In this document: positions 1 through 64,000 of the stretch, in pieces
Numbering within the stretch: the first letter of the stretch is position 1
Layout of the letters: each line of letters begins with the position of its first letter
From: Chiloscyllium plagiosum
Lineage: Eukaryota
Assembly: GCF_004010195.1 (NCBI RefSeq)
Contig: NC_057759.1
Span: forward strand, 5,145,047-5,209,046
Direction: 5' to 3'
Length of the DNA stretch: 64,000 bases
The notes under the pieces: model-generated
What the model was told of the DNA's origin: nothing
Seen by the model: only the letters and a program-made list of their open reading frames with translations
Database searches by the model: none
Made by a program: the position numbers and the translations under genes

Positions 1-416
1 AGGTGATGAGGTTATGGACGGTCTGGGAGATGATGGTTTGGTGGTGGGGGGTGGGGTCATGGTCAAGGGGACGGTAGGAGGAGGTATCTGCGAGCTGGCG
101 TTTGGCCTCAGCGGTGTAGAGGTCGGTGCGCCAAACTACTACCGTGCCTCCCTTGTCTGCTGGTTTGATAGTGAGGTTGGGGTTGCAACGGAGTGAGTGG
201 AGGGCTGCGCGTTCCGAGGGTGAGAGGTTGGAGTGGGTGAGAGGGGTGGGGGAGTTCAGGTGGCGGTTAATATCGCGGCGGCAGTTTGCTATGAAGAGGT
301 CGAGGGCAGGTAGGAGGCCAGCACGGGGTGTCCAGGTGGATGGGGTGTGTTGGAGGCGGGAGAAGGGGTCGTCAGAGGGTGGGCGAGAGTCTTGGTTAAA
401 GAAGTAGGCACGGAGG
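1..416 (-). mobile_element. Penelope-like element, fragment upstream of the RT core (continues off-window)
   Basis: Minus-strand translation RLRAYFFNQDSRPPSDDPFSRLQHTPSTWTPRAGLLPALDLFIANCRRDINR...LRCNPNLTIKPADKGGTVVVWRTDLYTAEAKRQLADTSSY; KPADKGG-VVVW is the typical Penelope RT N-terminal motif. Confidence 0.85.
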
Positions 417-519
417 CGAAGGGCTGAATGGCCTATTCCTGCTCCTATTTTGTGTGATGCGATGAAAGAAGGGCTTATGCCCGAAACGTCGATTCTCCTG
501 TTCCCAAGATCTGCAGTAA

Positions 520-770
520 CTCAATCAGTTTTTGACTGATGCCAAATGTACTGAGTTAGGGTTGAATGTCAATTAAATCAAGCAAACTAAAGCTAAATGG
601 AGTGAGTTAAAGCTGAAGTTAAGTCAGATGAGGTAAGATATGAATACGTTTTATGTTGAGTGTTGCTATCTGTAAGATTAAATAAAGAAGGATTTGTTGA
701 TTGAACTACTGAGTCAGTTCCCCGCCTTTTGTATGCAAGTTAGCTGAGATGAGTGTCCCCTCAGACAACA
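520..770 (+). repeat. Probable LTR fragment
   Basis: AATAAA at about 681 followed by a U5-like stretch ending ...cagacaaCA; no internal sequence. Confidence 0.35.
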
Positions 771-809
771 TTGCAATTTACAACTGATGACTTTCATTTT
801 GATCCATAC

Positions 810-1138
810 CTGACAAAGTGAGGGTGACTACAGTTGACCCTCTACAGTTGTCAACTACAGTTGACTCACTACAGTTGACAACAGTTGTACTCCTGTGGCA
901 TTTTCAGCACCACAGGAGTACACGGCATCCTCCCCCTCAGATGGCACAGTAACATGGAAAGTGGCTGTCCTGGAGTCAATGACTGTTGTATTACCCAGAA
1001 GCTTGTGGTGATGACGGTACAGCAAGAGGTTTATAGGCAGCCTTCCTCTTTCCGAGGTACACTGGATGGTAAAGTGGTCACCAACGGATATAGTGGAGCC
1101 CTTCACATCTGAGTTGATGGATGGGCAGCTCACTGGAA
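810..1138 (-). pseudogene. FCRL-like gene, Ig exon (FCRL D4/D5-type), disrupted by a 41-bp micro-duplication
   Basis: Acceptor tctctccttcccag|TTCCAGTG at 1139-1140, donor TTGTCAG|gtatgg at 808-809. Encodes PVSCPSINSDVKGSTISVGDHFTIQCTSERGRLPINLLLYR...TATFHVTVPSEGEDAVYSCGAEN (C..C Ig pair, RG-PI motif, D-x-x-Y-x-C-x-A-x-N). Length 329 nt, or 288 nt (phase 1-1) without the duplication; premature TAG at 855-857. Confidence 0.85.
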
Positions 1139-1635
1139 CTGGGAAGGAGAGAGAAGATTCCAGCATTGATTAAAGCCCATGCGACAAAAGTAATGACCTC
1201 ATCACAAATTGCACACATGATTTTTTTCACACAAAGACACATTGCCAGTGGTGAAGGTCCAGAGTTAGATATAAACATCAAATCTTCGGTACAGAAAGAG
1301 GTCATTCGGTCTCTCGAGTATTACCATTCAAAAACAAGCATCTTTCTATTCTAACTCTATTTTCATCAGGATTACTTCTTGGGGCTACAGGGATCAAAGG
1401 GTATGGAGTAAACAGTGAACCAGAGCACTGAGTTGGATGATCAGACTGAATGGTGAAGCAGTCTTCGAAGGGCTGAATGGCCTATTCCTGCTCCTATTTT
1501 GTGTGATGCGATGAAAGAAGGAATCATGTCAGGTTATCTGTTACCTCCAAGATTTCATACATATTAAAACACACACATTCCACATCATTGAGCTATACTG
1601 CCATACCTTAATTTACTAAAGTTTGGTTAACACAA

Positions 1636-2420
1636 TGTGACTTTTATTCACTTACTGTGGCCAGACAGAAAGCTCAAAATGGCAGGTTTATGAAAAACTG
1701 GATAATAAATAAAGCACGCTGGGAAATCTAGCCAGACAGTGACCAAAGTATCGCATAAAAGCACTGAAATAAACAAGCTACAAACCCAGACAGACTGTAG
1801 CTGCAGATAGTATAATATACAATTCACACAGCCCATTCCCTTAAAAATAGGGTTCTTTTCCAGAACAAAGAGGTTTCTCACACCCTTATTTAGGAAAGGC
1901 TACCTGACCTCCATGCCCCCAACGCTTAGAAATGGAGGCCTAAGGACCACCTACCATCAACACTAACGCCTGATTGGGCCCGATTGATCAGGGTGATCAA
2001 GCTCTGATCGATCTATTTGTCGGCATTAAAGACCCTCCTAAAGAGATAAAAACACTTCTAGGTATTATAATCACCATAACACAACCCTCAGGAGTGGTAG
2101 CTCAAGACAAAGAAACATAAAAAGAAGATGACCCTTGGACCACCAGAAGAAGAAGACCAAATGATCATTGCCACATGGATGAAGGCTAATATCTAGTGTG
2201 GTGCTATTTGTACATTCAAAGTTAAAGATTTCAGATAATTAATTAAACTTACAGCATTAATTATTAGTTTATAGTGTATTGTTATTGTAGTATTAGCTGT
2301 GTTGAAATTGATAAAAAGTCATTTCTTATTAATGTCGACCTGCAGTTCTTTGCTGAACATAAAAGTCAAACTGCACTGTGTGGCAGACGCAAGAAATTGG
2401 CGACTCTGGTGGGACTCGAA
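1636..2420 (+). mobile_element. LTR followed by a tRNA-Arg(TCT) primer-binding site; internal region lost
   Basis: Starts TGTGA; 3' end (cagttctttgctga...tgtggcagacgcaaga) resembles the solo LTR at 36124-36913. TGGCGACTCTGGTGGGACTCGAA (2398-2420) is complementary to the 3' end, including CCA, of vertebrate tRNA-Arg(TCT). Confidence 0.7.
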
Positions 2421-2514
2421 AAGAAGTTACTTTGTTGTTGCAAAATTGAACCCATGGAACCTAATATTCCCTAATTTTTTGCCTGTGCCTGAATTAAGAG
2501 GACAAAATCACACA

Positions 2515-2785
2515 TGCACTGCTGCCTCACAGCACCATGGTCCCAGGTTCGATTCCAGCCTCGGGCAACTGTCTGTGTGGAGTTTGCACATTCTCACTGT
2601 GTCTGCGTGGGTTTCCTCCCACAGTCCAAAGATGTGCAGGTTAGGTGAATTGGTCATGCTAAATTACCTGTAGAGTTAGGTGCATTAGTTAGGGGGAAAT
2701 GGGTCTGGGTGGGTTACTCTTCAGAGGGTCGGAGTGGACTAGTTGGGGCGAAGGGCCTGTTTCCACACAGTAGAGAATCTAATAA
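2515..2785 (+). mobile_element. HE1-type tRNA-derived SINE (5'-truncated)
   Basis: gcactgctgcctcacagcacc...ggttcgattcc (B-box)...tgtgtggagtttgcac...cacagtccaaagatgtgcagg...gaagggcctgtttccacac tail; matches copies at 5548 and 57927. Confidence 0.85.
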
Positions 2786-3139
2786 AAATGGTTGGGAATT
2801 CAAGTTCAGGCAAGATGTGCAGCAGTATGCCATGTGAACAGAGAATTGTGGTTCTCCACTAGCCTTCCCAGAGGATCCAACCTTTTTTCTATTTCAAAAT
2901 ATACTTTATTCATAGAAATAAATCTTTGGTATTTGTACAATTTGTCATGTTGTTCATAGATATATACATTGCATGTCTTAAACATTACAAAGAACAGATT
3001 GAATTCCTCGAATTTACAGTTATCCTATTAACCATCCAGTCTCTTGTTATTTAGCTGTGGCTTCAGCAGAACCCACCTACTGAGTGGGTGCCCTGTTATA
3101 CTATAGCAAATGAACCTTTTTTAATCCCAGTTTATGGGG

Positions 3140-4586
3140 TTACCGTTGTCCATTTGACTGTCCTGTCTCTGGGGTAGCTGTCTGCATCCCCATGGTGAGC
3201 ACGAACTGCTGGACCCTCGCTGGGCTGAGGTAGCTATCCAGGCTCTCACTGGGGTCATTTACCTGCTCTGGAGTCATTGAGCCAAGGCAAAGGTCCGCAC
3301 CATCCAGTTCTGTGTCTGACAATGGGACTATCAGAGGATCGCAGCTCTCAGTTGTCTGTGGTTGTGGGGGAGTGGGTACCCCCTGGTTCTCACTGGGTGG
3401 AGGGTGGACTTCGGGGGGTCCGTTGTTTCCTGGTTGGGAGGAAATGCCCTCCTCTTCATCTACGGCGCTCTGTCTCTTCTTCTGGTGGTGATGACATTCT
3501 TTGCACCAGTCTTCACCATCCGAAGAGCTGGCCGTCCCTCCCTCGTGCAGCTGTCTTTTCCCCCTTTGCTGGGAGGCTTTGGGGGCCTGGCAGGATTTTC
3601 TCTTCCTGTTTTTAACAGGTATCCACTCCTCTGCCTGCTCGATTACCTTCTCCTCCATTGCTTCCATCTGTCCAGCTAGAGCTAGGATCAGCTGCTGTGT
3701 CTCTCCACTGTCTGCCGCCTCCTCTACTCCAGCCTGTTCTTCTTTCTAGATGCCACCAGACTCCGTTTCTCTGCTGTCTGGGTGCACCTTACTGGTCTTT
3801 GGGGGTCCACGGTTCACATTGCTACCTCCAGCCATCTGTGCGTAAGTGCCCCCCCCCCCACCGTCTTGGGCAGGTCTTGTACATGTGGCCCGCCTCTCCG
3901 CACAGGTTGCAGCTCTTTGCTTCCTGACAGTCCTTAGTCAGGTGACCCTCCTGTTTGCAGTTCCTGCAGATGGTCACCTTGCAGTCCGCCGCCACGTGTC
4001 CCGACTTCCCGCAGGTTCGGCACACTTTCGGCTGCCCTGTATATGTCAGGTAGCCTCTGTTCCCTCCAATTGCGAAGCTCGAGAGTGGGTGAAGAATGTT
4101 CCCATTGCCATCGACCCTCAGAGTCACCCTGACCTGCCGCTTACTGGTCCAGATTCCAAAGGGGTCAATCACATCGGTGGCTTCTCCCTCAACTTGGACG
4201 TACCTTCCCAGGAAGGTCAGGACATCAGCCGCTGGAACATAGGGGTTGTACATATGGATTGTAACAACCCGATTCCTCTGTGCAGGAAGCACACACAATG
4301 GGGTTGCCGACAAGATGGAAAACAGCGGCTCCCCTTCCTTCTCCTTGAAGACATTCAGGAGCTGTTCGCACTGCTACACACTCCTGAAGGTCACATCAAA
4401 GTAGCCTGCCCCAGGGAAATCTTGCAGGCAGTACACATCTGCTGCAGCGAACCCACAGCATCCCAGCAGCACTTTCTTGATAAACAGCATGCGGTCAAGC
4501 GGCGTACGATCCTCTATCTTCTTCACAGTCACCCGGACGGTGTTTTGAACCCCCTGCCCAGGTCTGCGGGCAGCTGTTGAGGCCAT
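3140..4586 (-). pseudogene. Tx1-clade ORF1 (ZCCHC3-like RRM-type region plus three CCHC zinc knuckles), decayed
   Basis: MASTAARRPGQGVQNTVRVTV...YCLQDFPGAGYFDVTFRS*...VVTIHMYNPYVP...DPFGIWTSKRQV...YTGQPKV-CRTCGKSGHVAADC-KVTI-CRNCKQEGHLTKDC-QEAKS-CNLCGEAGHMYKTC, then TYAQ and an acidic/basic tail. In-frame TAGs at 4374-4376 and about 3747, and a frameshift in the G-run at about 3849-3859. Confidence 0.88.
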
Positions 4587-4744
4587 GGCTCTGAGGTTGG
4601 CTGGTCCCTGAATTGGCGTTAGGCCGAAGCCAGCATGAAGATCCACCAATAGCAGGTCAGCACAACCAGACGATCCTCCAACGTCCAATCACGATCCAGC
4701 GATTATCTCCACTAGCTCTGATGACTCGCAACTCGACCCCTGTC

Positions 4745-4789
4745 CTGATAAGAACAGATACTACACTAGCCAAAAGGCCGAGAAGCGAT
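4745..4789 (-). ncRNA. U2: U2 snRNA 5' fragment (nt 1-52 with a 7-nt deletion), head of the retroposon, not a functional gene
   Basis: Reverse complement reads ATCGCTTCTCGGCCTTTTGGCTA-GTGTAGTATCTGTTCTTATCAG versus canonical U2 ATCGCTTCTCGGCCTTTTGGCTAAGATCAAGTGTAGTATCTGTTCTTATCAG. Confidence 0.93.
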
Positions 4790-5129
4790 CCTGTTTAGCA
4801 CTCCCGGAGATAGCCCCTGTTGTAGTGAACGTTGATTACCACTGAAAGACAGGTCAGGGACACCGATGCCCCACTGTTAACATACACTAACCCATTTACA
4901 GTCTTGTAATTAGCGGAATTTGCTAAAAAGATTTCAGAATTTGAGCCATCTGCACATCCACATGTATTGTCTGTAGTCAGGCAACAGAAAGCTTTTAATG
5001 GATTAGATGAGACAGGAAGAGAAGGTAAAACTCATTGTAATGTGTTTGAGCCAGTCAGTACGATCTGCAACTGCAGTCTCTGGACGTAGGGAAACGATCC
5101 CAAGCCGCCGTGAAAGAAGTGATTCTCAC

Positions 5130-5424
5130 AGCAGTTGGGTACAATAAACGAGACCCCATTGACGGGCTAAACTAGTGCAGTCAAAAGAAGAGAGAACAGC
5201 CTCCAGCCCACCAATCATTCATATGTATATTTCTCGTGAGTGTATGGGGATTTAAACAGGGATCTGTTACCTGAGGCTGATTTAATGAAGTGGACTAGGA
5301 CTCTAATTTCATATGCCACTGAAGAGAGCAGGAAGACGTGTGAGCTTCAGTCCTTCAGAGCCAACCCACAATGAGGTGGGTTCTGAGGAGAATGTCTCTA
5401 ATGTGGGGAAATGAAGCACATGAA
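5130..5424 (-). pseudogene. FCRL-like gene, probable decayed Ig exon (FcR D3-type); 3' boundary uncertain
   Basis: Strong polypyrimidine acceptor (ttttcccttctttccctgttttatttctgtttag) at 5425-5426, phase 1. Reads HVLHFPTLETFSSEPTSLWVGSEGLKLTR, with CGT where the B-strand Cys TGT is expected, then a shifted frame YEIRVLVHFIKSASGNRSLFKSPYTHEKYTYE. No intact second Cys or donor found. Confidence 0.5.
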
Positions 5425-5547
5425 CTAAACAGAAATAAAACAGGGAAAGAAGGGAAAATACTTCTTTCCTGAGTCTCAATCCAGTATGGAGTTTGAACGA
5501 AGAGGAGGTAATTGTTATCAAAGGAACCCAGCAATAGGGAGCAACGT

Positions 5548-5863
5548 GGGCGGCACGGTGGCACAGTGGTTAGCACTGCTGCCTCACAGTGCCAGAGACC
5601 CCGGTTCAATTCCCGCCTCAGGCGACTGACTGTGTGGAGTTTGCACGTTCTCCCCGTGTCTGTGTGGGTTTCCTCCGGGTGCTCCGGTTTCCTCCCACAG
5701 TCCAAAGATGTGCAGGTCAGGTGAATTGGCCATGCTAAATTGCCCATAGTGTTAGGTAAGGGATACATGTAGGGGTATGGGTGGGTTGCGCTTCAGCGGG
5801 TCGGTATGGACTTGTTGGGCCGAAGGGCCTGTTTCCACACTGTAAGTAATCTAATCTAATCTA
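5548..5863 (+). mobile_element. HE1-type tRNA-derived SINE, full length
   Basis: gggcggcacggtggcacagtggttagc (A-box)...ggttcaattcc (B-box), conserved core, (TCTAA)n tail. Confidence 0.9.
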
Positions 5864-6894
5864 ATAGAAAGACACAACAGGGGAACATGTGGCAGCCAGT
5901 GTGGTGCTACCACTGCAGGCAGATAGGACACTATGCTCGAGAATGTGGAGTCTATGTGTGGGAGGCGCAACTTTATTTTATTTGTCCTTACAGAAGAAAG
6001 GTAACAATGGTTGATCAACCTTACTAGCACTGAAAACTCCAACTAACAGTAATACACTTAACTAATTTCTAATAAACCTCACTTGAACTCTTTGTCCCTT
6101 ACAGACACTACTTTATTTTCTACTTATGGATGTGTGTGCGACTGGCTGTGCCCTGCATTAATCACCCTAGTCTCCAGTTGCAGTCAATGTGCTTTAGGTA
6201 GGCCCCATGACCTTTGGGAGGTAATTTCAGGATGTCGACCTAGCGACACTAAAGGAACAGTTGATATATTTCTAAGTCAGGATGTTGAGTGGATTGGAGG
6301 GTAAAATTCTAGGAGTGGTGTTCCCATGTATCTCCTGTCCTTGCCCTTCCAGAAGGAAGTGGTCATGGGTTTGGAAATTCTTTCTGAGGAACTTTGGTGA
6401 ATTTTGCAGGTGGCACACATTGCTTAGACTGAGCATTGATGATGGAGGGAGTGGATGTTTGTGGATGTGGTGCCAATCAAGTGGGAGCTACTTTATCCTG
6501 GATGGTGTTGAGCTTCTCAGGGTTATCAGGGCTGCATCCAGACAAGTGGGGAGTATTGATATGGCAAGTCCAGTTCGGTTTTTAGTCAATAGGAATACAC
6601 AGGACTTTGGTTGTGGGGAGACTCAATAATGGTATTACAGAATGGTCAAGGGGCTGATGGTTAGATTCTCTCTCTCAATGGTTACCCCCAGAATGTTGAT
6701 GGTGAAGGGACTCAGTGATAGTAACACTATTGAACATCAAGAGGCGATGGTTAGAATCTTTCTTATTACAGATGGTGTTTGCGTGGTGCAGATGTTACTT
6801 GCCACTTGTCAACACAAGTCTAGGTATTATCCAGATCTTGCTACATTTTGACGCAGACTGCTTCTGTACCTGAGGCATGTGGAATGGAACTGAA

Positions 6895-7700
6895 GAATAG
6901 AATCATAGAGATGAACAGCACAGAAACAAACACTTCAATCAAACTCAACCATGCCGACCAGATACCCTAAATTAATCTGATTTGCCAGCACTTGGATCAT
7001 ATCCCTCTAAACCTTTCCCATTCATGTATCCATCCAGATGCCTTTTAAATGTTGTAAATTAACCTGTCCTTACCACTCCCTCTGGCAGCTCATTCCGTGC
7101 ATGCAACATCCTTTGTGTAAAAACAAAATGCCCCTTAGATCCATTTTAAATCTGTCTTGTTTCACCTTAATTCTATTCCCTCTAAGTTTGGACTCCCCTA
7201 CCCTTGGAGAAAAGACCTTTTCTATTCACCCTATCCATGCCACTCATGTTTTTTATAAACCTCCAAATTTTACGAAACTCAGTCTTAACCAATCCAGGGA
7301 AAATAGCCCTCGTCTATTCAGCATTTCCCTATTCCTCAAAACCTCCAACCCTGGCAAGATCCTTGTATATCTTTTCCCAAAACCTTTCAAACTTAACAAC
7401 ATCTCTCCTACAGCAAGAAGACCAGAATTGAATGCAGTATTACAAAAAGAAAATGGCCTAACTAATGTCCTGTACAGCGAGAATATTACATCCCAATTCT
7501 TATACTCAATGCACTCACCAAGTGCATGTAAGTGTACCAAACACCACCTTCTTCACTATCCTGTCCGCCTGCAACTTCACTTTCAAGGAATTGTGAACCT
7601 GCACCCCTCAGTCTCTTTGTGAGGCAATATTCCCCTGGATACTACCACTAAGTGCATAAATCCTGCCCTGATTTGCCTTACCAAAATTCAACACCACACT
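6895..7700 (-). mobile_element. CR1 LINE 3' fragment
   Basis: Minus-strand remnant IEYKNWDVIFSLYRTLVRP...TRILPGLE...LNRRGLFSL typical of CR1 ORF2 C-terminus; (ctctatga)-type tail. Confidence 0.8.
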
Positions 7701-7719
7701 TTATCTAATATTTATCCAA

Positions 7720-8300
7720 TTTGGAATACATTGAACTGTTCTGGGTCCCTGTATCTGAGAAAATATAGTCTGGGAAGTGAGGCAGTGCAGAGAAGATTCA
7801 CTCAGCTGATCCTGGATATGGAGGGACTGTCTGATGAGGAAAAGCTTGAGTAGGTCAGGTCTATCCTGGTTTGAGTTCAGAAAAATGAGAGGAGACCTCA
7901 TTGAACATTCTTAGAGGGACTTGAAAAGGGAGACTGAGAGAAATTGTTTCCCCTTGTGTGGGAGAGTCTAGGACCAGACGAGCATTGTCTCAGAATAAAT
8001 GAGGTTGCCCATTGAAGATGGAAATGGGGAGGAATTTATTTTCTGTGAGGGAGCTAATCAGTGGGATTCTTTACTGCTCAGAGGTGTTGAGTTTGGCTCA
8101 CTGAGTATATTCAAGTGGAGATAAAGAGATTTTTAATCAGGAAGGGGAATCGATGGTGATGGGTGGGTGAGCATTTGGGTGGGGTGGGGGGTATGACATG
8201 AATGTGGAGTCGAGGATGATTAGATCAGAAATGCTCCCATTTTACAGCAGCAGGATTCTATGGGCTGAATGGTGTACTCCCACTTCTACATCTTTTGGTC
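7720..8300 (+). mobile_element. CR1 LINE 3' fragment
   Basis: Degenerate ggaatac..gaactgttctgg...gcagtgcagagaagattcact...ggctgaatgg..tactcc, CR1 3' end. Confidence 0.65.
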
Positions 8301-8836
8301 TTCACATTGTGAAAACAGTCGAGTTACATGCACCGTACATATGCCAAATGCTTGCAGAGAGTTGGGCCAAATTTCACAGTAAGAGATCCCTCACAGCCAA
8401 ATGATCACCAGTTAGAAACTGGTCCAGGGATCAGAGCAGAGATGAATGTTGGTGATCTATCAATTATAGAACACTCCACATGAAATTAACCCTCATCCCC
8501 AGCAGCTAAATTTGGAGAGTAAAACTGGGACTATTCCAACGGCAATAAAAGATGACATGAAGATATCGGTCAACCTGAGAAACCTATTATGACGAATAGT
8601 CTTGGACTGGTATGCAACCTCTGTGTCAACCAATATGTCCCATCTCTTCCATTGCCAATGCCAATTTGTTCCACCTTGAGTTCAAACTCTTGCAAATTGT
8701 CCTAATCTGTTTCAAGACTAGAAACGAAAGACACCATTTCCATTTAGCCAGATCAGCCCTCGTGAACCATGGTTTCGATCCCATGTTAGCCTTCCCCCAC
8801 ACCTCCCACCGCACTATGGCCACTCGGTTTACTCAC

Positions 8837-9103
8837 TCTGGACAGTGACTTCCACCCGGAGGGACATGAATGTCGAAAGGTTCTGGGAAACCATGCAGCG
8901 GTACCATCCTGAATCCATTAGGGTCGCTTGTTGGATGTGATAGATATTGTGAGATTCAGAATCAGAGCTTACGATGGTTTCGTTTCTGTGGAAAGAAATT
9001 TGTCCTCTCCCACACAGGTGATCCTGGGCACAGGTACAATTCAGTATGATGGAATCACCGGCTCTCTGCAGCCTGGGATTCACCTGCAATATCACTGGAC
9101 TTT
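8837..9103 (-). CDS. FCRL-like gene, Ig exon (FcR D2-type), open
   Basis: Acceptor gtcaatttcag|AAAGTCCA at 9104-9105, donor CAGA|gtgagt at 8835-8836; 267 nt, phase 1-1. ESPVILQVNPRLQRAGDSIILNC...ISFHRN...YHIQQATLMDSGWYRC...VEVTVQ. Confidence 0.9.
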
Positions 9104-9210
9104 CTGAAATTGACAGAGAGGTTAAAATGTTTTGTGATGTAAACCATAAGATTTTGATTAATCATTTTCAATGTCTGTTCTTTGGATACCTGCTTCACAT
9201 TTGAAGTGAG

Positions 9211-9419
9211 TGTGACGATGTCAGCCGGGTGGAACATATAGAATATGAGTTCCCTGATTGGGGCTGTTAACCTGGTCAAATCAGAGAGTCCTGGCTGAAA
9301 GATGTAAACAGTGGTGGCAGGGATTTAGGAGCCAGCTCTGAGCTAGCTGGATCCCTGTACTATACATAAGTAATTAAAGGGTGACTTGACTGAATACCAG
9401 CCTCTGTCGACTTATTTCA
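9211..9419 (+). repeat. Short LTR-like repeat (related inverted copy at about 34600-34800)
   Basis: TG...CA ends; shares gagttccctgattggggctg core with the reverse complement of about 34735-34755. Confidence 0.45.
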
Positions 9420-9699
9420 GCAGCAGTTAACTGATGCATTTTCATCTCTGCATTTGATGTTAATCATTAACTCACAGGTATTTCTGACACCATTCCATCT
9501 AAAATCAGTTAGAATATAGACTGAATAGCTTTATGTATTTACATAGAACATAGAACATTACAGCGCAGTACGGGCCCTTCAGTCCTCGATGTTGCGCCGA
9601 CCTGTCATACCAATCTGAAGCCCATCTAACCTACACTATTCCATGTACGTCCATATGCTTTTCCATTTAGATTGCTTTTTGTTGGAATGATAGGTAGTG

Positions 9700-12600
9700 C
9701 AGTTGTGAGAGATCCCTTGGGATGAACATTCATAGCATGATAGAATCTTTCGTTAGAATGGAGAGTGAGATTCTGAGACTAGGTTTCTGAATGTTAATAA
9801 GGTAAACTATGGTAGTATGAGGTGTGAGTAGGCTATAATGGATTGGGAAATGTTACTGTAAAGTATGAGAGTGGGTAGGCAGTGGCGAGCATTCAAAGAG
9901 CGAATGGGTCAGCTACTAAAATTATTTATTCCAACTTGATTTTAGTGAAACTGAAACAGTGACCAACCTATGGCTTCCAGGGGATATTTCAGATAGCATT
10001 AGATGCAAAAACAAAAAGGATTTCAAATTAGCAAGAAAAGAAAGAGTAGCCTTGAGGATGAGGAACAGTTCAGAAGTCACCGAAGGGGGACCAAAAGATT
10101 GCGTGAGAAGAGGAAACTAGAGTATTAGTGTAGGCTTGCTGGGAACATAAAAACTGACTGCAAATGTATAAAGAGAAAAGTATTGCTGAAAACTAATCTA
10201 AATCCATTTCACTCGGAAACAAGAGAATTTACAATGAGGAACAAAGAAATGGCTGATGAACTGAATTTGTACTCACTTTTGTCTTCATACATGAGGAGAT
10301 GAAAAATGTGCTGGAAATGATGGGGAACACGGAAGTTGTTGAGCCGGAGGAAATAAAGGAATATTGCTAGGGAAATTGATGAGATTGAAGGGAGATTGAC
10401 CTCAGGCCCTGACAATCCACATCGCAGAGTGGTTAAGGGAGTGGCCATAGAATTTATGGTTGCATTGGTGACAGTGTTCAAGGATACAACAGACTGTGGG
10501 CTAGTTCATACAGATTAGACGTTTGCTGATGTAACCTTGCTATTTAAAAAGGGAAGTAGAGTCATACAGTAATACAGCATGGAAAAGGCACTCTGACCCA
10601 ACAAAATCCTCTGTTAATTAAAAACATATACCCAGAAAAACTCACCTCAGCTCATAATCTGTTAAAATGTGTGTGTGACAGAGAACTCCTAATTTCTACA
10701 ATGTAAAGAAAAATAATAACTTATTTTCTAACTCTAATAGTGAATAATAAACAACAACTATTTACAAATCCAAGTCCCTTTTCTTAACTACTTATTATCT
10801 GACTTCAATGCAATAAAAATATGTTGTTCCATTAACACACTTATTAAACATTACATTAGCTTAATCTCAAGACCACACAGTCTCTGTCTTCCCTGCTGTC
10901 TTCAGTTTCCTGCTGCTGATCTCTCTGGGTCACCTTCTTTCTTTTCACTGTGAATAAACGTTACATGAAAAGGTACCATTGATAGAGGTTTTTTTTCTGA
11001 TTTCTTTAAGAGCACGATGTTGGAAAGGCAGTTAATTTTCTGGTATTTTCTATCTCTATGGCAGTTTTCAACCAGTTTGCAAAATATCTTCATTCTTATA
11101 TCACACAACTTTGGATCTTCTCATTTGGTCAATGTTGGAAAAACATTAAGTTCAAACTCAATTTGGTTTTAGTATCCCATGGCATCATTTAAACTGATTG
11201 ATTAAATTTGAATTATTGTCAAAACAATAACTCAAGTAACCATTTCACAGCTAAATGTTACATATTTTCAATTTACCAGTATACTCTGGGACTGCCATCC
11301 AGTCAGATACAGGGGTTTGTAATCTCTCAGTTCAGAACAACATTCTCTCTCTTAAAGGTACAGTACATTAAAGGTACAACCTTCAAACTTCATAACATAG
11401 GAGGGTGTGAAAACTGTACTGGAAATGATGGGAAACACAGAGGTTGGTGAGATAGAAGAAGTAACAATATATTGCTGGGGAAATTGATGGGTAAAAACGG
11501 AAATCGATCCTCAGCGCCTGACAATATCCGTTAAGGAAGTGGCCTTAGAATTGATACATTGGCGACCGTGTTTGAGGATCCTACAGATGCTGGGATAGTG
11601 CCTGCATATTAAACGGTTGATGATGCAACCTTACTATTTAAAAAGAGAGGTAGGATCATCCAGTAATACAGCAGGAAAACAGGCCTTCCGGTCCAAACTG
11701 ATCCATGCCAACTATGGTTCCCACTAAGCTATTTACAATTGCCCTCATTTGGTCCACATCCCTCTAAAACCTTCCCATCCATGTACCTATCCAAATGTCT
11801 TTTTAAAAATGTTACTGTTGTACCTGCCTCAACCAATTTCCCTACCAGTCCATTCCATATATGCACCATAGTCTGTATGAAAAAGTTGCTCCTCAGTTCC
11901 TTCTTAAATCTTTCCCCTCTCATCTTAAACCTGTGCCCTCTTGTTTTCATTTCCTTATTCCTGGGAAAAAAAGACTATTTGCATTCATCCTGTCCGTGCC
12001 CCTGATGATTTATATACCTCTCTAAGGTCACCCCTCATTCTTCCACGTTCCAAGGAATAAAACCCTATCCTGGACAACTTCTTCCTCTAACCCAAACCTA
12101 CTCGTCCTGGCAACATCCTTATAAATCTTCTTTGCACTCTTTCCATTTTAACTATATTTTCTTATAACAGGGTGCTCAAAACTGTACACAATACTACAAT
12201 TGCAGCCTCACCAATGACTTATACAACAGCAACATAAAGTCCCAACTCTTATGTTCAATGCCTCGACCGATGAAGGCCAGCATGCTAAATGCCTTCTTAA
12301 CCACCTTGTCACCCGATTATGCTGCCTTCAACAGACAAATGTTTGCACTCCTCGAATCCTCTGTTCCACTCACATCTCTGAACCTTTATATTAATATCTT
12401 GGTTTGACTTTCTAAAGTGTGACAGCTCACACTTACCTGTATTGAATTGCATTTGCCAATCCTCACCCCCTTCCCCATCTGATCAAGATCCTTCAGTAAT
12501 TGTTGATAACCTCTTCCTTGTTGTCATTAATACTTTCTAATTTTGTAATATCCACCAATTTACTAAACATGCCTTGTACATTCACAATCAGACCATTTAT

Positions 12601-13070
12601 GAAAATAGCTGAAAAATGTGTTGCTGCAAAAGCGCAGCAGGTCAGGCAGCATTAAAAGAGCAGGAGAAGCGACGTTTTGGGCATCAGGCTTCTGAAGAAG
12701 GGCTTATGCCCGAAACGTCGATTCTCCTGCTCCTTTGATGCTGCCTGACCTGCTGTGCTTTTCCAGTAACACATTTTTCAGCTCTGATCTCCAGCATCTG
12801 CAGTCCTCATTTTCTCCCATTTATGTAAATAACAAGCTACAAAGGTCCTGTCACCGACCCCTGTGGCATACCACTCGTCACAGGCTTCCAGTCCGAGAAA
12901 ACACTTTCAACCATCACTCTCTGCCTCCTAGAATTCAGTGAAACTTGAGTCCAATTAGTTAGGTTTCCCTGGATTCCAGGCGACCTAACCTTTGTGACTA
13001 GTCTGCCATGCGGGGACCTTGTTAAAATTCATGTAGACAACATCCATTGGGCATTACAGGCCAGTCAGCC
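9700..13070. mobile_element. Nested CR1 fragments (+ at 9700-10560 and 11400-11650; - at 11650-13050) with an LTR-like insert at about 10605-11397
   Basis: CR1 ORF2 motifs (minus strand MKTRGHRFKMRGERFKKELRSNFF...WNGL); the segment ending ...cttcataaca reads TGTTATG on the minus strand. Confidence 0.65.
12606..12817. mobile_element. Penelope terminal module in fold-back arrangement with hammerhead core
   Basis: Inverted copies of gctgaaaaatgtgttgctg..aaagcgcagcaggtcaggcagcat flank CTGAAGAAGGGCTTATGCCCGAAACGTC (12692-12719). Confidence 0.8.
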
Positions 13071-14120
13071 TCACGTTGGAATTGGGAGCATCAGGGAGAA
13101 GGGTGATGGGTAAAACCATAAGCATTATAGCCAGCAATTGATATCAGAGCTAGTACTGTGCTGTTATCAGCTAGAACGAACCGCTCAGATTATTACTGCT
13201 TTAATAATGCCAATCACTCAGTGTCATCCTTTCAGCTGCTGAAATACATTTCTCTCTAGATTTGATGGGAATTAAGTCAATCAAATCATGCGACGAACTT
13301 TCAAAATAATATTCACATCAATTTCAAGGAATAACATTAGTTTAGACAGTGGATTGGCTAGCCAACAGCGAACAGAGACAGGATAAATGGATCGTTTTTC
13401 TGTTCGAGTGCGATATAATGAGTGCAACTCACAGGGTTAAGCCTTTATCTCCAACTATTTGGAATCTGTATTCATGATTTGGACACAGGGATAGAAGTTA
13501 CTCCAGGCAAATTTGCAGATAGTGCTAAAATAGTTGGGAAATAAGACATTTATAAATAGGACGGAATAGGTTAGGTAATAGTGACAAAATTTGACATTTG
13601 ATGCGGGTATGATTGGGGTTGCCCATTGTGGTCAAAGGAATAGAAATGCAACTTATTATTCAAGTAGGAGAGAAACTTCAGAGTGATTCGGTGCAGAGGG
13701 ATCTGGGTGTCCTTGTGCACGAATCTTATTACAGCAAGGAAGGCAACTGGCAATTGCTGAAAGAATGGTGTAATTGAGTCGGGAAATGATGCTGCAACTG
13801 TACAAGGCCTTAGGGTCTTCGCATCCGGAGAACTGTGTGGTTTTTTTGGTCCACTTACTTGAGGAGGGATGTAATTGCATTGGAGGCAGTTCAGTGGAGA
13901 TCCACTCAATCAATTCCAAGGGTTTGTCTTATGTGGAGAGATTAAATGGTTTCGGCCTATACTCTAGATAGTTTAGAAGATTGAGAGGAGGTCCAATTAT
14001 GGGATATAAGATGCGAAAGTGTGATGTGGGGTCAACAAAGATGGGAGAGAGGATGTTTCCTCCTGTGAGAAAATCTAGAAATGAGAGGTCATTATTTCTG
14101 GATAAGGGGCTGAGCAGACT

Positions 14121-14402
14121 GAAAGCAGAGATAAGGAGGGATCCCTTTTCTGAAAGTTGGGAGTCAGGGAAGGGAGGCGTGAATCTATAGAAATTCACCA
14201 CTCCGCCCTCCCCAGAGGTTGTGGGGATGCCAGAACACTTAATAAATTTGGGGAGGAGGCAGAAGCAGAGATAAGGAGGGATCCCTTTTCTGAAAGTTGG
14301 GAGTCAGGGAAGGGAGGCGTGAATCTGTAGAAATTCACCACTCCGCCCTCCCCAGAGGTTGTGGGGGATACCAGAACACTTAATAAATTTGGGGAGGAGG
14401 CA
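14121..14402 (+). repeat. About 141-bp direct tandem duplication inside a CR1 fragment
   Basis: agcagagataaggagggatccc...ttggggaggaggca occurs twice back-to-back with few differences. Confidence 0.9.
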
Positions 14403-14550
14403 GAAGGATTTTTGATTGTGCCAATCTTCGGGCTACTTTCCCATCTGATCAAAATCCCTCTGTAATTGTTGATAACCTTTCTTGCTGTCAACCGTACCTC
14501 TAATTTTGTATCATCCACCAACTTATTAATCATGCCTTGTACATTTACAG

Positions 14551-14761
14551 AGGAGAAAGTGAGGACTGCAGATGCTGGAGATCAGAACTGAAAATATGTT
14601 GCTGGAAAAGCGCAGCAGGTCAGGCAGCATCCAAGGAACAGGAGAATCGACGTTTCGGGCATAAGCCCTTCTTCAGGAAGGGCTTATGCCCAAAACGTCG
14701 ATTCTCCTGTTCCTTGGATGCTGCCTGACCTGCTGCGCTTTTCCAGCAACACATTTTCAGC
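14551..14761. mobile_element. Penelope terminal module, fold-back, with target-site duplication
   Basis: About 85-bp inverted arms around cttcttcaggaag; flanked by cttgtacatttacag at 14536-14550 and 14761-14775. Confidence 0.88.
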
Positions 14762-15252
14762 TTGTACATTTACAGCCAGATCATTTATGTAAATAACAAA
14801 TAGTGCATGTCCCAGCACTGAATCCTATGGCATGCCACAAGTCACAAGCCTCCAGTCTGAGAAACAACCTTCAAACACTATTCTCTGCTTCCTAGAACTG
14901 AGCCAATTTGAATCCAATAAGGCTTGCTCTCACAGAATCATAACCTTTGTGACTAGTCTGCCGTGCAGGAACTTGTCAAAGGCCTCACTAAAGTCCATAT
15001 AGACTACATCCATTTGGAATTATAGACCAGTCAGCCTGATGTCGGAATTGAGAGTGTCAGGGACATGTTGAGGGTTCAACATTGGCCATCGTTTCAAGTC
15101 AACATGACGGATTAAAGAGAGTGGGGGCAGGGACATGGATTTGAGGCTGAGATATGATCAGCCACAGTTGTTCGGAATGGGGGAAGCAGGTTTTGGAGGG
15201 ACTGAATGGCCTCGTTCTGCTTCTAACCCTTATATTCTAAAGTGAAACATAC

Positions 15253-15540
15253 CTTGCACATCCACATATTTGTAAGCTGACGTGTATACAGGACCTTTGG
15301 GATGCTTAACAAACTGCATTTGGCATCGATACCATCCTGCATCCTCAGATGTAACCTGTTCCTTTTCAAAAGAAACACTTTTATTTCTTGTCCGGATCTC
15401 AGCCACAACAGAGCCTTCCCGATAAAATGTGTAAATGAATTCATCTTGCGCGTGGAATATGAACTGACAATTCAACTTCAGTGTCTGTGTATACCACAGA
15501 GCTTCTGGCTCAGATTCAATACTCATAAGCGAATCAGGAG
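15253..15540 (-). CDS. FCRL-like gene, Ig exon, open
   Basis: Acceptor tttctttcttgacag|CTCCTGAT at 15541-15542, donor CAAG|gtatgt at 15251-15252; 288 nt, phase 1-1. SEPEALWYTQTLKLNC...FIYTFYREG...VTSEDAGWYRC...YVDVQ. Confidence 0.9.
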
Positions 15541-15799
15541 CTGTCAAGAAAGAAATGACTTGAATTAATAACGGGGCGTAAGAACCAACCAGACCAATCA
15601 GCTGCTTGCTGCCAGCAAAGTCTCTACTCATACAAGTCCCTGACTCCAGCTCATCATCCAACACGACTTTCCAAGTAGCTGTGTAACCAACCCTTCCACT
15701 TATGATTATAAAACAAATTTCCAAAAGGGGCACCGAATTTTGCTTTTGCAGTGTCTTTTCCCCATTTCAGCCCACTATCCAAAATACAGGAAAAAATAA

Positions 15800-18480
15800 T
15801 CGGTAATTCTCAAGAGCAGTGCATCCCATTGACAGGAAATATAGAGGAGCTGGGTATTGTTTAAATGGAGAAAGACTGCAGAAAGCTATGGATCAGAGGG
15901 ATTTGAGGAGTCCTTGTTTGTGAATCACAAAAAAAGCTAGCATGCAAATACAGTGGGTTACAGGGAACACAAATTGTTTTTATTTCAAAGGAAATGGGCC
16001 ATAAACAGTGGGAAGTTTTACTAAAGCTATACAGCCAACGCATTAGTCAGACTGTAGCTAGGATCCAGTGAACAGTTTGGGCCCCATATCTAAGGAAGGT
16101 TAGACCAACATTGGAGGCAGTCCACAGAAGGTTCACTCAGCTGAGCTGGGTAGGGAGGGACTGTCTAATGAGAGAGAAATTGAGTACGTTGGGCCTGTCC
16201 TCATTGGAGTTTACAAGAAAGAGAGGCGACCTTATGGAATATTCTTCAAGAGTTTTACAGCACTGATGCAGAAGAGGATGTTTCCCCTTGTGTGGGAGAG
16301 CCTGAGACAAGAGGGGCATTGCCTCAGAATAAGGGGATGTGGCGGACACCTAGTGAAGTTGGAGATGAGAAGGAATTCCTTCTGTCCGTGGGTAGTGAGT
16401 CTGTGGAATTCTTTGCCGCACAGGGCTGTTGAAGCTGGATCATTGAGGACATCCAAGTATGAAAATTTTAATTGGGAAGGAGAGTTGAGGGTGACTGGGA
16501 GTGTAGAGTTGTAGATGGTCAGACGGATTGCGATATCATTGAACACTGGAGCAGATGCAATGGGCTGAATGACCTAATTCTGATCCCACATCTCAAGAAT
16601 TTGAGAATGCAAGTGTCACAAGTCACTGCTCTGCTGATACAGCAGTCAATGCCTGCTATGTACTGAACAGATACTGCTGAGAACTATTCTTTCTGTGCTG
16701 TTAATGTTTGGAAAGGTGAACCATTTCCTAATGTCCTGCATTGACTGTGGAAGAGAAACTGTCAAGTGGGGGGGAAGGGGGTTACAAAAGAATTAAAAGA
16801 ATGCATCAGACTCAGCGTCATAGAGTCGTCAACTCATAGGTTCATACAACACAGAAATGGACACTTCAGTCCAACAAGTCCATGCCGATCATAATCCCAA
16901 ACTAAACTAGCCATATCTGCCTGAGCTTGGCTCATATCCCTGCAAACATTTTTAAAAAAATCATGCACTTAGCCAAATGTTTTTCAAACTTACAACTGTA
17001 ACCACATCCATCACTTCCTCTGGAAGTTTATTCCACACACGAACCACACTGTGTAAAATCAACTGTCCTTCATGTCCTTCTTAAATCTCTTTCCTCTTAT
17101 TTTAAAAATATGCCCACTAGTCTTGAAATCCCCCACCCTCGGGAAAAAGATTCCTTCCATCCCCTCATGATTTTGAAAACCTCTATTAAGACCCCCTTCG
17201 ACCTCGTGCACTACAGTCAATGCAACATATTTTTATAACTCAAACCCTCCATTCCCAGCAACATCCTGGTAAATCTTTTCTGAACCCCCTTCTGCATAAG
17301 AATAGCTTTCCTTTAACAGGGCAGCCAGAACTGGACAGAACTCTGGAAGAGGCCTCACCAACATACTGTACAACCTCAACATGACATCCAATCCCCTATA
17401 TTCAAAGGTCTGAGCAAGGAAGGTAAACATGCTAAATGCTACCTTAACCACCCTGTCTACCTGTGACGCAAATTTGAAAGAATTGTGCTCCTGAATCCTA
17501 AGCCTCTCTATTCAACTACACTACCTAAGGCCCTTTTAATTGTAGAAGCTCTGCCTTTGTTTGTTTTGCCAAAAAGTAACACTGCACATTTATCCAAATT
17601 AAACTCCTTCTCCCACGCCTCAGCCCACTGACCCGATCACGTTTTAGGGCCAGAGGTAGGGTTGCAGTTGAAGTAGTGGCCCCTCTTTTCCCGACATGTG
17701 TATCTTGGTTGTGGATCTGGATCTTGTTGTGCAGGGGGAGCATTTCCAAGTTTGCAGATTGCAAAAAATCCCAGGAGAATCGTAAACTGTAAGGAGAAAT
17801 AGTGTGGAAATCCAATAGGACATTGACAAATTGGTGGCATGGGCAGAGCTGTGGCAGATGCAATTCAATGTAAAGAGAAGTGTGAGGTGCGGCACTTGGT
17901 GGGAAGAACATTGAACGATAATAAAAAGTAGGGGGATACAATTCTACAGAGGGGTGTAGGAGCAGAGGGAGCTGGGGCACATGTCCACAAATCAGTGAAG
18001 GCGGAATGACGAGGGGAGAGCGATTAATAAAATACACAATGCCTTTGGCTTTATTAGTAGAGTTGTACAGTCTGCCAGCAGGGCGGTGATACAAGACACC
18101 AGTTAGACCTCAGCTGGAGTACTGTGTAGGGAGCTGGGGCACATGTCCACAAATCAGTGAAGGTGGAACGACAAGGGGAGAGCAGTTAATAAAATACATA
18201 ATGCCTTTGGCTTTATTAGTAGAGTTGTACAGTCTGCCAGCAGGGCGGTGATTTTGAATATGTACAAGACACCAGTTAGACCTCAGCTGGAGTACTGTGT
18301 ACACTTGTTGGCACCATGTTACAACAACGTAATGGGGAATGGGGCAGGGTTTGGGGGAAGCACAGAAGCAGTTTACGGATGTGCTTTTCCAGCACCACTC
18401 TAATCTAGACTCTGGTTTCCAGCATCTGCAGTCATTGTTTTTACCTAAGATTCCATGGATGAGAAACTTCAGCGCTCGAG
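15800..18480. mobile_element. Cluster of degenerate CR1 fragments on both strands
   Basis: CR1 ORF2 C-terminal motifs (VVSLWNSLP; FEYRGLDVMLRLYSMLVRPL) and a local duplication 17965-18120 / 18128-18290. Confidence 0.7.
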
Positions 18481-19516
18481 CTTTAATGGAGTATCATGCT
18501 TTTCAGTCTATAACAGACTGCATTAAACAGTGAGCTTTGTTTTGACTTATAATTGGGAAATAACCAGGAATTTAGTTCATAAAGGGAGCTGGTTTTCTCT
18601 TAGCAAGAGATTGTTTCAGTTCAGATCATTTCCCCTCTGGGAGTGCACCAGCAGGATGTTTTCTTCTTGTTTTTCTTTTAATTTGTGAAGTCTCCAAGCT
18701 AGGACAGTTTGATATAGAAATGTAAAATTCTCAGAGGTGTAAGATATATAATAAAACACTCACGCCCTCGAAATAGCGAGACTGTCACTCAAACAGACTC
18801 GTGGATGAAACATGACATTGAAAAGACAAATGGAAAGAAGGAGTCAGTTAAGTCGAGCTTTCAAGAGTTGGATGACGATGATAGAAATATCAAAAATAGG
18901 AGAAGGAGTAGGCCACTTAGCCCTTCGAGAGAGTGCTGTCATTCAATCGGATAGTCTCAGTCCCGTTCCCCGTTTTAACGGCTTTAATAACGAACTCTAT
19001 ATGAACTTAAGGGGCGGGGTCATATGTACCGGACGTATCACAGATTAGCAATCGAGTGGACCAGGGTGACAATCCACAGGGTGAGTTTGAATCCCCCTGC
19101 TTTCCTACGAGAGCCGCTGGGTAACACTGATCCAGGCTCAGTGAGATCTGCACATGAGATGGTGTCTGTCGAAACCATGCCACCCACCCACTTCCCATCA
19201 TCACAAGAGTCCTTCTGGGAGACTGCTGTCTGTTCTAAGCACTTCCCTTTCCCTTTCCAAATCCAATTGCCTCCAACTTTCAAGTGGGCAAGCTGCCCAG
19301 TCCAAGGGCATGTGGCTCACAATGTGGCAGCAATGCCTGAGAAAGTTTGGGGGTGGGGGGTGGGGGTGTGGAAGGCACCATCAATCGATTCAGTGAAGAC
19401 CCGCAAACCTTTGCGCATCATAGCTGCACTGATGCTAACCCATGAGAAGACCAATATCCTTACTATTCCTACCCCTGAGTATCTTTGGGAATTATTAGAA
19501 ACACGCCCCAACTCAC

Positions 19517-19790
19517 AGGATACTCTCACGAGAATGCTGTTACTGTAGGGTGTTTTATGTGCCGATGTGGAAGATTGGCATCTGTACTCCCCAACATCCT
19601 CCTTTGTAGCAGCCTCAATGATGTAAGTCTTCTCCCTGAACTCTTTGGTAGTTTTGTTTATGATCCAGTTAGGTCGTCGAATGAAGCTCCCGACCGGCAT
19701 TGCAGCTAAGAGTGATCCGGTCACCCGTTAAGAATCTGTCCCACATTGGCTCCATCGTTAGTACAGGTGCTCCAGTCTCCACTGAGGAAC
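19517..19790 (-). pseudogene. FCRL-like gene, first Ig exon (FcR D1-type) with a +1 frameshift
   Basis: Acceptor tttttctatggattag|GTTCCTCA at 19791-19792, donor TCCT|gtgagt at 19515-19516; 274 nt (3n+1). GAPVLTMEPMWDRFLTGDRITLSCNAGR / SFIRRPNWIINKTTKEFREKTYIIEAATKEDVGEYRCQ...SNSILVRVS; the two halves are in different frames, and the first stops at 19669-19671. Confidence 0.9.
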
Positions 19791-20599
19791 CTAATCCATA
19801 GAAAAACATACACAGCCACAATGGGAAGCACTGAAATTTGCTTGCTGCAGTAGCTTGCCACTCAGACAACTCAAGTTGGCTTAGGCTGTTGAGAGGTAAG
19901 TAACATTCCCATCTCACAAATTCTAGACGACTATCTCCAATAAGAGAGAATTGAACCATCACCCCTTGACATTCAATGGTGTTACCATCTCTGAATCGCC
20001 TCAATATCGATATATAGGGGTTACCAGTGAGAGAGAATCTCACCAGCCCCTTCACTTCCAAAGATATTACCATGACTGAATCCGTCATACTATCAGTATT
20101 GGGGGTGGGGGTGGGGGAGGTTTACAATTGAGAGAGAATTGAACCATCTCCCTTTGGTGTTCTATTGTGTTATTATCACTAAAGTCCCCACTATCAATAT
20201 GCTGGGGTTACTATTGAAGGATAAATTAACCATCATTTTCCCCATTATCAACATTCTCAAGGCTATGTTGAGAGATCGTAACCATTGCCACCCATCCTCC
20301 CGGCTTCACAACATTTGTGTTGCTATCATTAAAAGCAAATCTAATCATCGCCCCCTCATTGGTGTTAGCATCACTGAATCACTCATTATCAATATGATGG
20401 GGATGACTATCAAGAGAGAGTCTAGCCAACAGTCCTTGACTTTCAATATTAATATCATCACTGAATCCCCCCACGATTAATATCCTGGGTATGCCATTGA
20501 CCAGAAACTGGACTGGACTCACCATGTAAGCACAATAGCTACAACAGCAGGTCAGAGGCTGGGAAGCCTGCAGTGAGTAACTCACCTTTGGACTCGCAC

Positions 20600-23580
20600 C
20601 CTGTCAACAAGGTGCAGTGACAGGCAGCATGGTTTTGTGTATCTCAATATCTTGATTGAATTTTTGGAGAAGAGAGAAAAAAAAATTGATAAAGGTAGAG
20701 TGGTGGATTTTGTCTATCTGGACTTCAGCAAGGTGTTTGACAAGGTTCTCCATAATAGACGGTTGAGCAAGGTTAGATCACATGGAATATAGGGAGAGCT
20801 AGCCATTGGACACTCAATTGGCAGAAAGGTAGGAGTCAGAAGGCGATGGGTTGCTTTTCAGAGAGAAGGCTTGGGATCAGCAGGGTGCCACAAGGATCGG
20901 TGCTGCATCCACTGCTTTTCCTTATTTAAATAATTTGGATATGAATATAGGAGGTATAGTTTATAAAATAGCAGACAACACAGTTTTGGCAAGGTGGACA
21001 GTGAAGGAAGTTGTCTCAAAGTACAACAGGATCTTGATCAGATAGGCTGAAGAGTGGCAGATGGAGCTAAATTTAGATAAATGTGAGGTGTTGCTTTTTC
21101 ATAACACAAATTAGGGCAGGACTTACACACGTGATGGCAGGGTTCTGGGAGTGTTATCAGACAAAGAGACCTTGGAATGCAGGTTTGTAGTTCATTGAAG
21201 ATAGCGTTGCAGGTGAGGGAGAAGGTGAAGAAGGTATTTGGTACGCTTGCCTTTAATGGTAAATGCATCAAATGTAGGAGTTGGGAGGTCATATCATGGC
21301 TGTACAAACGTCGATTCTCCTGTTCCCTGGATGCTGCCTGACCTGCTGCACTTTTCCAGCAACACATTTCCAGCTCTGATCTCCAGCATCTGCAGACCTC
21401 ACTTTCTCCTTTAATGGTAAATGCATCGAATGTAGGAGTTGGGACGTCATATCATGGCTGTACAGGACATGTGTACAGCCACATTGAGAATACCAATAGC
21501 CGCAAGATGTTGTGAAGTTTGAGAAAAGATTAACAAGGATGTTGCCAGGATTGGAGGGTATGAGCTGTGCAGAGAGATTGAATGAGCTGCGACTATTTTC
21601 CTTGGAATGTTGGAGGCTGAAGGGTGACATGACAGAGGTTCATAAAATGATGAAGAGCATAGCGTGTGTGAATAGTCAAGGTATTATCCCCAGGTTCGGG
21701 GAGTACAAAACAAGAGGGCATAGGTTTAAAGTGAGAGGGAAAAGATTTAAAAGGGACCTAAAGGGGACCTTTCTCATGCAGAGTGTGGTGTATGTATGGG
21801 ATAAGCTGCCAGAAGAAGTGGTGAAGATAGGTACAATTGCAAGGTTAACAAGGCATCTGGATGGGTTTATGAATAGCACGGGTTTAGAAGGATATTGGCC
21901 TAGTTGTGGCAAATGGGATAGGTTGCATGCAATTCTGGTCTCCTTCCTATCGGAAAGATGGTATATGAATAGGAAGGGTTTGGAGGGATATGGGCCGGGT
22001 GCTGGCAGGTGGGACTAGATTAGGTTGGGATATCTGGTCGGCATGAATGGGTTGTTTGGGTTTCCATGCTGTACATCTCTATGACTCTATGACTATATCT
22101 GGAGGGTAGCAAATGTGTTCCTCTTGTTCAAGAAGGGGAATAGAGGCAAACCTGGCAAGTATAGACCAGTGAGCCTTTCATCGGTTTTGTGTAAAGTTTT
22201 GGAAAAGATTATAAGAGATATGAGTTATATTCATCTGGAGAGCAATACATTGACAAGAGCTAGTCAACATGGTTTTGTGAAGGGTCGGTCGTGCCTCCCA
22301 AACCTTATTGAGTTCTTTGAGAAGATGACCAAAGAGGTGGAGGAGGATAAAGTGGTTGATTGTGGTGTATATGCTTTTCAGTAAGGCATTTGATAAGCTT
22401 CTGCACAGTGGAGTATTGCACAAAACACAGAGGCATGGGATTAAAGATAATTTAGCAGATTGGATCAGAAACTGGTTACCTGAAAGAAGATGGGGGTGGT
22501 GTTTGATGGAAAATGTTCATCCTGGAGTTCAGTTACTAGTGGTGTACTGCAAGGATTGGCTTTGGGATGACTACTGTTTGTCATTTTTATAAATGACCTG
22601 GATCAGGGCATAGAAGGATGAGTTAGTAAATTTGTGGATGACATTAAGGTCAGTAGAGTTGTGGATACTACTGAATGATGTTGCAGTTACAGAGGGGTAT
22701 AGATAAGGTGCAGAGCTGGGCTTGAAGGTGGCAAATAGAATTTAATGCAGAAAAGTGTGAGGTGATTCACTTTGGTAGGAGCAACAGAAATAAAGAGTAC
22801 TGGGCTAATGGTAAGATTCTTGATAGTGTGAATAAGCAGAGAGATCTTGGTTTCAATGTGCATAGATCCCTGAAAGTTGTCACCGAGGTTGATAGGGTCG
22901 TTAAGAAGGCATTCGGCGTGTTAGTAGAGGGATCGAGTTTTGGAGCCATGAGGTCATGCTGCAGTTGTACAAACTTCTGGAGCAGCCGCATTTGGAGTAT
23001 TGTGTTCAGTTCTGGTAACTGCACTATAGGAAAGATGTGAACGTTTTGGAAGAGGTTCCAAAGAGATTTATTGGATGTCGCCTGATATGGAGGTCAGGTC
23101 TTCTGAGGAAAGGCTGAGGGACTTGAGACTGTTTTCATGGAGAGAAGTAGGTTGAAAAATAACTTAATTGAGGCATATAAGATAATCAGAGGGTTAGACA
23201 GGGTGGACAGTGAGAGCCTTTTTCCTCGGATGGCGATGGCTAGCACGAGGGGACATAGCTTCAAATTGAATGATGAAAGATATAGGGACAGATGTCAGAG
23301 GTAGTTTCTTTATTCAGAGTAGTATGGGGCATGGAATGAATGCACTGCCTGCAATAGTAGCAGAGTCACCAACTTTAAGGGTATTTAAATGGTCATTGGA
23401 TAAACATATGGATTAAAATGGAATAGTGTAGGATATGTGTGCTTAAGAGTCGTTCCACAGGTCGGTGCAACCTCGAGGGTAGAAGGGCCTCTGTTACGCT
23501 GTGATGTTCTATGTTATATGGTCAGTGTGGACGAGTTGAACTGAAGGGTCTGTTCTGTGCTGTACAGCTCAATGACTCTA
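20600..23580 (+). mobile_element. Two nested CR1 LINE 3' portions
   Basis: LFKKGNRGKPGKYRPVSL...QHGFVKGRSCLPNLIEFFE; TRMLPGLEGMSCAERLNELRLFSLE...TRGHRFKVRG; tails gactctat and gttctat. Confidence 0.85.
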
Positions 23581-23805
23581 AATCAGGAGTGTGATGGACA
23601 CAAAATGTTAACTGTGTTTTTCTCTCTCCCTCTCAGTCCGCAGATGCTGCCAGACCTGCTGAGCTTATGTAACATTTTGTGTTTGTTTCATATTTTCCAA
23701 AGTTGCAAGACTTTGTTTACCATAATGTAAACACTGACGCAAGTGCAGACACTGTGGGGTTCTTCAACAAGTCATGAAAGGAAGGCACACTGGATCTTAA
23801 CATAC

Positions 23806-23835
23806 CTTCTCGTATTTGTAGAATCATCACTTGCT
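23806..23835 (-). CDS. FCRL-like gene, 30-nt S2 signal-peptide mini-exon
   Basis: tatattttcag|AGCAAGTGATGATTCTACAAATACGAGAAG|gtatgt; phase 1-1, encodes (E)QVMILQIRE(G) and joins S1 to the first Ig exon in frame. Confidence 0.75.
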
Positions 23836-23909
23836 CTGAAAATATATAATTAGACACGATCAATAAGTTTTATGGAAAGTGGAATTGAGGATGATTAGAT
23901 AAGCCATGA

Positions 23910-24037
23910 GGAGAAAGTGAGGATTGCAGATGCTGGAGATCAGAGTTGAAAATGTGTTGCTGGAAAAGCGCAGCAGGTCAGGCAGCATCCAAGGAACAGG
24001 AGAATCGACGTTTTGGGCATAAGCCCTTCTTCAGGAA
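23910..24037 (-). mobile_element. Penelope terminal module with TSD
   Basis: ggagaaagtgaggattgcagatgctgg...gggcataagcccttcttcagg flanked by gataagccatga on both sides. Confidence 0.8.
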
Positions 24038-24179
24038 TCCATGATAAGCCATGACCTCATCAAATGGCAGAGCAGATTTGATGGGCTGAATGGCCTGCTG
24101 TGATCCTATGCCTTGACATGAGGGCCCTTGCTTTAATTTGCTCAGCGGTGATACATAATCAGACTCATTTGCTGAGGTC

Positions 24180-25139
24180 ACATGTGCGTTTTTGTGTGTG
24201 TGAGAAAAATTGTGTGTGCATGAGAGAACGAGACAGGGTGAGAGTATATGCGTGTGTGAGACAGTGTACATAAAGGAGTGAGGTCATGCGCCTGTAAGAG
24301 CGCGCATGTGCGTGTTTGTGTGAGAGAGTGAGAGAGAGACAAAGAGAGAGAGAGGGGGTGTCTGTATAAGCGATATGGGAGACTGTGTATGTGTATGATA
24401 GAGAGAGGAGTCTGTGTGTTTGTGTGTATGAGAGAGAGGAGTCTGTATGTGACAGAGAGAGAAGAGTCTGTGTGTGAAAGAGAGAGGAGTCTGCGTTTGA
24501 GAGAGAGAGGAGTCTGTGTATTTTGAGAGAGACAGGCGTCTGTTTGTGTGTCAAAAACAGGAATTTGTGTGTGCGTGTGAGTGAGAGAGGAGTCTGAGTG
24601 TGAGACAGAGTCTGAGTGAGAGTGAGACAGAGGGGTCTATTTGTGTGTGTGAGAGAGGCGTCTGTTTATGTGAGAGAGAAAGGAGTTGATTCCTGATGAA
24701 GGGCTTTTTCCCGAAATGTTGATTTTCCTGCTCCTCGGATGCTGCCTGTCCAGCACCATTCTAATCTTGATTTGAATCTCAAGCATCTGCAGTACCCGCT
24801 TGCACCTGAGAGAGAGAGGGGTCTGTGTGTGAGAGGGAAAGTGTGCTTATATACTTAAGTGAGAGGGAGAGAGAGAGAAACAGAGAGATGGAAGGGATAA
24901 GCATCAAGGAATGCAGACTGAGTGAGGGAAAGGAAGAAAGGGAGAGAGACGGACAGAAGAGGGGTAAATGAAGAGAGAAACAAGGACAATAACAGGGAAA
25001 CACGGAGAGGGAGAGAGAGAAAGAAGGAGGAAGAAAGATATAGAAGGGGGATAGATAGAGACACTGTGAGAGGGACGAAGAGGCGAGAGTGAGTGAGGTG
25101 GGACAGAGAGGTGGAAAAACAAGATAGAGGGAAGAGAGA
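24180..25139. repeat. (TG)/(GA)-rich low-complexity tract abutting an assembly gap
   Basis: Degenerate gagagaggagtctgtgtgt units, then a purine-rich run up to the N-gap at 25140-26022. Confidence 0.9.
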
Positions 25140-26049
25140 NNNNNNNNNNNNNNNNNNNNNNNNNNNNNNNNNNNNNNNNNNNNNNNNNNNNNNNNNNNNN
25201 NNNNNNNNNNNNNNNNNNNNNNNNNNNNNNNNNNNNNNNNNNNNNNNNNNNNNNNNNNNNNNNNNNNNNNNNNNNNNNNNNNNNNNNNNNNNNNNNNNNN
25301 NNNNNNNNNNNNNNNNNNNNNNNNNNNNNNNNNNNNNNNNNNNNNNNNNNNNNNNNNNNNNNNNNNNNNNNNNNNNNNNNNNNNNNNNNNNNNNNNNNNN
25401 NNNNNNNNNNNNNNNNNNNNNNNNNNNNNNNNNNNNNNNNNNNNNNNNNNNNNNNNNNNNNNNNNNNNNNNNNNNNNNNNNNNNNNNNNNNNNNNNNNNN
25501 NNNNNNNNNNNNNNNNNNNNNNNNNNNNNNNNNNNNNNNNNNNNNNNNNNNNNNNNNNNNNNNNNNNNNNNNNNNNNNNNNNNNNNNNNNNNNNNNNNNN
25601 NNNNNNNNNNNNNNNNNNNNNNNNNNNNNNNNNNNNNNNNNNNNNNNNNNNNNNNNNNNNNNNNNNNNNNNNNNNNNNNNNNNNNNNNNNNNNNNNNNNN
25701 NNNNNNNNNNNNNNNNNNNNNNNNNNNNNNNNNNNNNNNNNNNNNNNNNNNNNNNNNNNNNNNNNNNNNNNNNNNNNNNNNNNNNNNNNNNNNNNNNNNN
25801 NNNNNNNNNNNNNNNNNNNNNNNNNNNNNNNNNNNNNNNNNNNNNNNNNNNNNNNNNNNNNNNNNNNNNNNNNNNNNNNNNNNNNNNNNNNNNNNNNNNN
25901 NNNNNNNNNNNNNNNNNNNNNNNNNNNNNNNNNNNNNNNNNNNNNNNNNNNNNNNNNNNNNNNNNNNNNNNNNNNNNNNNNNNNNNNNNNNNNNNNNNNN
26001 NNNNNNNNNNNNNNNNNNNNNNATCATAGCTGATCCTGTATCTCAAAGC

Positions 26050-26400
26050 CATATCCATAGAATCCTTACAATGTGGAAGTAGTTCATTCAGCCCAATGAG
26101 CCCACACCAACCTTCCAAACAGCATCACACACAGACCCATCTCCCTAACCTAACCCTGCACTTGTCATGGCAAACCTACCTAGACTACACATCCCTGGAC
26201 ACTAAGGGTAATTCCCCTTAGCCAATTCACCTTAACCTGCACATCTTTGGATTTTGGAAGGGAACTGGAGCACTGGGAGGAAACCCACACAGACATGGGA
26301 AGAATGTGCAAACTCCACACAGACAGTTGCCAGAAGGTGGAATCGAACCCGTGTCTCTGGTGCTATAAGGCAGCAGTGCTAGCCATTGAGCCACCATGCT
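26050..26400 (-). mobile_element. HE1-type SINE
   Basis: Reverse complement of the HE1 core (tgcacatctttgga...gtgcaaactccacacag...gcagcagtgcta). Confidence 0.8.
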
Positions 26401-27754
26401 ACCCCCACATTCCCCATTTTGTCTTCATTTCACTTGGTTCCTTTCAAATCTAGACAATTATCACTCCATTCAGCTCCCTTTGTCTATCCCCACTTCCCAG
26501 TTTGTCACCATTTCAATCGTACTCACTTTTTGTTTCTCCACATCGGTTTCACTTTTAGCCACGTTGTACTGCATCTGCAATGTGCTTGTCCACTCACTCA
26601 AATTGTCTAAATCACTTCCTTTGCATCCTCCTCACAATCCTGGCCAGTTTTGTGTCATGAGCAAACTTGGAACTGTTGCATTTGGCTCCCTCATCCAGGT
26701 CATTAATATATATTGAGAGTGGCTGGGGCCCATGTATTAGTTCCTGCAGTATCCCACTAGTCACAATTTGCCTCTTGGGTAAAAGACACATTTATTCTCA
26801 CTCTCTCTCTTGTCTGTCAACTAATTCTCAATTCACATCAATATACTGCCATCAAACTCTTGTCCTTTCACTTTGCACATAAACCTCGCGTCAAATGTCT
26901 TCTGAAAAAGCCAAATAAGCTACATGTACTGCTTCTCCCTTATTTATCCTCAGACCCTCAGAAAATGACGGTTGATTTATTAAGGTTCTTCTGCCTCTCA
27001 TAACCCATTCTGGCTTTGTCCAACGTCTTTAATGCTTTCTAAGTGTTCTGTCATCACGCCTTTTATAGGTATTCCCAGAATTCCCCCTACTAACTGATGT
27101 TCAGCTATCTGGTCTGTAATACTCTGTTTATTTTTGTCACTCTCTGCCGCCTACCTTTTAAACAGAGGGATTACATTACCTCTCCTCCAATATGTGGGAA
27201 TTGTTTCCAAGTCTATAGAATCTTAAAGCATTATCAACAATGCACCCATTATATCCAGTTCCACTTTCTTAAGGATGGTGAGATATCAATTAAGAGGCCC
27301 TCAGGACCTATCCCACAAATTTCCCCAACACCATTTCCCTACTATTACTGATTTCCTTCAATTCCTCCCTCTCAGTAGATGTTGGCTATCTAACATTTAT
27401 TAGGAGATGATTTCTTTCCCTCTTTTGAGAAGACAACCAAATTATGCATTCAAATCTTCTGCCGTTATAATATCATCTTGATTCAGATTGCATTGGACCT
27501 ACAATTGTCTTCATAAATACTTTTCTCTTCACATGTTTGCAGAAGCTTGCAGTCAGTTTTTATGTTCCCTGTTATTTTAAACTCATTCGCTATTGTCCTG
27601 CTCTTGATCAAAATTTTTGTCTTTGTTTTCCAAATTCTACAATTCAATTATGCATATTCACTTTCATGTACACCAGCATACTCGCAAACGCACACACTAC
27701 CGTTATACATTTGGGCATTGCTGACGAGACCAGCATTTATTGCCTGTCGTTAAC

Positions 27755-28585
27755 TGTGCTCTCTCTCCTGCAACCTCTTTCTCTCACTATCTCCCACGCA
27801 CCCTCATTCTCGCTCTCTCCCACACCCTCACTCGCTCCATTTATCTCCTGCACCCTAACTCTTCCTGTATCTCTCCTGCACCCTCACACTCTGCCTTTCT
27901 CTCCCGCAACCTCATTCTCTATTTCCCGCACTTTAATACACTCCCGCTCTCCCCCACATTCTCAGGCTCTCTCTTACAATCTCACGTTCTCTCTCCCTCA
28001 CATTCTCACTCTCTCCCATTCTTATTCTCTCTCTCTTCCCCACACTCTCAGTCACTCTCTCTCCTGCACCTACACTCTCTCCCGCACCTTTACTTTCTCT
28101 GGCTCTCCCCTGCATCCTCACTCTCCCTTTCTCCCCCGTGCCCTCACTCTGTCCCTCCTCTGTATCCTCATTCTCCCTCTCGTGCCATCATTTCCTCTCT
28201 CCCGTACACTCACACACACACGCTCTCTCTCCTGCACCGTCAATTTTCTTTTCAGTCTGTACCCTCTCTCTCTCTCTCTCATACACACAACTTCACTCTC
28301 CCGCTCGCACCCTCACTCTCCTGCACGAGTGTGTTTGTGAGAGTGTTTGGATGAGAGAGAGGGAGACTGTGCATGAAGGCTGAGAGAGATTGTGAGGAGT
28401 GCATGTAAGAGAGGGTGTTAGATAGTGTGTACGTGAGAGACATATACTGTGCGTGAGAGAGTATGAGAGATAGTGAGACTGCATGTAAGAGGGTGTCTGC
28501 GTGAGAGAACAACAATGTTGGAAAGTGTGTGTGAGTAAGTGTGAGTGTGTGTGAGTGAGTGAGCATGTGCACATGTGTGTGTATG
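27755..28585. repeat. CT/CA-rich then GA/TG-rich low-complexity tract in intron 1
   Basis: Degenerate (ct)n/(ca)n switching polarity at about 28325. Confidence 0.85.
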
Positions 28586-28759
28586 TATTTGTTAAGCAGT
28601 CTGGGAAATACCAGCACATATGTGCACTGCTGTCCGTATCCAATAGGATTCTGCCTCTGTTCACATTCCCATTGTACACTGAGTTGAGGGCAGGAGATGA
28701 ATGACAGATTTATTCCTTGCACCCACCCTGAAATAGTGATAAAAGCTGGAGATACATAC

Positions 28760-28790
28760 CGAGCAGTAGGAGGGCAGAGAAGATATCCAT
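28760..28790 (-). CDS. FCRL-like gene, S1 signal-peptide exon (start codon)
   Basis: gactgtgATGGATATCTTCTCTGCCCTCCTACTGCTCG|gtatgt gives MDIFSALLLL plus a phase-1 donor at 28758-28759; good Kozak context (g at -3, G at +4). Confidence 0.75.
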
Positions 28791-30250
28791 CACAGTCTTG
28801 TTTGATAGGGGCGTGTATACAGTCAGTGATTCAGTCTGCTGTTTCCTGCTTGTCTGATCCTGCTGGTAGCAGGGGAGTGGTGGGCGAAGTGGGCACAGCC
28901 AAACAGTCTGAGACAGGTTGAGGAGGGACATGGTCGTCAGTCATCGGGACCTTTCTTCACCCACTACTCCCCATTACCCGCCATTCCCCCTCCTGATTAA
29001 AAATCTCAGCCTTCAATATACTCAACGACGCAGCCTCGACAGCCCGGTGTGGTAAATAATTCCACAGATTGACTCCTTTCGGAGAGAAGAAATTCCTCCT
29101 CACTGACAGCACAGAAACTGACCCTGCAGGTCAGCTCCCTTCCCTCCATCCAGTTCTTGGGGCGAAATAGGATCAGCCATTCCTCCCCATCTTTGTTTCC
29201 AATCTGTCCCATCCCATTGTCCTGAAACATTGATCCTCTCGTTTTAGATTGCACCACATAAGGAAGCATTCTTTCTCCAACTCCTTTGCCAATCACCTCT
29301 TCAGTGTCTTATATCCCTCAGTTAGAGCTCATGTACAAGAGGGATAGACTGCATTCAAGCTAGAGGGGGATCAATATTCTGGCGGAGAGATTTGCTCGAT
29401 CCACTCGGGAGGGTTTAATCTAATCTGATTGGGACGTGGGATCCAAAGCATTGGGGAGATGAAAGAGAAGGTTGCGATCACACTTGTTGCGTTTCCACCC
29501 TGAATTACAGATAATGATTATTTTATTTATATAATATATAATTAATATTTATAATAAATCGATTGTGTTAACCTGAATCAATATTAATTGACAGGATTTC
29601 TTCACACATTCTCAGTGACCTGTCATATTGATTCATGGTTAATTTAAAACATGACTGCATTAATTCATTGTTAATTAAAGAATGGAAAGCTACATTACTG
29701 GCTGATGAGGTAACTAAAGAAGCTGCCCTGAATCCATAGGAGTGGTGGTTTATTCCTTAATACCTACTGTCCCAGGTCCTCGGAAAGCTCCTATCTCTGG
29801 TCACTGCCAATCCCAGAAACTAAAGATTTGTTCTTAAAGATGTATATACTGGGCTTGTCCTCCTCTTTGTCTTTCCTCAGGAAACAGATTTTATTGGCAC
29901 TGACTCCGCCCCTCGAATTCACTATTCATCCGATTTGACCGGGAGCTTGGGTCTTTGTAAAATCATGGACAGAGACTAAATTGCAACCGGACTGGGAATG
30001 GCCGTGCCAGGCTCTTTTGACTTCCGAAATGACGATAAGAACGGCAGGGCAAGACTGGACTCACTCGGATCAAAGGGCCAGTGGAATCTCCAGTTGAGGA
30101 AGAAGTCTGGACAGCCGAATCAATGCAAGAACCACTGAAACTCAGACTAAAGAGACTTTGAGAACCGATTATATAGTGGCTACGCGAGCACGAGATTATT
30201 TCTGTGGGATTGTATATTAAGTCTTTTGGTGCTTCAACAAAACTTTTAGA

Positions 30251-32113
30251 ATGCTGGGGATGCTTAGGGTTATGATACAAGCTTTCTTAGTATTGGGATT
30301 TTGTCAAACATTATTTTCATATGTGTTATTAACAGTTCCTGAGTCTGACAACCCACAGGTAATAGACACCGATGCATGCAGCTTAGTAAATTGTGGGGAT
30401 GTAGATAATCAGAGACAGTACTGCATCTCAGAAATACATCTTAAGTCCTTTGGGGATGATGCTTGTTATGTTCGTCTCGTCACAGTACACCAGGCCCCCT
30501 TCCCACCAGCTCTCGATTGTCCCAATAAAGAGTGTAAACCAATATACCTAATGATAGAGAAAACCACAAGGCACGAAGCAATTATTTGGGGGGTGGGCAC
30601 CTATGAAGGATTTCTCGGGCTGTTGTTTTCAAATTAGCATAGGGAAGGGTAAACAGACAGAACTACTGGATAATATGATTTCAACCTTTCACCCCTCCCG
30701 ATGACCCTAAGGTGGTAAAAATTATAGATGTGAAGGACTTGAAACAGACCATCGAAATAGATACAGGGTATGGGGATGCAAATGCCTGGATTGAATGGGT
30801 AAAGTATACTGTACAAAGTCGAAACAAGAGCAATTGCCATGCATGAGCCTCCGGTAGGTCAGTGGCCCAGGTAGTTCCCTTTCCACTTGGGTGGAAGCGA
30901 GACAGGAAATGCATGAAATGTATGATAGCCCTGTACCAGGATGATACTACATGGAATGATAGGAACTGTACCTCCCTATCTCTGATGTTCTCTCCCTTGG
31001 AGAAGAAAGACTTAAAAGCACCCCACCCCCACACCCCACGTTTTCAGCTGCAGTTGGAAATCACATGTCGTGTGTGTGTCGGTGAGGTACAAATCAGCCC
31101 AGAGACTTGGGGGGAGCTGAAATTATGTACAGAGATTAAGAATGTCACCGAAATGGACAAGGGAGGGAACTACTCAGCACTAAAGGTTCCCCCAGTGGAT
31201 CTGTGGTGGTACTGTGGAGGCAAAGTATTGTGACACACTGCACCTCCGGATTGGAGATGGATGTGTGCAATTGTACAATTGGCAATTACATTTACCCTGG
31301 CATTTGAGAAGGAAAAGATAGTAGAGAGAAAGTGAATAAGTAAAAGATCATTATTAGAAACCTCTTTTGATGGCAGGATTTATCTAGACTCTATAGGAGT
31401 TCCAAGAGGGGTAGCGGATGAGTTCAAGGCTCGCAACCAGATTGCAGCAGGGTTTGAGCCAGCTCTCTTCTGGTGGGTAACAGTTAATAAAAATGTAGAT
31501 TGGATAAATTACGTTTTCTATAATCAGCCACAATTTATAAATTATACAAGAGATGCGGTTAAAGGAATAGCAGAACAGCTTGATGCAACAAGTAGGATGG
31601 CATGGGAAAATAGAATGGCCCTTGATATGATTCTAGCGGAAAAAGGTGGGGGGGGGGGGGGGGGGGTTTATGTTAGGAGGAAGCTGTTGTACCTTTATTC
31701 CTAATACCACTAATGGTTCAATTACTCAGGCCTTAAGGGGATTGACTACCTTAGCAGAGGAACTGGCTGAGAATTCGGGAGTAGACACATCTCTCAAGGG
31801 ATGGCTTGAATCATGGTTTGGAAAATGGGAGGGCGGGGTGGTTTCCATCCTTACTTCCCTGATAGTAGTAGCCGGAGTATTGGTAGCCATTGGCTGTTGC
31901 ATCATAACCTGTATACGAGGGCTCACCCAAAGACTGATTGAGACAGCCTTAACGAAACAATTGCCCCTAAAGAGCAATCAGAGAGAAGGGCTCTACCTGT
32001 TAAACAATGAAGGAATAAGTGACCTCGGAGAGATTTCCAAAATAAATGAAATTTCGGGAAAGATGCCCGCCAATTTGGAAGCGACATATAAGAAAAATGC
32101 AGAAGATAACTAA
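30251..32113 (+). pseudogene. env: ERV env, frameshifted and with stops
   Basis: Hydrophobic leader MLGMLRVMIQAFLVLG, ISD-like NRMALDMILA, CC motif, TM ILTSLIVVAGVLVAIGCCII; poly-G expansion at about 31648-31666. Confidence 0.85.
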
Positions 32114-32139
32114 TGATAATTAAATAAAAAGGGAGAGAG

Positions 32140-32871
32140 TGTGGGATATAGGTAAAGCAGTGTTACTTCTGCAATCATAATTACTTATGCAAGGTAAATG
32201 ACCTCATACCAGTGTATAATTGTTTCAGACAAGAGCTGAGTTAACAAGAATGAAAACTATGTGAAGGAAATATATAATTGCTTTTGCATTAGCTAAAATG
32301 TGCATACAAGAATGAAATGTGCCTGCAAACAATGGTAGATGTCACAGACAAATAGATAAGGTGCTGTGAGGGGAGGGGGTTAAGTTAGATATGCCTATAC
32401 AAACAGTAGTTATAAGCATCTGTTTCCCACTTCTGCAAAAACAAGAACAAAACACAATCAAGAGGTCATAAGACTCAGTTTGGGCAAAGAATAAAAGGAA
32501 ATGTTGCTTTAGCAAGCACGGAAACAGATGGCAGTGAAGAAGGATACATAACAATAAGACTACAGAGGAATGTGCTTAAATGGCCTTGTGAGGCCAGAGA
32601 AAACATTTTGTCACGGACAAGGCCGGATGTGTTCAGAGATAAACAACTGGGTTTAGAATAGTGACAGATGTAAACAGGGGAGGAGCAATAGGAGGAGGGA
32701 AGAGAAACGAATTACATAAATATTGTGTACTCGTTAAACTCGGTGTGTGTGTGACTACCTTGTAAATACTAGACACCACACCCCTCTTGCAAGAGCGTAA
32801 TAAACAATACTACTGCTTCAGATCTTGTCTCGGACTGAAATTATTCAATTGAGTAAGCTTTGTTTCTCACA
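32140..32871 (+). repeat. ERV 3' LTR
   Basis: TGTGGG...CTCACA directly after the PPT; AATAAA at about 32799; homologous to 48919-49659. Confidence 0.88.
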
Positions 32872-35800
32872 GTACAGAAGGTAATGACAGCAATTAACAA
32901 GCAAAGGCAGTGTTGATTATCCTAATACTAGACAGGATTTACACGGGTATAACAGAAAGCAAGGGAAATCTGGGTTAAACTGCATTTATTTCAAGATAGG
33001 AAGCCTGATAGATAAGGCAACTGAACTGAGGGCATGGATTGTTACATGGGACTGGGATATTACAGCTATTACAGAAACATTGCTGAGAGAGGGACAGGAC
33101 TTATAGCTCAATGTTTCAGGGAACAGATATTATAGGAAGGATAGAAAGGGAGGCAAGAGAGGAGAGGGGAGTTCATTTTTGATTAGGGAGAACATCACAG
33201 CAGTCCTGAGAAAGGACATCCTTGAGGGATAATTCACTGAGGAGAAAGTGAGGTCTGCAGATGCTGGAGATCAAAGTTGAAACTTTATTGCTGGAACAGC
33301 ACAGCAGGTCAGGCAGCATCTAGGGAACAGGAGACTCGACGTTTCGGGCACAGGCCCTTCTTCAGGAAATTCACTAAGTCTATATGGGTAGAACTGAGAA
33401 ATCAAAAGGGCAAGATCACTTTAATGCCATCTACTATAGGCTTCTCCCAATTGACAGTAGGAAATTGAGGAGCAAATATGTAAGGATATCATAGATAGCT
33501 GCAAGGATAATAGAATGGTAATAATAGGAGATTTTCACTTGCCTAACATCGACCTAGGCTGCTATGGTGTTGAGGGCTTGGTTGGAGAGAAATGTGAATG
33601 TGCTCAGGAATAAATTCTCATGCAGTTTGTATATGGCCCGATTAGAAAAGGCGCAAAACTTGACCTTCTCTTGAGAAATAACGCAGGGCAAGTCTCAGAA
33701 GTGTTAGCAAGTGAACACTTTGTGAATGGTGACCATAATTCTATTACATTTGACAGCTATGGAAGAGGAAAGGTGCACAAGTTAAATTTCTCAACTGGAG
33801 CAAGGCCAATTTCGATGGCCTTTGACAGGAACTTTCATGAGTTGATTCAGGGAAGCTGGTTGCAGGCAAAGGGACATCTGATAAATGAGAGGCTGTCAAA
33901 AGTGAGTTAATGAGTGTTCAGAGCCAGCATGTTCCAGTCAGAAGTAGGGAACCCTGGTTGACTAGAGATATAGAAGGAGAAAGTGAGGTCTGCAGATGCT
34001 GGAGATCAGAGCTGAAAATGTGTTGCTGGAAAAGTGCAGCAGGTCAGGCAGCATCCAGGAAACGTCAATTCTCCTGTTCCCTGGATGCTGCCTGACCTGC
34101 TGCGCTTTTCCAGCAACACATTTTCAGCTAGACATATAGAAGCCCTGGTTTTGGAAAGGAAGGAGGCAAATGACATGTATAGGTAGCTGTCATCCAGTGA
34201 ATTCCTTGAGGATTATAGAGGGTGTCACAGTGTGCTTAAGAGAGAAGTCAGCATTGTATAAAGGGGACATGAGATTGCATTGGCAGATAAGGTAAAGGAG
34301 AATCCACAGTACTTGAAGGACAAAAGAGTAATTAAGGAGAGAAGAGGGCCTCTTCAAAACCAACAATGTCTTGACGTGTAGAGCAACAAGAGATGGGCGA
34401 GATTCTAAATGAAAACTTAGAATCTATGTCAGGACAAATGCTTATTGCTTTTCATCTTCCCGATGTCATTTTGTCAATATACTGGGCCCAGTCTTTGGAA
34501 GGATCTCACAAATCATGCTTTCCTAATAACGGCATGATGCCACAAATTCAAAGACAACTCTTGCAAGTGAATCACTTCAGCAGTGCGTTTTTCTCTTTTC
34601 ACCACTGAAATAGTTACACATGCATAGCACATGACACTGACCCAGCTAAACTGAACCACCACCTAATGTGAACAGAAGCTCTGATATTTCTGCTTATATC
34701 TGTCAGTCAGGACTCCCAGATTGGACTAGACCATCAGCCCCAATCAGGGAACTCAGATTCTATGAGGTCCACCTGGCGACTTTGTTCTAATCATTGTAGG
34801 AGGGGGCTACAAAAACAGAGCAAGGAGAATCTCGGTTGATAAGCAGGGTCAGATTTGGAAACAGATGTCTCAAAATTATCAGAGCAAATTTTAAAAATAA
34901 ATTCAGGTTAAAAAGCAGAACTCAACAAGAAAGCAGAATCACCCATGGTTGGGAAAGGCGGTCAATGAGTACAGTCCAACTCAAAACAATGGTCAGTCAG
35001 AGATTTGGACATCTTTCAGGAACACACAGATGGTGTTCAAAACAGAGAAAAATTATGGTGAAAGTAAAAAGATACAAAAAACGAGCTTCTGTGGATATGT
35101 AAAAAAGAAAAGAGAGTTGCAATCTATCGGACATGCTCTAAAGTCTACAGAATTTTGGAAGATAATCATTAATCCAAGCCAAGTTGCAGTTAAAAAGGGG
35201 TGCTGCACATCTTAAAAGTATTAAGGGAGATAAGTCCCTGGGCCCTGATGGATCTATTCCAGAATATTGAGGTAGGTGAGTGAGCAAATTGCTGGAGCAA
35301 TGACAGACATCTTTGTATCTACTTTAGCCACAGGTAAGGTCCCAGAGAACTAGAAAATAGCTAATGTTACCTCATTGTTTAAGAAGGCTATCAGGGATAA
35401 TCCAGGAAACCACAGGCCTGTGAGTCTCATGCTGATGGTAGGGAGTTTATTGGAAATGATTCTCCAGGACAAGATCTATATGCATTTAGAAGCAAATTGA
35501 CTTATTTGCAATCAATACCATAGTCATGCCTCACTAACTTGATCGAGTTTTTCAGGAGACAAAGATGATTGATGAGGGAGAAGTTGATATTGTGTACATG
35601 GACTTCAGTATAGTCTTTGACAAGATCTGTCTTGACAGACTGGTTAAAAAGGTAATGTTACATGGTATCAAATGTGAGCTGGCAAGATGCATGCAGAACT
35701 GGCTTAGACATAGAAAACAGAGGGTTGTGGTGGAAGGATGCTTTTCGACTGGACGCTTGTGACTAGTGGTGTTCCATAGGGATCAGTGCTGGGACCTCTG

Positions 35801-37550
35801 CTGTTCGTGATTTACATTAATGAGTTGGAGGAAAACGTGGCAGGTCTAATTAATAAATTTGCAGACAGTACAGAGTTTGTAGGAGTTACGGATATTGAGG
35901 AAGATTGTCAGAGGATACAGCAGGATATAGATCAGTTGAAAGCATGGGAAGAAGACTGAAAAATGGAGGCTAATCCAGACAAATGTGGGTTGATGCATTT
36001 TGGAATGTTATGTAGAGGTGGAAAATATACAATGAATGGCTGAACCTTCAGGAGTATTGAAATGTAAAGAGATCTGGGTGTGCAGGTCCACAGATCACTG
36101 AAGGTGGCAGTGCAAGTAGATAATGTGAATAGACAGGCTGCCCAAAATAATTAATTTATGATGAACTTCAATATAGTGGCCATAAATTGAAGTATGCTGG
36201 GAAATGGAACCCAGCCTTAACTAAAGTGACTGTCTCAATCCATATACTGCAGAATACAGACAGTCCGCAGCTGCCACAGACAGTTTGCAAACAAACCTGA
36301 CAGCTGCAGACCCTGTAATACACACCTGGAGTTGGGACACTGAATGGGACAATGGAATGTTGCCCCAGGATAATTAGGAGCATCGAATCATTCGCAAGAC
36401 ATGGAGGCACACAGCACCCTTATTTGGAGGGAACTGTGTGCATCCAGCACTTACCAAAATGGACAACTAATGGCCACACTATCATGAATGTGCCAACACC
36501 TTGTTGGGTCTGATCAAAAAGGTAATCAAATGTAATCAATCCACTGGCAGATCCTCAAGACCCTCCCAAAAGGGCACGACGATTCAGAAGGGTAAGAATT
36601 GCCACAGAACCCCACTCAGCACGGCAACTCGAGAATCACCACTGAAAAAGAAGACACATTCAAGACCATTGGAAGAAGAGGAAGACATCACTATGTGGAG
36701 CCTGGCCAAGTTCTAGTGTGGTGGCATATGATCATACAAAGTTAAGTAAAGTTTAAGATGGTTTCTAATCTGTATCATTAGTTTCTAGTATACTTTATTG
36801 TTCCAATATTAATGATGCCAAATAAACGAGTATTATTGTGTATCATTAAGGTTCACCTCACAGTTCTTTTGCTGATTATAAGAATTTAAACATACTTTGT
36901 GGCAGGTGCAACAATAAGGTAGCGAAAAAAGACCTACGGCATGCTTGCTTTAATTTGAAGGGACATTGAGGATAAGGATAGGCAGGTTATGTTGCACCTC
37001 CATACAACTTTAGTTAGACCACCTTTGGAATATTGTATACAGTTCTGGTCACCACACTACCAGAAGGATGTCAATGGTTTGGACAAGATGCAGTAAAGTT
37101 TTACCAGGATGTTGCCTGCTATGGGGGATTTTAGCTATGAAGAAAGGTTGGATAGATTGGGTTTATTTTCATTGGAAGGCAGATAGATGAGGGTTGACCT
37201 GATCGACGTTTATAAGATTGTGAATGACATGGATAGAGTGGAAGGTATGAGGCTTTTTCCCTGGGTGGAGGGGTCAATTGCTAGGAGACAGGTGCTGGGG
37301 AAGGGTGGATAGGGAAGTCTGAAAGAGTTTTGCGAGGCAGGCTTTTCACACATAGGATGAGTGCCTGGAATCCATTGCCAGAGGTGGTGGTGGAAGCTGG
37401 CAAAATAGCTGCATTCAAGAAACACCTGGACAAATGCATGCATAGGAAGGAGCAGGGGGACAGATTAATACACAAGGGCAAAATGTGTTGGCAGAGTTTT
37501 GGAGGGTTGAAAGGCCTGTTCCTTTGCTGTATTGTCCTTTGTTCTTAATG
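32872..37550 (+). mobile_element. Long degenerate CR1 LINE (endonuclease to 3' end) with nested Penelope modules and LTRs; 5' part at about 29330-29479
   Basis: Endonuclease motifs (DITAITETLL, IIGDFHLPNID, LDLLLRN, GDHNSI) followed by RT motifs (VDIVYMDFS, GSVLGPLLF, WNPLP). Confidence 0.85.
36124..36913 (+). mobile_element. Solo LTR with 4-bp TSD
   Basis: ataa|TGTGAATAG...GGTGCAACA|ataa interrupting CR1 sequence; AATAAA at about 36821. Confidence 0.85.
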
Positions 37551-39984
37551 CAAGTAATGTTTCCAGGGTATCTTCATTCACTACTCTGGGGTGTAGATGA
37601 TCAGGTATTAGTGATTTTCTACCTTTAATATTATTATTTACCCCAGCATCATTTCCGTTCTAATCCTGATTTCGTTCACTTTTGCCCTCTCACTCAACTC
37701 CTAGTTCTCTAACATTTCAGCCACTTACTTGAGTCCTCTTTTGTGAAGACAGAAGTAAAGTAAGTGTCGCAATCTTCTGCCACTTCTTTGTTCCCCAATA
37801 TAATTTCACTTGGATTCTTACTGCTCTAGATCTACATTTATCTTTGTAAACTTGTTTTTCTCACATATTTATAGAATTTTTTTATTACTGCCAATTTGTA
37901 TGTTCACTAAAATTTTACTCTCCCACACTATTTCTACTCTTGAGCATTTATTTTCCTTTTTTTTTGCTGATTTCTTAAATGCTCTGAATCCTCAGGCTTG
38001 CCGTTTCCTTTTCTCAAGCAATTTTTCATCTCTGCTCTTTGGTTCTGTACTCTCTATAATCAATTTTATAAGTCATAGCAGAGCCACCTTTCCTCTTTTT
38101 TTCTATTTGCATCAGACAGGAATGAGTAATTCACAGGATGCTATCTTTAAACATGAAATCTTTTTATGGATTTGAGAACAGAAGCAGTGAAGTCTTGTTT
38201 CAAACACACTAGACTTTGCTGAGACTGTATATGGAGGACTGTGCGAACTTTGGGTCTCCTCATCTCAGAAAGATGATATATCCACGTAGAACTCTACCCA
38301 CCATCAAACACTTTAATATAGCTCCACAATCCATCCTTGCCAATTTGTGTCTCTTACACTCATAGTTCCCTTTATTTAGATTCAGGATGCCAGCTTCTAG
38401 TTCAACAACTTGGCCCTTCAACTTGATGAAGAATGCTGTCATATTATGGTCACTCTTTCCCAAGGGAACTGTACATAACAAGCTTGTTAATTCACCATTT
38501 CTCATTGCAAAATATCCCATGTAGAACAGCTTGTTGGCTGATTGGTTCTTCAAGGATTTGGTCTAAAAAGCCATCCCTTTCTCAATCACACACAAAAACT
38601 TCAAGAAGGTGACTCACCACCACCTTCTCAAGGACAACTAGGGATTGGCAGCAAATACTGTCCAGCCAGCAATACCCACAACTTAGACATGAATAAATGA
38701 CAAACACACACATGCTTTTGGAAATAGTCCACCACTTTGTTTTGTCCAGTCCAAATGCAAATTAAAGTCACCCAGGATTACAGAGGCACCGTTACTGCAG
38801 AAATCTTTGATGCGTCGCTTAATGCCAGAATATGCTTGTCAGAAGGCTAATGAAATGTTAACCTTTATTACAAGAGGATTTAAGTACAGGAGCAGTGATG
38901 CCTTGTTTCAAACACACCGGACTTTGGTTAGGCTGCACCTGCAGGACTCTCCAGAATGATGTCATTTCCATGTGGAGAGAGGGCCATGAAGATGCACTAG
39001 ACTTGTCCCTGAGATGAGGACAATATTCTATGAAGAGAGTGAGAGCAAACTGGGGTTGTACTATTGAGGAATTTGATGGATGAGCGATGACATAATTGAA
39101 AATACAGTAACACTACTCTTAAAAGGAGGGACATGGTAGATACATGGTAAATATTGTTTGCTGTTTGAGAGTAACTAGAATTAGGCAGGATTTTAAAACA
39201 AGTGGGACTTTGGCCGGAGATGACAGTTTATTTTGTTTTGCTTGGTAGTTTGTAATCCTTCAGAATTATGTACCTACAAAGGTCTAGGGTCAGTTATTAC
39301 TGTGCATGTTGAAGGGGTAGAGCCTGAGAGATGTCTGAATACTAATCGTTAACTGAGTTAATGGGAATGGGGTGTGTAAATTGAATTGAAGGCCTCAATC
39401 AGCCGTGATCATATTCAATGGGATTGCAGATTCAAGGGGCTGAATGGTCCACTCCTGTTCTAACATTACTCTCTTGCGAAAGTAGCACTTCCTGTTTCTT
39501 TTCTTTCAGAATTATACTCAAGTACTTTCCATCCCTAATTGTGAAATTCTGCTTGAAAATGCAAATTTATAGACTTGTCTGCTCAAAGACTTGTTCTCTG
39601 AATGAATGCTGTGCTTATGAAAATGTACTGTGTGAGATTAAACCCCAGCTGTCCTTTGTCTCAAGGAGGAACTGAAGATTCGAAATGACTGAGTTAAGCC
39701 TCATTGAGGCAAGCATTTTCAGTAAGAATATCTGACAAAAATGTGTTTCTGTAAATTACAGCTTCAACACGAAGTAATTTAACTCCGAGCCTGGAAAGTC
39801 AGCATTAACAAAGCTTTTATTTCATGTACACTCCAAGTAAGTTGCAGTCTCAATGAAGAAATTATGTATGTGAGGAAATATTGGATAGGATAGACGGATA
39901 GTTTGGGTTGGATAAATCAGATATGTAGACAGACAGATATGATATTTTCTGGTAAAAATTTGAGCATGTTTTTATAAGCTTGGA

Positions 39985-40245
39985 TTCCGTACAGTGTGGA
40001 AACAGGCTCTTCGGTCCAACAAGTCCACACCGACCCTCCAAAGAGTAACCCACCCAGTCCCATTTCCCTCTGACTAATGCACCTAACACTATGGGCAATT
40101 TAGCATGGCCAATTCAACTGAACTGCACATCTTTGGACTGTGGGAGGAAACCAGAGCACCCAGAGGAAACACGTGGAGAATGTGCAACTCCACACAGAGA
40201 GTTGCCTGATGCTGTGAGGCAGCAGGTCTAGCCACTTTGCCACCC
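39985..40245 (-). mobile_element. HE1-type SINE
   Basis: Reverse complement of the HE1 body and tail. Confidence 0.85.
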
Positions 40246-41844
40246 ATAGTATGGTATAGTAAAGACACCATTGTTTAAGGGAGTGCCACAAAGGAGTCCA
40301 CACACATCAAAATTGCACCATTTCATTAACACTGTCACTGCTGAGCCCTGGTTTAATGTGCATGATCAATGTTTTATCCCATTGGGAAGGATTTGTTGCT
40401 GAACATAGTGCTAAGAATAGAGTTACACTCAGTGAGATTTAAAAGTAAAAGTTCAAATCCAAAACATTGAATCTTAAACTGTGTGTGAGAAAAATGCACT
40501 AATTCGACAACAATGGAATACAGCAACTCTAATGAAAGACTGGTCAAGTAAAGCACTGAAATGCTACACCATCTGACAATGTGCTTTAGTGAACTTGTGC
40601 CAGAATTCAGACACTTAATAAATCATTTGGTGAGTTACTTACTGTTTTGATGGAATGGGAGAATCCAGGTAATGTTCGCACATAACACCGCACTACAGGA
40701 AGAGATAGATGTCAATTATTCCCAGAAAGGAAACAGTCCTGAAATTAACAGCCTCTCCAACAGTGTGCGAATTGCACTGACAAACTTTGCAAGAATCTGC
40801 ACACCACGTCCTTATTTCAACACTTCCCTCTTTTTTAAATCTTTTAAAGGACTTGCACTGTAGTCAGTGGAGTGCCTTTTGTTTCTCAAGATGCGTGAAA
40901 GCAATGTTGCAATCATTTGGTTCAATGGAAAGAAGAAGAGAAAATGTGCAAGGAAGTAAATCCGTATTGGTATTGCAGATGGGTGGGTATCAGTGTGTCT
41001 TGGAATTGCATCTCACTCCCCAGCATGTGCAACAAACAGAACTGTGTCTGGAACCTTTTGTTTTTCAAATAAAAGAGAGTGAGGGCACAGTACTATATTC
41101 TAGACGTGTTACCCCTGACAGAGGGAATGTCTCATTGGAGGCAACATCTCAACATTTATGGGATACACACAATTATGTGATTGCCGTGTTGCCTTCAGCA
41201 GAGAGAGAGAGAGAAAATAGATTAAAATGCACCAGTACAAGCTCCAAGCTTTAAGTGATGGCACCATTGTGGTTGTCTTCGACATTGGTGGGCTCAGTGC
41301 AGGACTCGAGGTGACAGCATTGGCATTGGCTCTCAACAACTGGGAGCCTCTGCAGTCAATGGAGAAGACAGCATCTGTGGTCAGTGTCAGATAGCTGCAG
41401 CAATGCATTAGGCCTGAATCCATACCTGGGTAGATCAATAGGAGCAGCAGTTCCTTCAGCGGCAGTGTGGGTGACCCAGTGTGGGCTCTCCTGGAATAGA
41501 CTGTGTGGACAAAATGTGGCACAGAGGAGGAGATCGGGCCCTTGTAGCAAGTGCTGTTGTTAAAGACTTTCAAAAGACCATAATATTTGATTTTCTGCTT
41601 TATTTCTGCGTTTTTCTACTTCATACAAAGAACTACTGTAATATTCAACTCTTAACTTTGTTCTTTCTTTTTATCTTGTTCTTATGATTCATACCTGAGG
41701 TGGTGCCTTGTGTGGCAACATTACACACTTTTCACTGTACTCCTGTACTTGGGTACTTGTGACAACAAAATCTAAATCTGAGAAAGGCAACGTTAAACCA
41801 GATTTGGGTGTCCCTTGTATACCCGCCATTGAGAGTAAATATGC

Positions 41845-43790
41845 AGACAGAGTCATAGAGTTATACAGCACAGAAACAGCCCCTTTGACCCAACTCATCC
41901 ACGCTGACCAAATATCCTAAACTGATCTTGTCTCATTTGCTCGCATTTAGCCCAAGTCCCTCTAAATAATTTTTATTCATGTACCCATCCAGAAGCCTTG
42001 TAAATGTCATTATTATAATCATCTCCACCAATTCCTCTGGCAGCTCATTCCATACAGTCACCTCACTCTGAATGAAAAAAATGCCCCTTAGGTCACTTTT
42101 ATTTTTTTCCCCTCTCACCTTCAACTCTTGCCCTCTAATTTTGGTCTCCCCTATCCTAGGAAAAAGACTTTGACTGCAAACGCTATCCATGTCCCTCATG
42201 ATTTTACAAATCTCTCTGAATACCCTGGTATACATGAAAAGGGAAGAAATAGAGGGATATGAATCTTGTAAGTGAAGACAGTTTTAGTATGGAATGGCAA
42301 AATGTGTTGGCACAGGCTTGGAGGGCTGAAGGGCCTGTTGCTGTTTTTTGTTGCCCCTCAGCCTCTGACACTCCAGGCAAAACAAAAAGCTCCAGTCTAT
42401 TCAGCTCCTCCCTACAGCTTGGAACGTTCAACCCTGCCAGTTTTTTTTCTGAACCCTTTCAAGTTTAACAACATCCTTCCCAGAGCAGGGAGACCAGAAT
42501 TGAAAGCAGTATTCTAAACATGGCCTCACCAATGTCCTGTACAGCTGCAATGTGACACTCAGTATTCTGACCGAAGAAAGCAAGTCTGCCAATCACCTTC
42601 TTTACCACCTTGTCAATGTACAACTCCACTTTCAAGGAACTATGCACCTATACCCCTTGGTCTCTTTGTTCAGGAACACACCCCAGAATCCTACCATTAA
42701 CTGGATAAATTCNNNNNNNNNNNNNNNNNNNNNNNNNNNNNNNNNNNNNNNNNNNNNNNNNNNNNNNNNNNNNNNNNNNNNNNNNNNNNNNNNNNNNNNN
42801 NNNNNNNNNNNNNNNNNNNNNNNNNNNNNNNNNNNNNNNNNNNNNNNNNNNNNNNNNNNNNNNNNNNNNNNNNNNNNNNNNNNNNNNNNNNNNNNNNNNN
42901 NNNNNNNNNNNNNNNNNNNNNNNNNNNNNNNNNNNNNNNNNNNNNNNNNNNNNNNNNNNNNNNNNNNNNNNNNNNNNNNNNNNNNNNNNNNNNNNNNNNN
43001 NNNNNNNNNNNNNNNNNNNNNNNNNNNNNNNNNNNNNNNNNNNNNNNNNNNNNNNNNNNNNNNNNNNNNNNNNNNNNNNNNNNNNNNNNNNNNNNNNNNN
43101 NNNNNNNNNNNNNNNNNNNNNNNNNNNNNNNNNNNNNNNNNNNNNNNNNNNNNNNNNNNNNNNNNNNNNNNNNNNNNNNNNNNNNNNNNNNNNNNNNNNN
43201 NNNNNNNNNNNNAGTGGTTTGACCAGCTGCATCACACCTGGAATATCCACTTCACATCTGCCTTTAAAATAAGAAAAAGTTAGGGTCTAGGTTACATTCT
43301 GAAAACGTTTTGAAGTGGCCTGGCCTGGTCCATAACAAGAGGAGTCTAGGGGTTCAGGTACATAATTCTTTGATGGTTGCATCACATGTGGACAAGGTGA
43401 TTAAAAAGATATTTCATTTGCTTCACTTCATTGCTCACTTGTTTGCATATTGTAATTGAGAAGTCATATTGAGGTTGTGCACTGCATTGGTGAGGCCTCT
43501 TCTGAAATGATGTTTCCAGTTCTATTCACCCTTTTATGGGAATAATATTATTAAGCTAGAGAGGGGTCAGAAGAGATGTACCAGGATATTGCCAGATATG
43601 GAATGTTTGAATTACAAAGAAAGGCTGGCATTTTCCACTGGAGTGTAAGAGATTGAGGGGTGTCCTGATAGAGGTTTATAACATCATGACAGGCATCAAC
43701 AAGATGACTATAAGGTATTTTCCCTAATGTAGAGGAGTTCAAATCTAGATGCATAATTTTAAGGTGAGAGGAGTAAGTTTTCAGCAATTA
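41845..43790. mobile_element. CR1 fragments around the N-gap at 42713-43212
   Basis: Minus strand QSLFPRIGETKIRG...VWNELPEE; plus-strand CR1 C-terminal fragment after the gap. Confidence 0.75.
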
Positions 43791-44196
43791 AATTCAACCT
43801 TCCAAAGTAAACTATTTCACACTTTTCCAGGTTGAACCCCATTTTTCCAGGTTGAACAATTCTAGCCAGATTGTGTCAGCAGGACTCCCACTCACAGGAT
43901 ATACACCATGCCCGATTAGTGTGGAGTGACCCGGTGAGTCACGGGTGAGAGATGCTTTTTAGGAGCAATCCAAACACTGGACACATTTGCATTCTCATAA
44001 AACATAAGCACAGATAGAAACATAAAGACCAATCCACCCAACCTGCACATGTTTGGACTGTGGGAGGTATCATGGAAGAGGGAACCCACGCAACTCTGTG
44101 CACAGACCAAGGTAAAAAAAATTGACTTTTAAGTACTGCCTTGGAGGCCAGGATTGAGTTTTAGTAGTTAATAAGGGACTAATGAAGGAACTCAAT

Positions 44197-44538
44197 ATGG
44201 GCTGTACCGTGGTTGAGGAAAAAGCCTCCAGGAAAACAAAAGAAAAAGGCAATGGAAATGGAGGCGGGGTCCCTTACAACATACCTCCAGAAAGTCCATT
44301 GGGCAGGATGTTGTGGAAGTGGAAAAATAATACTTGTACAAGGGAAAAAGATAGGAAAAAGATGATTAAATATTGTTGCTTTGTATGGACTAAGGAATCC
44401 ATTCTTCGTCCCGCCATCTTCTGGCCAAAGTACGGGTCGGATGAAGGCTGGGTTTGTACATATTTGAATTTATATGTCAATGGAAAACAGCCTTACAGTC
44501 AGGAGGAATCAGATTATGTTTCGTGTCGGAAGGGCTAG
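44197..44538 (+). pseudogene. gag: ERV gag matrix domain remnant
   Basis: Met-Gly start and class-I ERV matrix motif IPPxSPLG..W..KKMIxYC..W..WP..GS; ends in a premature stop. Confidence 0.8.
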
Positions 44539-44679
44539 TAGCTGAAGGGCTACTGAGGGTACACTTTGGAACTAAATCATGGCCAGACATCCAGAAAAAT
44601 ATTCAAAAGATAGAGGGGTGAAGCGAGGAGCACCTAGAGGTGTTGTTGCAGGAAGCTCAGAAAGTGTCTGTGAGATACG

Positions 44680-44713
<34 letters not shown>

Positions 44714-47700
44714 AAAAAAACAGCTATACAGGTAATGGAAAGTTTAACCCTTTGTGATTTGGTTTGAATGCACATTTATTTGTTGGTGATTGAATGTTTA
44801 TGCTTTGTTCTCTGGAGCTTGAGATCCAGGACTGTTTTGAATCTGATTTTTATTATAGAAATTTAACATGATTTTTTTTAAGGTTAAGGATTTTACAGTG
44901 ATTATGAAATAAAATGTTAACTCCTGTTACTTTTACAGGTCATGACTGCCTTACTATCAGTTTCTAATTAATCTCTTTTATCCATACATAAAAGTGATTT
45001 ATGGAGGACAGTTGAAATTTCAGTTCAACATTAGATTGTAACATATAAAAAAAATACTATGGTTAATATCTGTGACCTTGGATTCGGCCATTGTTCATGC
45101 ATTACAAGTTTCTTTTTAACTTGAATAGACAAATCCTTTTAAGGCAGCTCCGGTTATTTCACGACCTATAGCATTGTAATTGAGCAATGATTGGTCAGGA
45201 CTACTTAAGAAAACTAATTTTGGATTTAAATTAAGGGACTAAAACTGGGTGATTACAGTGGATTTCAAAGTTGGGAACTGTATGCATTTTACATTTTAAA
45301 TATTAAATACTGAATAAATGAATTTATAATATATATTTACAAGTTAGGAACAGGCTTTAAAGTTAGACAAGCAAAATTGATGAATTGGTATTTGAAGTTA
45401 TAGGGAGCAAGAAATATTGCAATATTTCTTAAAAAAATTTTTCAAGGTCTAAACAAAACATTGGGTGATGAAGAACGGCCATTAGGTGGCCCTAAGGCTG
45501 TTCAGTTGGTTAAGTCGGGTCAGCAATTGATTTGGCAACATAACATGAGAAGGAGAAACAAAAGGCAAAAATAATGATAGTCACGGTTGATGAGATAATA
45601 AAGAAAAGGGACAAAACTAAAAGGAGAAAGAAACCGGAATGGTCAGGGAGGAGATGTTAAGGGGTCTGGTGGACAGGAACAAGGATCGAAGTGGAAATCC
45701 CCACAGGCGGGATGTTATTACTGTGGAAGGACGGGTCACTTTAAGAGAGTGTCCAGATCTGAAAAAGGAAGTAAAGGCAATACCATTTATGAACCTTGAT
45801 GAAAAATAGGGGTGTCAGGAGTTCCTGACCCCGGGGACCCACCAGGAACACTTGATAAATTTAAATGTGGGACTTTATAAAGAGGACGTAGTTTTCCTAG
45901 TTGATACAGGGCTAGCAAGGTCATCCTTAAATTTTAAGCCCAAGGCAGCGGGAACGAAAGAGTTAATTGGATTATGGCGACAGTTTTGTGATGAGAGGCA
46001 CGAGGAATCAGTTTTGCGCTCATGACAAGATACTGCCACCAAATTGGGGATTGAATTAACTGCAAATGGTGCTATGAAATCTGTTGAGGTTCTTAAAAAT
46101 GAATGTGCTCGAACAAAACAATTACAGAAACAGAATGAGAGGTCACAAGTGACTAGTAAACAAACAGAACTGCGCAATTACAGTTTTTAAAATGTTTTAG
46201 TCACTTGTTGCATTTCTACCCTGAATTACAGATAATGATTTTTATATTTATATAATATATAATTAATAATTAATATTTATAATAAATTGATTGTGCTAGC
46301 CTGAATCAATACTAATTGGCAGGATCCCTTAACACATTTTCAGTGACCTGTCATGTTGATTCATAGTTAATTTAAAACATGACTCCATTAATTCATTGTT
46401 AATTAAAGAATGGAAAGCTACATTACTGGCTGATGAGGTAACTAAAGAAGCAGCCCTGAATCCACAGGAAGCAGTCGTTTATTCCTTAATACCTACTGTC
46501 CCAGGAACTTGGGAAGCTCCTATCTCTGGCCACTACCAATCCCAGAATCTAGAGATTTGTTCTTAAAGAAGCATGTGCTGGCTTGTCCTCCTCTTTGTCT
46601 TTCCTCAGGAAACACGGTTTATTGGCACAGACTCCGCCCCTTGAATTTGCTGTTCATCCGATTTGACCGGGAAATTGGGTCTTAGTTAAATCATGGACAG
46701 AGACTAAATTGCAGCCGGACTGGGAAGGGCCATACCAGGCTCTTTTGACCACTGAAACAGCAATAAGAACGGTGGGAAAGGCTGGACTCGCTACACTTGG
46801 ATCAAAGGGCCAGTGGAATCTCCAGTTGAGGAAGAAGTCTGGACAGCCGAATCAACGCAAGAACCATTGAAACTCAGACTAAAGAGACTTTGAGTAACTG
46901 ATTATACAGTGGTGACGCGAGCACGGGATTATTTCTGCAGGATTGTATATTAAGTGCTTCAGCACGATTTTTAGAATGCTGGGGATGCTTAGGGTTATGA
47001 TACTAGCCCTCTTAGTATTGGGATTTTGTCAAACGTTATTTTCATATGTGTTATTAACGGTCCCTGAGTCTGATGATCTGCAAGTAATAGACCTGATGCA
47101 TGTAGCTTAGTAAATTGTGGGGATGGAGATAATCAGAGACAGTACAACAGCTCAGAGATACATCTTAAGTCTTTTGGGGATGGTCTTGGGGCTGATACTT
47201 GGTCTAATCGTCTCGTCACAGTACACTGGGCCCCCTTCCGACCAGCTCTCGGTTGTCCCGTGAAAGAGCGTAACCCAATGTATCTAACGATAGAGAAAAC
47301 CACATGGCACGAAGCGATTGTATGGGGTGGGGGGGAGCTGGGGCACCTGTCAGGTACAATTAAATGAAACATTTGGGATAGAAATGAAAGCAAACAGGAA
47401 GGATTTCTCAGGCTGTTGTTTTCGAATTAGTGTAGGGAAGGGAAAACGGGCAGAACTACTGGATAATAAGATTCAACCTTTCACCCCTCCTGATGACCCT
47501 AAGGTGGTAAAAATTATAGAGGTAAAGGACTTGAAACAGACCATCAAAATAGAAACTGGATACGGGGATGCAAATGCCTGGGTTGAATGGATAAAGTGTA
47601 CTGTAAAAAGTCTGAACAAAAGCAATTGCTATGCATGTGCCTCCGGTCGGCCAGTGGCCCAGGGGGTTCCCTTTCCGCTCGGGTGGAAGCGAGACAGGAA

Positions 47701-48918
47701 GGGCATGAAATGTATGATAGCCCTGTATTAGGATGAGACTGCATGGAATGATAGGAACTGTACCTCCCTACCTCTGATGTTCCCTCCCTTGGAGAAGAAA
47801 GACTTAAAAGCCCCACCCTATGTTCTCAGCTGCAGTCAGAAATCACACATCGTGTGTGTGTCGGCAAGGTACAAATCGGTCTAGAAATTTAGGGGAGCTG
47901 AAATTATGTACAGAGATTAAGAATGTCACTGACACAGACAAGGGAGGGAACTACTCAGCACTGAAGGTTCCCCGAGCGGATCTGTGGTGGTACTGTGGAG
48001 GCAAAATATAGAGACCCACCCTCCCTCCGGATTGGAGAGGGATATGTGCAATTGTACAATTGACAATTCCATTTACCCTGGCATTTGAGAAGGAAAAGAT
48101 ATAGTAGAGAAAAAGGGAAGAAGTAAAACATCATTATTAGACACCTCTTTTGATGACAGGATTTATCTAGACTCTATAGGAGTTCCAAGAGTGGTACCGA
48201 ATGAGTTCAAGGCTCGTAACCAGATTGCAGCAGGCTTTGAGCCAGCTCTCTTCTGTGGGTAATGATTAATAAAAATGTAGATTGGATAAATTACATTTTC
48301 TATAATCAACAGCGATTTATAAATTATACAAGAGATGCGGTTAAAGGAATATCAGAACAGCTTGATGTGACAAGTAGGATGGCATGAGAAAACAGAATGG
48401 ACCTTGATTTGATTTTAGCGGATAATGGGGGTGTGTGTGTGATGTTAGGAGGAAGCTGGTGTACCTTTATTCCTAATAACACTGTACCTGATGGTTCAAT
48501 CACTCGGGCCTTAAGGGGATTGACTACCTTAGCAGAGGAACTGGCTGAGAATTCAGAACTAGACACATCTCTCATGGGATGGCTTGAATCATGGTTTGGA
48601 AAATGGAAGGGATGGTGGTCTCCATCCTTACTTCCCTGATAGTCATAGCCGGGGTATTGGTTGCCATTGGCTGCTTTGAGTGAGTCCCTGTATACGAGGA
48701 CTCACTCAAAGACTGATTGAGATGGCCTTAATGAAATAAGTGCCCCTAAAGAGCAATGGGAGAGAAGGGCTCTACCTGTTAAACAATGAAGGAATAAGTG
48801 ACCTGGGGGAGATTTCCAAAATAAATGAAATTTCAGGAAAGATGCTCGTCAATTTGGAAGCGACATATAAGAAAAATGCAGAAGATAACAAATGATAATT
48901 AAAGAAAAAGGGGGAAAT

Positions 48919-49659
48919 TGTGGGATATAAGTAAAGCAGTCATCTTCTGCAATCATAATTACTTATGCAAGGTAAATGAACTCAGTGTATAATTGTTTCA
49001 GCCAAGAGCTGAGTTAACAAGAATGAAAACTATATGAAGGAAATATATAATTGTTTTTGTATTAGCTAAAATGTGCATACAAGAATGAAATGTGCCTGCA
49101 AACAATGGTAGATGTCACAGACAAATAGATAAGGTGCTGTGAGGGGAGGGAGTTTAAGCTAGATATGCCTGTCCAAACAATAGTTATAAGCATCTGTTTC
49201 CCACTTCTGCAAAAACAAGAACAAAACACAATCAAGAGGTGATAAGGCCCAGTATAGGCAAAGAATAAAAGGAAATGTTGCTTTGGAAAGCAAGGGAAAC
49301 AGATGGTAGTGAAGAAGGATATATATAAATAAGACCACAGAGGGAGGGTGTCAAATGGCCTTGTGAGGCCAGAGATAAATGTTTTGCCATGGACAAGGCC
49401 GGATGAGTTCAGAGATAAACAAGAGGAGCGGGCGTCAGGCTTAGAGCAGTTGTAAATGTAAACAGGGGAGAACAATGGGAGGAGGGAAGAGAAACGAATT
49501 ACATAAATATTGTGTTACTCGTTAAACCTGGTGTGTGTGTGACTACCTTTTAAATAGTAGACACTATACCCCTCTTGCAAGAGCATAATAAATGATACTA
49601 CTGCTTCAGATCTTGTCTCGGACTGAAATTATTGAAGTGAGTGAGCTTCGTTTCTCACA
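48919..49659 (+). repeat. ERV 3' LTR
   Basis: PPT aaagaaaaagggggaaat, then TGTGGG...TTTCTCACA; same family as 32140-32871. Confidence 0.88.
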
Positions 49660-51079
49660 CCTATAGCCAGAGTGTAAATGTGTGCTTTGTCCATTTCAGT
49701 GTTCCGTATAGGATTGACAATGATCATCGGAGCAACTTCAAGGCAAGATCCTATTGGAGCTTTGCAAGGTCTTTGGCATTGCCAGGATGGTAATGGGACA
49801 GCATTAATGTTCCCTCTAAGCTGCAGAGTTGCACAGACACTCTGAGATTCCACAAACACCGATTGTCATGCTGAAACATTGACTTACGTATTTGAAAGTT
49901 GCTGCTGTACACGGAAGCCAGAGTGCCGCACATCAGAAACATAATTCAAAGGAGCATTGATGGTTAGTGCCAACAATTGTCCAGTACATGACATCACCAT
50001 CTACACATGTTGCCTCCTGAGAGTAAACAGGCATGTCTTGAGTGTGTTCTGGAGCTGGTTTATCTTAATAAACAGTTCACTCATCCCAGTGGCTGATCAC
50101 CACTTCTTTGGACAAGCCCCTGTCCTCCCTGTGGATCACCTCAGACTCCATATCCATTCAGATCTGGATGGCCTGGTCAATGAGTGGACAGCCAACTGTC
50201 AGACAAAGCTAAGTCAGGTGTTCACGATGTTGTCCAAGAGATGAAGAGAGAAATGCTGAGAAGGAAAACCTTGAAGCAACAAGAGTCGCCATTGATCCAA
50301 CTCCTAGTGTCCTGACTGACCTTATCCCTGATCTAGGTGAACCAGTAGAGAGCCTGGCAAATTGAAGGTACCAATACAGATAGGAGACTGTGAGGACCTC
50401 TGTGAGTAAGTGCTGGATAGCATGTAATGGATCCTTTAGCTATAGGTGATGAAAGTGAGAGAGGGCACCAAGCAGGGAATTGCAATAGCTGTGCTGTGAC
50501 CTTCACCAGCAAGTGGCAATGGGGAGGAAGACCAACTGAAACAGCTGCACTCAGCCTTCCTAGAAAGAAGAGTTTCTCTGTGGGAAGGAGGCCTCATGGC
50601 ATGAAAAAGGAGACAGACAAAGTAATCCTCACCCCAATCTAGGGTTCACCAGCTTCATTCCATTGTAAAACACTGAAACATTGAAAATGGGGACATGGAG
50701 AGGCCATTCAGCTCTTCGAGCCTGTACCACCATTCATTATGATCATGACTGACCATCTAACACAACACCCTGTTCCCGCGTTCACCCCATATCCTTTGAT
50801 CTCTTTAGTATGAAGAATTATATCTAACTCCTTCTTGAAAATATTCAAGACTGTATGCTGGAGAATAAGTACTTCTTTATTTAAGATTACTTCCCTTCAC
50901 GTTTATAATGACTGGTAAACTTTGACTGTCAGGCAGGAGAGATCACATCTGGAGTGAGACACAGCTAAAGTGAATATATAGTTTGGGGATGTTAGAGCAG
51001 CGTAGGAATTTAGGGCAGAGGGGAAGAGCTGCTTCTTGCTTGCTGTTCCGGCTTATAGATTATAAGGTTTTTTTAAGGA

Positions 51080-51365
51080 TGGACAGATCAATGAGGCTCC
51101 TCCTGTGGAATTCGGAACGGTGCAGGTAAATACTGCTGAGCTATCTGGCTTCACATTGAATGTCAGTGAATTAGACTCCATTTCATCTTTGATCATTTTG
51201 CATTGTTTACGCTGCTGCTTACTTTTCTTAAGTTTGTCTTTTTCACAATCCCCATTTTTATCCATTGTTCTGTGACACATCATTTTCTGAAATTCTGAAC
51301 TGAGGTCACTGATCCTGCGCAAGGTTCCAATGTCCGTGTTGTAGGAGAATCACTCAATGTTTTAT
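51080..51365 (-). pseudogene. Probable decayed Ig-domain exon of a neighbouring paralogue
   Basis: DSPTTRTLEPCAGSVTSVQNFRK*CVTEQW, then a shifted frame KNG...SNSLTFNVKPDSSAVFTCTVPNSTG, matching Ig B, C, E and F strand patterns. Confidence 0.5.
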
Positions 51366-52309
51366 AAAAAATTACCAGGAGACACAGAAAATCCTTCACA
51401 AAATTAAACTTTAAACTTGCAAAATCAAAGCTGTTGCAGCCAGAAAAAAGTCTTCCCTGACCACCCACAATTTCTTTGTCCTCCTCCAGCTTATACAATT
51501 TGTTGGTCTCGCGCTAGCACTAGCATAGCCAATCATGAAGGCTTGCTTTATCTTTCTGAACTAATCATTGTCTGCCACACTGGTTCCCTCCATCACGCTT
51601 TACCTATCACGTTACAATACCAACATCTTTAGCATTAGCTCATCTCCCAGTGATTTAACTAACCCATCACAGTGCACTATCATTATCTGTTACTGGAACC
51701 CTGTAACGTGATCCCGGGCATACAGTGCAACACCACGTTTAACTACATGACCTCCATAATAACTTCTACATCCACAGCACCAGAGGATGGGTTACAGTAG
51801 AGAGGATGGGTTACAGTACAGAGGATGGGTTACAACCCTGATTGTAGGGTTTGGAGATAGACGGATCCTGTGAGAAAATGCCAGAAACAGAAAGGGTGAT
51901 TTAAAACATCCTTTTAGGAAATATGACTAAACGCTCAATGTGAATCACAGCTCTGCTGAATGACTGATTCTAATCCAAGTAAACCCTGTCCACACAGTCT
52001 GGATACAGACACATCCTCATTCCCAGTATTACTCTGACAACTCTCATGCCTTCTACAATAGAAGATGATTGTGGTATGAGTTGCCCTCAATGGGGTATTT
52101 GTATCTTTTGTGGCAATACCTTTGAGAACCCCCACAACATAAGAACTAGTTTCAATAGAAGTTACGACAGCTGCTGATATCAGCACAGGTGAGCACAGGC
52201 AGTGCTGTACCTGGGCTAGCACTGAGCATGTAGCTAGAAACTGTAACACTCTTCCCTCAGCATGTCACACTGCAGGAAGTTGGAGACTGAAACCTTTATA
52301 CCATCAGAG

Positions 52310-53835
52310 TTGACAAGGTACTGAGACCATATGAGATGCGTCCAAATATTCTGAAGGAAGTGGGAATGGAAATTGCAGGGGCACTGGTCATAATCTCTGT
52401 GTCTTCCCTGGACTCACGGCAGGTGTCAGAAAACTTGAAAATCGCAAACATTCTAGTCTAGTTCTAGAAAGTTTACAAAGATAACTCAGCAATTACAGGC
52501 CAGTCAATCTAACTTGAGTGGTAAGGAAGTTTCTGGAGACAATTTTTCAAATTAAAGATCGAATCAATGGTTACATGGAAAAAGGGGGCTTATTAAAAAA
52601 GGCAGTATGGATTTCTAAAAGGGAAACCATGTTTAACTAAAGTTGCTAGATTGTTCAGAAGAGGTTCAGAAAGGCTCAATGAGTGGAAAACTGTTGATGC
52701 AGTGTTCATAGACTGTGGTGTGCATAGACTTTCAGAGGACATTTGAAACTGTGCCAGAAAACAGACTTGTGAGGAACGTATAGGTCATGCAGTGATGGAT
52801 CAGTCTCAAGACAAACCTGAAACTGGCTGAGTAATAGGAAACTGTCTGAAATAATCAATGGATATTTTTCGGGCTGGGGGAACATTTTTCCTGGAACTGC
52901 CCAGGGGTCAGTTTTGGGACACTTACTTTTCCTGGTAAATATATTAATGAACTTGATCTTGAAGTGCAGGGGGCAATTTGCAAATGACACAAACTTGGAC
53001 GAATTATAAACAGTGAGAAGGAGAATGTAGAACTTGAGGGAAACATGGACAGGTTCGTGGAGTGGCCAGATGGGTGGCAGATGAAGTTCAATACTGAATA
53101 GTGTGAGGTGATGTATTTTGGTAGGAAGAACTTAAATGACAATATAAAACAGGGGTTACGATTCCAAAGGGGATGAAGGAGCAGAGAGACCTGGGTGTGC
53201 ATGTGCACAGATCATTGAAAGTGACTGAACAAGTTGAGAGAGCAGCATTTTTATGAGAGGGATAGAGCACAAGAGTAAGGAAGTAATGCTGAATTTGTAC
53301 AAGACATTTGTTGGAGTTCTGCATACAGTTGTGGCACCATGTTATAGGAAGGATGTTATTACATTTAAGAGAGTGCAGAAGTGGTTTATTAGAATCGTTC
53401 CAGGGATAAGGAACTTCAGTGATAAGGAAAGATTGATGAAGTGGGGAGCATTCTCTTCAGACAGAAGATGATTGAGTGGAGACCCGGTAGAGGTTTAAAA
53501 CCCATGAGTCAGCTGGATAGAGTAGATAGCTGTTCCTGCTTGTAAAAGGACCAAGAAGAAGAGGACATAGATTTGAAGTGATTTGCAAAGGAAACAAGAA
53601 TGGTGTGAGAAAGAGCATTTACACGCAGCAAGTAGCGAGGCTATGGGATACACTGCCTGGAAATGTGGTAGTGGCAGGTTCCATTGGGGTATTCAAGAGG
53701 CCATTGGATAATAATTATTCAGATAAAAGTAATGTACAGGAGTAAGGGTAAAAATGGGAGATTAACACCAAGTAATGATGCTTGTTTACTGAGTGAGTCC
53801 AGTAAAGGGCCTTCTGTGTCAGAACACTTCTGTGA
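52310..53835 (+). mobile_element. Degenerate CR1 LINE 3' portion
   Basis: RGIEHKSKEVMLNLYKT...YRKDV...RVQKWFIRIVPG. Confidence 0.8.
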
Positions 53836-55884
53836 TTGTGACCAGGTCACGTGCCATGATGCAGTGATGACATCATCAGCATGTCTCTTAAAGCTGCATT
53901 ACCTACTGGCTCAGTGACACAACACAACAAAGTGAGGCTGTTTAAAGTCAGTAAACACAAGGCCGGTCATTAACTGCTTCACCAGTTACTTGCTCTCATT
54001 AATAAAGTTAGGTGTGGGTCTGATCTGTGATGATTGGACAACAATCATTCTCCATCAGATCCTGAAGCAGTCCTGCTCAGCAGTCAGCGTGGGATGCTCA
54101 GTGACAACTAACATTTGGACTACAAATAATGCCAGGCATTGACCATCTCCAAGGACAGAATGTCTCATTGAATCACCTCTCTGTTCAAAACTGTTCCCGT
54201 CATCAAATCCTCCAATGACATTCTGCACGGTCCCATAAATCAGAAATGTAACAGGATTTTTCGTGTACATACTGTGATGACTCGACAAGCTCTGAGGCTG
54301 GGAATCCAGCAGTGAGCAACTCATCTTGTGAGCCCCCCTGAACCTGGCCCCCATTTACAAGGCACACACTAGGAGTTGTAGCTGAAGAATGTAGGGGAGC
54401 ATTTCTGAAGAAACATGTATTCATCGCTTACTCATCAGGACATTTCACAAAAATACCAATAAGAGAGGAAATCAATATTCATACCGCACAGCAGGAGAGT
54501 GCTGATTGATTGTTGTCAAGGAGAATGCAGCAGTTAATGATAATTGACAGTTAATTGCCAGGCTTGTTCAAATTTCAAACCATGGAGATTGATTCTAATT
54601 GGTCAGGGCATTGTCTTGAGAAATGAACCAGTGAATGGTTATCATTTATTTTGTTGAGTTGAAACAGGTGCAGTGGGTGGACACATCCTTTTTTCTGCAA
54701 GATAATGGCTCTATGTATTGCTATCTGGAGCCTCCGGGACAAACATTTGAGCCAAACTGTGAGTCCAACTCAAGCCTCTCACAATCCATTTGTTAACCAA
54801 TCAGCACTCTCCTCTTATACACTGTAAATGTCACTTTGGCTCTTTGTTGGTATTCTTGTGAATTGTCCTGAAGAATATCAGACAAAAAGTTATGAGGAAC
54901 TGTATCTTATTTCAGCAATAAACATGCATACTGTCAGAATGTCAGAGTCAAGGAATTTATGAAGCCTGATATAAAGTGGAAGTAATGTATATTTGGATTC
55001 AAAAGGGTTCAATCAAACAAAAATACAGAACATTAACCATCAGTCCATGGCATGTCCCCAGAACAAACTGACTAGCTCCCACTTCCCATGTTCCAATATC
55101 ATTTGCAATCTCAAATGTTTATTCAATTCTTATTGAAAGATACAATGGCTTCCACCTCATCCACTGATGGTGTCTTCCAAGCCTTACTTTGTTGCTTCTA
55201 ATCTCTCTTCAGTCTTTTATAGGAAGTGTTAAAGTGTTAGCCCGTTATTAAACTATGTTAAAATAGCACAATGATGATTATGATTCCAAAAGAAACTGAT
55301 ATTTTCAGAGAAGTAATAGTTGACAAATAATGGAAAGTATTAATCCTTGTTTGTAGCACCTGGGAACATGAGTAAAAGGTACACACACAAAGCACTGAGT
55401 ATCAGTTCTGATTCCTAGTTAACCTTTCTTCTGTAGAATCTGAGTTGCTGCTTTACCATAATCTTCTCCTCTAAAACCAAAGAAAATGTTAGTGCTGTTT
55501 TTAGAGACAACAAAGACAAAGACAGCTTCCTGTTTGACTCACAAAGCGTTGCATCATCTTGCACCACCCATTCTTTGAAAGGCTTAGCATGGAACACAGT
55601 TTAAATATTGGATTAGAAGATCATAAAGGCGAGAATTCAGCGTCTCCTACATCATGCCATCTAAGTGTTCCTATAATGAAGCCAATGTCTCCTTTCCCAC
55701 AGTTTTCCCAGCAGCAACAAATTTCTTTTCACCAGATATAGCTCAAACCCATTTTCTTGAATTGCAATCTATTTTAAATGGAGTCAGAATTTACTGTCGG
55801 AATAGTGGTTGATAGAGTATTTTAATCACACTTTAGTTTGTAAGCACTTTGAAATTCCAATATTCGTTGCTCTCCTCTAGTTAT

Positions 55885-57348
55885 GCAAAACCGAACCGGA
55901 ATCGTACCGGAGGATTGGAAAAAGGCGAATGTTGTCTCTCTTTCCAAGAAAGGTAATAGGGAAATCCCTGGCAATTACAGACCAGTCAAACTTACGTCTT
56001 ACGTGCTCAGCAAGATTTTGGAAAGCATTCTGAGGGATAGGATTTATGACTATTTGGAAAAGCAAAGCGTGATTAAAGGCAGTCAGCATGGCTTTGTGAG
56101 GGACAGGCCTCACAAATCTTATTGAGTTCTTTGAGAAGGTGACAAGACAGGTCAACGAAGGTTGAGCAGTGGATGTGTGTATATGGACTTTAGCAAGGCA
56201 TTTGATAAGGTTCCCCAAGGTAGGCTCATTCATAAAGTCAGGAGGTATGAGATATAGGGAGATTTGGCTTTCTGGATTCTGAATTGGTTGGCTGACAGAA
56301 GGCAGAGAGTGGTTCTAGGTGGAAGGTATTCTGCCTGGAGGTCAGTGTTGAGTGGTGTCCCACAGGGCTCTGTACTTGGGCCTCTGCTCTTTGTAGTTTC
56401 TGTAAATGACTTGGATGAGGAGGTTGAGGGGTGGATTAGTAAATTTGCAGATGAAACAAAGGTTGGAGGTGTTGTTGATGGTACAGAGGGCTATTGCAGG
56501 CTGCAGCGCAACATAGACAGGATGCAGATCTGGGCTGAGAAATGGCAGATGGAGTTCAACCTGGATAAATGCAAAGTGATGCATTTGGAAGGCCAAACTC
56601 GAATGCTGAATATAGGATTAAAGACAGAATTCTTGGCAGTGTGGAGGGATAGAGGGATCTTGGTGTTCAAGTACATAGATCCCTCAAAGTTGCTACCCAT
56701 GTGGATAGGTTTGTTAAGAAAACATATGGTGTTTTGGCTTTCATTAACAGGGGGATCGAGTTTAAGAGCCATGAGGTTTTGCTACAGCTCTACAAGTCCC
56801 TGGTGAGACCACACTTGGAATATTGTGTCCAGTTCTGGTCGCCTGACTATAGGAAAGATACAGAGGCTTTGGAGAAGGTGCAAAGAAGGTTTACCAGGAT
56901 GCTGCCTGGACTGGAGGGCTTTCCTTATGAAGAGAAGTTGACTAAGCTTGGACTTTTCTCTCTGGAGCGAAGGAGGAAGAGAGGAGACCTGATCGAGGTT
57001 TACAAGGTAATGAGAGGTATGGATAGAGTGAATAGCCAAAGACTTTTCCCCAGGGCAGGATTGACTGGCATGAAGGGTCATAGTTTTAAGATATTAGGAG
57101 AAAGGGATAGAGGGAACGTCAAAGGAAGGTTCTTTACGCAGAGAGTTGTGAATGCATGGAATGCGTTGCCAGCAGTGGAGGTGGAAGCAGAGTCATTAGG
57201 GACATTTAAGTGACTGCTGGACATGGACTTGGATAACAGTGAGTTGAGAGGTATGTAGGTTAAGTTATTTTATTTTACATTAGGATTAATCTTCGGCACA
57301 ACATCGTGGGCCAAAGGGTCTGTTCTGTGCTGTACTTTTCTATGTTCT
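55885..57348 (+). mobile_element. Relatively young 5'-truncated CR1 LINE (RT and C-terminus)
   Basis: VPEDWKKANVV..KKGNRE.PGNYRPV...QHGF; SGVPQGSVLGPLLF; SKFADETK; LYKSLVRPHLEYCVQFWSP; tail tttctatgttcta; several frameshifts. Confidence 0.92.
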
Positions 57349-57926
57349 AAAAGGTGATAGAGAGCTCACTTCCTGAGCTGCAGCAGTCCATATAGTGTCG
57401 GGATACCCACATTGCTGTTAAGGATGAAATTCCAGGATTAAGACACAGCAACAGTGAAGGAACAGTGATATATTTCTAAATCATGATGGTGTATGACTTG
57501 GAGGGGAAATTGTAGATGATGGTATTCACAAGCATTCACTGTCCCAGTCCCTCTCAGCAAAAGGGTCGTAGGTTTGGGAAATGTTGCTGAAGCTACTTTG
57601 GAAATTTGCTGTAGTGTATCTCCCTAGGTGGTACACATTGTTACTGCTCAGTATCAGTGTTGGAAATAGTGGATACTAAATTAATGCATGAGCCCTTTAC
57701 ATGTCATTGGAGGTGCTCCCTTCCAGGAAAGTGGGAGTATTCCATCACATTGCTTTGTGCCTTGTAAATGTTGGAAAGAATTTAGGAGTCAGGCACTGAA
57801 TCGGTCACTGCAGAATTTCCAGCTACTAATCTGTTGTTGTAACCATGTCATTCGCAAACCTGGTCAAGCTACGTTTCTAGTTAATGTAGAGACATTTCCT
57901 CAAAAACTCCCTCCACTAATACAGAG

Positions 57927-58201
57927 GGCAGCACGGTGGCACAGTGGATAGCACTGCTGCCTCACAGCGCCAGAGACCCGGGTTCAATTCCCGCCTCAGG
58001 CAACTGTCTCTGTGGAGTTTGCACGTTCTCCCTGTGTCTGTGTGGGTTTCCTCCAGTTTCCTCCTACAGTCCAAAAATGTGCAGGTGAATTGGCCATGCT
58101 AAATTGCCCATAGTGTTAGGTGAAGGGGTAAATGTAGGGGGATGGGTCTGGGTGGGTTGCTCTTCGGAGGGTCGATGTGGACACTGTAGGGAATCTAATC
58201 T
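57927..58201 (+). mobile_element. HE1-type SINE
   Basis: A-box, B-box, core and tctaatct tail. Confidence 0.88.
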
Positions 58202-58304
58202 AGAATGTTGACGGTGGAGCTCCCAGGGATGGAAATGCCGTTAAATGTCAAGGACAGCTGGTTAGTCTCTCTTCCTCTTATTGGAACTGACATATATGTT
58301 ATGT

Positions 58305-59470
58305 GGCAAAAGTGAGGACTGCGGATGCTGGAGATTAGTGTTATGATTAGAGTGGTGCTGGAAAAGCACAGCAGGTCAGGCAGCATCCGAGGAACAGGAA
58401 AATTGACGTTTCAGGCACTTTACTAACACCTTCCACCCCAGCCTCAAATTTACCTGGACCATCTCAGACTCCTCCCTCCCCTTCCTAGACCTCTCCATTT
58501 CTATCTCGGACGACGACTCAACACGGACGTTTACTATAAACCGACCGACTCCCACAGCTCCCTAGATTACACCTCCTCCCACCCTGCAAAAACGCCATCC
58601 CATATTCCCAATTCCTTCGCCTCCGCTGCATCCGCTCCCAGGAGGACCAATTCCAATACCGATGGCCTCCTTTTTCAAAGACCGCAATTTCCCCTCAGAC
58701 GTGGTTGACGATGCTCTCCACTGCATCTCCTCCACTTCCCGCTCCTCCGCCCTTGAACCCCGCCCCTCCAATCGCCACCAGGACAAAACCCACTGGTCCT
58801 CACCTACCACCCCACCAACTACCAGATACATCGTATCATCCTTCGTTATTTCCGCCACCTCCAAACAGACCCCACCACCAAGGATATATTTCCCTCCCCA
58901 CCCCTATCAGCGTTCCGGAAAGATCACTCCCTCCGCGACTCCCTTGTCAGATCCACACACNNNNNNNNNNNNNNNNNNNNNNNNNNNNNNNNNNNNNNNN
59001 NNNNNNNNNNNNNNNNNNNNNNNNNNNNNNNNNNNNNNNNNNNNNNNNNNNNNNNNNNNNNNNNNNNNNNNNNNNNNNNNNNNNNNNNNNNNNNNNNNNN
59101 NNNNNNNNNNNNNNNNNNNNNNNNNNNNNNNNNNNNNNNNNNNNNNNNNNNNNNNNNNNNNNNTTTTCTCAGTCCCAATCCTCGGACTCAGCACCGCCTT
59201 CTTGACCTGCAATCTTCTCCCCGACCTCTCCGCCCTCACCCCCTCTCCAGCCTATCACCCTCACCTTAACCTCCTTCCACCTATCGCATACCCAACGCCC
59301 CTCCCCATCTTTTATCTTAGCCTGCTTGGCACACCCTCCTCATTCCTGAAGAAGGGCTTATGCCCGAAATGTCGATTCTCCTGCTCCTTTGATGCTGCCT
59401 GACCTACTGCGCTTTTCCAGCACCACATTTTCAGCTCTGATCTCCAGCATCTGCAGTCCTCACTTTCTCC
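58305..59470 (+). mobile_element. 5'-truncated Penelope element (RT thumb region, gap, 3' terminal module) preceded by an inverted terminal module
   Basis: FHPSLKFTWTISDSSLPFLDLSISI...TDVYYKPTDSHS.LDYTSSHP...AIPYSQFLRLR; 3' module CTGAAGAAGGGCTTATGCCCGAAA at 59346; inverted module at about 58305-58415. Confidence 0.88.
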
Positions 59471-59474
59471 TTGT

Positions 59475-60345
59475 CTACATACTGTGTCAGGAAACCCTCC
59501 TGCACACATTGGACAAAAACTAACCCATCTTAAGTACTCAAACTACAGTATTCCCAGTCAATTTTTGGAAAGTTAAAGACCCCCATAACTACCCTGTCTT
59601 TCTCGCTCCTCTCCAGGATCATCTTTGCTCTCCTTTCCTCTACATCACTGGAACTATTCAGAGGCCTATAGAATACTCATCAGAGGGTGACCTCTCATTT
59701 CCTGTTTTTAACCTCATCCCATACTACCTCAGTACAAGAGTCCTCAAACGTCCTTTCTGCACTGTAATACTGTCCTTGACTAACAATGCCACACCGCCCC
59801 CTCTTTTACCATCTTCCCTGTTCTTACTGAAACATCTAAATCCTGGAACCTGCAACACTCATTCCTGTCCCTGCTCTATCCATGTCTCTGAACTGGCCAC
59901 AACATCAAAGTCCCAGATACCAACCCATGCTGCAAGTTCACCCACCTTACTCCAGGTGTTCCTGGCATTGAATTAGACACACTTCAAACCACCTTCCTGC
60001 TTGCCAGTGCACTCTTTCTCCCTTGAAACCATATTTCTGACTCACTACTGTCAACCTCCTGGACACTGAAACTACAATTTAGGTTCCCATCCCCCTGCTC
60101 AATTAGTTTTAACCCTCCCGAAGAGCATTAGCAAATTTACCCCCCAGAATATTGGTACCCCTCTGGTTCAGGTGTAGATCATCCTGTTTGTAGAGGTCCC
60201 ACCCACCCCAGAATGAGCCCAAATTATCCAGGTATCTGAATCCCTCCCTCCTGCACCACCCATGTTGCCACTCCTCTCTCTCCCATTCCTCACCTCGCTA
60301 GCACATGGTACGGGCAACAAACCAGAGGTAACAATTCTGTTTGGT
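59475..60345 (-). mobile_element. CR1 fragment (ORF1 end and endonuclease start)
   Basis: Reverse complement of typical CR1 LNARN..SKVGEL...DVVASSETW...GGGVALLVKD...VMGVFNFP sequence. Confidence 0.7.
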
Positions 60346-61959
60346 CCAACAGGACCTCAAAATGGACTCATGGCAGCAGTGCAGTTGGAGTTGAGTTTTG
60401 GCTGGTGTGGTACCCAATGGCACCAGCGGCTACTGCACTGGCGAGGGTGTTGGTGGAGGTGAGTTGACGTCGAAGAATGGCATCTTTCATTCCAGCGGCA
60501 GCGATGGGGCAAGGCAGACTGATGCTTGGCCCACATGCCCATGGGCCGTAGCAGAGCACTTCACAAGAAGAATTGAATCATCATCTTTCTCCATTTTTCC
60601 ATTTTTCTGTCTTTATTTTCCTGTGTTTCAAGATGGTGCCGGAGAGTGGCGACGTTATGCAACACGTTTCGCTGTATTTTGTAACAGAATACATATGATA
60701 ATAAACAAATAAATACAATATTTGGGACAAAGATGTTTCTTTGCAAAAATGATATCAGTGAACTTTTCCTTAAATGTAAGGATTCTCACCAAGAATTAAT
60801 TTACCATAAAATTACAATACACTATTTCCTATTACTATGATGGAGGAGCTGTGGATGGTTGGGTCTTGGACACTGGCCTTGAGGAACTTCTGCAGAGATG
60901 AGATGGCTGGCCGCCAACAGCTACAACATCTGCCTTTGCATCTTAAAATCCACCCCTCTGATCAAATGTTTTGGCTACCTTTCCTCTGGGCCCCTTTCTC
61001 TTTCACCAGTTTCTAGTTCTTACCCTCTAAGATGGACATGTTCAGAACAGTTCAGCTTTGGTACTAGTTCCTCGATCAGCAGCTCGAGTACTGGTGGCAC
61101 TTGAGGATATGTTCGCTGAGCTGAGAAGTTAGTTTACAAATAGCACAGCCAACACACGCATAACAACTGCACTGGTTCCTCATTGCAAGCTTTGACTTTC
61201 AGATAACAAACAAATGTATGTTTTAAACACAAATTTAAATTGTGGTTAATGGCTCATTTTCCTACCAAACAAAGAAAATGCCTCACTGGCCTAGAAATCT
61301 CTGCTCATTGCACGGTCTAAATGGGGCACATAATTATCAGGAAAATCAGAGACTTTGTATGTTGGGTTGGGAACTCTGACTTGAAATGTCAACTCTGTTT
61401 CTCTCTCTCTCTGTCCACAAACATCGCTCCACCAGCCTGAGATTTCTCCGTACTTCTTTGATTTTATTTCAGATTGCTCTCTCTTCACTTTTACTGTAAG
61501 TGTTAGTACAGCATTCATTCGGATTCACTTCACTCCAATCCTTGTTCTGTGTTGTTCACATTACAGTTTTCAGAACTTGGTTCATGATTGGACTCCAAAA
61601 ATCAGGGTTGGAACATTCTGCTAATGGTAGGTAGCACGAGCTAAATAGAACGGAGCATTTTTTCAAGCAACTTTTGTGACAGGAGTACAAGGGAGCAGGC
61701 CTAGATTTAAATGTAGATTTTATTGCCGTGTGTACTTGAGTACAGGAATACAGGAGTGCAGTGAAGAGTGTACAAAGTCGTCATTCTCTGGTACCACCTT
61801 ACTATACAAAAGCCAAAAGAAAAAGAAACATCTTGATTCCACTATTCCCTCCCACCCCGCTCTGCCATGAATCCTCACCCCCACCAGGAAAACGCACTCA
61901 CACAAAGTCCACCCCTCAGTCTGTAAACACTCAGGCACTCCAGGTACCCACATGCCGCA

Positions 61960-63522
61960 ACATCTGGAACACCACCGCGTCCAGATCACCATTGCACCTG
62001 GAACACCACCGCATCCGGAACACCACCGCATCCAGGACACCACCGCATCCGGAACACCACCTGTCTGGAGCACCATTGCATCTGGAACACCATTGCGTCT
62101 GGAACATCATCACATCCAGAACACCACTGTATCTTGAACATCATTGCGTCCGGAACACCACCGCATCCAGAACACCACCGCATCTGAAACACCATCACAT
62201 CCGGAGCACCACTGCGTCCGGAACGCCACCGCATCTGGAACACAACCACATCTGGAACACCACCGCATCCGGAATACTACCGCATCTGGAATGCTAACAC
62301 ATCCGGAACATCACCGCTTCTGGAACACCACCGCGTCTGGAACATGACCGCATCTGGAACACCACCACATCTGGAACACCACCGCATCTGGAACACCATT
62401 GCGTCCGGAACACCACCACATCCAGAACACCACCGTATCCGGATCACCACCACATCCAGAACACCACCGCGTCTGGAACACATTGCATCCGGAACATCAT
62501 CGCATCCGGAACACAACTGCATCCGGAACAACACCGTGTCCGGAACACCACCATGTCCGGATCGCCAACACATCTGGAACACCATTGCATCTGGAACACC
62601 ACCACGTCCAGAACACCACCGCATCTGGAACACCACCACATCCGGAACACTACTGCGAATGGAACGCCACCGCATCTGGAACACTACCGCATCTGGAACA
62701 CCACCGCGTCCGGAACACCACCGCGTCCGGAACACCATCGCGTCTGGAACACCACCGCGTCTGGAACACCACCGCGTACGGAACACCACCGCATCTGGAA
62801 CACCACCGCGTCCGGAACACCACCGCATCCGGAACACCACCGCGTCCGGAACACCACCGCATCCGGAACACCATTGCGTCCAGAACACCACCGCGTCTGG
62901 AACACCACCTCATCCAGAACACCACTGCGTCCAGAACACCATTGTGTCCAGAACATCATCGCATCCAGAACACCACTGCATCCGGATCACCACCACATCC
63001 GGAACACAACCGCATCTGGAATACCACTGCATTCGGAACACCACCACGTCCGGAACACCACCGCATCCGGAACACCACCGCGTCTGGAACACAACCGCAT
63101 CTGGAATACCACTACATTCGAAACACCACCACGTCCGGAACACCATTGCATCCGGAACACCACCGCATCCAGAACACCACTGCGTCCAGAACACAACCGC
63201 ATCTGGAACACCATTGCGTCCGGAACATCATTCCATCCAGAACACCACTGCATCAGTAGCACCACCGCATCTGGAACACCACTGCGTCTGGAACATCATA
63301 GCATCCAGAACACCACCACATCCGGAACACCACCGCATCCAGAACACCACCACATCCGGAACACCACCACATCCGGAACACCACCGCATCCGGAACACCA
63401 CCACATCCGGAACATCACCTCCGGAACACCATTGCGTCCGGAACACCACCGCATCCGGAACACCACCGTGTCCAGAACACCACCACGTCTGGAACACCAT
63501 TGCGTCCGGAACACCACCACAT
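61960..63522. repeat. 17-bp minisatellite, consensus CCGGAACACCACCGCAT, about 90 units
   Basis: Tandem units with CpG-type variants; translations repeat every 17 aa (3 units). Confidence 0.95.
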
Positions 63523-64000
63523 TTATAACTCATTCCTAAGCGAAGCCTCAATCACATTGCTGTGGGTCTGGGGTCACATGTAGGCCAGACCAGGCAAGGA
63601 TGGTAGTTTTCTTCCCTAAAGGACGTTAGTGAGCCAGATGGATTTTTTTTCCCCGACAATCAACAATGGATTCATGGTCATCATTAGACTCCTAATCCCA
63701 CCACTCAAACCAAGGTACCCAGAACATTATCTGGCTCTCCGGTTTAATAGTCCTGCAATAATAACACCAGGCCATTTCTTCAGCTTCTGAAGAAGATCAG
63801 AGGATCAGAGTAATTCAAGTGAACAAAGGCAGGATGACAACAGGAACAGTGTTATATCTGTAGAGAGAGAGAGGACTTGGGCAGTGGTCAGTGCTGATTG
63901 GTCATGATCTTCTCAAACCCCAGAGATACCAAGCCTGACTGTCATGATTGTCACAGGCATTGGTTAACTTATTCAATCAGCTTAGCATAAAATCACTCCT

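Follow-up and report, generated by a model that had tools for sequence, protein, structure and literature searches.

The window, a 64,000-nt stretch of the bamboo shark Chiloscyllium plagiosum (NC_057759.1, here scaffold C50), contains six minus-strand exons of one receptor gene, namely, a split leader (31 + 30 nt) and four C2-type Ig exons (Table 1). All internal exons are AG...GT bounded, and all joins are in phase 1. An earlier sequence-only reading had described six to seven exons; its phase-1 GT-AG joins and N-terminus were reproduced from the six, as was its leader split by a mini-exon, which RefSeq models share, while the seventh exon, a "decayed D3," was not recovered. Pfam Ig models match all four Ig exons, with Ig_C17orf99 as the best match of domain 4. 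The class-profile scores of the three whole domains were 29 to 53 bits, compared with a maximum of 8.2 bits over 90 shuffles. Rfam returned no match at gathering thresholds. The mini-exon is present in four copies in the DNA examined and in RefSeq models P0002, P0006, and P0017; isoform P0005 skips it. The leader, mini-exon, and Ig exons recur in RefSeq models from four carpet-shark species. Ig domain 2 matches RefSeq XP_043539749 at 100%, and the best PDB matches of domain 3 are Fc-gamma receptors.

Table 1. Features of the receptor locus (window positions, except where C50 coordinates are given)
Feature	Position	Strand	Description
Leader exon 1	28790-28760	-	31 coding nt, ATG and GT donor; proximal module; homologue in three sister copies
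Leader mini-exon	23835-23806	-	30 nt, phase 1, AG/GT bounded
Ig domain 1, FcR D1 type	19790-19517	-	274 nt; frameshifted
Ig domain 2, tied between FCRL D2 and D3, close to PECAM1 D1 in structure	15540-15253	-	288 nt, open frame
Ig domain 3, leans FCRL D2 type	9103-8837	-	267 nt, open frame, in spliced transcript
Intronic insertion	2880..4789	-	U2 snRNA 5' fragment, Tx1-type ORF1 remnant, A-rich tail
Ig domain 4, FCRL D5/PECAM1 D5 type	1138-810	-	329 nt, 3' end broken
TM exon	G000:C50:5134461-5134318		Left of window; uncharged
Tail exons	C50:5133678-5133613, 5129847-5129822, 5125920-5125792		Left of window; ITIM-type motifs IVYSAV, VTYASL, SIYQNI

The transmembrane (TM) and cytoplasmic exons had been predicted to lie outside the window, and examination of the left-adjacent sequence located one TM exon and three tail exons there. 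The design of an inhibitory FcR/FCRL form is present: the TM is uncharged, and the ITIM-type motifs are encoded by separate exons; one of seven TM copies carries an Arg substitution. The three-motif tail pattern occurs in 27 of 295 proteins compared (23 shark and 4 bony-vertebrate FCRL-type, one named FCRL3) and in none of 50 PECAM1-labelled proteins. Three other sharks have short-tailed relatives with Arg at the TM start (P0027, P0028, and P0041) but no exact NxxR. A search for an activating-type TM (NxxR) with one 35-aa query retrieved nothing from the bamboo-shark genome, and none was seen in the stretches examined; this is not proof of absence.

Relative to intact paralogues, the D1 exon has a 2-bp deletion near 19670. 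The missing bases lead to a stop after 60 residues, and the frameshift explains why RefSeq isoform X2 starts inside D1. The last Ig exon is 38 nt longer than its paralogue through a short tandem duplication and contains in-frame stops; both RefSeq models of C. plagiosum skip it. The leader-D1-D2 block of the window is a disabled duplicate in this assembly, and its 5' exons would be the wrong template for gene cloning. Disabled D1 copies account for 6 of the 10 found. The sequence-only reading did not mention that its frame does not run through.

The decayed D3 that had been placed between Ig domains 3 and 4 finds no profile support. Five shark-domain profiles run over 8837-1138 gave nothing under E 0.1, and tblastn and profile searches with stops read as X turned up no remnant of an Ig exon in that interval. 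The same held for the additional domain present in other sharks at this position, of which a copy sits at C50:4.04 Mb instead. The likeliest candidate (about 5120-4778 plus 2881-2780) reached at most 5 bits on the profiles and was rejected. This stretch is intron sequence common to three paralogous loci and is split here by a retroelement (insertion 2880..4789), for which the empty site is present in three paralogous loci. The stretch taken for a decayed domain was probably close to this insertion.

An intact sister module (leader, mini-exon, D1', and D2') lies right of the window, 69 kb upstream (G000:C50:5223501-5236190). A spliced RNA contig joins the D2' of this module to the window D3, with no differences from the latter and ending at both exon borders. 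All 15 differences that mark the sister D2' are present in the D2 of the contig, and 27 to 33 bases separate the other D3 copies from its D3. RefSeq main model X1 makes the same join and derives its 5' half from this upstream module. Because the contig links sister D2' to window D3, the exon assembly first proposed is not the transcript seen: its D3 is in spliced RNA, but the only spliced contig seen uses the sister D2 rather than that of the window. The most likely working product is leader-D1'-D2'-D3-TM-tail (418 aa, RefSeq X1), in which a fourth Ig domain may be present or absent by allele. No RNA run is listed among the indexed runs for this sequence. In the roughly 2% of single-cell run X21 that was sampled, a single read matched D1, with 6 differences, and the D2 and D3 bins were empty; these counts are uninformative on expression level.

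With regard to gene structure only, there is an appreciable, if less than even, chance that in the animal the two 5' modules do not both precede a single D3 but are the heads of two near-identical whole genes or haplotypes with collapsed or mis-scaffolded shared 3' halves, with the D1 deletion explained by assembly error or by a private null allele. The distal module runs about 120 nt into its intron before a 500-N assembly gap, with no matching intron beyond it, and copies near the window are fragmented or inverted. The RNA D1 contig is nearest a third copy, at C50:5438 kb, with which it has 5 of its 7 differences in common; the distal module shares 1 of the 7, and the expressed allele may therefore be mosaic. 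The D1 deletion is also not seen in contigs of three other runs (X17, X1, and X5), where all those bridging 19669 carry both bases, and X1 also contains window-type D2 sequence; this absence proves little, as contigs drop rare variants and short bubbles. The RNA contig continues for 291 nt past D3; this equals the size of an intact fourth Ig exon, but the TM and tail exons also fit within about 1 base. The stretch compared with reads took in neither the last Ig exon nor the TM junction. Against collapsed haplotypes, the two modules are 92% identical over 12.2 kb aligned, introns included, and 85% identical in the flanks, which is low for alleles, and RefSeq models place both modules onto the same D3.

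The shark origin and the affinity to FcR/FCRL proteins claimed from sequence are supported. Among PDB sequences, human FCRL5 matches best and is collinear over four domains (E 1e-45, compared with 5e-15 for FCRL4 and 1e-13 for CEA); this whole-protein score is inflated by repeats, and a single collinear stretch scores 4e-16. A 15-sequence profile retrieved FCRL5 at 6e-85 and the next PDB match at 2e-29. FCRL5 was the top PDB match in both searches (FCRL4 second and fourth), which were run in one direction with shark queries. In profile comparisons that left out LILR/KIR and MILR1 and used an FCRL reference set labelled partly by recognition and score rather than database names, FcR D1 was best for the N-terminal domain in 12 of 12 shark proteins, by 6 to 28 bits. 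PECAM profiles scored at most 26 bits on D1, compared with 41 to 63 for FcR D1. For the second domain, previously called D3-like, the D2 and D3 profiles tie, with margins of 4 bits or less over 12 shark proteins. The D2 label of the third domain is reasonable in the window (46 bits for D2 and 40 for D3), but over 12 shark proteins D2 and D3 were each best in 6. The last domain is D5-like as proposed, with FCRL D5 best in 7 of 10 and PECAM1 D5 in 3 of 10, though the two tie: in carpet-shark proteins, PECAM1 D5 exceeds FCRL D5 in 3 of 3, and in the window it scores 53 bits against 50. Longer shark members show the order D1, D2/3, D2/3, D4, D5, D5, the same as that of FCRL3.

In a quick maximum-likelihood tree of 175 domains (91 columns), shark D1 falls within FCRL D1 and the last domain within FCRL D5, with SH-aLRT values of 86 each; no branch uniting shark and FCRL domains reaches 95. 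The second and third shark domains join neither the D2 nor the D3 clade, and the second lies weakly beside PECAM1 D1 (74). CEACAM and CD22 domains form a separate side (95) without shark domains. Of the families whose clustering was to count against an FcR/FCRL assignment, CEACAM and CD22 show no grouping with the shark domains, but PECAM1 D5 ties for the last domain and PECAM1 D1 has a weak affinity to the second. PECAM1 D1 is also the best single-domain structural match of the second domain (Z 14.2, rmsd 1.7, 92 aligned). For a four-domain model, Foldseek listed LILRB2 and PirB at the top with TM-scores of 0.2 to 0.3, and sidekick and contactin ranked similarly; FcR, LILR, PECAM1, and adhesion molecules could not be told apart by fold. 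A D1-D2 model gave rmsd values of 13 to 14 Å against FcRs and 5 to 8 Å against LILR, NKp46, and GPVI, its inter-domain angles being unreliable, as they derive from a shallow alignment of 18 sequences.

The claim of a multigene family is borne out by paralogous copies in a cluster and orthologues in other sharks. Ten shark genera contain members, and two related sharks have intact four-Ig orthologues of 514 aa. The bamboo shark has about ten or more copies, mostly broken, over several megabases of one small scaffold. In three pairs, D2 pN/pS values were 0.062/0.050, 0.166/0.097, and 0.135/0.128 (small counts; some copies are pseudogenes). None of the markers of the human 1q21-23 FCRL neighbourhood lies on C50: matches to Vangl, an RGS-like RhoGEF, and PIG-M fall on C12, C35, and C29, PRCC was not found, and which paralogues the matches represent is ambiguous.

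Fcrl-like genes were reportedly described from elephant shark in 2021. FCRLs are stated to be lacking in cartilaginous fish in PMC4016189 (2014), which found none in shark data, and in a 2026 review (PMC13337447), which asks how sharks manage Fc-type functions. Our literature search on shark FcR/FCRL, with most subscription journals outside its reach, found no paper describing this family. Novelty is nonetheless limited, since RefSeq already auto-names the gene and its orthologues FcgRI-like or FCRL2-5 (XP_043539744-49, XP_072422780, XP_060712762, and others) and such names were used in a 2024 single-cell paper. The RefSeq names for shark models rest on similarity. The 2024 paper (PMC11372145) reports "fcgr1a-like, fcrl3, fcrl5" as high in bamboo-shark B cells; RefSeq gives the window locus a name of this kind, a match in name, and two of 11 rows of the supplements give no bamboo-shark gene identifier.

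Mammalian FCRL3, FCRL4, and FCRL5 (PDB 9loc and 9mbz) resemble the shark gene in their collinear C2 domains, with FcR D1 first and a D5 type last, and in a two-exon leader, an uncharged TM, and an ITIM-type tail over several exons. In contrast, identity is about 25 to 30%, the second and third shark domains are not cleanly typed, the shark cluster comprises many copies that are mostly pseudogenes, and the mini-exon, with 30 nt in each of four copies, is longer than the 21 nt of mammalian FCRLs. The shark gene thus departs from the 30/21-bp leader rule of the mammalian FCRL1-6/FcgRI subgroup. According to PMC2413239, a two-exon signal peptide is invariant in XFL and mammalian FcR-like genes, but only a fraction of Xenopus family members keep the 30/21-bp rule, which therefore marks the mammalian subgroup rather than the whole family. 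The same source describes inhibitory Xenopus XFLs with a two-exon leader, an uncharged TM, and separate tail exons with 1 to 3 Tyr motifs. Proteins of the XFL/LITR kind from amphibians and fish, most typed by recognition, are frequent among the next matches. Xenopus XFL paired receptors and teleost LITRs also form large lineage-specific clusters with birth-and-death and domain shuffling and have an inhibitory form with 1 to 3 Tyr motifs; unlike them, the bamboo shark yielded no activating NxxR TM with the one query used. The CEACAM/CD22 N-terminal V-set was not found, shark D1 being C2-type.

Taken together, the locus is probably an inhibitory type I leukocyte receptor of the FcR/FCRL lineage in a birth-and-death cluster. 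By analogy with FCRL, LILRB, and PECAM1, ligand clustering would lead Src-family kinases to phosphorylate the tail tyrosines, the phosphorylated tail would recruit SHP-1/SHP-2, and this recruitment would damp B-cell-receptor or phagocytic signals. The ligand is somewhat more plausibly a variable host or pathogen surface protein, as suggested by the fast family turnover, D2 copies with pN at or above pS, and a D1-D2 model without the classical FcR arrangement. Antibody Fc is a less likely ligand, and an unlikely one overall. A genuine inhibitory Fc receptor with shark IgM, IgW, or IgNAR as its ligand, working as FcgRIIB or human FCRL5 does on B cells and phagocytes, appears unlikely. The tryptophan pair that forms the classical FcgR contact is missing from the shark D1-D2 linker in alignment, the model superposes poorly on FcRs (angles unreliable), and a variable ligand fits the rapid turnover better. 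Fc receptors are the best sequence matches, a 1988 paper cited in PMC6795676 bears the title "Fc receptor for shark IgM," and the B-cell labels of PMC11372145 point the same way by name. However, in PMC12757038, FCRL5 was the single one of six human FCRLs to bind IgG-Fc, and mouse FCRL5 failed to bind the Fc of either IgG or IgM; family membership is therefore no predictor of Ig binding.

A shark family that expanded independently from the PECAM1/MILR1 side of the same superfamily, with D1 convergent or shuffled and FCRLs proper beginning in bony fish, is rather improbable. PECAM1 (CD31) and MILR1/C17orf99-type proteins have membrane-proximal domains of D4/D5 type and an ITIM tail in common with the shark gene, and MILR1 (Allergin-1), with two or three D5-like domains, is linked to PECAM1. 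Consistent with such an origin, PECAM1 D5 and D6 tie for the last domain and for the additional fourth domain present in other sharks, the second domain is structurally nearest PECAM1 D1, Ig_C17orf99 is the best Pfam match of the last domain, and the 2014 survey found no shark FCRL. But no PECAM1 domain resembles D1, and PECAM1 differs in lacking FcR D1 and the three-motif tail and in having five to seven domains in the set compared; the shark gene has 3 to 4 with FcR D1 rather than the six-domain PECAM architecture. Sharks have a separate PECAM1-like gene, on contig C24. Membership in the leukocyte receptor complex (LILR/KIR type), with MHC class I-like ligands, is very improbable. The Foldseek order, the better fit of the two-domain model to LILR geometry, and the Arg-bearing short-tailed relatives are in its favor, LILRA-type receptors having Arg at the TM start (PMC2413239). 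However, LILR/KIR proteins, close in fold, do not appear among the 60 best sequence matches of either search, the Foldseek list is not discriminating, and Xenopus XFLs of the FCRL family also use an Arg-type TM (PMC2413239).

An inhibitory FcR/FCRL-lineage receptor thus remains our preferred reading. A bolder extension, which we consider quite doubtful, is a paired shark FCRL family with an ancestral D1-D2-D3-D4-D5-D5 order predating bony fish, in which one member mediates IgM-dependent opsonisation and cytotoxicity and alternative 5' modules share D3-TM-ITIM. If true, duplicated 5' modules spliced to a shared D3-TM-ITIM unit would vary the ligand-binding head in the bamboo shark. The shark ectodomains are concrete material for tests against IgM, IgW, and IgNAR, and a conserved, transcribed FCRL-type family in sharks would move the origin of the family to the jawed-vertebrate ancestor.

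The split leader and the Ig exons with phase-1 GT-AG junctions predicted by a sequence-only reading were found on the minus strand, and all four Ig exons match a Pfam Ig model. Class-profile scores of the three whole Ig domains ranged from 29 to 53 bits (shuffled controls, ≤8.2 bits; n = 90 shuffles), and D2 is 100% identical to a Chiloscyllium plagiosum RefSeq protein. As that reading had also anticipated, the TM and cytoplasmic exons lie beyond the window: the adjacent sequence 10.6 to 19.3 kb to its left holds the 3′ end of the gene, with an uncharged TM exon and three tail exons encoding IVYSAV, VTYASL, and SIYQNI ahead of the stop. These three motifs conform to the ITIM consensus. A 1.9-kb gap separates the last Ig exon from the TM exon. 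The proposed "decayed D3" domain was not recovered: across the stretch from D3 to the last exon, five shark-domain profiles gave no match at an E value of <0.1. Its best candidate was intron sequence shared with three paralogous loci, interrupted in the window by a U2-headed Tx1-like element.

Features of the receptor locus and its surroundings (window positions unless prefixed with C50, the contig on which the window occupies 5145047-5209046)
Feature	Position	Strand	Remarks
Leader exon, 31 nt	28790-28760	minus	GT-AG border
Leader mini-exon, 30 nt	23835-23806	minus	GT-AG borders, phase-1 join
Ig exon D1	19790-19517	minus	GT-AG, phase 1, Pfam Ig model match
Ig exon D2	15540-15253	minus	GT-AG, phase 1, Pfam Ig model match
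Ig exon D3	9103-8837	minus	GT-AG, phase 1, Pfam Ig model match
Last Ig exon	1138-810	minus	GT-AG, phase 1, Pfam Ig model match
U2 snRNA 5′ fragment, Tx1-type ORF1 remnant, A-rich tail	4789-2880	minus	Intron insertion
TM exon, 144 nt	C50:5134461-5134318		Helix without charged residues
Histone, zinc-finger-like, and GPCR-like frames	C50:5063.7-5065.6 kb, 5458 kb, 5016 kb, 4065 kb		Read by eye

The window copy is damaged. Compared with nine paralogous D1 exons, its D1 lacks two bases present in the intact copies; thus, the reading frame ends after 60 residues. Its last Ig exon measures 329 nt versus 291 nt in intact form, a gain of 38 nt caused by a short tandem duplication that contains stops, and both C. 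plagiosum RefSeq models leave this exon out. Intact 514-aa proteins with four domains, plus three-domain isoforms, are present in Chiloscyllium punctatum and Hemiscyllium ocellatum.

Contigs of four sequencing runs were compared with window positions 8700 to 23950; one run, X17, is presumed to be RNA. An 893-nt X17 contig contains exactly exon D2 (15 differences), followed without interruption by exactly exon D3 (0 differences). Because the two exons join directly at their exact borders, this contig represents a spliced product. Every one of the 15 D2 differences is shared by D2′ (C50:5223.5 kb), itself distinct from window D2 at 17 sites; other copies of D3 differ from window D3 at 27 to 33 sites. 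D2′ belongs to a sister module upstream of the window, in which the leader, mini-exon, D1′, and D2′ are all intact (92% identity across 12.2 kb aligned) and which terminates at an assembly gap 69 kb upstream of D3. RefSeq isoform X1 (418 aa) takes its 5′ half from the sister module and joins it to window D3, the combination also seen in the X17 contig. From these two sources, we conclude that D3 is live and, by RefSeq, so are the TM exon and tail. Among the run contigs over positions 8700 to 23950, no RNA came from the 5′ block of the window itself. The only spliced contig seen joins window D3 to sister D2′ rather than to window D2, which counts in part against the exon linkage proposed from sequence.

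Alternatively, duplicated 3′ halves may have been collapsed in the assembly, or the window may carry a private null allele, a reading to which we give somewhat less than an even chance. Three points speak against a simple reading: the RNA D1 contig is closer to a third copy (5/7 differences in common), the two missing bases are present in all contigs bridging the D1 deletion site (runs X17, X1, and X5), and the X17 contig continues beyond D3 for 291 nt, as long as a fourth Ig exon in intact form. The gene model proposed earlier needs correction: its leader and four Ig exons exist, but D1 and the last exon are damaged and the 5′ half of the transcript is probably supplied by the sister module.

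The assignment to the FcR/FCRL family was largely upheld by the best PDB sequence match (human FCRL5, collinear across four domains), by D1 typing, and by a tree. Thirteen domain profiles were built for FCRL D1 to D5 (322/370 tetrapod domains past a score filter), PECAM1 D1 to D6 (15/16 bony-vertebrate proteins), CEACAM-like, and CD22-like domains, with reference labels taken partly from database names and partly from recognition of unnamed sequences. The FcR D1 profile was best for shark D1 in 12/12 proteins. Shark D2 was undecided, with margins of at most 4 bits and CD22 ahead in one case, D3 split 6:6 between the FCRL D2 and D3 types, and the last domain favored FCRL D5 in 7/10 and PECAM1 D5 in 3/10. 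The extra domain of other sharks tied between FCRL D4 and PECAM1 D6. A quick maximum-likelihood tree (175 domains, 91 columns) placed shark D1 within FCRL D1 and the last domain within FCRL D5 (SH-aLRT, 86), left D2 and D3 without a firm position, and kept CEACAM and CD22 separate from the shark domains. A three-motif tail pattern, derived from the shark tail itself, was present in 27 of 295 proteins, 23 from sharks and 4 of FCRL type from bony vertebrates, and in 0/50 PECAM1-labelled proteins. A PECAM1-like gene is located on another contig, C24. The AlphaFold models contain four Ig folds plus a TM helix; fold searches with them could not tell FcR, LILR, and PECAM1 apart, and the modelled D1-D2 geometry fits FcRs poorly. 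Synteny markers gave no help with placement: Vangl, RGS-like RhoGEF, and PIG-M matches fell on C12, C35, and C29, respectively, PRCC gave no match, and no marker was on C50.

One exon on C24 (48096118-48096363) is 90% identical to a whale-shark protein named FCRL5 by RefSeq that types as PECAM1-like; thus, genes called "fcrl5" in shark data sets may be PECAM1. A PECAM1-FCRL5 relationship is proposed in PMC7916592.

The C. plagiosum genome contains, as lower bounds, at least 10 D1, 11 D2-like, 8 D3, and 8 last-domain matches, with at least 7 TM-exon and 10 last-tail-exon matches. The span of C50 from 0.5 kb to 6.43 Mb holds almost all of them; the remainder are mostly on small contigs. Stops or frameshifts affect 6/10 D1 copies, and a seventh lacks the second cysteine. 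Ten genera have named members: Chiloscyllium, Hemiscyllium, Stegostoma, Rhincodon, Mustelus, Scyliorhinus, Heterodontus, Heptranchias, Pristiophorus, and Cetorhinus. In several sharks outside the carpet sharks, one more domain precedes the last, and in three there are short-tailed forms whose TM begins with Arg. A further FCRL-type gene, more distant and with D3-type domains (C50:4914-4930 kb), is 47 to 66% identical to a Stegostoma protein named PECAM-like (P0070), whose tail carries the three-motif pattern and whose first two domains pair with D2 and D3 of the family in the tree (93 each).

At C50:5387-5424 kb, the 3′ half of a paralogue has an inverted duplicate, either a rearrangement or a misassembly; the TM and first tail exons occur solely in the inverted block and are missing from the gene-orientation copy. 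Interspersed in the cluster, as read by eye, are histone genes (H2A, H2B, and H1-like), GPCR-like frames, and one zinc-finger-like frame. One RefSeq model (P0036) joins a D1 fragment to histone H4, probably an annotation artefact.

Within the window, the intron insertion combines a U2 snRNA fragment (Rfam E value of 0.0067, under the gathering score) with an ORF1 remnant containing ZCCHC3 RNA-binding domains and two zinc knuckles, and its empty site is preserved in paralogues. Keno elements, which target U2 and are named in PMC4494074, are similar, but the insertion in the window occupies a non-U2 site. Broken retrovirus-like stretches on the plus strand (∼29480-32870 and 44100-49700) are 87 to 89% alike; env and gag were read by eye, with only a weak zinc knuckle in Pfam. 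The former is missing from the flank of the sister module, so its insertion came after the module duplication. A GC-rich tandem repeat (62188-63580, plus strand) has a 446-codon open frame of ∼20-residue units that found no match in Pfam.

Known FCRLs inhibit through SHP-1/SHP-2, and by extension this receptor would signal in the same way. Directly observed are the hydrophobic leader, the C2 domains (three or four), the TM free of charged residues in its helix, the three tail tyrosine motifs, and D2′-D3 splicing. In gene design, the locus matches the inhibitory XFL receptors (PMC2413239). Since IgG binding is infrequent even among mammalian FCRLs (PMC12757038), an antibody Fc is an unlikely ligand; a variable host or pathogen molecule is somewhat favored. 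The genome also has one CD3-zeta/FcR-gamma-type transmembrane exon (C12:49769721-49769807).

A 2021 study reportedly found fcrl-like genes in elephant shark. PMC11372145 lists fcgr1a-like, fcrl3, and fcrl5 for bamboo-shark B cells, identified solely through annotation names, and PMC6795676 cites a 1988 title, "Fc receptor for shark IgM." The locus is already auto-annotated, yet no published description of this receptor family was found in the literature that could be searched. According to PMC4016189 and PMC13337447, cartilaginous fish lack FCRLs. The window locus is real, is best read as encoding a shark inhibitory receptor of the FCRL lineage, and conflicts with this statement, which was repeated in 2026.

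Follow-up and report, generated by a model that had tools for sequence, protein, structure and literature searches.

An ORF1-only retroposon family with an inherited, swappable U2 snRNA head in the genome of the shark Chiloscyllium plagiosum

Results

We analysed a 64,000-nt window of the Chiloscyllium plagiosum genome (assembly GCF_004010195.1, contig NC_057759.1, positions 5,145,047 to 5,209,046), which holds a whole, dead copy of an ORF1-only retroposon at 2882–4789 on the minus strand. All parts lie on that strand: a U2 snRNA-derived head (4745–4789), a 5′ UTR common to the autonomous family A described below (4587–4744), ORF1 (3140–4586), a 3′ UTR (2890–3139), and AATAAA (2910–2905) with an A-rich end (2882–2910). 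The head spans U2 nt 1–52, as the first-pass annotation of this DNA had claimed, although the match is not exact: seven nucleotides, U2 nt 23–29, are missing. In BLAST the head aligns (E = 5e-13) with our reference L031, the U2 gene of this genome that scores best in Rfam, and the Rfam U2 model reaches E = 0.013, under the gathering score; at that score Rfam gives no match anywhere in the window.

ORF1 opens with an ATG at 4586, after a 158-nt UTR, and closes with a TAA at 3142–3140. Described earlier as full length, it is so in extent but is not open, broken by two TAG codons (4376–4374 and 3748–3746) and by a 2-nt deletion near 3848 that shifts the frame. A natural open copy (477 aa, L013:1697–3130) occurs in one of the first 30 copies, and from it we transferred the position of the first RNA-binding domain (RBD_ZCCHC3_1st, 4320–4547; Pfam E = 7e-16 on L013), which a stop codon interrupts in the window copy. 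A second RNA-binding domain (RBD_ZCCHC3_2nd, 4041–4259; Pfam E = 6.5e-26) and three CCHC zinc knuckles (3870–4022, at 4022–3981, 3968–3927 and 3911–3870) follow. A search of the PDB with the ORF1 protein returned weak matches alone, to the knuckles. Named ORF1 homologues come, nearest first, from sharks and rays, then sturgeon, gar and reedfish, and no named Keno or Tx1-Mar reference is among those recovered. As a separate observation, the L013 ORF1 has the Pfam domain set of vertebrate ZCCHC3, reported to restrict L1 in the accessible text of PMC10351740; among the shark and ray relatives are genes annotated as ZCCHC3-like, which may be ORFs of transposons.

At 3091–3116, by alignment, the end of the ORF1 region passes into a homologue of the autonomous 3′ UTR just past the ORF2 stop. 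The 3′ UTR is ~66–77% like autonomous 3′ UTRs where alignable, rising to 94–97% identity over the last 33 nt, a tail common to the ORF1-only element and its autonomous sisters; it folds no better than shuffles (z = −1.0). The window contains no ORF2, no U2 3′ half and no U2 promoter match, which bears out the reported absence of endonuclease, reverse transcriptase (RT) and a flanking snRNA locus, just as the knuckles, AATAAA and A-rich end were all found as described. No target-site duplication (TSD) surrounds the element, the best word shared by its flanks being 6 nt. The window copy is a dead member of a real retroposon family.

A search with the whole element gave 1645 candidate loci, with main matches 90–96% identical in the best 40 scored. 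The 26-nt motif spanning the ORF1–3′ UTR junction, allowing up to two mismatches, has at least 173 genome matches and none in the control, and at all 30 sampled loci (taken from 40 scored of 567 candidates with the C-terminal part of ORF1) the 3′ end of ORF1 enters the 3′ UTR without ORF2. None of these 30 loci, of 567 candidates, is an autonomous parent in which this ORF1 leads on to ORF2. The copy count that the first-pass annotation had proposed therefore shows a junction that is not unique to the window copy, and its suggestion of a non-autonomous ORF1-only family holds. The missing TSD and atypical head of the window copy could point to a one-off deletion of an autonomous LINE after insertion, or to an assembly artefact; the junction matches and the 30 loci spanning the junction refute both, and we give this explanation practically no credence.

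Fifty-three of the 59 copies with a 3′ end could be evaluated for TSDs within 60 nt of the 5′ end: 20 have TSDs of 8–23 nt and 33, the window copy included, have none. Poly(A) and a TSD together mark many copies, and 5′ truncation is also seen, as in elements retrotransposed as a unit. Mean distance to the majority base is 3.4% across 68 copies (2.7% excluding CpG sites). The family has several subfamilies, and the window copy is placed in a starred subfamily of 12.

Genome searches with the U2 head and with ORF1 retrieved two autonomous sisters. Family A (~5.6 kb) is dispersed, with TSDs visible by eye, and encodes an AP-type endonuclease (Pfam, E = 1e-12); family B (~5.2 kb) encodes an RT (Pfam, E = 7e-9), and the RT call rests on B, the middle of most A copies being N. 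The ORF2 deletion, which was to be mapped on an autonomous Keno, could be mapped on these sisters, although neither is named as Keno: the deletion is clean, reaching from near the start of ORF2 to near its stop, and predates the spread of the sampled copies. Over its first 150 nt the ORF1-only element is 97% identical to family A, a value equal to within-family identity, whereas ORF1 is 79–85% identical in its N-terminal half and 67–74% in its C-terminal half. Such high 5′ identity against low ORF1 identity implies that the 5′ end was exchanged recently. The ORF1 lineage may be at least as old as the split between A and B, as a weakly supported tree suggests. Mosaic copies also exist (L138, with one TSD around the whole, L181 and L190); they adjoin N gaps and could be assembly chimeras.

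A group comparison of 24, 9 and 3 rows gave a net dN/dS on the ORF1-only stem of 0.10 (CI 0.04–0.20) for codons 45–243 and 0.38 (CI 0.23–0.70) for codons 244–477. Since this stem may include time as an autonomous element, we compared variants inside the ORF1-only family, using 68 of 71 copies (L029, L030 and L181 were left out as suspected mosaics) and excluding CpG sites. In codons 45–243, private variants (62 synonymous, 165 nonsynonymous) are neutral, with ω of 0.84–0.97 depending on kappa, and shared variants (51 and 55) have an ω of 0.34 (range 0.29–0.44; Fisher p = 0.0003). Removing alleles seen in A or B leaves 27 and 43 shared variants and an ω of 0.39 (p = 0.0002; Fisher p = 0.012). 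The shared-variant signal is weak in the C-terminal half (ω 0.65; Fisher p = 0.04–0.07). The proposed dN/dS comparison among copies thus separates shared variants (~0.35) from private ones (~0.9); because the former is low and the latter about neutral, ORF2-less source copies needed ORF1 and inserted copies decay. ORF1 is under purifying selection in ORF2-less source copies.

The motif spanning the head–UTR junction has 137 genome matches (control 3). We sampled the first 30, picked regardless of upstream sequence: 28 lack U2 nt 34–38, 12 start at U2 nt 1–2 and none of the 30 has a U2 promoter upstream. Behind these heads stand 11 bodies of ORF1-only type, 11 of family A, one tail-only match and 7 that were unassigned. 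Among ORF1-only copies the deletion is present in 28 of 29 informative heads, the window copy being the exception, and of the 32 copies long enough to include the head, 14 begin at U2 nt 1. The genome's U2 gene (L031) lacks this deletion, which presumably removes the branch-point pairing sequence. The U2 head is an inherited, swappable module common to the ORF1-only family and family A, not an invention of the former. Departure from the U2 target, presented in the first-pass annotation as a special trait of the half element, is no such trait, for the same head is dispersed with an autonomous family.

Might each insertion gain its head anew through a template switch to U2 snRNA, the way mammalian snRNA–L1 chimeras arise? 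The window copy, L138 and L141 keep nt 34–38, in L141 a wild-type U2 piece is attached to a deleted head, and the accessible text of PMC4494074 describes recurrent head addition for SINEU-2. One deletion common to nearly all heads in both samples, and absent from the U2 gene, nevertheless rejects fresh capture as a general rule, an explanation that we consider very improbable, and leaves it as a minority process. The window copy's subfamily has six members with the deleted head, so its own head was probably re-templated on real U2.

The inherited head ends at U2 nt 52, 14 nt beyond the published Keno junction, and the right edge of the deletion falls at nt 38/39; in Keno, as far as the available portions of PMC4640811 and PMC6136364 go, downstream U2 starts at nt 39. 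To judge by these end points, the head would fit the 5′ flank plus 14-nt duplication of a U2 insertion at the Keno site. A small subfamily carries an alternative, shorter 5′ end (8 loci, control 0) with a short piece that we take to be U1 nt 9–26 and that Rfam did not call. In L002, L010, L156, L192 and L195 a piece of a relative's ORF1 directly precedes the 5′ end, and in L002 it sits inside the TSD, between TSD and head; pieces so placed fit sources nested in other elements, or template jumps.

Two further 5′ arrangements deserve mention in their own right. The family B head (5′ ends L137, L110 and L180) is a composite of a U2 piece, a fragment resembling the hot spot in its own ORF1, a degenerate piece that is presumably U1-like, and UTR, an arrangement that resembles fossilised nested insertions. 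A 356-nt element without an ORF (L142:606–961) joins U2 head and UTR to the family A tail within a TSD of ~11–15 nt, and is SINEU-like.

We found 12 genome matches to a variant U2 promoter. In six of these promoter-bearing U2 loci a relative interrupts U2 no more than ~60 nt from its start, as BLAST shows for four and inspection by eye for two; the other matches comprise two intact U2, one U2 that gives way to other sequence at nt 93, and three uninformative cases. In L137, promoter and U2 nt 1–36 are followed by a full-length family B element, after whose poly(A) the rest of U2 resumes with a ~11-nt duplication, and L102 carries an autonomous fragment and a 5′-truncated ORF1-only copy in tandem. 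The tail followed by U2 3′ sequence has 5 genome matches (control 0), with U2 resuming at nt 38–42; taken together, relatives resume U2 at ~nt 27, 38, 41 or 42, not at one site. Directly after the ORF1-only 3′ end we found U2 in 1 of 59 copies, with 58 outside U2, and relatives in 8 of 59 (three of them at a single ORF1 site and two at a single antisense site in the UTR); the ranked searches behind these counts may be biased towards nested loci. The preference of the group for U2 and its own kin is loose, unlike the strict specificity of Keno.

The first-pass annotation had a single ORF1-only master residing in a U2 gene, whose promoter would drive a chimeric mRNA from which all dispersed copies descend. 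Residence in U2 genes stands for the relatives; for an ORF1-only master it is not supported, as neither the family's 5′ end nor the deleted head occurs in any of the 12 variant-promoter loci. Nor was a promoter-bearing master found in the best 40 of 179 candidates with canonical promoter plus head, and these results, with the promoter-free sampled heads, go against transcription of a master from the U2 promoter. What speaks for such a master is the frequent start at U2 nt 1, the head's end past the Keno junction, the interruption of half the promoter-bearing loci (by a full-length autonomous element in L137), the truncated ORF1-only copy in L102 and the chance that U2 arrays are missing from a gapped assembly. 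Against it, two families would each need a master of their own in U2, both with this one 5-nt deletion; the family has several subfamilies and more than one kind of head; and the ORF1 piece between TSD and head in L002 indicates an upstream start or a template jump. We regard a single U2-resident master as doubtful. A junction copy 14 kb from a U2 gene, considered as a candidate, proved to be a mere 330-nt 3′ piece.

The searches turned up other arrangements around U2 and ORF1. In L139, L140 and L103 the tail is followed by poly(A), a U2 3′ piece from nt 38–41 and a second tail; these may be read-through RNAs of U2-resident copies, or nested insertions. Relatives' tails abut a recurrent site in ORF1 (element position 341–347) in L023, L028, L173, L193, L148, L149 and L014; the site resembles U2 nt 31–37, and many ORF1 matches from the genome search begin near codon 48. 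A dispersed second U2 variant (L035–L040, L045, L047, L051 and L057) starts near nt 1 with unrelated upstream flanks, and several copies extend past U2 by varying lengths of a downstream sequence that they have in common. By appearance these dispersed copies are either a SINEU-like family or read-through transcripts that were retroposed. A divergent U2 variant (L034, L042, L043, L044, L048–L050, L052 and L054) is preceded by either of two kinds of sequence: a promoter-like one, akin to the upstream region of the canonical U2 gene, or a shared repeat-like flank.

Discussion

The family is, in our judgement probably, a HAL1-like ORF1-only derivative of a Tx1-type LINE, copied in trans and bearing an inherited, swappable U2 head. 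Its features are those of HAL1 in that ORF1 is kept with ORF2 absent, copies retrotransposed as units and ORF1 is under purifying selection; it is not HAL1 proper, which has an L1-type ORF1, because Pfam gives ZCCHC3-type RNA-binding domains plus CCHC knuckles and no L1 ORF1 family. An ORF1 with RNA-binding domains and CCHC knuckles, together with an ORF2 with AP endonuclease and RT, is a layout that we take to be the mark of the Tx1 clade. It is present here across ORF1 and the sisters' ORF2, and this domain layout and the U2 association suggest membership of that clade.

Non-autonomous LINEs that retain ORF1 include HAL1, HeT-A and Ag-Sponge (PMC5786205, PMC5753468), and the ORF1-only derivatives listed in the available part of PMC5786205 come from the L1, Jockey and CR1 clades, with none from Tx1. 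As those sources portray them, they resemble the shark family as internally deleted, multi-copy LINEs with ORF1 and both ends kept and ORF1 selected; they differ in that the shark ORF1 is of a type with two RNA-binding domains and three CCHC knuckles, and in the snRNA head. Heads of this kind are described in the accessible sections of PMC4494074 for crocodilian Tx1-Mar elements, from U2 in Tx1-11_Crp and from U1 in Tx1-2_Crp, Tx1-2B_Crp and Tx1-4_AMi. The crocodilian Tx1-Mar and SINEU elements share with the shark family U1 or U2 5′ pieces outside snRNA genes, recurrent head addition and 5′ extensions of host-repeat sequence. By their published text, Tx1-Mar elements are autonomous LINEs and SINEUs are non-coding and under 500 bp. 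The shark element has the U2-derived head of a SINEU, but is a 1.9-kb, protein-coding, non-autonomous element with a 477-aa ORF, and its relatives still enter promoter-bearing U2 loci.

Likeness to Keno, within what PMC4640811 and PMC6136364 make available, lies in the sisters' AP endonuclease and RT, in insertion near the U2 5′ end and in the position of the head's end relative to the Keno junction. The ORF1-only family differs in having neither enzyme and no U2-specific insertion resuming at nt 39: nearly all its sampled 3′ ends lie outside U2, and relatives resume U2 at several nucleotides. By the features tested, the family works like HAL1 and is neither Keno nor a SINEU.

In the mechanism that we favour, ORF1-only RNA would be copied in trans by target-primed reverse transcription, using the ORF2 of co-resident autonomous families; the shared last 33 nt and poly(A) are what point to mobilisation by A or B. 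ORF1 would be selected probably because its protein packs its own RNA into particles with autonomous proteins, and particle sharing through ORF1 has been proposed for HeT-A, HAL1 and Ag-Sponge in the accessible text of PMC5786205. An ancestor may have picked up the U2 head at a U2 gene, probably as nt 1–52, with a 14-nt duplication at the Keno site as its last part. The head would then have lost nt 34–38 and passed between the ORF1-only family and family A by template switching, the route and direction being what we infer, with occasional replacement of heads, as in the window copy.

Transcription from a U2 promoter is plausible. The promoter may be that of an unassembled master in a U2 gene, an appreciable possibility; read-through from a host element or flank, and an internal promoter in the UTR, are each a lesser one. 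A more daring proposal, which we advance tentatively and think unlikely, is a promoter-less, protein-coding LINE parasite that owes its polyadenylated, translated mRNA to the promoter of an snRNA gene, used directly or from within a U2-resident relative, and that trades U2- and U1-derived heads with its autonomous hosts. As a part of that proposal, and no more probable than the whole, loss of nt 34–38 might remove the Keno-type target from the element's own head.

We found no report of an ORF1-only Tx1 element or of a shark SINEU in the literature searched. The family is a new combination of known traits (ORF1-only, a selected ORF1 and a swappable U2 head), its novelty being judged from literature descriptions. 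Among the few ORF1-only LINE parasites on record it is a Tx1-type case, and one in which selection on ORF1 among ORF2-less sources is directly evidenced; it also takes snRNA-headed retroposons beyond crocodilians, to a cartilaginous fish. The transcription of SINEU-type elements is posed as an open question in the available text of PMC4494074, where most families are old. With shark copies ~3% away from the majority of their family, heads of different kinds side by side, and relatives within promoter-bearing U2 loci, the family is suited to resolving that question; if the promoter-less reading is true, it would provide a young, testable model for the transcription of snRNA-headed retroposons.
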